From positions 1 to 32,547 of the forward strand of contig DASZOE010000514.1 in the NCBI GenBank assembly GCA_035550945.1: 32,547 bases of DNA. The letters run 5' to 3'. A program made the translations under genes and the position numbers. Below, piece by piece: positions 1 to 32,547 of the stretch; position 1 is the stretch's first letter, and every line of letters begins with the position of its first letter. This stretch comes from Acidimicrobiales bacterium. Its GTDB lineage: Bacteria > Actinomycetota > Acidimicrobiia > Acidimicrobiales > AC-14. The notes beneath the pieces are model-generated. The model made no database searches and had not been told where the DNA came from. It worked only from the letters and a program-made list of their open reading frames with translations.

Positions 1-1088
1 GCCCGCTCCTGGCCGTCGAGGGGCGGGAGGTGGGCGTGGCGGGCGGGCCAGAGGCCGAAGGCGGCGGCGAAGAGGCGGTGGGCCTCGGCGTCGCCCGGCG
101 CCGCCGCGAACCAGCGGGCCAGGGCCCGATAGTCGTGGGCGACCGACGTCGACCGGCGGCGGCTGTCCCACCGGCGCTCGAGGACCCGAAGGAGCTCGAC
201 GATGGCGGTGCGGGCCACGTCGAGCAGCCCGACGATCAGCGGGGTGGCGACGCCCTCGGGGGCGAACCACGCCCGTAGCGCCCGCCAGCGGCGCTCCCGC
301 TCGGACAGCCACGCCGGACCAGGGTCGCCCTCGGCGACAGGTGCGAGGTTGGCTCCCGCCAGCGCCCGGTCGAGCACCGTCGCGAGGCCGAGGGCCTCGA
401 CCTCCGCGATGGCGGTGGCGAGGCGGCGCTGGGGACGCTCTACGCCCTCGACGTACTCCTCCAGGTAGCTGACGGTGCGGCGCTTGACGTCGGCGAAGAC
501 GGCGTCGTCCGTGGCGTCCTCTCGGAGCAGGCGCTGGAGGTGACCGTTGAACTGCCGGACGCTGGCGACCAGGGCGGCCAGGTGGCGCTCGACCTGGGCC
601 AGCTGGATGTGGATGCGGGCGTCGGCGGCGGCGGTGCGGGCACCGGAGGCCAGAGCGCAGAGGTCGACCAGTCCGTCGCCGATGGCGTCGAGCACCGCGG
701 TCTGCAGCCCGACGGTGTGGCTGAGCGACTCGAGCGTGTGCAGCACGCCGCTCACGGCCGCCTCCCCCCTCGGCGTGAGCGACCATTGGAGGTTCTTGCG
801 CTCGAACTCCTCGGGCGTGGCGTAGCGGGCGGCGTGGACCTGGGTGGCCTCCAGGAGGCCCCAGCCGGTGAGGGAGGCGAGGGCCCGGTCGAGCGTGTCG
901 TCGTCGACGGGCTCGTCCCACCCGGCGCCGGCCAGGGCGCTGTGCAACTGGTCGAGGTTGAGGGCGGGTGCCAGGACGGCGGACCGCTCGAAGGCGGCCA
1001 TGACGGCCAGGTGCAGCTGGCGCAGCTCGGTGGTGGTGAACCGGAACAGATCGCCGTCGACCTCTCGCCAGGCACGGTGTCCCCCCAT
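1..1088 (-). CDS. Partial CDS (first ~362 codons; continues off the left edge): DUF2397/TIGR02677-type protein, i.e. JetA/MksF-like kleisin subunit of a Wadjet/MksBEFG-type SMC system
   Basis: Not in the supplied ORF track because no stop lies in the window. My reverse-strand translation from ATG at 1088 reads MGGHRAWREVDGDLFRFTTTELRQLHLAVMAAFERS..LTGWGLLEATQ..LQWSLTPRGEAAVSGV..LQTAVLDAIGDGL..VKRRTVSYLEEYVEGV..RWRALRAWFAP..ARTAIVELLRVLERRWDSRRRSTSVAHDYRALARWFAAAPGDAEAHRLFAAAFGLWPARH. It stays open to position 3 with G/C-rich third codon positions. The motif order matches my memory of DUF2397, not a search. TACTGT (TANNNT -10-like) ends 7 nt before the ATG, which is compatible with a leaderless mRNA. 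Confidence 0.55.
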   Translation of the reverse strand, partial: MGGHRAWREVDGDLFRFTTTELRQLHLAVMAAFERSAVLAPALNLDQLHSALAGAGWDEPVDDDTLDRALASLTGWGLLEATQVHAARYATPEEFERKNLQWSLTPRGEAAVSGVLHTLESLSHTVGLQTAVLDAIGDGLVDLCALASGARTAAADARIHIQLAQVERHLAALVASVRQFNGHLQRLLREDATDDAVFADVKRRTVSYLEEYVEGVERPQRRLATAIAEVEALGLATVLDRALAGANLAPVAEGDPGPAWLSERERRWRALRAWFAPEGVATPLIVGLLDVARTAIVELLRVLERRWDSRRRSTSVAHDYRALARWFAAAPGDAEAHRLFAAAFGLWPARHAHLPPLDGQER

Positions 1089-1116
1089 GGGGGAGACAGT
1101 ACGCACCGGCTGTGAC

Positions 1117-1134
1117 AGTTACAATGCTGTAACT
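1117..1134. promoter_or_regulatory. Inverted repeat AGTTACA-ATGC-TGTAACT in the divergent intergenic region between the jetA-like gene and the TA module; candidate operator
   Basis: Perfect 7-bp arms with a 4-bp spacer, read directly. It lies in an AT-richer stretch that also contains TACAAT (1120-1125, -10-like on the + strand). Confidence 0.3.
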
Positions 1135-1301
1135 ACATCGGGCCTCCGGATCGCCCGGGAGCTACCAGATCGGGGCGTCGACGAGGTCGTCGGTACCAGA
1201 CCGCGGCCGAGTGCTTGCACGGGTCGGCCCAGTCGGGGGACGAGCAACGGGGCGGCAGGTCAGCTTCGGCGCTGGTCGCTCGTGCCCGACCCCCTCCCTT
1301 T

Positions 1302-1332
1302 GCGTACATTACGCCCTTCGTTACTTGTACGC
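1302..1332. promoter_or_regulatory. Inverted repeat GCGTACA-N17-TGTACGC just upstream of the antitoxin start; candidate autoregulatory operator of the TA operon
   Basis: Perfect 7-bp arms at 1302-1308 and 1326-1332, 8 nt before the ATG at 1340. Phd/YefM antitoxins typically autorepress through palindromes over their promoter (established knowledge). Confidence 0.35.
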
Positions 1333-1339
1333 TAAAAGT

Positions 1340-1603
1340 ATGGACGTTGCCGTGAGCGAATTCCGCGCCAACCTCAGGGATTGGCTGAAGCGTGTGCGAG
1401 AGGGTGACGAGGTCGTCGTCACCGAGCGCGGTGTTCCGGTTGCACGCCTCATCGGAATCGAGACGGGCCCGTTGCTCGATCGGTTGACCGCTCAGGGCGT
1501 GATCGGTCGACCGAGCAGTCGCCAGAGACCTGCGGCGGCGGGTCGACGTCGACCGCGTCCTCGGCGACCGATCGCTCCGGTCGTCGGCGAGCAACGTCGC
1601 TGA
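1340..1603 (+). CDS. Type II antitoxin, Phd/YefM family (VapB-like partner of the downstream PIN toxin)
   Basis: Internal ATG at 1340 of ORF 1211..1603 gives MDVAVSEFRANLRDWLKRVREGDEVVVTERGVPVARLI..., the typical Phd/YefM N-terminus. The C-terminus ends ..VVGEQRR, as in mycobacterial VapB tails. The stop at 1601-1603 abuts the toxin GTG at 1604. Confidence 0.85.
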   Translation: MDVAVSEFRANLRDWLKRVREGDEVVVTERGVPVARLIGIETGPLLDRLTAQGVIGRPSSRQRPAAAGRRRPRPRRPIAPVVGEQRR

Positions 1604-2041
1604 GTGCCTGTCGTCTACTTCGATGCCAGTGCATTCGTGAAGCTGCTCGTCGACGAGCCTGGATCGGAACTGGCCGTCAGCCTCTGGGACGGATGTGACG
1701 CTGCCGCGTCCAGCAGACTCGCATACCCCGAGGTTCGTGCGGCTCTCGCAGCCGCCCACCGGGACCACGACCTCGACCGCGATGGCTTGGAACAGGCCGA
1801 ACAGAGTTGGGAGGAGTTCTGGCGTGCGACGCGGCCGGTCGAGTTGACGCCGGCCGTCGAGCGTCACGCCGGTGAGCTCGCCGCCCGGTATGCGCTGAGG
1901 GGCGCTGATGCCGTGCATCTCGCCTCTGCTCTGGCCATCTCCGACCCGGGGCTCATCGTTGCGGTTTGGGATCGACGCCTTCGTGCCGGCGCTTTGGCCG
2001 TTCGTCTGGGCGTGGCTCCCCTCACGGTGGAGCCGGCGTGA
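1604..2041 (+). CDS. vapC: PIN-domain ribonuclease toxin VapC
   Basis: 145 aa. VVYFDASAF (N-terminal Asp), YPEVRAAL (Glu), GADAVHLASAL (Asp) and VWDRRL (Asp) give the PIN acidic quartet in the expected order. Tightly coupled to the antitoxin. Confidence 0.85.
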   Translation: MPVVYFDASAFVKLLVDEPGSELAVSLWDGCDAAASSRLAYPEVRAALAAAHRDHDLDRDGLEQAEQSWEEFWRATRPVELTPAVERHAGELAARYALRGADAVHLASALAISDPGLIVAVWDRRLRAGALAVRLGVAPLTVEPA

Positions 2042-2225
2042 TCACCCGCCCATCAGCGGGGCCGGGCACCAGACGACGAACCTGCGGCGCGCCCTCATCC
2101 TCCTCGCGGCAGGGGAGACTGACAGGACAACGGCTGCGGGCACACGCCTCCCCGCCGGGCGGTGGCGCTCAAGTGCCTCGGATCACCGGTGAGCGGGCGC
2201 TGCCCCCACGAGCGGGGACTACGTC

Positions 2226-3494
2226 TTGAGGCGTAGGCGGGAAGTACGCGCCTCGGCGGATGCGATCCCGGGCAGCGGGACGTACGGTCATCGCGTGGCT
2301 GTGCCGCACCGCCGCGCCCTGGCGTTGGACGTCGCCCTGGCGGTGGCCGCCACCGCCGCCATCCTCGCCATCACGCCGAACATCGCCCCGACCGGCGAGG
2401 AGCGGGAGCTCGACCCCCTCGCCTACGCCACGATGGCCGTGGCCGGCGCCTCGCTGGCCCTGCGGCGGCGCTTCCCGCGCGCCGTGCTCGCGGTCATCAC
2501 CGTCGCCCTCGTGATCTACACCCGCCGGGCCTACCCGGGCGGCCCCGTCTACCTGACCATGGTGGCGCCCCTCTACACGCTGGCCGCCCAGGCGAAGGCC
2601 CGGCGGGAGGCGCTCGTGCCCGCCGCCGTCGCGGTGGCGGTGACGATCGTGGGGGGGACGGTGGCCCTTCCCCAGGACATCGAGTGGACCTGGCACGCGG
2701 CGGTGTTCCCGGGCTGGGCGGCGGCCGCCCTGTTCCTCGGGGAGGCCGCCGGCAGCCGCCGGGCGTACCTGGCCGGACTCGAAGAGCGGGCCCGCTACCT
2801 GGAGGAGACCCGGGAGGAGGAGGCCCGCCGGCGGGTGGCCGAGGAGCGGCTGCGCATCGCCCGCGACCTCCACGACATGATCGCCCACAGCATCGCGACC
2901 ATCAACCTGCAGTCGGGCGTGGCCGCCCATGTGCTCGAGCGCCGGCCCGACCAGGCCGGCGAGGCGCTCGAGGCGATCCGGCGCACGAGCGGCGCCGCCC
3001 TCCAGGAGCTGCGGGCGACGCTCGACCTGCTCCGCTCGCCCGGCGAGCCCGGTGACGCGGGAGCTCCCCGCACTCCCACTCCGGCGCTGGCCCGCGTCGA
3101 GGACCTGGCTGCCACCGCCGCCGAAGCCGGACTGCCCGTGCACGTGGAGCGAGACGGCACCCCCACCGAGCTGCCCGCCACCGTAGACGTGGCCGGCTAC
3201 CGCATCGTGCAGGAGTCCATCACCAACGTGATGCGCCACGCCGGGGCCACGCAGGCCCGGGTCGTCATCCGCCGCACCGACGACGCCGTCGACATCGAGG
3301 TCACCGACGATGGGCGGGGCGCGGCGGCGGGGCCGGCGGGCAACGGCGAGGGCCACGGCATCGCCGGCATGCGGGAGCGGGCCGCGCTCGTGGGCGGCAC
3401 CCTCGAGGCCGGACCGAAACCCGGCGGCGGCTACCGGGTGCGGGCCCACCTCCCGGTCGGGAGCGCCGCCGCCGGGGACGGGGCGCAGACGTGA
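2226..3494 (+). CDS. Sensor histidine kinase, HisKA_3/NarL-partner class (membrane-embedded sensing region, 4-5 TM)
   Basis: H-box RIARDLHDMIAHSIATINLQ and ATPase motifs GYRIVQESITNVMRHA, DDGRG, GHGIAGMRERA. The start is uncertain; an in-frame GTG about 70 nt downstream is also possible. Confidence 0.85.
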   Translation: MRRRREVRASADAIPGSGTYGHRVAVPHRRALALDVALAVAATAAILAITPNIAPTGEERELDPLAYATMAVAGASLALRRRFPRAVLAVITVALVIYTRRAYPGGPVYLTMVAPLYTLAAQAKARREALVPAAVAVAVTIVGGTVALPQDIEWTWHAAVFPGWAAAALFLGEAAGSRRAYLAGLEERARYLEETREEEARRRVAEERLRIARDLHDMIAHSIATINLQSGVAAHVLERRPDQAGEALEAIRRTSGAALQELRATLDLLRSPGEPGDAGAPRTPTPALARVEDLAATAAEAGLPVHVERDGTPTELPATVDVAGYRIVQESITNVMRHAGATQARVVIRRTDDAVDIEVTDDGRGAAAGPAGNGEGHGIAGMRERAALVGGTLEAGPKPGGGYRVRAHLPVGSAAAGDGAQT

Positions 3495-4177
3495 TCCGGG
3501 TGGTGCTGGTCGATGACCAGCAGCTGATCCGGGCCGGGCTGCGGATGCTGCTCGAGGCCGAGGACGACATCGAGATCGTGGGCGAGGCCACCGACGGCGA
3601 AGAGGGCGTGGCCGTGGTGCGGGACACCCGGCCCGATGTGGTGGTCATGGACATCCGCATGCCCGGCGTCGATGGGCTGGAGGCGACCCGGCGGATCGTG
3701 GACGACGACGATCTGGGCGGCGTCCGCATCCTGGTCCTCACCACCTTCGAGCTCGACGAGTACGTGTTCGAGTCGCTGCGCCTCGGCGCCAGCGGCTTCA
3801 TCGCCAAGGACGCCGCACCCGTCGAGCTGTTGCGCGCCCTCCGGGTCGTCGCCGACGGCGGGTCGCTGCTCTCACCGGTGGCCACCCGGGCGCTGGTCGA
3901 CGAGTTCACGGGCCGGCCCGCCAACCGCCGGGTGGACACCAGCGCCCTCGGCGAGCTGACCGACCGTGAGCGGGAGGTCGTGGCCCTCGTCGCCGGAGGG
4001 CTCAGCAACGAGGAGATCGCCGGAGAGCTGTTCATCAGCGCGGCCACGGCCCGCACCCACGTGAGCCGGGCCATGATGAAGCTCCACGCCCGCGACCGGG
4101 CCCAGCTGGTGGTCGTGGCCTACGAGTCGGGGCTGGTGGCGCCGGGCAGCAACTCCGGCCGCAGCGCCCGACCCTGA
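3491..4177 (+). CDS. Response regulator, NarL/LuxR family (REC + LuxR HTH)
   Basis: IRVVLVDDQ, VVVMDIRMPGVDG (phospho-acceptor Asp) and LTDREREVVALVAGGLSNEEIAGELFISAATARTHVS. The GTG at 3491 overlaps the kinase stop (GTGA). Confidence 0.9.
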   Translation: MIRVVLVDDQQLIRAGLRMLLEAEDDIEIVGEATDGEEGVAVVRDTRPDVVVMDIRMPGVDGLEATRRIVDDDDLGGVRILVLTTFELDEYVFESLRLGASGFIAKDAAPVELLRALRVVADGGSLLSPVATRALVDEFTGRPANRRVDTSALGELTDREREVVALVAGGLSNEEIAGELFISAATARTHVSRAMMKLHARDRAQLVVVAYESGLVAPGSNSGRSARP

Positions 4178-4264
4178 CGCGGCCCCGCCTACGCCGCCTG
4201 TCGTACGCGGAATTGCCGTCGCTCGCCCGACGACGCGACGCCCGCAACACCCGACGATGGGGCC

Positions 4265-5008
4265 ATGACGATCACCACTGCCACCACCGCACGCGCCGGG
4301 GCCGTCGGAGCCACCAAGGTCTACGGCCGAGGCGACGCCGCCGTCCGTGCTCTCGACGGGGTGACCGTCGATGTCCCCGCCGGGCGCTTCACCGCCATCA
4401 TGGGCCCCTCGGGGTCGGGCAAGTCAACGCTGCTGCACTGCCTGGCCGGGCTCGACACCCTCACGTCGGGGACCGTCCACCTCGGCGGCAATGATCTCGG
4501 CACGCTCTCGGACCGGGAGCTGACCGTGCTGCGCCGCCGCCGGGTGGGGTTCGTGTTCCAGGCGGTCAACCTGCTGCCCACGCTGACCGCCGAGGAGAAC
4601 GTCGTGCTCCCGCTCGCCCTCGACGGCGCCGCCGTCGACCCCGTGTGGTTCGAGGAGGTGGTGGCCGCCGTCGGCCTCGCCGACCGGCTCGACCACCGGC
4701 CCTCCGAGCTGTCGGGGGGCCAGCAGCAGCGGGTCGCCATCGCCCGCGCCCTCATCACCCGGCCCGCCGTCGTCTTCGCCGACGAGCCCACCGGCAACCT
4801 CGACTCGGCGGCCGGCGGCCAGCTGCTGGCGTTCCTCCAGCAGGCCGTCACCGAGCTCGGGCAGACGGTGGTCATGGTCACGCACGACCCGGTCGCCGCC
4901 AGCTTCGCCGACCGCGTCGTCTTCCTCGCCGACGGGCGCATCGTCGGCGAGCTCGACGGCCCGACGCCCGAGCGGGTGCTCGACGAGCTGAAGCGGATCG
5001 GGGGGTGA
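4265..5008 (+). CDS. ABC transporter ATP-binding protein (MacB/LolD/FtsE-like)
   Basis: Walker A GPSGSGKST, signature LSGGQQQRVAIARAL, Walker B VVFADEPTGNLD, H-loop VTHD. Confidence 0.9.
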   Translation: MTITTATTARAGAVGATKVYGRGDAAVRALDGVTVDVPAGRFTAIMGPSGSGKSTLLHCLAGLDTLTSGTVHLGGNDLGTLSDRELTVLRRRRVGFVFQAVNLLPTLTAEENVVLPLALDGAAVDPVWFEEVVAAVGLADRLDHRPSELSGGQQQRVAIARALITRPAVVFADEPTGNLDSAAGGQLLAFLQQAVTELGQTVVMVTHDPVAASFADRVVFLADGRIVGELDGPTPERVLDELKRIGG

Positions 5009-5013
5009 CCGCC

Positions 5014-7518
5014 ATGCGGACCGTCCTCCGCGCCGCGATGCGGGGCCGCCTCGGCCGCCTGGCCAGCATCGGCCTCGCCGTCGGCCTCGGCGTCGCCTTC
5101 CTGACCGGCACACTCGCCCTCGGCGACACGCTGCGGGCCAACTTCGACGACCTGTTCACCCAGGCCTACGGGCGCACCGACGTCGTCGTGCGCAGCGCCA
5201 CCACCCTCGACACCGACGTGGAGGCGGCCCAGGGCCTGGTGCCCGTCTCCCTCGCCGAGCAGCTGCGGGCGCTCGACGGGGTCCGCATCGTGGAGCCCCA
5301 GATCGAGGGCTTCGGCCAGCTCACCGGGGCCGACGGCGAGAAGCTCGGCGGGCAGGGGCCGCCGACGCTCGCCGGCAGCTGGGTCGACGACCCCGAGCTG
5401 AGCCCGTGGAGGCTGGTCGAGGGCCGCGCCCCGGAGGGGTCCGAGGAGGTCGTGATCAACCGGGGCGCGGCCGAGGACGGCAGCCTCGACGTGGGCGACG
5501 TCACCACCGTGGCCACGCCCGAGCCGGTGACCGTCACCGTCGTGGGCATCGCCACCTTCGGCACCGCCGACGGGATCGGCCCCACGACGTGGACCGCCTT
5601 CACGTTCGCGGGCGCCGAGCGCCACGTGACCGGCCGGCCCGGTCAGGCCAGCAGCCTGCTGGTGGCGGGCGACGACGGGGTGGACGCCGCCGCCCTGCGC
5701 GCCGAGATCGCCGCCCGGCTGCCCGCCGGCGTCGAGGCCGTCACCGGCGGGGAGCTGGTGGCCGACGCCAACCAGACGATCAACGAGGACTTCCTCGGGT
5801 TCCTGCGGGGCTTCCTCACCGCCTTCGCGGCGGTGGCCCTGCTGGTGGCGACGTTCAGCATCCACAACACCTTCGCCATCGTCGTGGCCCAGCGCACCCG
5901 GGAGACCGCGCTCCTGCGGGCGGTGGGCGCCAGCCGGCGCCAGGTCCTCGGCTCGGTGCTGGCCGAGGGGGCTCTCGTCGGTGTGGCCGCGTCGGCCGCC
6001 GGCGTCCTCGCCGGAATCGGGCTGGCCGGCCTCCTCAAGGGGCTGTTCGACGCCTTCGGCTTCGCCCTGCCCGCCGGTGGCCTGACCCTGGGGCGGGCCC
6101 TCCTGCTGGCGCCGGTGGTCGGCGTGGGCGTGACGCTCGTCGCCGGGCTGACCCCCGCCCTGCGGGCCTCACGGGTGGCGCCCCTCGAGGCCATGCGGGC
6201 GGCGGCGACCGACGGCGGTCGCGCCTCGCGCGCCCGCCTCGCCGCCGGCGCGGTGCTGGCCGCCGGGGGCGTCGCCCTGGCCGTCACCGGCGCCGGCTCG
6301 CACTCGCTGGCGCTGGCCGGCCTGGGCGCCCTGGCGCTCACCGTGGGCACGGTCGTGCTCGGCCCCGGCGCCGTCCCCCCCGTCGCCGGCGCCCTGGGCC
6401 GGGCGCTGGGCCGCCTGCGGGGCGTGACCGGCGCCCTGGCGGCCCGCAACACGGTACGGTCCCCCCGCCGCACCGCGGGGACGGCCTCGGCGCTGCTCGT
6501 CGGTGTCGGCGTCGTCACCATCTTCACCGTCGTGGCCGGATCGCTGCGGGCGTCGATCGACGACCGGGTCGGCGAAGTGGTATCCGCCGACCTGCTCATC
6601 AGCGGCAGCGGCTTCGGCGGCGGCGGCCTCAGCCCCGGCCTGGCTGCGGCCGTGGACCGGGTGCCCCAGGTCGACGCCGCGGTGGGCGTCGCCACCGGGC
6701 CGGTGTCGATCGAGGGGCGCACGAGCCAGGCGAGCGTCGCCGACCCGGCCGACCTCGCCGCCCACGTGACCGTCGACGTGGGCGACAGGTTCGCGGTGAG
6801 CGACACGGTGGCCGACGACCGGGGTTGGGCCGTCGGCCAGACGGTCGCCGTGACGTTCCCCGACGGCGCCACCGAGACGCTCACCATCGGCGCCGTCTAC
6901 GAGCCGGCCGACCCCATCGTCAACGGCTACCTCGTGCCCCGGCAGGTGTGGGACCGCCACTCGGTGCAGACCGTCGACAACCAGGTGCTGATCCGCCTGG
7001 CCGACGGGGTGTCGGTGGAGGACGGACAGCGGGCGGTGGAGGCTGCGGCCGCCGCCTTCGCCCCGCCCGACGTACAGACCCGGGCCGAGTTCGTGGAGGA
7101 CGTGACCGCGAACGTGAACGCCATGCTCGGCCTCGTCTACGCCCTGCTCGCCCTGGCCATCGTGATCGCCCTCATGGGCATCGCCAACACCCTGTCGCTG
7201 TCGATCCACGAGCGGGTGCGGGAGCTCGGGCTGCTGCGGGCCGTGGGCCAGACCCGGCGCCAGCTGCGGTCGATGGTGCGGTGGGAGTCGGTGGTGATCG
7301 CCGTGCTCGGCACCGCCGGCGGCGTCGCCCTCGGGCTGTTCCTGGGCTGGGCCCTGATCGGCGCCGCCTCGGCGTCGGGGACGGTGCGGTTCGCGGCGCC
7401 GGTGGGCCTGCTCGTGCCCGTGGCCGTGGTCGGGGCGCTGGCCGGCGTGCTCGCCGCCGTCCGCCCCGCTCGCCGGGCAGCCCGCCTCCAGGTGCTCGAC
7501 GCCGTGGCCGCGACCTGA
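5014..7518 (+). CDS. ABC transporter permease with two FtsX/MacB-type domains and large extracytoplasmic regions
   Basis: In-frame ATG at 5014, 6 nt after the ATPase stop, gives MRTVLRAAMRGRLGRLASIGLAVGLGVAFLTG. Two FtsX signatures are present: ..AQRTRETALLRAVGASRRQV.. and ..IHERVRELGLLRAVGQTRRQL... The 4645 start in the track is a read-through extension overlapping the ATPase gene. Confidence 0.85.
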   Translation: MRTVLRAAMRGRLGRLASIGLAVGLGVAFLTGTLALGDTLRANFDDLFTQAYGRTDVVVRSATTLDTDVEAAQGLVPVSLAEQLRALDGVRIVEPQIEGFGQLTGADGEKLGGQGPPTLAGSWVDDPELSPWRLVEGRAPEGSEEVVINRGAAEDGSLDVGDVTTVATPEPVTVTVVGIATFGTADGIGPTTWTAFTFAGAERHVTGRPGQASSLLVAGDDGVDAAALRAEIAARLPAGVEAVTGGELVADANQTINEDFLGFLRGFLTAFAAVALLVATFSIHNTFAIVVAQRTRETALLRAVGASRRQVLGSVLAEGALVGVAASAAGVLAGIGLAGLLKGLFDAFGFALPAGGLTLGRALLLAPVVGVGVTLVAGLTPALRASRVAPLEAMRAAATDGGRASRARLAAGAVLAAGGVALAVTGAGSHSLALAGLGALALTVGTVVLGPGAVPPVAGALGRALGRLRGVTGALAARNTVRSPRRTAGTASALLVGVGVVTIFTVVAGSLRASIDDRVGEVVSADLLISGSGFGGGGLSPGLAAAVDRVPQVDAAVGVATGPVSIEGRTSQASVADPADLAAHVTVDVGDRFAVSDTVADDRGWAVGQTVAVTFPDGATETLTIGAVYEPADPIVNGYLVPRQVWDRHSVQTVDNQVLIRLADGVSVEDGQRAVEAAAAAFAPPDVQTRAEFVEDVTANVNAMLGLVYALLALAIVIALMGIANTLSLSIHERVRELGLLRAVGQTRRQLRSMVRWESVVIAVLGTAGGVALGLFLGWALIGAASASGTVRFAAPVGLLVPVAVVGALAGVLAAVRPARRAARLQVLDAVAAT

Positions 7519-7647
7519 GCGCCTCCGGGCGACTTGCGATTGCGGACCGGTCACCGCCGCAGCTGGTGCCGCAGGAGGCCGGTCCCGAGGCCACTTCCCG
7601 ACAGGACGAGCCGAGCCTGCTTCGGTAACCAATCGCTGACCGCCCGT

Positions 7648-9609
7648 TCAGCCGCGGGTGAGCACGCCGGCCAGCCGGGAGGCGTTCAGGTGGGCGATGG
7701 CCTCGATGGTGACCATGGGGTTGACACCTGAGGCGCTCGGGAAGGCCGACCCGTCACAGACGTAGACCCCCCGGACGTCCCAGGTCTCGGCCTCGGGATT
7801 GCACGCCGCGTCGGCGGGCGACGAGCCCATCCGGGCCGACCCCATGAGGTGGAACGACAGGAACACGCACCGCCCCGGCCCCCACCCGCAGCGGTCGGCC
7901 GCTTCGAGGAAGCCCTGGCGGCCTCGGCCCCGGCCCGGCCGGTAGCTCGTCCAGTCGGCATGTGCGGAGAACAGCAGTGTGGCGCCGGCCTCCTCGAGCA
8001 CCCGCGCCGCCCCGTCCATTCCGGTACGCACGTGTCCGATGTCGAAGTCGTTGAGCCGGTAGTGGATCACGGGGTCGCCGCGGCGGTCGACCCGGACCTC
8101 GCCCTCGCTGGAATCCCGCAGCAACAGGCCGACGGGGACCATGTGGGCCAGCTGGGCCATGAGCTCCTCGTGCTGGCGCGCCGACCTCCACGGCGCGTAC
8201 ATGGCGAGCACGCTCGGGTGGAAGGGGGCCGACTCCAGCTTCATGCCGTAGCCGCCGTGGAGGTCGGCCAGCTGATCCGAGTAGACGGCCTGCATCACCC
8301 CCGCCCACGGGCGGATCTCCTCTTCGAAGGTTCCGGCGACACCGGTCACGGGATGGAGGCGGAGGTGGCGGCCGATGTTGCGGTTCTCGAGGCCGGAGCG
8401 GCGCAGGAGGGCGGGAGTGTGGATGGCCCCGGCCGCCACCACGACGGCTCGGGCGGTGACCGTCACCTGGTGGCCGTCGCTCGTGCGCGCTTCGACGCCT
8501 CGAGCCCGGCCTTGGGCCACGAGCAACCGCTCGGCGCGCGTGCGCACCAGGATGCGAGCTCCCTGTTGCCAGGCGTCGGCGAGCCACGTCTTGGCCGCCG
8601 ACTGCTTGGCTCCGGCCAGGCAGCCGAAGGGGCTGTAGCCGCACACGGCCTCGTCGCAGCCCCGGACGTTGCGGGGCATGGCGCCCACGTGCCACCCGAG
8701 GGCCTCGAGGCCGCGCCTGATGACCTCCTCCCGCGGGGACGGCCGGCTGTGCTCGGTGGTGACGTCGAGGCGGTCCCACACCGCGTCGAGGCTGCGGGTG
8801 TAGTCGTCGGACGTCATGGCGTCGATGCCGAACGCCGCCCACTCGGCGCGGAGCTCGTCGGGAGTGCGGAACGACGTGGAGAAGTTGACGACCGTCCCCC
8901 CGCCCAGGCAGCTCCCGGCGAAGAGCCCCACGCCCTGGTCGGCGGTGGCCAGGGTGCCGGCGCCGAGGTAGAGGCGCGAGTACCCGTCGAGCTCGGCGCC
9001 GTCGAAGTCGGCGTCGTCGAGGTAGGCGCCCGCCTCGAGCACGACCACGTCGAGGCCGGCACCGGCGAGAACGGCCGCGGCCGTCCCTCCCCCGGCGCCC
9101 GACCCCACCACGCACACGTCGCACCCGAGGGTGGTGTCCCGGTCGACCCGGTGGGGTCGGATCTCCTTCGGGGGGGCGTCGGGCCGCGGCCCGGGCGGTG
9201 CCGGGTAGCCGAGCGCGTCCCACATCGGGTTGGTGCCGCCCTCCGTCGGGAGGATGTAGGACAGGGTGGTGACCGCCTTCCTGAGCGCCTGGAAGGCGGC
9301 CCGGCGCTGGGGGATGCGGCTGTCGCACCAGGAGAGCAGGACGCGTTCCCGTTCCTCCTGGGAGAGGTCGGCGAAGCGGTGGAAGCCCCCGCCGCCGGCC
9401 AGCGTCAGGGCCCGGCTACCCCAGAGGGAGAGCAGCGCCTCGAGCTGCCGGCGGTCGCCGAGCCGGAGGTTGGCTTCGGCCATCGAAAGGAAGGCGTCGG
9501 GGACGCCGAGGAGGCTGGCCGAGGGTCGGCCGTCCGACCCGGGCACGAAGGTGTCGCAGATCTCCGCCAGGGCCTGCCGGCGCCGGGTGCCGCGAGCCGA
9601 GGGGGGCAT
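7648..9609 (-). CDS. FAD-dependent GMC-family oxidoreductase with a long-chain-alcohol-oxidase-like N-terminal extension
   Basis: 653 aa. Rossmann motif DVCVVGSGAGGGTAAAVLAGAGLDVVVLEAG. C-terminal GMC motif HLMGSARMG...VYVCDGSAFPSASGVNP. The N-terminal ~170 aa resemble fatty-alcohol-oxidase-type extensions (from memory). Confidence 0.85.
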   Translation of the reverse strand: MPPSARGTRRRQALAEICDTFVPGSDGRPSASLLGVPDAFLSMAEANLRLGDRRQLEALLSLWGSRALTLAGGGGFHRFADLSQEERERVLLSWCDSRIPQRRAAFQALRKAVTTLSYILPTEGGTNPMWDALGYPAPPGPRPDAPPKEIRPHRVDRDTTLGCDVCVVGSGAGGGTAAAVLAGAGLDVVVLEAGAYLDDADFDGAELDGYSRLYLGAGTLATADQGVGLFAGSCLGGGTVVNFSTSFRTPDELRAEWAAFGIDAMTSDDYTRSLDAVWDRLDVTTEHSRPSPREEVIRRGLEALGWHVGAMPRNVRGCDEAVCGYSPFGCLAGAKQSAAKTWLADAWQQGARILVRTRAERLLVAQGRARGVEARTSDGHQVTVTARAVVVAAGAIHTPALLRRSGLENRNIGRHLRLHPVTGVAGTFEEEIRPWAGVMQAVYSDQLADLHGGYGMKLESAPFHPSVLAMYAPWRSARQHEELMAQLAHMVPVGLLLRDSSEGEVRVDRRGDPVIHYRLNDFDIGHVRTGMDGAARVLEEAGATLLFSAHADWTSYRPGRGRGRQGFLEAADRCGWGPGRCVFLSFHLMGSARMGSSPADAACNPEAETWDVRGVYVCDGSAFPSASGVNPMVTIEAIAHLNASRLAGVLTRG

Positions 9610-9722
9610 GGGTCCATTGTCTCCCCGGCCGTCGAGGGCTCGCCATGTCGGCGTTGACGGCGAACGTACGTTCGACTAGTCTGTTGGCAGACGCCTCGGG
9701 GCCGGCGACAGGCCCTTCCCTT

Positions 9723-9752
9723 GACGAACGGCGACGAACGGCGACGAACGGC
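9723..9752. repeat. Three perfect tandem copies of the 10-bp unit GACGAACGGC
   Basis: Read directly: GACGAACGGC GACGAACGGC GACGAACGGC. It starts inside a TTGACG (-35-like) hexamer at 9721-9726 and ends 18 nt before the GTG of the DUF222/HNH gene (GGAGG at 9760-9764). Confidence 0.9.
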
Positions 9753-9769
9753 CGGGGTCGGGAGGTGTC

Positions 9770-10903
9770 GTGGCCGCAACGCTACTGGAGCTGGCTGCGG
9801 CCTTGCGCGCCGCGGTGGCCGCTTTCGATCCGTCGCTCGTCTCCGGCGACGATGCGGCCCTGGTTGCCGAGCAACTGGCGGTCACCGAGAAGGCGTGTGC
9901 TGCGGGCCGGGCCCGCGCTGCCGTACGGGCGGCCGAGTGCCGCAGCCACGAGCGGCGCGGCTTCGCGGCCGCCGCCGAGTGGCTTGCCCGGGCCACGGGG
10001 TCGACGCCGGGCGACGCCCAAGCGGCCATGGCGACGGCGTCGGTTGTAGGTCGGGAGACGCCGGCGGGCGCCGCCCTCGCCGAGGGTGCGCTGTCCCTCG
10101 AGCAGGCCCAGGTGATCGCCCGTACCGAGGCCGAGTGCCCGGGCAGTGAAGGCGAGTTGGTGCAGCTGGCCCGGCAGTCGTCGTTGGCCAAGCTGCACGA
10201 CGAGGGCCGTCGCCGGCGCCTGGTGGCCGCCGATCCCGACCAGCTCCACCGTCGCCACCACCGTGCCCGTGAGTTCCGTCACTGGCGCGACGCCGAGGGC
10301 ATGATCCGGTTGGCGGGCGCGCTGCCGCCCGAGGTCGGCGTGCCGCTGATGAACCGCCTCGACGACGAGACCGACCGCATCCGCCGTTCCGCGAGCGAGC
10401 GCGAGCCCCACGCCGCCCACGCCGCCGACGCCCTCGTGGCGATGACGAACGGAGCGGGCACCGGCAAGCGTTCGTCCGCCGACCTCGTGCTGGTCTGCGA
10501 CCTCGGCGCCTACCGCCGTGGTCACGCTGACGACGGCGAGCCGTGCCACATCGTCGGAGGCGGTCCGGTGCCGGTGTCGCTGGCCCGCCGGTTAGGTGCG
10601 GACGCCTTCGTGAAGGCGGTTCTCCACGACGGCGTGCGGATCGAGACGGTGGCTCACTTCGGGCGGCACATCCCCGCCGAGCTTCGCACCGCGCTCGAGC
10701 TCGGTCCTCCGCCGCACTTCGATGGCGTCGAGTGTGACGAGCCCGGCTGCGGCCGCCGCTACGGGCTGGAGTGGGACCACGTCGATCCCGTCGCCAATGG
10801 CGGCCCGACGTCCTACGACAACCTACGCGCCCGCTGCTGGCCGCATCACCGGGCGAAGACCGAACGGGACCGCCGAGCCGGCCTCCTGGGCGCCCCCCCG
10901 TAG
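9770..10903 (+). CDS. DUF222 + HNH endonuclease domain protein (REP13E12-family-like)
   Basis: 377 aa. The Ala/Arg-rich helical N-terminal region is typical of DUF222. C-terminal HNH motif YGLEWDHVDPVANGGPTSYDNLRARCWPHHRAKT. Confidence 0.85.
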   Translation: MAATLLELAAALRAAVAAFDPSLVSGDDAALVAEQLAVTEKACAAGRARAAVRAAECRSHERRGFAAAAEWLARATGSTPGDAQAAMATASVVGRETPAGAALAEGALSLEQAQVIARTEAECPGSEGELVQLARQSSLAKLHDEGRRRRLVAADPDQLHRRHHRAREFRHWRDAEGMIRLAGALPPEVGVPLMNRLDDETDRIRRSASEREPHAAHAADALVAMTNGAGTGKRSSADLVLVCDLGAYRRGHADDGEPCHIVGGGPVPVSLARRLGADAFVKAVLHDGVRIETVAHFGRHIPAELRTALELGPPPHFDGVECDEPGCGRRYGLEWDHVDPVANGGPTSYDNLRARCWPHHRAKTERDRRAGLLGAPP

Positions 10904-10939
10904 CGTCACTCGCGTGGTGCGGCGCAGACGGTCGCCGCC

Positions 10940-11351
10940 GCGGCCCGCCGACCGGCGGACCCGGGCGACGGGGTGAGGTTCGCCCGTGACGCGCTGGCCA
11001 GGTGCCGGCGCCACGACGGCCGCCCGTGGGATGAGGCCGAGGGACGCTCGAGGACCTGCAGCCGGTCACCACGCCAGAGGGGCTCGGCGTCGCCATCTCC
11101 GAGGTGCGCGGGGCCGCCCACTGGGGCCGACCGAGACACTCGGCGAATACGCTGCCGCGGCCCTGCAGCACTCCGAGGTGGCCGACGCCCGGCTCGAGGA
11201 AGCGGCTGCCATCGTGACCCGGGCGGCATTCGGAGCCCAGGCCGTGAGCGACGGCGAGCGGGCGTTCGCCGACGGCGTCCTGGAGGAGCTCTCCTCCTCA
11301 GCGGGCGCAGCGCAGGGCCCCGAACGGGCCCGGGTCGGACCGGCGCCATGA
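10940..11351 (+). pseudogene. Possible frameshifted 3' remnant of a DUF4129-like gene
   Basis: The tail of ORF 10986..11351 reads ETLGEYAAAALQHSEVADARLEEAAAIVTRAAFGAQAVSDGERAFADGVLEEL. This resembles the ET.rEya....l..l...ye.a.yg C-terminal pattern of DUF4129/transglutaminase-associated proteins. Upstream, high-GC3 coding-like signal hops between all three + frames (about 10940-11045, 11046-11125, 11126-11351). No N-terminal part exists. Weak, memory-based call. Confidence 0.3.
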
Positions 11352-11694
11352 TCTCGCCGACGAGGCGCGAAGGTCGTGCGAGCTCGGCCGGCAGCGAGTG
11401 GCACCCTGCATCCCCGAGGAGGGCGGACCCGCTCGACACGTCACGCTGATCTCGTCCACGCCCTTCAACACGGGCGTGGTTTCCCCCGCATGGGCCCGAC
11501 CCGAACCGCCGGCGGGCTCGTACGACGAGGCGAAGGAGAGCCTTTGCCCAGGAGTGAGCCCAGCAGGGGTCGGTGGGCTACTCGCTGCCGATCAGCATCG
11601 AGGACGGGATGCGGTCATCTCCGCCCACCGGGCCGCTCCTCGGCGCGAGCATGGTGTGTCAGCACCGGCTCTGCGCTTCTCGGACTGCGACCTC

Positions 11695-13053
11695 TCACCT
11701 GCCGCAACGCACCCGGACGGAACGACCTGATGGCGAGACAGAGGGTCCATCGTCCTCCGCCACGGTGCACGTATCGCCTGGACTTGGTTCTGCCGCCGGG
11801 ACGGCACGAGCCCGACGGAGTTGCCTCGCCTTCCGGGCCTGCGTCACCACGGCGGCCAGGGCCCCGACGCCGATGCAGCTGGCGACGTCGAACGGTGCGC
11901 GCATGCGAGGGGTGGCGACCGTGACCGCGCTCAGCGCCGTGAACACCACCGCGGCGAGGACGAGTGGCCCGATGCCTCGGCCCCTCATTGCCCAGAGCCC
12001 GGCCATCCCCAGAAGGGACACGTAGCCCACGAGGGGGACGCTCAGGTGCTGCAGCGTCAGGTTGCGACCGTCGCGGCTCTCGGCGATGTCGTTGCGGCCG
12101 GCCTTGGGCTCGAACATGTTCTTGAGGCCGCCGGGCGCGATCCGGAGAACATGGCGGGGGTCGCGGCGGATCTCGGTCAGGGCGTGGCGCCGGAAGGCCG
12201 CATCCAGGTCCGCCTCGTTCGAGATGCCCGCTCTCAGGTCGGCAAAGCGGGGGTCGAAGAAGCCGTCGACGAACCCGCCTGACGCCTTGGCCTCGGGCGA
12301 GTAGATGGCGTTCAGGTTGAAACCGTTCGACGTCACCACCACCGGGGTGCCGAGGCGCTGCCAGTTCCGGATCACCCAGGGGGCGACGACCAGCGTCAGG
12401 CACACCCCGAAGGACAGGGCCCGACGCCAACCCAGTCGCCACAGGACCCATCCGGCGAGGACGACGACGAACACCTGAGCACTCGGACGGGTGAGCACCA
12501 GAAGCCCGGTCGCGGCGCCGGCCCACGCCGCCCTCCCGTCGAGCAGCAGCAGCACGACGGCCAGCAAGAGCAGCAATCCCAGGGGCTCGCTCAGCGGAGG
12601 GCCGTCGTTGAAGACCAGCGGTGGGTACACGGCCGTCACGATTCCCGTGACCACGCCCGCCGTCCGGCCGGCCAGGCGCCAGGCCGTCAGCGCCGCCAGC
12701 ACGACGACCCCCGTGCCCAAGACCACGTTGAGCGCCTCCGCCGCGCCCAGCCTGGGACCGGTGATCGCGTACACGCCGCCCAGCAACAAGGGGTAGAGCG
12801 GGGGCCTGAAGGCGGTGGCGTGGGGGTAGCCGAAGGGAAAGTCGTGCACCATGCCCCGGCCGTCGGCGATCGCGGTGGCCAGCGAGTGGTAGTGCCCGGC
12901 ATCGCTGACGGGCACGTAGCGGCGGAGCACGATCACCACGTAGAGCACTCGCACGACCAGCGCGCCGAGTCCTACCGCGAGCAGCCACCAGACCCGCCCG
13001 CTGTTCGGCGCCCCGAACGTGCGCCGGAGCCGGGAGAAGTGGGGCCGCCCCAC
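11695..13053 (-). CDS. GT-C fold membrane glycosyltransferase, PMT/ArnT-like (GT39/GT83-type), paralogue 1
   Basis: 452 aa, about 10 or more TM. Loop-1 motif VSDAGHYH followed by FRPPLYPLLLG and VYPPLVFNDGPPLSEPLG, typical of PMT_2/ArnT-like polyprenyl-phosphate-sugar transferases. The C-terminal ~50 aa are low-complexity with poorer GC3, so the true stop may once have been earlier. Confidence 0.75.
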   Translation of the reverse strand: MGRPHFSRLRRTFGAPNSGRVWWLLAVGLGALVVRVLYVVIVLRRYVPVSDAGHYHSLATAIADGRGMVHDFPFGYPHATAFRPPLYPLLLGGVYAITGPRLGAAEALNVVLGTGVVVLAALTAWRLAGRTAGVVTGIVTAVYPPLVFNDGPPLSEPLGLLLLLAVVLLLLDGRAAWAGAATGLLVLTRPSAQVFVVVLAGWVLWRLGWRRALSFGVCLTLVVAPWVIRNWQRLGTPVVVTSNGFNLNAIYSPEAKASGGFVDGFFDPRFADLRAGISNEADLDAAFRRHALTEIRRDPRHVLRIAPGGLKNMFEPKAGRNDIAESRDGRNLTLQHLSVPLVGYVSLLGMAGLWAMRGRGIGPLVLAAVVFTALSAVTVATPRMRAPFDVASCIGVGALAAVVTQARKARQLRRARAVPAAEPSPGDTCTVAEDDGPSVSPSGRSVRVRCGR

Positions 13054-13133
13054 GGCGCGTCAACCTATCCGGCGCATCCGACTCTGCCGCCGGCACTCGA
13101 CGGAGCGGTGTCGGTGCAGCACCCTGGAGGCTC

Positions 13134-14417
13134 ATGACCCACGCCCGGCGGTCCGAGGCTCGGGGAGACGCCACCGACCTCGACCGCCTCGGCGCCCGGA
13201 TCGCCGATCTCAAGGGCCGCTACGTGCCGGTGCCGCCCGCGTCCACCGCGGCCGTGACCGAGGCTCGGCCTGAGGGCGAGCGGGTACCGCGGCCGAGGCA
13301 CCGCGAGGCCATCGACCTCCTGGTGCTCTTCCTCGTGACCAGGGCCGTCCTCGTGGCCATCGGGCTCGTCTCGCGCCAGCTCTTCACCGGCCCCGTGCTT
13401 CGCCCCCGGCCGCTGGGAGTGGGCCCGTCGTTCTCGGGCTTCTCCTTTCTCGACATGTGGGGTCAATGGGACAGCTCGTGGTACCTGAGCATCGCCGAGT
13501 ACGGCTACAAGCCCGAGCTGCTGGAAGGTGCCCTGGCCAACTACGGCTTCTTCCCGCTGTACCCGCTCCTCGCCCGCTGGGTGGGATGGGCGGCCGGGAG
13601 CGCCTACCTGGGCGGCCTCGTCGTGTCCAACACGGCCTTCCTCGTCGCCTGTGTCTACCTCTACCGCCTGGTGGCGATCGACGACGGCTCGGCCACGGCC
13701 CGGCGAGTCGTGATCTACCTCTTCGCCTCGCCCGCCGGGTTCCTCTTCTCGGCGATGCTCACGGAGTCGCTCTACCTGGCGCTGGTGGTCATGTGCTTCT
13801 ACTTCGCCCGCACCCGGCGATGGTGGGCGGTGGGCCTGCTCGGCTTTGCGCTGGCGCTCTCCCGCGGCCCCGGCGTGTGGGCCGCCATCCCGCTGCTTTG
13901 GATGTACATGCAGGAACGCCGCTTCTCACTGCGCCGGGTCCGGCCCGACGTCTTGTGGTTCGCCTTGTTCCCCGCAGGGGTGGCCGTCTTCATGCTCGTG
14001 AACGAGGTCGTCACCGGGGACGCCCTGTCCTTCATCCGCATCCAGGCCACGGGCTGGGGCCACCACCTCCAGAACCCGCTCTCCGCCCTGTGGCAGGCCG
14101 TTTCGGATCCCAGCGTGTACGTGCGCTTCAACGCCTGGTTCATGGTCGGCGTCGTGGTCCTGACCGTCGTCCTCCTCAAGCGGTTCGGCGTGGCCTACGC
14201 CCTCTTCGTGGTGATCTCCGTGTTGATGCCACTGTCCTACGGCGTTCCGTGGGGGGCGATGGTGCGCTACACCGTGGTCATCTTTCCCTTCTACATCGCC
14301 GCCGCCCGGGCCACGGCGTCGAGGCCCGGTGTGCACCAGGCCGTCATCGTCGCCATGGCGCTACTGCAAGGGTTCCTGATGAGCCAGTGGGTCACCAACT
14401 CCCTGTTGTTGATCTGA
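13134..14417 (+). CDS. Polytopic membrane glycosyltransferase, PIG-V/mannosyltransferase-2-like (GT-C)
   Basis: 427 aa. WGQWDSSWYLSIAEYGY ... NYGFFPLYPLLARW matches the signature of bacterial PIG-V-like mannosyltransferase family proteins (from memory). GGAGG lies just upstream of the ATG at 13134. Confidence 0.65.
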   Translation: MTHARRSEARGDATDLDRLGARIADLKGRYVPVPPASTAAVTEARPEGERVPRPRHREAIDLLVLFLVTRAVLVAIGLVSRQLFTGPVLRPRPLGVGPSFSGFSFLDMWGQWDSSWYLSIAEYGYKPELLEGALANYGFFPLYPLLARWVGWAAGSAYLGGLVVSNTAFLVACVYLYRLVAIDDGSATARRVVIYLFASPAGFLFSAMLTESLYLALVVMCFYFARTRRWWAVGLLGFALALSRGPGVWAAIPLLWMYMQERRFSLRRVRPDVLWFALFPAGVAVFMLVNEVVTGDALSFIRIQATGWGHHLQNPLSALWQAVSDPSVYVRFNAWFMVGVVVLTVVLLKRFGVAYALFVVISVLMPLSYGVPWGAMVRYTVVIFPFYIAAARATASRPGVHQAVIVAMALLQGFLMSQWVTNSLLLI

Positions 14418-14474
14418 AGCTCGCCGCCGCCGGGCTTCCCGGGGAGGCGACCCACGGGTAACGTCCTGGCGACC

Positions 14475-15461
14475 GTGACGAGCGCCAACGCCGACAACCC
14501 TGCGTTGAAGATCGCCCGTGGCGGCGCGGGCGGAGATGGCCAGGAGGGCGAGGCCCGTCGCGTCGAGGTCGCCGAGACGACACCGCCGTTGTCCTTCGCC
14601 GGCCTGCTCCGCACCGCCCGCCCTCGGCACTGGGTGAAGAACCTGCTCGTCTTCGCGGCACCGGGGGCGGCAGGGCTGCTCACCGATCCGAGCGCCGTCG
14701 CGGTGGCGGCGGGAGCCTTCGCCGTCTTCTGCCTCGCCGCCAGCGGCACCTACTTCCTCAACGACGCCATCAACGTCGATGCCGACCGCCTCCACCCCAC
14801 GAAACGGCGGCGACCCGTCGCCACGGGCGCCGTGGGCGTGCGTCTGGCCACGGTGGTGGGCGGGGTGCTCCTGCTCGGCAGCATCGTCCTCGCCCTGCCC
14901 CTCGCCGGCTGGACGCTCGCCTTGGTGGTCGCCGTCTACGCCGGCCTCCAGCCCCTCTACAGCGTGTGGCTGCGGAACGTGCCCGTCGTCGACCTGGTGA
15001 CGGTGGCCGCCGGTTTCGTGCTCCGGGCCGTCGCCGGCGCCGTCGCGGTGGGCGTGCCGATCTCCCACTGGTTCCTTCTGGTCACGTCCTTCGGCTCGCT
15101 GTTCCTGGTCTCCGGCAAGCGCAGCGCCGAACACATGGACCTGGGCGAGGAACGGGCCCGTCACCGTGCGACTCTGGGTGACTACTCGCTGGGGTTCCTC
15201 CACCACGTGAGGTCGGTGTCGGCCTCGGTGGCCGTCGGGGCCTATTGCCTGTGGGCGTTCGAGCGGGGGGCGGGGGCCCCGGCCGCCGTCTGGTTCCAGC
15301 TCTCGATCGTCCCCTTCGTGCTCGTCAACCTCCGCTACGTCCAGCTGCTCGACGCCGGACGGGGGGGGTGTCCCGAGGAGCTCGTCTTCGAGGACCGCGT
15401 CCTCCAGGTGCTCGGGCTCCTGTGGCTGACGAGCGTCGCGGTGGCCATCCATGGCGGCTGA
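14475..15461 (+). CDS. ubiA: Decaprenyl-phosphate phosphoribosyltransferase (UbiA-family DPPR synthase, Rv3806c-like)
   Basis: RPRHWVKNLLVFAAPGAAGLL resembles Rv3806c IRPRQWVKNVLVLAAP. The UbiA Asp-rich motif is YFLNDAINVDADRLHPTKRRRPVATG. Located directly upstream of dprE1/dprE2. Confidence 0.85.
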   Translation: MTSANADNPALKIARGGAGGDGQEGEARRVEVAETTPPLSFAGLLRTARPRHWVKNLLVFAAPGAAGLLTDPSAVAVAAGAFAVFCLAASGTYFLNDAINVDADRLHPTKRRRPVATGAVGVRLATVVGGVLLLGSIVLALPLAGWTLALVVAVYAGLQPLYSVWLRNVPVVDLVTVAAGFVLRAVAGAVAVGVPISHWFLLVTSFGSLFLVSGKRSAEHMDLGEERARHRATLGDYSLGFLHHVRSVSASVAVGAYCLWAFERGAGAPAAVWFQLSIVPFVLVNLRYVQLLDAGRGGCPEELVFEDRVLQVLGLLWLTSVAVAIHGG

Positions 15462-16845
15462 GCCCGGCAGCGGACGACTCGTCACCGAGCTGCTCACCGG
15501 GTGGGGCCGGACGGCGCCGTCGCGGGCGTCGGTCGCCCGTCCCGCCCACCTCGAGGAGGTTCACGCCGTTCTCGGCGACCCACCCAGCCGCGGCGCCATC
15601 GCCCGGGGGCTGGGTCGCAGCTACGGCGACGCCGCCCAGTGCGCCGGCGGCACGGTGATCGACGTCACCGGGATGGCCAAGGTTCGCGGCTTCGACGGGG
15701 AGCGGGGGGTGGTCCGGGTCGATGCCGGCATCAGCCTGGGCGAGCTCACCCGCCTCGTCCTGCCGCTCGGCTGGTTCCCCCCCGTCGTGCCCGGCACCCG
15801 CCACGTCACCGTCGGGGGCGCGGTGGCCGCCGACATCCACGGCAAGAACCACCACGTGGACGGCAGCTTCTGTGACCACGTCGAGGGCTTCACCCTGCTC
15901 ACGCCCACGGGGACGGTCGAGGTCACGCCGGACTCCGAGCCCGACCTGTTCTGGGCGACGGCGGGGGGGATGGGCCTGACCGGCGTGGTCGGGGAGGTCA
16001 CCATTCGTCTCCAGCCCGTAGAGACCGCCTTCGTGCGTGTGGACACCGAGCGGGCGTGCGACCTCGACGACGCCCTGGCCCGGATGGAAGAGGGTGACCA
16101 TCGCTACCGCTATTCGGTGGCGTGGATCGACTGCCTGGCTCGGGGTGCGTCCCTGGGGCGCGCCGTGCTGACCCGGGGAGGGCATGCCAGCCTCGACGAC
16201 CTACCCGTCAAGGTGCGGCCAAAGGCGCTCCGCGCCGAGCCGAGGGTCGTCGGCACCGCGCCACCCTGGGCACCTCAGGGGCTCCTGAACCAAGCCTCGG
16301 TGCGGGCCTTCAACACTGTCTGGTTCCACAGGGCCCCTTCCCTCGAGCGCGGCCGCCTCCAACCCCTTCACCGCTTCTTCCACCCCCTCGACGCGGTGCA
16401 GGGGTGGAACCGCGTCTACGGCGAGCGCGGCTTCGTCCAGTACCAGTTCGTCGTGCCGGTGGGCCAGGAGCGGGCTCTGGCCCACGCCGTCGAGCGCCTG
16501 AGCGCGACCCGGTGCCCCTCGTTCCTCGCCGTTCTGAAGCGGTTCGGCGGCCACAACGACGGCCCTCTCTCCTTCCCCATGGCCGGGTGGACGCTCGCCC
16601 TCGACCTCCAGGTCGGCCCGCCTCGCGTCGGGCCCGTCCTGGACGAGCTCGACGAGGTGGTAGCCGAGGCCGGAGGCCGCGTCTACCTGGCCAAGGACGC
16701 CCGACTGCGCCCGGAGCTGCTGCCGGTGATGTACCCCCGCCTGGACGAGTGGCGCCGCGTGCAGGCCAAGGTCGACCCGACGGGCGTGCTGCGGTCCGAC
16801 CTGGCCCGCCGGCTCGGGCTCGTGGAACGGCAGGGTGTCGGGTGA
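15451..16845 (+). CDS. dprE1: Decaprenylphosphoryl-beta-D-ribose 2'-oxidase DprE1 (FAD)
   Basis: 464 aa, colinear with M. tuberculosis Rv3790 as I recall it: LTGWGRTAPS, IARGLGRSYGDAAQ, VTVGGAVAADIHGKNHH, LFWATAGGMGLTG, FFHPLD..GWNRVYG..GFVQYQFVVP, YLAKDARL, MYPRLDEW..V..KVDP. The ATG at 15451 overlaps the ubiA 3' end by 11 nt. Confidence 0.9.
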   Translation: MAAEPGSGRLVTELLTGWGRTAPSRASVARPAHLEEVHAVLGDPPSRGAIARGLGRSYGDAAQCAGGTVIDVTGMAKVRGFDGERGVVRVDAGISLGELTRLVLPLGWFPPVVPGTRHVTVGGAVAADIHGKNHHVDGSFCDHVEGFTLLTPTGTVEVTPDSEPDLFWATAGGMGLTGVVGEVTIRLQPVETAFVRVDTERACDLDDALARMEEGDHRYRYSVAWIDCLARGASLGRAVLTRGGHASLDDLPVKVRPKALRAEPRVVGTAPPWAPQGLLNQASVRAFNTVWFHRAPSLERGRLQPLHRFFHPLDAVQGWNRVYGERGFVQYQFVVPVGQERALAHAVERLSATRCPSFLAVLKRFGGHNDGPLSFPMAGWTLALDLQVGPPRVGPVLDELDEVVAEAGGRVYLAKDARLRPELLPVMYPRLDEWRRVQAKVDPTGVLRSDLARRLGLVERQGVG

Positions 16846-17603
16846 GGGACGCCCTCGGACGTCCGCAGTCGCTGCTCCTGCTCGGCGGCACCTCCGAGAT
16901 CGGGTTGGCCACGGCTCGGGCTCTCGTCTCCCGGCGGACCAGGACGGTGCTGCTGGCCGGGAGGCACCTCGACGCTCTGGAGAAGGCGGCTCGAGGGGTC
17001 CGGGAGGCAGGTGCGGAACGGGTGGAGGTCCTCGCCTTCGACGCCGATGACACCCGTTCCCACGCCGCCTTCGCCGACCACGCCTTCACGCACTACGGCG
17101 ACATCGACGTCGTGCTCCTCGCCTTCGGCGTCCTCGGTGACCAGCGTGCGGCGGAGGAGGATCCCGAGAGGGCCGTCGCTCTGCTCCGAACCAACATGGT
17201 GGGTGCCGCCTCGGTCGGTCTCCACTCCGCCCGGCACCTGCGCCGGCAGGGGCACGGCACCCTCGTCGTGCTCTCATCGGTGGCGGGCGAGCGAGCCCGG
17301 CGCTCGAACTTCGTCTACGGCGCCTCCAAGGCCGGCCTCGACGCCTTCTTCCAGGGCCTGGGCGACAGCCTGTGGGGCTCGGGCGTGAGGGTCCTCGTCG
17401 TGCGGCCGGGCTTCGTCCGGACCAAGATGACGGCCGGGCTCGAGCCCCCGCCGCTGTCGACGACGCCGGAGCGGGTGGGCGACGTCATCGTCCGGGCCGT
17501 CGAGACCGGTGCCGAGGAAGCCTGGGCCCCACCGCCGCTGCGCTTCGTCATGATCGGCCTGCGCCACCTCCCGCGCCCGCTGTTCCGGAAGCTGAAGGTG
17601 TGA
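16842..17603 (+). CDS. dprE2: Decaprenylphospho-2'-keto-ribose reductase DprE2 (SDR)
   Basis: GTG at 16842 overlaps the dprE1 stop (GTGA). 253 aa: PQSLLLLGGTSEIGLA, VLSSVAGERARRSNFVYGASKAGLD, VRVLVVRPGFVRTKM, LRHLPRPLFRKL, closely parallel to Rv3791. The 16122 start in the track is an artefactual extension inside dprE1. Confidence 0.9.
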   Translation: MRDALGRPQSLLLLGGTSEIGLATARALVSRRTRTVLLAGRHLDALEKAARGVREAGAERVEVLAFDADDTRSHAAFADHAFTHYGDIDVVLLAFGVLGDQRAAEEDPERAVALLRTNMVGAASVGLHSARHLRRQGHGTLVVLSSVAGERARRSNFVYGASKAGLDAFFQGLGDSLWGSGVRVLVVRPGFVRTKMTAGLEPPPLSTTPERVGDVIVRAVETGAEEAWAPPPLRFVMIGLRHLPRPLFRKLKV

Positions 17604-17619
17604 TCGCCGGACGGGCCGG

Positions 17620-18978
17620 TCAGACGTGGTTCCTGATGATCCAGGCGTACGAGTGGACGCCCGACGTCAGGATCAGCGCGGCGGCGATGCCCACCTTGTC
17701 CACCAACCAGTCGGCCCGGGCGAAGTTGTACCAGAAGAAGACGGCGAGGGGCAGTGCCGCAGGTGCATAGAGGTTCCAATCGTTGTACACGCCCAAGTCG
17801 GCTCTCCAGACGAAGACGTAACCCATGAAGACGATGACGGCGAGGGCCATGAAGATGTTGAACCGAGTCGGGGCGACCCGCTTGTAGGCGACGAGCGGGA
17901 CGAAGCAGAGCAGGGGCGGGAAGAGGAGGAACAAGAGGCTGACGATCTGGCCGTGGTACTCCAGGCTCGGCGCCGCGAACCGCCGCAACTTGCCCGCCTG
18001 CCCGAAAGCGTTGCTGGTGCGGATGACCTCGAACGGCAGGCCGTTGTGGTGGAAGTAGAGGAGCACCGCCGCCGGGATGGCAATGAGCGTCACCGCGGCC
18101 AAGGCCACCGACAGCAGCTGTCGGCGCTGCAGGGCGACGAGATACAGGTAGGCGAGGCTGAGGAGCAGGAAGGCGGCGAGGAGATGGAAGGTGACGGCCA
18201 CCGCCAGCACGCCGTTGGGTGCCAGCAGGCCGATCCGGCCCTCGAGGTACAGGTAGCCGGTCAACAGGTAGAGGAGGATCAGGGCGGTGACCAGCGTGTA
18301 GTTCTCCACGTCGCCGAAGAAGAGCTGCATGAAGCCAGCTGTCCCGACGCCGAGCACCAGAACGACCCACCGCTTCTCGCCCAGCGCCACCCAGCCGAGG
18401 GTGAGCAGCAGGACGACGGAGATCCCCCCCGCCACCGACGACAGGAACTGGTACGAGTACTCGACCGTCCAGCCGAAGGCGCGGCTCGTGTGATACCAGA
18501 AGCGGGAGTGCAGATACAGCTCCAGCATCTCGTCGTGAGAGACGGTCCCACCCCTGACCGGTAGGTCGGCATGGAACTTGTAGCTGAGCACCATGCCGTC
18601 CGGGTTGATGAACTGGTTCCGCAGACCGAGGAACCATGTGAAGCTGTACGTCCCCACGGCCAACGCCATCAGCACCCTGGCCCTGGAGCTGAGCCCGGCG
18701 ATTCGGGCGAGGAGAGCGTTGACGGGCCTCAGGACTCGATCCCACGGAAGGCGAAGGGTGACGCCGACGAGCACCGGAAGGACGAAGGCGAACCATCCCA
18801 GGGGCCGCAACTGATCGAAGCCGAACAGCATGCGTGCGACCGTGGGGAAACGATCCGTCAGCCCGACGGGCAGGACTGCGGCCGTCGCATAGAGAGTGGC
18901 CATCAGCAGGACGAGACTGCGGTAGAGAGCAGCCTCCCGGGTCTTCACCGCGGTCGGCGTCCCCTCGACGTCAGCCAC
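17620..18978 (-). CDS. Uncharacterised polytopic membrane protein (~12-13 TM); possible GT-C-type transferase or polymerase by context only
   Basis: 452 aa, very hydrophobic, with one large loop (RNQFINPDGMVLSYKFHADLPVRGGTVSHDEMLELYLHSRFWYH) after TM3. I recognise no family motif. Sample 60-nt lines I counted gave 32/60 and 36/60 G+C, against 42/60 in the neighbouring GT-C gene. Confidence 0.55.
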   Translation of the reverse strand: MADVEGTPTAVKTREAALYRSLVLLMATLYATAAVLPVGLTDRFPTVARMLFGFDQLRPLGWFAFVLPVLVGVTLRLPWDRVLRPVNALLARIAGLSSRARVLMALAVGTYSFTWFLGLRNQFINPDGMVLSYKFHADLPVRGGTVSHDEMLELYLHSRFWYHTSRAFGWTVEYSYQFLSSVAGGISVVLLLTLGWVALGEKRWVVLVLGVGTAGFMQLFFGDVENYTLVTALILLYLLTGYLYLEGRIGLLAPNGVLAVAVTFHLLAAFLLLSLAYLYLVALQRRQLLSVALAAVTLIAIPAAVLLYFHHNGLPFEVIRTSNAFGQAGKLRRFAAPSLEYHGQIVSLLFLLFPPLLCFVPLVAYKRVAPTRFNIFMALAVIVFMGYVFVWRADLGVYNDWNLYAPAALPLAVFFWYNFARADWLVDKVGIAAALILTSGVHSYAWIIRNHV

Positions 18979-19018
18979 GCCAGGACGCTACCGGCTCCCC
19001 CGGCCGGGATGAAGTGGG

Positions 19019-19699
19019 TCAGCGACAGTCGACGAGGATCCCGCGGAGCCCGCGCAGTGTGCGTCGATGGATCGGGACACGCTTGACCCAGACCGGGTGG
19101 TCGGCAACCGACAACATGTATCTGTCACCCGTGCTGTCACCGTAGGAATACATGATGCTCCGGGCAGACATGTTCTGTTGCAGGTAGGAACTCAGGACGA
19201 CCGTTTTGCGCGCCCCGCGAACGTTCGGCGCGGCCAGAGCGCCGGTAATTCTGCCGGACTCTTCAAGGAGCTCGGTGGCCAATACCCTGTCAACGCCAAG
19301 GAACTTGCCGACCGGAGTCAGGTAGCAACTCAGTGACGCCGACAGGAAGATCACGTGATGTTGCAGCTGCTGGTGCTCCCGAAGGAGCGCCAGAGTGTCG
19401 TCCCGCAAATGGCTACGAACCACGTGCGCGGCGAAGGACTCTGCATGTTCAGAAAGCCACTCGGACGACCGCCCGGTAAGGGCCGTCCGGATGAGCTTCT
19501 CCTTGGCTACATCGCGGGCAGGGCCACCGAGCACGGCGGCCCGGAGAAGCGGGTAGATGTTCCGGATCACGCAAAGAGCGAAACGGCGACGACCGACAGT
19601 GCGACAAAGAAAATGACCGACCATGTCGCGATCCGTCAGCGTGCCGTCGAAATCGAAAACCGCGATCGAGGGCCCAGCGAGCTCGGCTGGCTGCCTCAT
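19019..19699 (-). CDS. HAD-superfamily phosphatase, subfamily IB (SerB-like)
   Basis: Internal ATG at 19699, 14 nt after the upstream gene's TAA, gives MRQPAELAGPSIAVFDFDGTLTDRD (motif I DxDGT). The sequence also shows FLSASLS (motif II-like) and YGDSTGDRYML (motif IV). The 19843 start in the track would overlap the upstream gene. G+C was 31/60 and 33/60 in two lines I counted. Confidence 0.8.
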   Translation of the reverse strand: MRQPAELAGPSIAVFDFDGTLTDRDMVGHFLCRTVGRRRFALCVIRNIYPLLRAAVLGGPARDVAKEKLIRTALTGRSSEWLSEHAESFAAHVVRSHLRDDTLALLREHQQLQHHVIFLSASLSCYLTPVGKFLGVDRVLATELLEESGRITGALAAPNVRGARKTVVLSSYLQQNMSARSIMYSYGDSTGDRYMLSVADHPVWVKRVPIHRRTLRGLRGILVDCR

Positions 19700-19712
19700 C
19701 ACGCCTGGGAGC

Positions 19713-20993
19713 TTAGATGTCGTGCCCGGCCCTGAGCCCGGCCCGCCGGGTCGGGCGCCGGCGCCAGAGGTCCAGAAGCCGGAATCGCGCCGTCGGGCCG
19801 GCCAGCTCGGCGAGGCCACCACCGACCGCGATGCAGCAGACAAGGTCGAGGGGCGCCCGCAACCGGGGCGCGGGCACGCTGGCGAGGGTGGCGCCGGAGA
19901 GCACCACGGCGGCGATGACGAGCGGACCGATGCCAGGGCGGCGTCGGAGGAGCCACATCCCGGCCACCCCGGCGGCGATCATCAGCGGGACGACGGGCGA
20001 GGTGAGGTCTCGGAGGCGCAAGTTGCGTCCGTCGGCCGACTCGGGAGCCCGGTTGCGGCCGGGCTGGAGCTCCAGGAACGCCGGCAGGTTGCCGCGCACC
20101 ACGTCGACCACCTGGAGCGGGTCATCGCGCAGCGATGCCAGCGCGTGGCGTCGCAGGGCGGCGTCGAGCTCGACCTCGTTGGTGATCCCTTCCCGGAGGT
20201 CGGCGAAACGGGGGTCGAAGACGGCGTCGACGAACCCCCGGGATGCCCTGGCCTCGGGGGAGTAGATGGCGTTGAGGTTGAAGCCGTTGGAGGTCACCAA
20301 CACCGGGCTGCCCATACGGATCCAGTTGCGCCCGACCCACGGGGCCAGGACCAGGGCCACACACCCTACGTAGGCGAGGGCGCGACGCCACCCCAGCCGC
20401 CACAGCACCCAGCCGATCAAGGACACGACGAAGAACTGTGCGCTCGCCCGGCTGAGCACGAGCAGTCCACTGGCAACCCCCGCCCAGCCTGCCCGGCGCT
20501 CGATCAGGAGCAGGACCGTGGCGAGGAGGAGGAGCAGCCCCAGCGGCTCGCTCAGTGGCGGACCGTCGTTGAACACCAGGGGCGGGTACACCGCGGCCAG
20601 GCCTCCGGCGACCACGCCGGCCCACCGTCCGGCCAGGCGCCACGCCACGATGGCGGCCATCAGGACGACCGCGGTGCCGAGGACCACGTTGAGCGCCTGA
20701 GCGGCGCCGACCTTGGGGCCCGTGACGGCGTAGACGGCGCCGAGCAGCAGGGGGTACAGGGGAGGCCGCCAGGCGGTGTGATGCAGGAAGTCGAACGGGT
20801 ACGTGTGCGCCACGCCATGGCCGGCGGCGACCTCGATGGCGATGGTGTGGTAGTGGTACGCGTCGCTGACCGGCGTGTAGTCACGGAGCACCGACAGCAC
20901 GTACAGCACCCGCACGACCAGCGCGGCGAGGCCCACGACAACGAGCCAACGGGCGGCACGGCGCCGTTGGGCATGAAAGGGCGGAGGGATCAC
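19713..20993 (-). CDS. GT-C fold membrane glycosyltransferase, PMT/ArnT-like, paralogue 2 of 11695..13053
   Basis: Only the C-terminal 426 codons of track ORF 19713..21815 look coding. GTG at 20993 gives (M)IPPPFHAQRRRAARWLVVVGLAALVVRVLYV.., which aligns along its whole length with paralogue 1. Long identical runs include VYPPLVFNDGPPLSEPLGLLLLLA, GWVLWRLGWRRAL, VTSNGFNLNAIYSPEA and DPRFADLR. Confidence 0.75.
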   Translation of the reverse strand: MIPPPFHAQRRRAARWLVVVGLAALVVRVLYVLSVLRDYTPVSDAYHYHTIAIEVAAGHGVAHTYPFDFLHHTAWRPPLYPLLLGAVYAVTGPKVGAAQALNVVLGTAVVLMAAIVAWRLAGRWAGVVAGGLAAVYPPLVFNDGPPLSEPLGLLLLLATVLLLIERRAGWAGVASGLLVLSRASAQFFVVSLIGWVLWRLGWRRALAYVGCVALVLAPWVGRNWIRMGSPVLVTSNGFNLNAIYSPEARASRGFVDAVFDPRFADLREGITNEVELDAALRRHALASLRDDPLQVVDVVRGNLPAFLELQPGRNRAPESADGRNLRLRDLTSPVVPLMIAAGVAGMWLLRRRPGIGPLVIAAVVLSGATLASVPAPRLRAPLDLVCCIAVGGGLAELAGPTARFRLLDLWRRRPTRRAGLRAGHDI

Positions 20994-21003
20994 CGAGGCT
21001 AAC

Positions 21004-24000
21004 TTGGCGGCTGGTCCGGGCGGGTCTCGACCCGGGTACCGTCGCCCGGTGCCATCGGGCAGTACGGCGTCGCGCCTACGGCTCGCGCTGATCGCTCTGG
21101 GAGCGTTCAGCGCGCTCGCTTCGCTGCTCGTGCCGCTGGCTCCCGTGCAGCAGCAGATGGCCACGTTCAGCTGGCCGGTCGACGGCTCGACCGCCCCGGT
21201 CGGGGTCCAGCTCTTCCCGTACCACCCGGAGTCGCTGACCGCCCGCTTCTCCTGTGAGACGGTAGGCGACGTCGCCCGGCGCATGCCCCGCGGCACGGTC
21301 TTCGCCACGGCGCCGAGCGACACCCCGGAGGGACGCCACGACGGCCTCGTGGTCGAGGTGTCCGGCGACACGCTCCTGGTGACCAGTCGTGGCCGGGTCC
21401 TGTTGACCGAACCGGTCGGGTCGACGACGGGCTGCGCCTGGCGGCTGAACTCGGACAGCAGCGTCACCGAGATCACCCGCGACGGCGTCCGCATGGCCCG
21501 CCTGGCCGAAGACCTGCGGCCCCAGGTGGTCGGCGTCTTCTCCGACCTCGACCCGGCGCAGGACGGCACCACCGGGCTGTCGGTCCAGATCCGGAGCGAC
21601 ACCCGGTTCCAGACGTCGCCGACGCCCTGGAAGCACGCGCTGATGGGGTTGGCCATCCTCGGCCTCGTCGCCGCCTTGGGGGCGCTCCGCCGGTTGGATC
21701 GTCGGGCCGAAACGACGACGGCGCGGGTGGCACCACGCGGATGGTGGCGGCCTCGGCTGCCCGACCTGCTCGTGGTCGGCGTCCTCGGGGTCTGGGCGGT
21801 CATCGGTCCGTTCACCGTGGACGACGGCTACATCCTCACCCAGGTGAAGGCGCGCCGGGGGAGCGGATTCGTCGGCAACTACTACCGCTGGTTCAACGCT
21901 CCCGAAGCCCCGTTCGGCTTCTTCTACGACCTGTTCTATGTGTGGGGGAAGGTCAGCCGGTCGCTGTTGTGGATGCGCGTCCCGGCCCTCCTGGCCGGCG
22001 TGACCAGCTGGCTGCTCGTCAGCCGGCTGGTGTTGCCCGCGCTCGGCGAAGGGCCGGCGACGAGCCGGGGCGTGCGCTGGGTGGCGGCCGTCGCGTTCCT
22101 CGCCGCGTGGATGCCCTACGACAGCGGCCTCCGCCCGGAGCCATTCGTCGTTCTGGGCACCCTGGCCACCTTGTGCGCGGTGGAGCGCACCTTGGCCAGC
22201 GAGCGTCTGCTGCCCCTGGCGCTGGGCGTCATCGCGGCCGTGGCCACGGTGGCGGTCACGCCCACCGGCGTCATTGCGCTCCTGCCCCTGCTGGTGGCGC
22301 CCCGGCGTCTGGCCGCAGTGATCTGGGACCGCCGGGACCTCCGGTGGGCGCCGCTGGCGGCCGTCCTCCTCGCCAGCGGGCTCAGTGTGCTGACGCTGAT
22401 GTTCTACGACCAGACACTCGGTGCGGTTGTGGAGGCGACCCGGGTGCGCAACGCCATCACTCCGGGCAGCTGGGACCGGGAGGTACTCCGGTACGGGCGC
22501 CTCCTCGACCCGCTGAGCCCGGAGGGGTCCTTCGCCCGGCGGATGCCCGTACTTCTCCTCGTCGGGGGCCTCGTCCTCGTCACCGCGACGCTCTTGCGCA
22601 ACCGCCGCGTCCCCGGAGTCGAGCGCGCCCCGGCGCAGCGCCTCCTGCTCGTCACGGGGCTCGCCTTCGCCGTCATCTCGGCGACCCCGACCAAGTGGAC
22701 GCACCACTTCGGCGCGTTCGCAGGGCTGGCGGCGGCGGTGCTGGCGCTGACCGCGTGGACGACGGCGACGGAGCTGTTCAGGTCCACGAGGCCCCGGGCG
22801 GTTGCGCTCGTGGGGCTGTCCGGCGTCCTCGCTCTGTCGCTCGCGGCGGCCAACCACTGGTGGTGGGTCTCTGTGCTGGACCCTCCGTGGCGCGACGAAC
22901 GGATCAGCGTCCTGGGCGTGCCGGTGCACACCCCCTTGGTGGTGGTGACCGTCCTGGTCTGTCTCATGGCCGTCGTGCTCGCGGGCTGGCGCGAGGCGCG
23001 GGGGCGCCCCCCCCGTCCCAGCCGCCTCCCGCCGCCGAGCGTCCTCCTGGCGGTCGGGCTCTGCCTGTCGGTCGCCATCCAGCTCGTCACCTTCCTGGTC
23101 GCGCCGGTCGAGCAGCGGAGGACCTATTCGATCGCCGAGCAGAACGTGAAGTCGGTGCTCTCGAGCAGCTGCGGGTTGGCCGACTCGGTGATGATCGAGG
23201 AGAGCGCCCAGGCCGGCGCCCTCTTTGCCGCTCCGGGGGGACTCGGGAGCGCCGAACCCGGGATCTTCGAGCGCAACGGAGGCTTCGCCCCCGAGCACCC
23301 GCCACTCCACCGGTTCGGCACCGAGGGCCTGGTGTTCGACGTCCCCGTCTGGGGCAGCCGGGTCGGCGAGCGGACCGACGGCGCCACCGGCACGGCCCGC
23401 AGCGGCTGGTACCAGATCGGGGACCGGTTGGGCGCGGCCAGCGCGCCGCTCGTCATCGCCGTCGCCGGTCGCACCCACGGCGGCAATCGCCTGGCCGTGG
23501 AGCTCGGCCGGCGCCGAGGTGATCGAGTCGATCGGTTGGAGACGATCGAGGTCGACGAGTTCGCCCATCGGCACCGGAACCGCATCGACGCCGCCCTCAA
23601 CCGGTTGCCGGTCGACACGCCGAGCTGGAGGGACATCCGGATCGACGTGCGCGACAAGCTGCCTCCCGACGCCGACGTGCTGCGCGTCGTGGCGACGGAC
23701 GGCAGCGTGGGCACGGGCGGGTGGTTGGCCTTCAGCGCGCCCCGGGCCCCCGTGCTCAGGACGTTGACGGACGCGGTCGGCGGCGACGCGGCTGTCGTCC
23801 TCGACTGGCCGGTGGGGGCGGCTTACCCCTGCGTGCAGCCGGCCACGCTGGCCCTCGGCGAGGTGCAGATGCCCCAGTGGCGCATCGCCGCCGCACTCTC
23901 CTCTCTGGGCGACACCGCGTTCGCCAAGGACCACGCCGGCCCGTTCGCCCCGTCCGTCGTGCTCGCCGACCAGGTCGAGCTCCCCACGTATCTGGCCAAC

Positions 24001-24153
24001 GACTGGAACGCCGAAGCGGCCAGCGTGTTCCGCATCGACGCGCCTCCGTTGGGACGACCGACGGTGTCGCTCGGCCGACGGGTGGAATGGGGCTGGTCGG
24101 CCCGGCCCCATCTCGTCATTCCCGGCATCGACGACGTGGGGACCGTCGAGTAG
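21004..24153 (+). CDS. Emb-type arabinosyltransferase (GT-C, GT53-like; EmbA/B/C family)
   Basis: About 1,035-1,049 aa. N-terminal FSWPVDG; GT-C loop motif VDDGYILTQVKARRGSGFVGNYYRWFNAPEAPFGFFYD, parallel to the Emb DDGYIL..NYfRWfg.pE.PFGW block; about 13 TM; a soluble C-terminal ~300 aa domain. The start is either TTG 21004 or in-frame GTG 21049. Confidence 0.85.
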   Translation: MAAGPGGSRPGYRRPVPSGSTASRLRLALIALGAFSALASLLVPLAPVQQQMATFSWPVDGSTAPVGVQLFPYHPESLTARFSCETVGDVARRMPRGTVFATAPSDTPEGRHDGLVVEVSGDTLLVTSRGRVLLTEPVGSTTGCAWRLNSDSSVTEITRDGVRMARLAEDLRPQVVGVFSDLDPAQDGTTGLSVQIRSDTRFQTSPTPWKHALMGLAILGLVAALGALRRLDRRAETTTARVAPRGWWRPRLPDLLVVGVLGVWAVIGPFTVDDGYILTQVKARRGSGFVGNYYRWFNAPEAPFGFFYDLFYVWGKVSRSLLWMRVPALLAGVTSWLLVSRLVLPALGEGPATSRGVRWVAAVAFLAAWMPYDSGLRPEPFVVLGTLATLCAVERTLASERLLPLALGVIAAVATVAVTPTGVIALLPLLVAPRRLAAVIWDRRDLRWAPLAAVLLASGLSVLTLMFYDQTLGAVVEATRVRNAITPGSWDREVLRYGRLLDPLSPEGSFARRMPVLLLVGGLVLVTATLLRNRRVPGVERAPAQRLLLVTGLAFAVISATPTKWTHHFGAFAGLAAAVLALTAWTTATELFRSTRPRAVALVGLSGVLALSLAAANHWWWVSVLDPPWRDERISVLGVPVHTPLVVVTVLVCLMAVVLAGWREARGRPPRPSRLPPPSVLLAVGLCLSVAIQLVTFLVAPVEQRRTYSIAEQNVKSVLSSSCGLADSVMIEESAQAGALFAAPGGLGSAEPGIFERNGGFAPEHPPLHRFGTEGLVFDVPVWGSRVGERTDGATGTARSGWYQIGDRLGAASAPLVIAVAGRTHGGNRLAVELGRRRGDRVDRLETIEVDEFAHRHRNRIDAALNRLPVDTPSWRDIRIDVRDKLPPDADVLRVVATDGSVGTGGWLAFSAPRAPVLRTLTDAVGGDAAVVLDWPVGAAYPCVQPATLALGEVQMPQWRIAAALSSLGDTAFAKDHAGPFAPSVVLADQVELPTYLANDWNAEAASVFRIDAPPLGRPTVSLGRRVEWGWSARPHLVIPGIDDVGTVE

Positions 24154-24243
24154 CGGTTCGGTGGCGTGGTCGGCCGCGCCGCTATGCTGAGCCGCCTCGG
24201 GCGTGGGCACGGCGACGCCAGGGCGGCGAGCGGGAAGGAAGCC

Positions 24244-25284
24244 ATGACAGACGAGTTGGTGGTCGTCAGCGGGGCAGGCGGCTTCATCGGCGGCCACCTG
24301 GTGGCCGACATGCTCCGACAGGGTCGGAGGGTCAGAGCCGTCGACGTCAAGCCGCCGGCCCACTGGTACCAGCTGCATCCCCGCGCCGAGAACCTGGTGC
24401 TCGACCTCACCGAGCTCGGCGCCTGCCGGGAGGCCGTCCGGGGCGCGGCCGAGGTCTACAACCTCGCGGCCGACATGGGCGGGATGGGCTTCATCGAGAA
24501 CCACAAGGCAGAGTGCATGCTGTCGGTCCTCATCAACACCCACCTGCTCGTCGCGGCGAGGGACGCCGGGGTGAGGTCGTACTTCTTCGCCAGCTCGGCA
24601 TGCGTCTACGCGGCCGACCGGCAGACGTCTCCGGACGTCACCGCCCTCAGGGAGGGCGACGCCTACCCGGCCATGCCCGAGGACGGCTACGGCTGGGAGA
24701 AGCTCTTCAGCGAGCGGATGTGCCGGCACTTCCAGGAGGACTTCGGTCTGGAGACGGTCGTCGCCCGCTATCACAACGTGTACGGCGAGCACGGCACCTA
24801 CCGCGGCGGCAGGGAGAAGGCTCCGGCGGCGATCTGCAGGAAGGTGATCGAGGCCAAGCTGTCGGGGCGCCACGAGATAGAGATCTGGGGCGACGGCCAG
24901 CAGACCCGCAGCTTCATGTACATCAGCGACTGCATCTACGGCACGCAACGGATCATGGCGAGCCGGATCCCGGAACCGATCAACCTGGGCAGCTCGGAGC
25001 TGGTCACCATCGACGGGCTTGTGGACATCGTCGAAGGCATCGCCGGCATCCACCTGCAGCGCAACTACAACCGGCGCGCGCCACTGGGAGTGCGGGGCCG
25101 CAACAGCGACAACACCCTCATCCGTCGCTACCTCGGCTGGGAGCCGTCCGTCCCGCTCGAAGAGGGGATCGAGAAGACCTACCGCTGGATCTACGAAGAG
25201 ATGACCGGCGTCGAGGGGGCGGCGGTCAGAAATGGCTCCGGTAACGGTCGAATGCTTCCCGGGTCTGTCGGGGCAGGAAGCTGA
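24244..25284 (+). CDS. NAD-dependent sugar-nucleotide epimerase, GDP-mannose 3,5-epimerase (GME)-like SDR
   Basis: ATG at 24244 preceded by GGGAAGGAAG. GAGGFIGGHL; NLAADMGGMGFI, ASSACVY, GYGWEKL, GGREKAPAAICRK, WGDGQQTRSF and GVRGRNSDN all parallel plant/bacterial GME blocks as I recall them (NLAADMGGMGFI, GGREKAPAAFCRK, GVRGRNSDN). Confidence 0.75.
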   Translation: MTDELVVVSGAGGFIGGHLVADMLRQGRRVRAVDVKPPAHWYQLHPRAENLVLDLTELGACREAVRGAAEVYNLAADMGGMGFIENHKAECMLSVLINTHLLVAARDAGVRSYFFASSACVYAADRQTSPDVTALREGDAYPAMPEDGYGWEKLFSERMCRHFQEDFGLETVVARYHNVYGEHGTYRGGREKAPAAICRKVIEAKLSGRHEIEIWGDGQQTRSFMYISDCIYGTQRIMASRIPEPINLGSSELVTIDGLVDIVEGIAGIHLQRNYNRRAPLGVRGRNSDNTLIRRYLGWEPSVPLEEGIEKTYRWIYEEMTGVEGAAVRNGSGNGRMLPGSVGAGS

Positions 25285-26137
25285 ACAGGGCGTCGGCGTC
25301 CCCGGCGAGCGCTTCCACGATGGCCAGGTTGTACTCGTAGCCGATGTACTCCTGCCGCATGTCGACGACAGGATCGTGGACGTTGCGCTCCTGGACCACC
25401 GAGGGCTTCCCGTACACGACGCTGGCCCCCTTGGCCTGGACGTAGTAACCGGCCCAGATGTCGTCCATGCGGCCGACGTGGGGGAAGAGGAAGTAGTCGC
25501 GGAGCCAGCGTCCGGCCAGGAAGGTGTTCTGCGAGTTGAAGGGGCTGACGACGTCGGCGGCGATCGGGAACATTGCCGCGTCGAACCGGCACCGAGGGTC
25601 GTACTGCATGCGACAGATGGCGTCGACGTCGGGGTCCCCGTCCCAGAAGTCCGCCTGGATGTCGGCGCGCACCACGTCCCGGACGGAGGTGGAGTAGTCC
25701 CGCTTGGACAGGAGCTGCAGTGGGTAGCCCCGGTGCCACAGGTGGGGGTAGTTGGTGGCGCCCACCGGGTCGAAGGCCGGTAGGCCGGTCGTGAAGACGT
25801 TGGCCTCGACCTCCCGGTCGAGGAGCAGGTCCGTCCCCCATCCGGCGCAGGGGACGTTGTCGTCGTCGACCACCGCCACCACTTCGGCGCCCATCTCGTG
25901 GGCGACGAGGAACCCGTAGTTCCGCCGCTGGATGCAGTTCCAGCCGATGAGCCCCGAGAGCCGCTTGTCGATGCTCTCCTGCTCCTCGGGGCCGACGTAC
26001 CGCCCCGCCTCCAAGCGGTAGTCCTCGGGCGTCTTCAGGTCACCCACCACCACGAGCTGCCATCCGGGCATCGAGTCGAAGAGGCGGACCGCCTTCGTCG
26101 GGGGATTGATCGTCGTCGTCACGATGACCCGGGTCAC
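25226..26137 (-). CDS. DUF288/STELLO-like putative glycosyltransferase (GT75-related)
   Basis: Only the last 303 codons of track ORF 25226..27556 look coding. GTG at 26137 overlaps the upstream GT2 stop (GTGA). The sequence VIVTTTINPPTKAVRLFDSMPGWQLVVVGDLKTPEDY...RRNYGFLVAHEMGAEVVAVVDDDNVP follows the DUF288 pattern (TTI.PT.AV..L....W.LVVVGD.KTP....RKN.GYL.AI.HGA..I...DDDN) as I remember it. Confidence 0.55.
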   Translation of the reverse strand: MTRVIVTTTINPPTKAVRLFDSMPGWQLVVVGDLKTPEDYRLEAGRYVGPEEQESIDKRLSGLIGWNCIQRRNYGFLVAHEMGAEVVAVVDDDNVPCAGWGTDLLLDREVEANVFTTGLPAFDPVGATNYPHLWHRGYPLQLLSKRDYSTSVRDVVRADIQADFWDGDPDVDAICRMQYDPRCRFDAAMFPIAADVVSPFNSQNTFLAGRWLRDYFLFPHVGRMDDIWAGYYVQAKGASVVYGKPSVVQERNVHDPVVDMRQEYIGYEYNLAIVEALAGDADALFSFLPRQTREAFDRYRSHF

Positions 26138-26907
26138 CGCACGCTCCCGTCGACGCCCGGCCTCAGCATGGCGGACGGAGGCTTGAGGCGATTCGTGACC
26201 AGCGTGCCGATGTACCTGGCCTGGGTGGCAACGGAGTTCTGGGACTCTCCGTCCCGCCTCGGGTTCCAGAAGGTCGGTATCTCGATGACCTCGACGCCCA
26301 GGCGCAGGGGCTTCAGCACCGTCTCGAGCAGGAACTCGTGACGGAGGCCCTCCCAACGGATCGCCTTCACCAGCGGGGTGGGGAAGAGGCGGTAGCCGAA
26401 GGTGGCGTCGGTGAGCCGGGTGCGGTAGACGACCGACGTCATGCGTTGGAACACCCAGTTCAAGCCGACCCGGACCGGGCCGTAGCCGGAGAACCCCCCG
26501 CCCGTCGCCCACCGCGACGCGGTCACGACGGCTCGGGGGTTCGCCCTGGCCACCTCGACGAACTGGGGCACGATCGCGGGATCGGTCTCGAGGTCGCTGG
26601 CCATCATCAGCACGTGGCTGGCGGTCGCCAGATCGAACGTCTCCCGGATCGCACCGCCGAGGTACGGCAGCCGCTGGTGGTGGATCCGGAGGCGGTCGCC
26701 GAACTGCTCGTGCAGACCCTCGCACCTCCTGAGGCTCTCCCTGGTCGTCCGATCGCAGACGACCACGAGGACCTCGGCGATGTCCTTGTCGCTCGTCTCC
26801 CCGAGGATCTTCGCGGTCTCGTCCAGCGAGTCCGTCTCGGTCACGACCGGAAGGACGACGCTCGTTCCTGAGAACGTGTGGTCGGCCGGAACAGGTGCGT
26901 CCAACAC
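26134..26907 (-). CDS. Family-2 glycosyltransferase, DPM1/polyprenyl-phosphate glycosyltransferase-like
   Basis: 257 aa from GTG 26907 (AGAGG 5 nt upstream). SVVLPVVTE.., MMASDLETDP (DxD-type) and ATFGYRLF..EFLLETV are typical of dolichyl/polyprenyl-phosphate hexose synthases. Confidence 0.8.
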   Translation of the reverse strand: MLDAPVPADHTFSGTSVVLPVVTETDSLDETAKILGETSDKDIAEVLVVVCDRTTRESLRRCEGLHEQFGDRLRIHHQRLPYLGGAIRETFDLATASHVLMMASDLETDPAIVPQFVEVARANPRAVVTASRWATGGGFSGYGPVRVGLNWVFQRMTSVVYRTRLTDATFGYRLFPTPLVKAIRWEGLRHEFLLETVLKPLRLGVEVIEIPTFWNPRRDGESQNSVATQARYIGTLVTNRLKPPSAMLRPGVDGSVR

Positions 26908-27145
26908 TCTGACCTCTTCTCCCGCGAAGACTGGCCGACCGCCTGTGGCCGGGGGCCAGCCCGGACGTTAGTCGCGAGCGGGGGGTATCCCGTCTCCCTG
27001 GCCCGTCCGACGGCGGAACGGGAAGAACCCGGATCGGCCCTTGGGCAGGTGACCGCGCCGGTAACGGCCGTACGGCCCGGTGAAGGGTCGGGAAAGCTCC
27101 CGAAAATGCGCGTTGGCCCCAACCGCGGCCAGTAGGGTGGAGCTT

Positions 27146-27553
27146 GTGAAAACTTTCACGAGCGGAAACGAAGACCAGCCGCCAGCCCGAACGGGCACCG
27201 GCCCGGACGTCGACGTGCTGATCCGGGCCCTGGATGCCAGCGGCCGCTACCGGCGCGACTCGCGGCTGGGTCGGATCTACCACCGGGGGGCGACGTCCTA
27301 CCGGGAGCTCCGGCCCACCGACAGCTTCCACGTCGTCATCGACCGTGGCCGGGTGTCGGTGCACGTCGATCGCATCTCGCCCATCAAGTCGCGGTCCGAC
27401 GGCTCGGCGCGTCTCTCGCTCACGCGCGTCGTCGCCCACAACCTGGCCGGGGCCCACGGCGAGCTCGCCCGGCGCGTGCGCCGCCGCGTCGGCGCCGACC
27501 GCGGCGCCGTCGGCGCCCCGGTGGTCCTCACCGTTCGCCTGGGCGACTCGTGA
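27146..27553 (+). CDS. Hypothetical small protein (135 aa), translationally coupled to the downstream acyltransferase
   Basis: GTG at 27146 with GGTGGAG 4 nt upstream. Arg-rich soluble protein (..SFHVVIDRGRVSVHVDRISPIKSR..). I recognise no family. The stop overlaps the next gene's GTG (GTGA at 27550-27553). Confidence 0.5.
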   Translation: MKTFTSGNEDQPPARTGTGPDVDVLIRALDASGRYRRDSRLGRIYHRGATSYRELRPTDSFHVVIDRGRVSVHVDRISPIKSRSDGSARLSLTRVVAHNLAGAHGELARRVRRRVGADRGAVGAPVVLTVRLGDS

Positions 27554-28890
27554 CACGCTCGGGCACCGTCACCTTCAGCGTCATCGACGAGGCCGTCCAC
27601 CTGCTCGACACGGAGGCGGCGCCCTGGAGCATCCAGCTCGAGGTCCGGGTGGCCGGGCGCCTCGACGAGGCGCGCCTGCGGGACGCCTTCGGCCGGGCGC
27701 TCGCCCTCCACCCCATGGCCAGGGTCCGAAAGGTGGCGTCACGGCGCACTGAGCACACGGACCGCTGGGAGATCACGCCCGAGGCCGGCGTCGACCCCCT
27801 CCGGGTCGTCGACTGCCCCGACGACGGCGGCGTCGCCCGTGTCCGGGAGGAGCTGCAGGGCCTCGCCGTCCCCCTCGCCGAGTCGCCCCCGCTGCGGGCC
27901 CGCCTGGTCCACGACCCCGGCGGCGACCTGCTCATGCTCAACGCCAACCACGCCGCCATGGACGGCTTCGGGGCACTGCGGGTCCTGCGGTCGGTGGCCC
28001 ACGCCTACGCCGAGGAGCCCGAAGCCGGCGCTGGGCCCGACCCGATCGAGGCCCGGGCCCGGCTCGGCGAGCTCGGCGGCGTCGGGGGCCGCATCCGGGG
28101 CCGGCGGCACCTGGCGCTGGCGGGCAAGCTCACAGACGTCGTGGCGCGCCCGGCCCGGGTTGCAGCCCAAGGCGCCAGCGACCACGCCGGCTACGGATTC
28201 CATCACCTGGTCCTCCCCGCCTCCCTGACGCGGGCGCTCGTCGAGCTGCGGCATCCCGGGACGGTCAACGACGTCCTGCTCGCCGCCCTGCACCTGGCCA
28301 TCGCCGCCTGGAACGCGCGGCGCGGCGAGCGCTGTGGGCGCATCGGGGTACTCGTGCCCGCCAACCTGCGCCCGCCGGCCTGGCGCCGCGAGGTCGTGGG
28401 GAACTTCTCCCTGCCGGCCCGGGTGTCCACCAACCGCCGGCACCGCCGGCAGCCGGAGTCGGCCCTGCTGGCGCTCACCGCCCAGACCCAGCGCAAGAAG
28501 GAGGTGGGGATGGGCACCGCCCTCCTCGAGGTGCTCGGGCGCGCCGACCGCCTACCGCTGTGGGCCAAGCAGGCCATGATCATGTCCCTGCCCCTCGGGG
28601 GCAACCGCCTGGTCGACACGGCCATGCTCTCGAACCTTGGCCCACTGCAGGACCCACCGTCGTTCGGCACAGGGGCAGGGCCGACGGTCGAGGCTTGGTT
28701 CTCGCCTCCGGCCCGCATGCCCCTCGGGCTCACCGTGGGGGCCGTGACTCTCGACAGCCGGCTCCACGTGGTCCTGCGCTACCGCCACCGCCTGCTCGAC
28801 GCCCGAGCCGCCGGTGTCTTCGCCGACGAACTCGTGGCCGAGGTGGTCGGCCTCGTCGAGCGCACGGCGTCGAAGTCGCGGGCGTCCTGA
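27550..28890 (+). CDS. Condensation-domain / PapA- or WS-DGAT-like acyltransferase
   Basis: 446 aa. The active-site block LMLNANHAAMDGFGAL is the HHxxxDG motif with the first His replaced by Asn. Size and the downstream ..NLGPL.. region fit stand-alone C-domain acyltransferases. Confidence 0.65.
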   Translation: MTRSGTVTFSVIDEAVHLLDTEAAPWSIQLEVRVAGRLDEARLRDAFGRALALHPMARVRKVASRRTEHTDRWEITPEAGVDPLRVVDCPDDGGVARVREELQGLAVPLAESPPLRARLVHDPGGDLLMLNANHAAMDGFGALRVLRSVAHAYAEEPEAGAGPDPIEARARLGELGGVGGRIRGRRHLALAGKLTDVVARPARVAAQGASDHAGYGFHHLVLPASLTRALVELRHPGTVNDVLLAALHLAIAAWNARRGERCGRIGVLVPANLRPPAWRREVVGNFSLPARVSTNRRHRRQPESALLALTAQTQRKKEVGMGTALLEVLGRADRLPLWAKQAMIMSLPLGGNRLVDTAMLSNLGPLQDPPSFGTGAGPTVEAWFSPPARMPLGLTVGAVTLDSRLHVVLRYRHRLLDARAAGVFADELVAEVVGLVERTASKSRAS

Positions 28891-28935
28891 CCTCGAACCG
28901 CTGGCGCCGTGGCGGGCAGTCACCCCCAGGCCCGG

Positions 28936-29589
28936 TCAGCCCGCGGCCTCCATGATGAGATCGTGCTCGCCGGCCAGCTCGACGCGGACGAGGGCGGCCA
29001 CCAGCGGCACGAAGTCCTTCTTGCTCACGTGGCGGGTGAGGTCCTTCGGGGACCCGCCCAGGCCGAGCCTCTCGGCGCTGCCCAGGGCCCGGCGGTCGGC
29101 GAAGGGGTACAGCTCGTCCCACCCGGCCTGGACCTCTCGGAAGAAGATGTCCACCCCGACGTCGCCGAGGCCCTTGAACTTCTTCAACAGCCTTCGCTCG
29201 GCGGCGGGATCACGGTCGGCCTGCTCCCGTAGCCTCCGCAGGTCGCCGTTCCAGCGGTCGACGAGGAGGCGGGCGCTGTCCTCGAGCATGGTGGCGGTCC
29301 GCTCCTGGTACCGGGCATAGCCCGCCTCGTTCAGCACGTCCACGCGTTGCTTCCACGTCGAGTCGACCATCGCCTGGGCGGTCGTCCACTTGCGCTCGGC
29401 CAGTCCCTTGGCCGCGGCCATGGCGATGTCGCTGTCGATGCGGGCGCTCTGGAGCAGCGAAAGGCACAACAGGCGGAAGAGGTGGGAGGGCGTGTTCTTC
29501 TCGACCTTGATCCCCGCCTCGGCGGCGAACGTCCTGCCCTTCTCGTCGAGCAGGGCGGCGACGATGGCCTTCTTGGACGGCCTTGCCAA
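28936..29589 (-). CDS. HhH-GPD superfamily (endonuclease III-like) protein
   Basis: LLCLSLLQSARI..., RYQERTATML and the helix-hairpin-helix block LLKKFKGLGDVGVDIFFREVQ. I prefer TTG at 29589 (GGAGG 6 nt upstream). ATG at 29682 is the alternative, but it covers lower-GC, intergenic-looking sequence. Confidence 0.55.
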   Translation of the reverse strand: MARPSKKAIVAALLDEKGRTFAAEAGIKVEKNTPSHLFRLLCLSLLQSARIDSDIAMAAAKGLAERKWTTAQAMVDSTWKQRVDVLNEAGYARYQERTATMLEDSARLLVDRWNGDLRRLREQADRDPAAERRLLKKFKGLGDVGVDIFFREVQAGWDELYPFADRRALGSAERLGLGGSPKDLTRHVSKKDFVPLVAALVRVELAGEHDLIMEAAG

Positions 29590-29702
29590 CAGCAACCTCC
29601 GAGGGCGCTGACGCCAACGTAATCCGAAGCGAGATTCGCGTACGAAGACGGTGCTGAGAACCCTCTTCAAGGGTAGAGACATCAGCGGGAAAGGATCCGG
29701 CC

Positions 29703-29915
29703 ATGACTGCGGAGCAGAAGCGAGGGCTGCGGGGGCTGGAGGGCCACAAGGTCCATCTCGCCCTGACGAACGGGTCACGGATCGACGATGTCGATCTCGT
29801 CTCGGCTCGGGGCGCCACTCTGTGGTTGTTCGACAACGGCGAGGACGCCTTCGTTCGGACCGACGACGTCATCGAGGTCTGGGAGACGCCCCTCGTGCGA
29901 CCGGCCGCCGCCTGA
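29703..29915 (+). CDS. Small hypothetical protein (70 aa), beta-rich, possibly Sm-like fold
   Basis: ATG at 29703, good GC3, divergent from the HhH gene. LEGHKVHLALTNGSRIDDVDLVS...DDVIEVWE. No family recognised. Confidence 0.45.
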   Translation: MTAEQKRGLRGLEGHKVHLALTNGSRIDDVDLVSARGATLWLFDNGEDAFVRTDDVIEVWETPLVRPAAA

Positions 29916-29982
29916 GCACAACCGTTCGGCCCCCGCCCGGGCGGCTGCGCCCGGCTCCGCAGGTCGCGGGCGGCCAAACGTT

Positions 29983-30001
29983 TTTCTACTCTGTGTAGAA
30001 A
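29983..30001. promoter_or_regulatory. AT-rich perfect palindrome TTTCTAC-TCTGT-GTAGAAA upstream of pncB; candidate repressor operator (e.g. an NAD-regulon regulator)
   Basis: Read directly. 7-bp arms, 5-bp spacer, 24 nt upstream of the pncB ATG, in the most AT-rich patch of the window. Confidence 0.4.
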
Positions 30002-30024
30002 TATTGAGAGCGAGACATGCAGCC

Positions 30025-31386
30025 ATGACCCATGACGTGGCTCACGCCCTTCTCGTCGACCTCTACGAGCTCACCATGGTCGACGCCTACCGCCGGGAGG
30101 GCATGGCCGCCCGCCCGGCGACTTTCAGCCTCTTCGTACGGGCCCTGCCGCCCGGCCGGGGGTACCTCGTCGCCGCCGGGCTCGACGACGCCCTGCGCTG
30201 GCTCGGGGACCTCCACTTCGGCTCGGATGAGCTGGCCGCCCTCGAGCGGCTCGGGGTCTTCGACGCCTCCTTCCTGGACTGGCTCGGCGGTCTGCGCTTC
30301 AGGGGAGCGGTGCGAGCGGTGCCCGAAGGCACGGTGGTCTTCCCCCACGAGCCGCTGCTGGAGGTGGACGCCCCCATCGCCGAGGCCCAGCTGGCGGAGA
30401 CGTTCCTGCTCAACCAGGTCACTCTGCAGACGACGCTGGCCACCAAGGCGGCCCGCTGTCGGCATGCGTCGGCCGGCCGGGCGGTCGTGGACTTCGCCCT
30501 ACGCCGGACCCACGGGATCGACGCGGGCATGAAGCTGGCCAGGGTCTGCGGCCTCGTCGGGCTGGCGGGCACGAGCAACGTCGCCGGGGCCGACCGCTAC
30601 GGCCTGCCCGCCAGCGGCACCATGGCCCACTCCTTCGTGCAGGCCCACCACGACGAGGCCGACGCCTTCCGGGCGTTCGCCCGGGCGCTCGGCCCCGCCA
30701 CCGTCCTCCTCGTCGACACCTACGACACCCACCGCGGCATCGAGCACGCCGTCGAGGTCGCGGCCGAGTGCCGTCGCCGGGGCGTCGAGATCCGGGGCAT
30801 CCGCCTGGACTCCGGCGACCTGGCGGCGCTGGCCCGACACGCCCGGGGCCGCCTCGACGACGCCGGGTTCGGCGACGCGAAGGTGCTGGCCAGTGGGGGC
30901 CTCGACGAGCACGAGATCCACCGGCTCCTGGACAAGGAGGAGGCGCCGATCGACGGGTTCGGCGTGGGCTCGTCCCTCGCCGTGTCGGACGACGCTCCCG
31001 TCCTCGACAGCGTCTACAAGCTCGTCGCCTACGACGGCCGCCCGGTGCGCAAGACGTCGACGGGCAAGGAGATCTGGCCCGGCGCCAAGCAGGTGTGGCG
31101 CGCCCCCGACTGGTCGCACGACACCTTGACCCTCGCCGACGAGCCGGCGCCCGAAGCCGACGCCCGGTCCCTCCTTGTGGAGGTCATGCACGACGGCCAG
31201 CGGACGGAAGCGGGCGAGCGGACCCTTGCCGCGGCCAACCGGCGGTTCGAGCACGAGTGGGCCGGTGTGCCCACCCCGCTCCAGGACCTCGACGCCCCGC
31301 CGGAGCACCCCTTGGCGGTGTCCGATCGCCTTCGCCAGCTGGCCGCCGACCTCGATCGAGAACGGGAGTCGTCGGGCGACGCCTGA
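30025..31386 (+). CDS. pncB: Nicotinate phosphoribosyltransferase
   Basis: In-frame ATG at 30025 gives MTHDVAHALLVDLYELTMVDAY.. (the DLYELTM signature). It also has GTSNV, SGTMAHSFV, LVDTYD, IRLDSGD and GVGS. The 29788 start in the track is a read-through extension. Confidence 0.9.
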   Translation: MTHDVAHALLVDLYELTMVDAYRREGMAARPATFSLFVRALPPGRGYLVAAGLDDALRWLGDLHFGSDELAALERLGVFDASFLDWLGGLRFRGAVRAVPEGTVVFPHEPLLEVDAPIAEAQLAETFLLNQVTLQTTLATKAARCRHASAGRAVVDFALRRTHGIDAGMKLARVCGLVGLAGTSNVAGADRYGLPASGTMAHSFVQAHHDEADAFRAFARALGPATVLLVDTYDTHRGIEHAVEVAAECRRRGVEIRGIRLDSGDLAALARHARGRLDDAGFGDAKVLASGGLDEHEIHRLLDKEEAPIDGFGVGSSLAVSDDAPVLDSVYKLVAYDGRPVRKTSTGKEIWPGAKQVWRAPDWSHDTLTLADEPAPEADARSLLVEVMHDGQRTEAGERTLAAANRRFEHEWAGVPTPLQDLDAPPEHPLAVSDRLRQLAADLDRERESSGDA

Positions 31387-31399
31387 CCACCGGGGGGTC

Positions 31400-31648
31400 T
31401 CAATGCCTTCGAGCCAGGAACGCGTAGCCGAAGACGTCGTAGCTCCGGGCTTTGCCCTCGCCGCCGGCACCGCCGAAGGTGTCAACCGGCGGCCCGACCT
31501 GGACGTCGCCGAAGCCCGACTCCTCGAGCATCTTCTGCCAGCCCGCACGGGGCAGCCCTCCGGCGATTCAGCCGGTCCACAGATCGATGTCCCGCAGCGC
31601 CTCGACCGGCACCGGCCGGCCGTTGGCGATGTCCGCGAACTGCAGCGT
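31400..31648 (-). pseudogene. 3' remnant of an ArsM-like class I SAM-dependent methyltransferase with an in-frame TGA
   Basis: My translation of a single frame: TLQFADIANGRPVPVEALRDIDLWTG*IAGGLPRAGWQKMLEESGFGDVQVGPPVDTFGGAGGEGKARSYDVFGYAFLARRH*. The pattern ..LW.GC(I/V)AGA....y...L..aGF.d..v is the C-terminal part of ArsM-type methyltransferases. TGA (31568-31570) sits where the conserved Cys codon is expected. No SAM-binding N-terminal half is present. Confidence 0.4.
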
Positions 31649-31649
31649 A

Positions 31650-31718
31650 TTCTTCGGGCGCGAGCTGGTTGTCCAGGTACTCCCAGAGCTGCCGGACAGC
31701 TTCGGCGCAGCTGATCAT
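31650..31718 (-). pseudogene. 5' remnant (about 23 codons) of a zinc-binding (ZAS, RsrA-like) anti-sigma factor gene
   Basis: The ATG at 31718 overlaps the sigma gene stop (ATGA). MISCAEAVRQLWEYLDNQLAPEE matches ZAS N-termini (C.e....l..ylD.el). The expected HxxxCxxC is absent in every frame, and GC3 signal moves to the methyltransferase frame after about 31650. Confidence 0.45.
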
Positions 31719-32408
31719 CGGGTCATCTCTTCCGAGCGCAGCAGGTGGTGCGACTTGGCGTAGACCCACATCTCCTTCTCGAAGCGCTTGCGGCCGCGGT
31801 GGAGGCGGGCCAGGGCGGTGCCGAGGGGCACCTCCAGGAGCCGGGCGATCTCTTTGGTGGCGAGCCCTTCCATGTAGCGCAGGACGAGCGGCGCCCGGTA
31901 CAAGGGGGAGGCGCAGCAGAACCGCTCTCACGTCCTCCTTCCCGAAGCAGGCCAGGAAGTCGAGGTGCAACGAGTCCGAGTACGGGAAAGGGTCCTCCTC
32001 GGCGATGGCGCGGTAGAGCGAGAAGTCCTCGCTGGCCTCGTCGAGCGAGGTCTCGGCGACGGTGCGGCCCCGCTTGCGGAGCCGGTCGCGGAAGGCGTTC
32101 ACGAGGATGGCCCGCAGCCACCGCCCGCCGGCGGCGGGATCGTTGAGCGAGTCGTAGGCGCGGAACGCCCTAAGGAGGCAGTCCTGCACCAGGTCCTCGG
32201 GGTCGTCGTCGGTCAGGCGGCGGGCCAGCGAATAGAGGGCGCCGAGCTCCGAGCGGGCGAGCTCGGAGAAGGGCGGCCGCTCGGACCGGGCGCCGACGTC
32301 TGGGGTTGCCGGGCCTGTTCCGTCAGGCTCATGTCCCGACGCCCGGCGAGGCCTCGACGCACTCCATCGGCCCAACAGTCGTCCTCCGCCTGAGGCTTGT
32401 CCAGGCAT
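31715..32408 (-). pseudogene. ECF (group 4) sigma-70 factor interrupted by a 1-nt frameshift (or a sequencing error)
   Basis: Region 2 (PEDLVQDCLLRAFRAYDSL, RWLRAILVNAFRDRLRKR) is in the frame of ORF 31482..32507. Region 4 (LYRAPLVLRYMEGLATKEIARLLEVPLGTALARLHRGRKRF) is in the frame of ORF 31715..31903. The switch occurs at a G5 run (31904-31908 on +). The 5' end is uncertain: ATG 32408 is in frame, while an ATG at 32332 lies in another frame with better GC3. Confidence 0.6.
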
Positions 32409-32547
32409 GTCGAGCCGGACCACCCGATCGTCGGGCCGGTAGGCGGCGGGCCTCCCGGGTAGGGAGGACCTGTCGGAAGGAGCAAATTCCCATGGCTCTG
32501 GTCGCAACCCTTCCCCCGACCGAACTCCCGCCCGACCCGTTCCCGGG

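Follow-up and report, generated by a model that had tools for sequence, protein, structure and literature searches.

We asked which lipid-linked sugars, and which membrane glycosyltransferases using them, are encoded by an arabinan-type locus of an uncultured, high-GC Acidimicrobiales genome. The window analysed was an entire contig (32,547 nucleotides), and statements about gene content that was looked for and not found refer to all of these 32.5 kb. Real genes were told from shadow ORFs by GC3 frame analysis, and both the coordinates and the gene order given in a first-pass annotation were correct (Table 1). That annotation had described one compact cluster; the gene order stands, but the locus is made of two separately conserved modules set side by side. 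A close relative (L081) carries module B at this place but lacks module A there. We consider it somewhat probable that the region joins two modules that each provide membrane glycosyltransferases on the outer face with a furanose donor linked to polyprenyl phosphate. Judged from its gene content, the locus likely makes polyprenyl-phosphate-D-arabinofuranose (DPA) and polyprenyl-phosphate-L-galactofuranose for extracytoplasmic GT-C enzymes.

Table 1. Modules and genes of the locus, with positions in the window.
Feature	Position	Strand	Assignment	Basis or context
Module A	11695-19699		GTCa, mem427, UbiA, DprE1, DprE2, HAD, mem452	recurs in other uncultured Actinomycetota
GTCa	11695..13053	-	452-aa GT-C-fold membrane glycosyltransferase, module A	paralogue of GTCb
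mem427	13134..14417	+	polytopic membrane protein, first gene of DPA operon; possible GT-C	position, orthologues
UbiA	14475..15461	+	polyprenyl-phosphate phosphoribosyltransferase (DPPR synthase, Rv3806c type)	PF01040; NF008978 equivalog
DprE1	15451..16845	+	decaprenylphosphoryl-ribose 2'-oxidase	NF053785
DprE2	16842..17603	+	keto-reductase completing DPR to DPA epimerisation	NF053786
mem452	17620..18978	-	polytopic membrane protein, uncharacterised family; candidate glycan-handling enzyme or transporter, module A	orthologue neighbourhood, PA14 fusions
HAD	19019..19699	-	HAD-IB phosphatase; candidate DPPR 5'-phosphatase replacing PAP2 enzyme Rv3807c	PF12710, TIGR01490, DxDxT motif
Module B	19713-26907		GTCb, Emb, GME, mutase, GT2	recurs in one close relative (L081)
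GTCb	19713..20993	-	GT-C-fold glycosyltransferase, module B	AF2 model and Foldseek; divergent from emb
Emb	21004..24153	+	single Emb-type (GT53) arabinofuranosyltransferase	PF04602, PF17689, PF14896; EmbC structures
GME	24244..25284	+	GDP-mannose 3,5-epimerase	plant GME structures
Mutase homologue	25226..26137	-	GT75/RGP-like NDP-sugar pyranose-furanose mutase homologue; predicted GDP-L-galactopyranose mutase	MtdL by sequence and AF2 fold
GT2	26134..26907	-	soluble GT2, polyprenyl-phosphate glycosyltransferase type (DPMS/ArnC/GtrB-like)	PF00535; family profile
3' gene pair	27080..28890	+	two overlapping genes: 157-aa unknown and 446-aa condensation/WS-DGAT-like with HAAMDG motif	doubtful system members

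The ubiA-like, dprE1 and dprE2 genes form an overlapping operon, as first annotated (overlaps at 15451/15461 and 16842/16845, the latter a 4-nt overlap of dprE2 with dprE1), and all three products pass equivalog cut-offs: 354.7 bits for UbiA/DPPR synthase (NF008978, cut-off 207), 594 bits for DprE1 (NF053785, cut-off 500) and 342 bits for DprE2 (NF053786, cut-off 250). DprE1 also aligned to M. tuberculosis DprE1 structures at 401 bits, with Ala instead of the mycobacterial Cys387. In mycobacteria, the PAP2 enzyme Rv3807c acts at the DPPR 5'-phosphatase step. No PAP2 (Rv3807c-type) gene was found anywhere on the 32.5-kb contig; module A encodes a HAD-IB phosphatase with a DxDxT motif (likely start ATG 19699) that scored 108 bits against PF12710 and 109 bits against TIGR01490 (cut-off 98), and a gene of the same subfamily lies immediately 3' of dprE2 in the operon of a MAG locus (L171). 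The HAD-IB gene had been overlooked in the first-pass annotation. In the pathway we propose, UbiA would load polyprenyl phosphate with phosphoribose taken from PRPP, the HAD-IB phosphatase would strip the 5'-phosphate in place of the mycobacterial PAP2 enzyme, and DprE1 and DprE2 would epimerise C2 to yield DPA.

HAD-family phosphoribose phosphatases are an established component of PRPP-derived lipid-pentofuranose pathways (PMC11127046), and module A fits the logic of the three-component extracytoplasmic pentofuranose systems, including that for Pseudomonas pilin D-Araf (Kelly et al. 2024, PNAS, PMC11127046). Shared elements are a polyprenyl-phosphoribose synthase that depends on PRPP, dephosphorylation by a HAD-family enzyme, DprE1/E2 for Araf and a GT-C using the lipid donor outside the cytoplasm. 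DPA genes with GT-C partners other than Emb/Aft are no longer unprecedented since that report. In contrast to those systems, in which the HAD domain is fused to the synthase, the HAD-IB protein here is separate, a MATE flippase could not be recognised, the GT-C proteins have no Pfam family match, and the unit also includes mem427 and mem452 and lies next to an Emb polymerase. More generally, no flippase of the GtrA/SMR or MATE type was identified on the contig.

The claim of two paralogous GT-C proteins was borne out, with GTCa and GTCb 60% identical. GTCa gave weak PMT_2 and NF046093 matches, and the AF2 model of GTCb (pLDDT 90) matched solely GT-C enzymes in Foldseek (AglB/STT3/PglB, ArnT, ALG9, AftB, PMT, PimE and AftD; TMq 0.39-0.55). 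A PIG-V-like identity for mem427 did not hold up: PF04188 was unmatched even at E<=10 (the only 'faint' PF04188 record is on the L171 orthologue), no other Pfam family was matched, the NF046093 score was sub-threshold (28 bits), and hhalign against the GTCa/b family gave just E 0.049. For mem452, Pfam, NCBIfam and PDB all returned no match, and many of its 806 representative homologues carry fused N-terminal PA14 carbohydrate-binding domains; previously described as a 13-TM protein, it is indeed polytopic, but a crude hydropathy count puts the number at no less than 10 TM. GTCa, mem427 and mem452 accompany the DPA genes in other genomes and are likely to use or handle DPA.

All or part of module A is seen in three loci. 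All seven module A genes, HAD and mem452 included, lie together in L171, five do so in L170, and the three membrane proteins remain together in L172. In each of these loci the GTCa orthologue (76-83%) is divergent from the mem427 gene, whose product (61-69%) keeps its position; in L171 and L172, mem452 orthologues (66-80%) also have module A genes beside them. For module B, the GTCb orthologue of L081 (84%) is likewise divergent from emb. Such conservation of each module on its own would also be expected if the two were independent and adjacent by chance or recent rearrangement, with module A serving pentofuranose side-chain or protein glycosylation (as for the Citrobacter O-antigen or the Araf of Pseudomonas pilin), the GME-mutase-GT2 cassette modifying a different glycan, and Emb being separate. 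Consistent with this, in the stretches seen of L170, L171 and L172 parts of module A occur with neither Emb nor the cassette, L081 holds module B but not module A, no Emb or DPA genes occur beside the cassette in any of the 82 other loci examined, and a DUF222-HNH gene sits at the variable junction. Against it, the GTCa and GTCb paralogues are split one per module, which suggests related acceptors or donors, and in the window two module A genes, HAD and mem452, run in the same direction as GTCb of module B. We regard independence of the modules as unlikely and favour two donors that may feed one polymer.

The Emb protein matched PF04602 (Arabinose_trans) at 505 bits together with the N and C domains PF17689 and PF14896, and aligned full-length to EmbC (7bve/7bvh, 481 bits) with the DDGY motif in register; its start is possibly GTG 21049. 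A single Emb-type arabinosyltransferase is thus present, as claimed, and both the Emb and the DprE assignments held in the profile searches that the first-pass annotation had named as a decisive check. The mycobacterial and corynebacterial DPA-Emb system shares with this locus the UbiA-type DPPR synthase, DprE1 and DprE2 at equivalog level, translationally coupled dprE1-dprE2, and a full-length Emb with both carbohydrate-binding domains and the catalytic DDGY motif. It differs in having two or three Emb proteins rather than one, a PAP2 rather than a HAD-IB phosphatase, Cys387 in DprE1, and DPA genes that are not united with three other membrane proteins. Moreover, aftC, aftD and a Rv3789-type flippase gene are missing from the contig, as are glf, glfT2, aftA and aftB, whose absence had been noted before, and the 32.5 kb are not syntenic with classical AG/LAM loci.

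These comparisons bear on whether the locus is ordinary cell-wall arabinan machinery of a chemotype-IV-like or mycolata-related host, its Emb and DPA genes serving classical arabinogalactan or LAM, with glf, glfT2, aftA and aftB elsewhere and the other genes bystanders. Among cultured organisms, Allokutzneria has the closest Emb (51%), which does sit in a canonical AG locus (four Emb, AftA, DprE1/2, UbiA, PAP2 and GlfT2), the next-best matches are from Pseudonocardiaceae, and, as the window spans the contig from end to end, AG genes may sit elsewhere in the genome. However, AG and Aft genes are absent over 32.5 kb, the DPA genes are conserved together with three membrane proteins of neither Emb nor Aft type and with HAD in place of PAP2, and the named homologues of the accessory genes are from MAGs labelled Acidimicrobiales, Gaiellaceae or Actinomycetota, not mycolata; this explanation is decidedly doubtful. 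Weighing against the two-donor reading, Emb relatives at 66-67% identity (L001, L082) have neither module nearby, and linkage of Emb with the cassette is confined to the window and one close relative. In the two-donor pathway, Emb would polymerise or extend arabinan using DPA, with GTCb as a further GT-C, and the product would be an envelope glycoconjugate with arabinofuranose, possibly decorated with or containing L-hexofuranose.

The second donor is predicted from the cassette. The epimerase, initially called GME-like, scored 290 and 282 bits against plant GME structures (8sg0, 2c59) and at most 99 bits against other SDRs; its alignment keeps the motifs SSAC, YxxxK and GGREKAPAA, and its start at 24244 has an RBS. 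The adjacent protein, first read as a DUF288/STELLO-like GT, is instead a homologue of GT75/RGP-like NDP-pyranose mutases, with the GDP-L-galactopyranose mutase MtdL (7xpr/7yua) as closest solved structure (phmmer E 5e-15; TMq of the AF2 model 0.74 for MtdL, 0.61 for rice UAM2 and <0.45 for other GT-A). The GT2 had been termed DPM1-like and does group with polyprenyl-phosphate glycosyltransferases: its sole PDB sequence match is DPMS 5mlz, and its family profile matches DPMS (1e-16), ArnC (1.6e-10) and GtrB (9e-9), in each case covering most or all of the catalytic domain; no transmembrane segment is present. An L-hexose in the product had already been suggested, and the combination of GME, GT75 mutase homologue and polyprenyl-phosphate-type GT2 strengthens and sharpens this idea, as together they point to a lipid-linked L-hexofuranose. 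GME and the mutase would form the L-hexofuranose, by analogy with MtdL, and the soluble DPMS-like GT2 would place it on polyprenyl phosphate.

MtdL reportedly has a GME-type partner, MtdM, in the A201A cluster. MtdL and Hyg20 are bacterial GT75 GDP-L-galactose/GDP-L-fucose pyranose-furanose mutases (PMC9937993), and the homologue here resembles them in its fold, in the DDDN, catalytic Arg, GDPDxDA, SQ and RxxD residues that its family conserves, and in genetic pairing with a GDP-mannose 3,5-epimerase. It is shorter than MtdL (303 versus 376 aa; ~23% identity) and pairs with a polyprenyl-phosphate-type GT2, whereas MtdL and Hyg20 pair with antibiotic genes. Most MtdL-essential residues are kept (equivalents of DDD/N, R159, D195, S228/Q229, R257 and D260), but two functionally tested positions are changed in the family, the Mn ligand His287 to Gln and the essential Asp87 to Ile, and the Pfam RGP score (14.9 bits) is under threshold; judged from these residues, another substrate or activity could apply. 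Since GT75 proteins show a GT-A fold and autoglycosylation activity (PMC9937993), the 303-aa protein might be a GT-A glycosyltransferase or self-glycosylating protein, with L-galactopyranose or L-gulopyranose delivered via GT2 to lipid or directly to an acceptor. This is improbable given that nine other residues that MtdL needs to act as a mutase or to bind its substrate are (near-)invariant across the family, that the two best structural neighbours are both GT75, and that 65-77% identity across phyla (>5,000 sequences, all unannotated) is more in keeping with a nucleotide-sugar enzyme than with a transferase specific for its acceptor.

A secondary-metabolite cluster, in which GME and the mutase supply a small molecule with L-galactofuranose (the A201A case) or a related furanose (the hygromycin A case) and a condensation-domain protein tailors the product, would accord with the antibiotic roles of MtdL and Hyg20, the only characterised bacterial GT75 enzymes (PMC9937993), and with the condensation-like gene nearby, but is highly improbable given a contig without PKS, NRPS, nucleoside or aminocyclitol genes, the polyprenyl-phosphate type of the GT2, a condensation gene not conserved with the cassette, and the occurrence of the GT2-mutase pair in thousands of genomes of several phyla, with hrcA-grpE, RNase PH and similar housekeeping genes as neighbours in L086. 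The condensation-like protein (27550-28890), proposed earlier as an acyltransferase of the cluster, scored below threshold (Condensation, 24.8 bits versus 30.6; TIGR02946, 39 bits versus 310), and no such gene lies beside module B in L081, where a different gene is found, or in any other locus examined; neither its membership of the cluster nor acyl groups on the product are supported.

The widespread, uncharacterised three-gene cassette probably makes a second lipid donor, L-galactofuranose, for envelope glycans. Gtr-type and PpgS/Rv3779-type systems for lipid-linked sugar modification combine a GtrB-, ArnC- or DPMS-like GT2 with a GT-C; mycobacterial arabinan is reportedly decorated with GalN in this way. 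Like these systems, the locus places a polyprenyl-phosphate-class GT2 next to GT-C enzymes, consistent with cytoplasmic loading of a sugar on polyprenyl phosphate and transfer outside; unlike them, it has a GT2 without a transmembrane segment, no GtrA-like flippase, and a predicted L-hexofuranose made via GME and mutase. In most of the 82 other loci (several phyla) the GT2 gene is followed by an adjacent, co-directional mutase gene; the pair usually comes with an SDR epimerase, which adjoins it in >30 and is GME-like in ~13. Most cassette loci have an SDR other than GME, implying that the family is not tied to one sugar. GT-C-type genes (PMT_2, GT87, AftB_C) adjoin the cassette in L085 and L086, whereas polytopic membrane ORFs are only modestly enriched near it (1.3 versus 0.9 per 10 kb by a crude method).

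By third-position GC analysis, which was used to tell real genes from abundant shadow open reading frames (ORFs) in a window of 72% G+C, the span 11695-28890 holds 14 genes. Twelve of these form two neighbouring modules, module A (11695-19699, GTCa to the HAD-IB phosphatase) and module B (19713-26907, GTCb to the GT2). The ORF overlaps described in the first-pass annotation (15451/15461 and 16842/16845) hold, while its condensation-domain acyltransferase falls below the family cut-off. The GME and mutase genes are convergent, their 3' ends overlapping by 59 bp (25226-25284), and an identical 59-bp overlap occurs in the related metagenome contig L081 (11894-11952).

Predicted genes of the cluster, with coordinates in the window, strand and principal evidence for assignment
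Gene	Coordinates	Strand	Evidence
GTCa	11695-13053	-	GTCb paralogue, 60%
mem427	13134-14417	+	without family match
UbiA / DPPR synthase	14475-15461	+	NF008978, 355 bits vs cut-off 207
DprE1	15451-16845	+	NF053785, 594 vs 500; 401 bits to M. tuberculosis DprE1 structures
DprE2	16842-17603	+	NF053786, 342 vs 250
mem452	17620-18978	-	without family match; at least 10 TM
HAD-IB phosphatase	19019-19699	-	PF12710 and TIGR01490
GTCb	19713-20993	-	GT-C fold
Emb	21004-24153	+	three Emb Pfam domains: PF04602 (Arabinose_trans) 505 bits, C-terminal PF14896 160 bits, N-terminal PF17689 109 bits
GME	24244-25284	+	290 bits to plant GME structures
303-aa mutase homologue	25226-26137	-	MtdL E 5e-15
GT2	26134-26907	-	DPMS-like
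157-aa protein	27080-27553	+	without match
condensation-like protein	27550-28890	+	24.8 bits vs cut-off 30.6

The route to polyprenyl-phosphate-D-arabinofuranose (DPA), comprising UbiA, DprE1 and DprE2, is complete at the level of homology: the earlier assignments of all three enzymes, including UbiA as synthase of the phosphoribose precursor (DPPR), withstood profile searches with scores above the curated NCBI cut-offs. DprE1 has alanine at the position of M. tuberculosis Cys387 ('PIPGWNICVDF' aligns with 'PMAGWTLALDL'), the cysteine covalently attacked by benzothiazinones (BTZ), and the window enzyme would be expected to resist covalent inhibitors of the BTZ type. A look-up of the exact DprE1 sequence returned no match. 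A PAP2 domain, expected of a DPPR phosphatase of the Rv3807c type, was absent from every ORF in the window; a HAD-IB phosphatase, which was missing from the first-pass gene list, is present instead. This enzyme would dephosphorylate DPPR, a role suggested by its co-operonic position with dprE2 in a related locus from a metagenome-assembled genome (MAG; L171) and by the fact that such dephosphorylation in three-component pentofuranose systems is carried out by HAD-family phosphoribose phosphatases (Kelly et al. 2024, PMC11127046). Like those systems, the window combines a polyprenyl-phosphoribose synthase with a GT-C enzyme and DprE1/E2 (for arabinofuranose); however, module A differs from them in its free-standing HAD enzyme, its new membrane partners and the lack of a recognisable flippase (no MATE-family Pfam match among the window ORFs). 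Module A is a variant on the DPA or three-component pentofuranose theme.

The call of an Emb-type arabinosyltransferase was likewise borne out. The protein aligns with EmbC over its full length, keeps the catalytic DDGY motif ('TVDDGYIL' aligned with 'TADDGYIL' in EmbC) and carries all three Emb Pfam domains, both terminal ones being carbohydrate-binding domains (EmbC C-terminal domain structure 3pty, E 1e-17). On homology, Emb is a predicted GT53 arabinosyltransferase, with decaprenyl-phosphate-arabinofuranose as its putative donor. Its closest genome matches were in an unclassified Actinomycetota MAG (67%), followed by Allokutzneria (51%) and Pseudonocardiaceae (approximately 38%). Classical arabinogalactan (AG)/LAM loci were found in Allokutzneria oryzae (L083: four emb genes, aftA, dprE1/E2, ubiA, a PAP2 gene and glfT2) and Pseudonocardia (L084: aftB and glfT2). 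In contrast, neither the aft, glfT2 and PAP2 genes of these loci nor glf occur on the 32.5-kb contig, the whole of which is the window, so that no glf, glfT2, aftA or aftB lies there beside emb or the DPA genes, in agreement with the original view that this locus is unlike the classical clusters.

Modules A and B were each conserved in other genomic settings. All seven module A genes occur together in L171 (GCA_030777325.1) at 41-77% identity, with GTCa divergent from mem427-UbiA-DprE1-DprE2-HAD, which in turn converge on mem452. In a second locus (L170), GTCa again diverges from mem427-UbiA-DprE1-DprE2 (69-83% identity), after which the contig ends, and a third (L172) has mem427, GTCa and mem452 together without DPA genes. 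Module B is kept at 84-92% identity in L081, where four unrelated genes stand in the position of module A, flanked as in the window by the DUF222-HNH gene and GTCb. Neither module adjoins emb in the loci of the Emb relatives at 66-67% identity (L001 and L082), and synteny with these two was rejected, emb being the sole gene they have in common with the window. The DUF222-HNH endonuclease gene bounds the cluster on the left (9770-10903 in the window), with an 85% identical orthologue on the same side in L081 (1334-2467), where module A is absent, and a DUF222 gene beside the GTCa/mem427/mem452 trio in L172 (7216-8355); the gene may indicate a hot spot for rearrangement or insertion. The stretch of about 790 bp that separates the HNH gene from GTCa (10904-11694; 74% G+C) has only a weak codon-position signal and contains no convincing gene.

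Four further membrane proteins accompany these enzymes. A profile of the GTCa/GTCb family gave only spurious matches to PDB sequences (cytochrome b), so a fold search was needed: the GTCb structure model (pLDDT 90) matched GT-C enzymes only in Foldseek, with probability 1.0. Within the family, Asp44 in 'VSDA', the acidic residue after the first transmembrane segment, is invariant in 26 sequences. At the homology level, the cluster encodes at least two GT-C proteins. The proposal that mem427 is a PIG-V/GT76 enzyme was rejected as unproven, with no match to PF04188 (Mannosyl_trans2) at E ≤ 10 and a single precomputed match, labelled 'faint', in the L171 orthologue. The hhalign match of mem427 to the GTCa/GTCb family was not significant (E 0.049). 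The mem452 family comprises about 800 unannotated representative sequences; mem452 had no PDB sequence match, and hhalign found no relation between it and the GTCa/GTCb family. Many mem452 homologues (among P0369-P0439) reach 670-1,080 aa, their membrane domain being preceded in the same chain by one or two PA14 carbohydrate-binding domains.

We assessed the remaining module B genes, a cassette of GT2 and mutase homologue with an SDR epimerase (here GME), by profile, structure and residue comparisons. The 303-aa protein, described in the first-pass annotation as a DUF288/STELLO-like glycosyltransferase, proved instead to be a distant GT75 (RGP-type) protein that matched MtdL structures in phmmer searches. 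Its AlphaFold model (pLDDT 82) gave Foldseek TM scores of 0.74 to MtdL, 0.61 to rice UAM2 and below 0.45 to generic GT-A enzymes. It scored under the Pfam RGP (PF03214) gathering threshold (14.9 vs 23.8 bits), and a few members of its family have a precomputed PF03214 match. MtdL is a Mn-dependent GDP-L-galactopyranose/furanose mutase from the pathway for the antibiotic A201A (PMC9937993). Positions D91-D93/N94, R136, D168, S202/Q203, R223 and D226 of the 303-aa protein were invariant or nearly so among 26 family members; R136 corresponds to the MtdL catalytic arginine R159, and the others to the DxD motif, D195, S228/Q229, R257 and D260 of MtdL. D168 and D170 share a GDPDxDA motif, and the family as a whole retains DDDN, the catalytic Arg, GDPDxDA, SQ, RxxD and a loop Arg/His. 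However, the MtdL Mn ligand His287 is replaced by Gln249 and the essential Asp87 by Ile69, replacements that are nearly invariant family-wide. By homology and modelling, the protein is a GT75 mutase homologue in which two MtdL residues (mutagenesis-tested or Mn-binding) are not conserved.

The epimerase was confirmed as a GDP-mannose 3,5-epimerase: it scored 290 bits to plant GME structures (8sg0) and no more than 99 bits to any other SDR, with the SSAC, YGxEK and GGREKAPAA motifs aligned. For the GT2, earlier likened to DPM1, the sole PDB sequence match was dolichyl-phosphate-mannose synthase (DPMS). Its family profile matched DPMS (1e-16, positions 3-226), ArnC (1.6e-10, 2-220) and GtrB (9e-9, 4-174), each alignment spanning the catalytic domain largely or completely, which places it with polyprenyl-phosphate glycosyltransferases; ordinary GT2 enzymes matched over the N-terminal half only. 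The GT2 has no hydrophobic segment and hence no membrane anchor. An anchor is not universal among polyprenyl-phosphate GT2s, since neither mycobacterial Ppm1 nor human DPM1 has one.

Homologues of the 303-aa protein number more than 5,000 (E ≤ 1e-5). They share 65-77% identity across Actinomycetota, Acidimicrobiales-labelled MAGs and Alphaproteobacteria, and are unnamed or 'hypothetical' in their sources apart from one generic JGI label. In a survey of 80 metagenome loci and two genome loci, the GT2 gene was directly upstream of and co-directional with the homologue in most of the 82. An SDR epimerase accompanied the pair in over 30 of them and was GME-like (42-71% identity to the window GME) in about 13. 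Most copies outside the window's lineage (L086, L095-L100, L108, L110-L112 and others) have another SDR directly downstream of the 303-aa homologue. This non-GME SDR shares 24-29% identity with GME, and its best matches were to Fcl (GDP-L-fucose synthase), GME or UDP-GlcA 4-epimerase, all sub-threshold. On these sequence comparisons, the furanose made by the cassette may vary between lineages. Emb, UbiA and DprE genes were absent from all 82 cassette loci examined outside the window, and linkage of Emb with the cassette was seen in two closely related contigs (the window and L081). GT-C-type genes (PMT_2-like, GT87 and an AftB_C protein) adjoin the cassette in L085 and in L086, the latter from an alphaproteobacterium, and large polytopic ORFs near the cassette were modestly more frequent over all loci by a crude method (1.3 vs 0.9 per 10 kb), a difference not taken as strong evidence. 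In L085, an Actinobacteria MAG locus, the cassette lies 2 kb from the AftB_C-domain gene (12665-13774), beside Wzm/Wzt-type ABC transporter genes and several PMT_2-like GT-Cs, with no DPA genes within 21 kb.

The best-supported reading has the cassette supply a lipid-linked L-hexofuranose: GME, the mutase homologue and the GT2 would make first GDP-L-galactose, next GDP-L-galactofuranose and finally polyprenyl-phosphate-L-galactofuranose. The cassette follows the logic of Gtr/PpgS systems (lipid-linked donor plus GT-C), although the predicted sugar differs. Emb, GTCa, GTCb, mem427 and mem452 would then use the lipid donors outside the membrane. As the six-carbon homologue of D-arabinofuranose, L-galactofuranose could plausibly be handled by the same GT-C enzymes or by related ones. 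The assignment of donors to individual enzymes is tentative, as is a single polymer fed by both modules. The broader scheme, in which GT-Cs of many bacterial phyla use polyprenyl-phosphate-L-galactofuranose made by GT2, GT75 mutase and GME, here through Emb and/or GTCa/GTCb to build an envelope polymer containing both D-arabinofuranose and L-galactofuranose, is tentative, and we consider it possible but rather unlikely. A secondary-metabolite cluster was rejected as an explanation. L-galactofuranose is so far known to us from one antibiotic, and the literature searched (full text, including for GDP-L-galactose mutase) held no example of envelope or lipid-linked L-galactofuranose. If true, the scheme would add a new donor to the lipid-linked hexofuranoses; bacterial GT75 mutases would gain their first role in the envelope, and L-galactofuranose would for the first time be a component of a cell-surface glycan. 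The family concerned numbers over 5,000 proteins, unannotated and highly conserved, in several phyla. DPA synthesis and Emb are drug targets that, to our knowledge, are known almost only from mycolata. In uncultured Actinomycetota the DPA genes appear as a portable unit that also includes a HAD phosphatase and three so far unstudied membrane proteins, and module A widens the set of enzymes possibly using DPA.

Neither tRNA nor rRNA genes nor any Rfam match were found in the window. Upstream of the cluster (2226-7518), a HisKA_3 kinase, a LuxR-type response regulator, an ABC ATPase and a large FtsX-type permease form a typical sensing and efflux module, and no link between it and the glycan genes was found. 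Near the other end, a 341-aa ORF (31482-32507, reverse strand) combines Sigma70 region 2 (residues 84-149) with a zf-HC2 anti-sigma motif (267-293); region 4 was undetected in it, and it may represent a sigma/anti-sigma fusion or a frameshift.

Follow-up and report, generated by a model that had tools for sequence, protein, structure and literature searches.

Possible route to a lipid-linked L-galactofuranose donor encoded by an epimerase gene and a GT2-mutase gene pair in an Acidimicrobiales bacterium

The window analysed in this study is the whole of contig DASZOE010000514.1 (32,547 nucleotides; assembly GCA_035550945.1) from an Acidimicrobiales bacterium. Three of its genes raise the question of which activated sugar they would make and which enzymes would use it. 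An SDR gene (24244..25284, plus strand, 346 aa) faces two minus-strand genes, which encode a protein of 303 aa (25226..26137) and a soluble, DPM1-sized GT2 of 257 aa (26134..26907). An earlier note had taken the products for a GDP-mannose 3,5-epimerase (GME), a DUF288/STELLO-like protein and a polyprenyl-phosphate-hexose-synthase-like GT2, and had proposed that they supply a lipid-linked L-hexose to neighbouring GT-C enzymes. It is possible, at slightly less than an even chance in our judgement, that the three genes serve periplasmic (extracytoplasmic) glycosylation as the branch that builds an L-galactofuranose (L-Galf) donor.

Gene arrangement and the epimerase

The positions of the three genes agree with the earlier reading and were matched by an independent gene call on the identical public contig (L056), which gave the same products of 346, 303 and 257 aa. 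The epimerase gene is convergent with the two-gene operon, as had been claimed, and the 3' ends of the epimerase and middle genes share 59 nt (25226..25284). On the minus strand, the GTG start of the middle gene and the TGA stop of the GT2 gene overlap in the GTGA at 26134-26137, and the two genes are a translationally coupled pair. A 4-bp overlap or very tight spacing is also found in related loci, e.g. L057, L050 and L137. The ATG of the epimerase gene at 24244 is preceded by the ribosome-binding site GGGAAGGAAG, and the GT2 gene starts with GTG at 26907, with the Shine-Dalgarno-like GAGAAGAGG.

The three peptide blocks on which the epimerase assignment had been based, NLAADMGGMGFI, GGREKAPAAICRK and GVRGRNSDN, are all present in the translation of 24244..25284. 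In a phmmer search of the PDB the best matches were plant GMEs (8sg0, E 2.9e-85; 2c59, E 9e-83), whereas the next family followed at E 2e-27. All eight diagnostic residues of AtGME (S143, C145, Y174, K178, N203, K217, R243 and R306; PMC8787198) are kept in the alignment. By homology, the SDR is thus a genuine GME, and as the first step, which is well supported by this homology, it would turn GDP-D-mannose into GDP-L-galactose.

The middle protein as a mutase homologue

The DUF288/STELLO label of the middle protein was not borne out. Profile comparison of 25226..26137 gave no Pfam match to STELLO (PF03385) even at E<=10, and its sole Pfam match was RGP/GT75 (PF03214) at a sub-threshold E of 0.015. 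MtdL is a far better match than any STELLO protein. Searches of the PDB retrieved MtdL at E 5e-15 with the single sequence and at 2e-29 with the family profile. The AF2 model (pLDDT 86) has the same fold as MtdL (Foldseek E 6e-19, TM 0.76) and also matches rice UAM2, a UDP-arabinopyranose mutase (E 3e-9, TM 0.61). These two are the only close solved relatives; the remaining matches were generic GT-A folds with TM <0.45. MtdL (7XPR-7XPV and 8HL8) is the metal-dependent, FAD-independent GDP-L-Galp/GDP-L-Fucp mutase that has a role in making the L-Galf unit of the antibiotic A201A (PMC9937993).

We compared 13 functional MtdL residues, i.e. those assigned by structure or mutagenesis to metal, diphosphate or sugar binding or to catalysis, with family alignments of 30 and 42 sequences. 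Eleven of the 13 are invariant. Among the family-invariant residues, R72, D91-D93, R136 and D170 correspond to MtdL R90, D109-111, R159 and D195, and S202, Q203, R223, D226, R251 and H254 to MtdL S228, Q229, R257, D260, R289 and H292. The two proteins differ in that the window protein is 23% identical to MtdL and about 70 residues shorter, the Mn-ligand His287 is replaced by an invariant Gln (Q249), and Asp87, which is catalytically essential and contacts the sugar, is replaced by Ile (I69). At the positions of MtdL T13 and S86 it looks MtdL-like (Thr, Cys) as opposed to RGP-like (Pro, Asp), the T13 match being from pattern only. The N-terminal base-binding residues could not be matched to those of MtdL by sequence, so the predicted GDP specificity rests on the partnership with GME. 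With plant RGP/UDP-L-arabinopyranose mutases (GT75, PF03214) the protein has in common the fold, the DXD motif and the catalytic arginine, and in both cases a furanose would be supplied for wall polymers, but the plant enzymes are UDP-specific.

We therefore regard the middle protein, from its sequence and modelled fold, as an MtdL/RGP-type NDP-pyranose-to-furanose mutase homologue, and it is predicted to be a GDP-L-galactopyranose to GDP-L-galactofuranose mutase. By homology with MtdL, it would contract the ring with the help of a divalent metal, the sugar being bound covalently to an arginine in the intermediate. With this assignment the donor predicted for the module becomes L-galactofuranose instead of an L-hexopyranose; the earlier lipid-linked L-hexose idea is sharpened, not overturned.

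It is quite unlikely that the original version holds as it stood, with the middle protein a STELLO/RGP-like self-glycosylating or accessory glycosyltransferase rather than a mutase and the GT2 loading L-galactopyranose or L-gulopyranose. Asp87 and the Mn-ligand His287 are indeed lost, and in AtRGP5 loss of the latter accompanies inactivity; autoglycosylation is the sole activity of some RGPs. The protein does belong to a wider GT75-like group that includes STELLO, whose GT-A domain is distantly related: P0344, a 1162-aa two-domain relative of the mutase family, matches STELLO at E 1.7e-23. STELLO proteins themselves reside in the Golgi membrane and act on the assembly of cellulose synthase. 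However, the family-invariant catalytic arginine R136 and base D226, together with D170, S202, Q203, R223, R251 and H254, argue for a working MtdL-type active site. MtdL is also a far better match than other glycosyltransferases, and channelling of a disfavoured furanose product readily accounts for the tight coupling to the GT2.

The GT2 and its membrane-protein neighbours

The closest folds to the GT2 are those of polyprenyl-phosphate glycosyltransferases, in line with the earlier description. Pfam gave Glycos_transf_2 (E 7e-9), and the PDB sequence match was PfDPMS (E 2e-5); the best sequence matches are dolichyl/undecaprenyl-phosphate glycosyltransferases. The top NCBIfam matches were all polyprenyl-phosphate glycosyltransferases, every score being far below the cut-off. 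The AF2 model (pLDDT 92) matched DPMS (Foldseek E 2e-14, TM 0.75, rmsd 2.5), followed by ArnC (3e-11), GpgS (1e-10) and GtrB (2e-9). Judging from the model, the GT2 folds most like DPMS, ArnC and GtrB, and it is predicted to be a polyprenyl-phosphate L-galactofuranosyltransferase. From its fold and context, it would move the furanose onto decaprenyl or undecaprenyl phosphate to give polyprenyl-phospho-L-galactofuranose, and immediate transfer would pull the unfavourable mutase equilibrium forward.

GT2 enzymes can also add a furanose directly, as GlfT1 and GlfT2 do with Galf from UDP-Galf. Accordingly, GDP-L-Galf might be made but used by the GT2 as a cytoplasmic furanosyltransferase acting on a growing lipid-linked or other glycan, which is then exported as polymer with no polyprenyl-phosphate monosaccharide being formed. 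We consider this unlikely. Several observations would fit it: neither a TM helix nor a clearly amphipathic helix is predicted in the GT2, its counterpart of the DPMS 'DAD' motif has Ala in place of the leading Asp (A-S-D105), the soluble GT-A enzyme GpgS is an almost equal fold match, and at L050 and L054 the module has Wzm/Wzt-type ABC exporters and GT4 enzymes as neighbours. Against it, the best fold and sequence matches (DPMS, ArnC, GtrB, AglJ and PgfS) all act on polyprenyl phosphate, and the GT2 has the size of DPM1, without an extra acceptor-binding domain. Moreover, GT-C-like proteins, which need lipid-linked monosaccharide donors, are enriched beside the pair.

Of 99 loci, 38 have multi-TM ORFs directly adjoining the module, and such ORFs cover 24% of the bases next to it but 9.7% at a distance of 7-10 kb; those with Pfam matches hit PMT_2, GT87, DUF2142 or DUF2079. 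AftB_C proteins lie near the module in L050 and L139. In the window, a small multi-TM protein of about 426 aa, a putative GT-C, is encoded at 19713..20993 (minus strand), likely starting at the in-frame GTG at 20993; its PMT_2 similarity (E 0.005-0.012) is under the Pfam gathering score. A paralogue with at least seven predicted TM segments (11695..13053, minus strand) is 62% identical to it. Their counterpart at 3436-4680 in L138 (61% and 59% identity, respectively) is directly upstream of GT2 and mutase in an operon of DUF2079, GT-C, GT2 and mutase genes in the same orientation, with a convergent GME gene. An Emb-type GT-C arabinosyltransferase of about 1049 aa (21004..24153, plus strand; Arabinose_trans 3.6e-151, Arabino_trans_C 9e-47, Arabino_trans_N 4e-31) lies immediately upstream of the GME gene, co-directional with it across a 90-nt gap in which no terminator-like site was seen. 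Among the loci scanned with the Emb query, Emb adjoins the module in this window and its copy L056 alone.

About 7 kb from the module, in the same cluster, the window encodes the complete decaprenyl-phosphate-arabinose (DPA) route on the plus strand: a UbiA-family decaprenyl-phosphate phosphoribosyltransferase (14475..15461; NF008978, 355 bits, cut-off 207; Pfam UbiA 3e-19), the decaprenylphosphoryl-beta-D-ribose oxidase DprE1 (15451..16845; NF053785, 594 bits, cut-off 500; Pfam FAD_binding_4 and ALO) and the reductase DprE2 (16842..17603; NF053786, 334 bits, cut-off 250), whose GTG start overlaps the DprE1 stop (GTGA). The UbiA-family enzyme catalyses the first step of the canonical route. 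At L051, an unrelated locus, DPA genes likewise adjoin the module. Emb therefore has its canonical donor and no need of a new one. The proposal of a lipid-linked L-hexose donor is a reasonable reading, because GT-C-like membrane proteins are recurrent neighbours. The two small PMT_2-like proteins are better-supported users, because their orthologue shares the GT2-mutase operon in L138, which comes from a related genome. After flipping (the window yielded no candidate for a flippase), GT-C-type enzymes would, from this context, transfer L-Galf to a glycan of the cell envelope; the PMT_2-like paralogues are the best candidates, and the co-transcribed Emb-type enzyme may also do so.

Conservation of the pair and the choice of sugar

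At 73 of the 110 loci that could be assessed, the GT2 gene is directly upstream of the mutase gene. These loci span more than 10 phyla, among them Actinomycetota, Acidobacteriota, Verrucomicrobiota, Planctomycetota, Proteobacteria, Bacteroidota, Cyanobacteria and Chlorobi. The pair is a generic cassette, and the accompanying SDR, GME in this window, probably decides the sugar. No characterised member of the mutase's large family (3262 clusters at 50% identity) and no experimental report on the conserved pair were found in the literature. Where each flank extends for at least 3 kb (62 loci), a GME orthologue is present at 15 loci, a member of another family, SDR2, at 24, and neither at 23; no locus has both. 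SDR2 is often found in place of GME while the mutase is still conserved, so the family's sugar may not be L-galactose in general.

In this window, too, the mutase substrate might be GDP-L-fucose, GDP-D-arabinopyranose or a UDP-pentose, with the adjacency of GME reflecting a shared glycan; we think this unlikely. Such a substrate would agree with the acceptance of GDP-L-fucose by MtdL and Hyg20, the loss of Asp87, and the conservation of the mutase (55-72% identity) across partner types that interleave on its tree, including SDR2, which lacks the Cys/Lys acid-base pair of GME. L-Galp has D-Arap as its pentose analogue, and the clusters in which the module lies are of the arabinan type. However, GME orthologues (42-75% identity) recur at mutase loci in several unrelated clades and abut the mutase 3' end at six loci, the mutual exclusion of GME and SDR2 is expected if each supplies the substrate, and A201A provides a precedent for pairing GME with a GT75 mutase.

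That precedent comes from Marinactinospora thermotolerans, where MtdM, the partner of MtdL, is reported by Zhu et al. 2017 to be a GME. Here, too, a GME-type epimerase is paired with a GT75 mutase, and GDP-L-galactofuranose is the predicted product. MtdL and Hyg20 (from hygromycin A biosynthesis), the only characterised bacterial GT75 enzymes, are both from antibiotic clusters, but it is very improbable that the window's GDP-L-Galf serves a nucleoside or aminoglycoside-type natural product. The window lacks PKS, NRPS and tailoring genes, the neighbours form a cell-envelope cluster of Emb, DPA genes and membrane glycosyltransferases, and the pair occurs in envelope-type contexts as distant as Prochlorococcus and Verrucomicrobiota. 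The window mutase also differs from MtdL in its partners, which are a DPM1-like GT2 and GT-C-like proteins instead of a Leloir transferase that acts on a small molecule.

The pathway that we tentatively prefer, though with a little less than even confidence, runs from GDP-Man via GDP-L-Galp, then GDP-L-Galf, to polyprenyl-P-L-Galf and transfer by GT-C. L-Galf shares the C1-C4 stereochemistry of D-Araf and differs from it by one more CH2OH, at C5; therefore the product would be a hexose homologue of decaprenyl-P-arabinose. As with DPA and Emb/Aft in Corynebacteriales, a lipid-linked furanose would serve GT-C enzymes outside the membrane. DPA, however, starts from PRPP and takes shape on the lipid itself, through the action of UbiA, a phosphatase and DprE1/DprE2, whereas the furanose here would form at the nucleotide-sugar level before the GT2 loads the lipid. 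The logic of a polyprenyl-phosphate monosaccharide made by a cytoplasmic enzyme, a flippase and a GT-C is that of GtrA/B/V, ArnC/ArnT, mycobacterial Ppm1 and PpgS(Rv3631)/Rv3779, and the same three components make up the PPPRS-MATE-GT136 pentofuranose system, in which auxiliary SDR epimerases diversify the sugar (PMC11127046). None of these relies on a GT75 mutase or on a donor that is a hexofuranose, and the window GT2 lacks the TM helices that GtrB and ArnC have at the C-terminus.

In the searchable literature L-galactofuranose was found only in antibiotic A201A and in no bacterial envelope glycan. If the proposed pathway is true, it would be a new variation on known periplasmic glycosylation systems, with a lipid-linked L-galactofuranose donor for use outside the cell, built around a GT2-mutase pair that is kept in many bacterial phyla.

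The epimerase and the GT2 glycosyltransferase

The window has a GC content of approximately 72%, and at the protein level the closest named relatives found in the database search are Acidimicrobiales and Actinomycetota MAGs (75-77% identity). ORF calling confirmed the three genes claimed in the earlier note: an SDR gene at 24244..25284 (+), a gene for a 303-aa protein at 25226..26137 (-) and a gene for a 257-aa GT2 protein at 26134..26907 (-). The same three gene calls were made on an identical 9.3-kb public contig (Logan). The reported GTGA overlap at 26134-26137, in which the stop codon of the GT2 gene lies over the start of the next gene, can be read directly from the sequence. The SDR gene and the 303-aa gene are convergent, as had been described, and share 59 nt at their 3' termini (25226-25284), whereas in the related loci L057, L137 and L138 the corresponding ends abut or overlap by a few bp only. 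A promoter/terminator scan gave no signal above background.

The SDR had been read as a GDP-mannose 3,5-epimerase (GME) rather than a dehydratase or 4-epimerase, on the strength of three peptide blocks, all of which are present in its translation. The protein matches Pfam Epimerase (6e-40), and in the PDB search plant GME structures matched it at E-values of 3e-85 to 9e-83, with the next family, UXS-like, at 2e-27. It has the features of extended SDRs, namely the Gly-rich NAD motif and the S...YxxxK triad (S143, Y174 and K178 in AtGME), and its GAGGFIG, ASSAC and YGWEK segments align with plant GME (alignment A5). Diagnostic residues of GME are listed in a review (PMC8787198). The acid-base pair C145/K217, the acidifying R306, N203 and R243 (AtGME numbering) are all kept in the alignment with plant GME, and the blocks carrying them are ASSACVY, GGREKAPAAICRK, GVRGRNSDN, RYHNVYG and QTRSF. 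UDP-glucose 4-epimerase, GDP-mannose dehydratase and fucose synthase were rejected as identities, all being far weaker than GME, and among NCBIfam models of other activities none reaches or nears its cut-off. Judged from its sequence, the SDR is accepted as a GME.

The GT2 matches Pfam Glycos_transf_2 at 7e-9, and its only PDB sequence match is the Pyrococcus dolichyl-phosphate mannose synthase (DPMS; 2e-5). All of its weak NCBIfam matches belong to the polyprenyl-phosphate glycosyltransferases (dolichyl-P hexose transferase, AglJ and PgfS; ArnC is also among those of the orthologue in L051, a locus on a metagenomic contig), the best scoring 23.5 bits against a cut-off of 375, so that no curated cut-off is reached. 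With the AlphaFold model (pLDDT 92), Foldseek found DPMS (5mlz) at E 2e-14, TM 0.75 and rmsd 2.5 A, followed by ArnC (3e-11), GpgS (~1e-10) and GtrB (2e-9). The fold matches to DPMS, ArnC and GtrB are consistent with the polyprenyl-phosphate type proposed earlier. An ordinary polyprenyl-phosphate mannose synthase was rejected as identity: identity in sequence to DPMS is ~18%, the scores lie far under every curated cut-off, and the fixed pairing with the mutase argues against it as well. Some traits sit less well with the polyprenyl-phosphate type. The DPMS motif D-A-D...Q reads A-S-D105-L-E107 in the GT2, with the last Asp alone kept and Gln replaced by Glu. No TM segment is predicted, and none of the helices in the model is clearly amphipathic; their hydrophobic moments do not stand out and say little on membrane association. 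TM helices are likewise absent from human DPM1 and mycobacterial Ppm1. In size and fold the GT2 resembles DPM1, but it is not an ordinary polyprenyl-phosphate mannose synthase.

The middle protein as a candidate GT75-type mutase

The product of 25226..26137 had been labelled a DUF288/STELLO-like protein. Pfam returned no STELLO match for it, even at E<=10, and this identity was dropped and replaced by that of a GT75 mutase. The Pfam RGP (GT75) match itself is sub-threshold (E 0.015; 14.9 bits vs a gathering cut-off of 23.8). In the PDB search, four entries named 'Transglycosylse' were matched at 5e-15 by the single sequence and at 2e-29 by a 30-sequence family profile. These entries (7XPR-7XPV and 8HL8) are MtdL, a Mn-dependent and FAD-independent GT75 mutase, which in the biosynthesis of A201A turns GDP-L-galactopyranose into GDP-L-galactofuranose and which also accepts GDP-L-fucose (PMC9937993). 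With the AlphaFold model of the middle protein (pLDDT 86), Foldseek ranked MtdL first (E 6e-19, TM 0.76) and rice UAM2, a UDP-arabinopyranose mutase, second (E 3e-9, TM 0.61); the rest were generic GT-A proteins with TM <0.45. The Foldseek comparison showed that the GT-A domain as well as the GT75-specific core and helical domains are present in the model.

Residues were mapped onto MtdL numbering by HMMER alignment, and invariance was judged in two alignments of the family, with 30 and 42 sequences. The DXD motif D91-D92-D93 (MtdL D109-D111), the catalytic/autoglycosylated arginine R136 in WHRGYP (MtdL R159) and the general base D226 in GRMDDIW (MtdL D260) are invariant. So is the diphosphate/sugar-binding set R72, D170, S202, Q203, R223, R251 and H254, which corresponds, in this order, to R90, D195, S228, Q229, R257, R289 and H292 of MtdL. 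Two positions deviate. The Mn2+ ligand H287 of MtdL, which is conserved in active RGPs and lost in the inactive AtRGP5, is replaced by an invariant Gln, Q249, whose amide oxygen could substitute as metal ligand. Asp87, essential in MtdL, is replaced by the nearly invariant Ile69; it is Ser in plant RGPs, so this position differs between GT75 subfamilies. Residues 1-50 fail to align to MtdL (HMMER family profile; 100-residue query), and for the guanine-recognition sites (MtdL T13, I15, D40 and N42) T8-x-I10 and D33-x-K35 are candidates by pattern only, as HMMER leaves the N-terminus unaligned. Given these matches to MtdL, the protein belongs to a distinct, uncurated branch of GT75-like mutases, and its MtdL-type active site is almost complete.

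Two relatives have a longer architecture. P0344 (1162 aa) has two tandem mutase-like domains and a Pfam STELLO match of 1.7e-23, and links the mutase family to DUF288. P0280 (615 aa), considered as a possible GT2-mutase fusion (Rosetta-stone evidence), carries a mutase domain and ~300 extra residues, in which there is a marginal GT2 match without similarity to the window GT2.

Spread of the cassette and its SDR partners

The mutase family is very large. One search at E<=1e-5 gave 5208 clusters (90% identity), and an exhaustive search gave 3262 representatives at 50% identity, including 534 that score E<=1e-30; none of the best 120 members listed has an informative name. Genome and metagenome scans yielded 132 non-redundant mutase loci, whose record titles name Actinomycetota, Acidobacteriota, Verrucomicrobiota, Planctomycetota, Alpha- and Gammaproteobacteria, Bacteroidetes, Geobacteraceae, Bdellovibrionota, Prochlorococcus, Chlorobi, Binatia and Omnitrophota. 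In 73 of the 110 assessable loci, the gene immediately upstream of the mutase, in the same orientation, encodes an orthologue of the GT2 (30-78% identity).

The SDR partner was surveyed in the 62 loci that have 3 kb or more of sequence on each side. A GME orthologue (>=40% identity) was found in 15 of them and a second SDR family, SDR2, in 24; no locus had both and 23 had neither. An extended SDR of some kind is found no more than 3 kb away in 46 of these 62 loci; in 41 of 96 loci, one adjoins the 3' end of the mutase. SDR2 members are 53-80% identical to one another and 25-28% identical to GME; they retain the Tyr/Lys dyad (YxxxK) and are without Cys145, Lys217 and Asn203 of GME. On the mutase tree, partner type is clade-consistent yet interleaved. 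The GT2 pairing, the mutual exclusivity of GME and SDR2 and the interleaved tree show that GT2 and mutase form a conserved cassette whose SDR partner is exchangeable. Because SDR2-type cassettes have an almost unchanged mutase, the identity of the sugar across the whole family is uncertain.

SDR2 stands directly downstream of the mutase, in place of GME, at L051:10928-11905, L053:10914-11990 and ~30 other loci. This conserved extended-SDR family has a 'TGGIDPxxGWPLF' insertion, and its best PDB matches are UDP-GlcA 4-epimerases and GME (1e-16 to 1e-20).

Surroundings of the module and the proposed furanose route

Directly upstream of GME on the + strand is an Emb-type arabinosyltransferase gene (GT-C, GT53; Arabinose_trans 3.6e-151, N-terminal domain 4e-31, C-terminal domain 9e-47). 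The two genes are 90 nt apart, and no terminator-like site lies between them. In the other loci scanned, no Emb adjoins the module. A complete operon for decaprenyl-phospho-arabinose (DPA), unmentioned in the earlier note, lies at 14475-17603 (+), 7 kb away from the module. It encodes a UbiA-type phosphoribosyltransferase, DprE1 and DprE2, which score 355, 594 and 334 bits against NCBIfam cut-offs of 207, 500 and 250, respectively, and the DprE1 and DprE2 genes share a GTGA overlap at 16842-16845. In tuberculosis, the synthesis of DPA is a validated drug target. With the DPA operon in the window, Emb already has its canonical donor, and the link of the proposed donor to Emb is weakened. The idea of a lipid-linked L-hexose donor itself survives, and is now more specific in that a furanose would be made by way of a GT75 mutase.

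In L051, on an unrelated 1.4-Mb metagenomic contig, the module is divergent from UbiA-HAD, GtrA-like, DprE1-like and DprE2-like genes, so that the cassette stands next to a polyprenyl-P-pentofuranose pathway in a second, independent case. DprE2-like and HAD genes are found at the edge of L139. The cases of the window, L051 and L139 therefore make the association with lipid-linked furanose biosynthesis recurrent, not general. The L051 genes, with HAD and UbiA as a fusion, occupy L051:5012-8940 (-) beside GT2-mutase-SDR2, and L052 is a second copy. In the window, a HAD-family hydrolase at 19019-19843 (-), between the DPA operon and a small putative GT-C gene, could be the DPPR 5'-phosphatase; comparison with the HAD domain that is joined to UbiA in L051 showed no similarity, and this role is unsupported.

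Several membrane proteins are candidates for the use of a lipid-linked donor. ORFs for which 7 or more TM segments are predicted adjoin the module in 38 of 99 loci, and the base coverage of multi-TM ORFs falls from 24% within 1.5 kb of the module to 9.7% at 7-10 kb. Pfam matches among 71 such ORFs were to PMT_2 (14), TPR repeats (~12), DUF2142 (3) and GT87 (2). L057, L137 and L138 are the loci most closely related to the window. Three PMT_2-like proteins surround GT2-mutase/GME in L057, and one lies directly upstream of the GT2 in L137. The L138 operon has the order DUF2079, GT-C (414 aa), GT2 and mutase, with GME convergent. Its GT-C is 59-61% identical to two multi-TM paralogues of the window, at 19713..20993 (-) and 11695..13053 (-). 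These putative GT-C proteins are 62% identical to each other and bracket the DPA operon; their similarity to PMT_2 is below the Pfam threshold. AftB_C-domain proteins occur in L050 and L139, and Wzm/Wzt exporters in L050 and L054. No homologue of the GT-C family that adjoins the module in L001-L005 was found in the window. Two further multi-TM proteins, at 13134-14417 (+) and 17620-18978 (-), have at least 7-9 predicted TM segments without a Pfam or NCBIfam match and are possibly additional GT-C enzymes or flippases; no flippase was identified in the window.

Just beyond the GT2, a 446-aa protein encoded at 27550-28890 (+) has weak matches to Condensation and wax-ester-synthase/DGAT models (Pfam 1e-5, NCBIfam 4e-10) and may be an envelope-lipid acyltransferase. 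The margin of the glycan cluster, at 9770-10903 (+), holds a DUF222 + HNH endonuclease gene, of a kind common in actinobacterial genomes. A long ORF at 4645-7518 (+), which follows an ABC ATPase gene (4265-5008), gives an extremely Arg/Gly/Pro-rich translation without a family match in the one frame used. A DUF2397 gene (PF09660, 7e-79) at 3-1118 (-) is cut off by the window edge; in some Wadjet-type anti-plasmid systems, the JetA-like component is of this family.

The following pathway can be proposed. GME would convert GDP-Man to GDP-L-Gal, a step that we grade as strong. The GT75 mutase would then convert GDP-L-Galp to GDP-L-Galf, as suggested by MtdL and by the GME/mutase precedent of A201A. 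From its fold and context, the coupled GT2 would capture L-Galf on polyprenyl phosphate. Such capture would explain the tight GT2-mutase coupling, because the equilibria of such mutases favour the pyranose. Finally, to judge from the context, GT-C enzymes outside the membrane would use the lipid-linked L-Galf. L-Galactose matches D-arabinose in its stereochemistry at C2-C4, which makes L-Galf the hexose homologue of D-Araf; its occurrence in an arabinan-type cluster would thus be chemically sensible.

Our overall hypothesis, which we regard as possible rather than probable, is that the GT2 + GT75-mutase pair is a widespread and so far unrecognised route to lipid-linked furanose donors, in which ring contraction takes place on the nucleotide sugar and the furanose is captured at once on polyprenyl phosphate. 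Here the product would be decaprenyl-phospho-L-galactofuranose, the hexose homologue of DPA, used by Emb/Aft-like or small PMT_2-like GT-C enzymes to place L-Galf in an arabinan-type wall polymer; in other phyla, a swap of the partner SDR would alter the sugar. In concept, the proposed pathway stands closest to the Gtr, ArnC/ArnT and PpgS/Rv3779 systems and to the PPPRS-flippase-GT136 pentofuranose system. In the PPPRS-flippase-GT136 system, auxiliary SDR epimerases diversify the sugar (PMC11127046). In the searchable literature, we found L-Galf reported in A201A only and not in a bacterial envelope glycan; for a bacterial GT75-GT2 module and for lipid-linked hexofuranose donors, the literature search led no further than the MtdL papers.

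To our knowledge, furanoses are supplied to bacterial envelopes today by two routes, the FAD-dependent UDP-Galp mutase and the on-lipid build from PRPP that yields DPA and related pentofuranoses. If our hypothesis is true, there would be a third, in which a polyprenyl-phosphate transferase is coupled to a metal-dependent GT75 mutase. It would predict new L-hexofuranose-containing glycans and would offer glycoengineers ready-made rare lipid-linked furanose donors. Moreover, a family of thousands of conserved proteins now annotated as hypothetical, from bacteria of soil, freshwater and the sea (Prochlorococcus among them), would gain a function.
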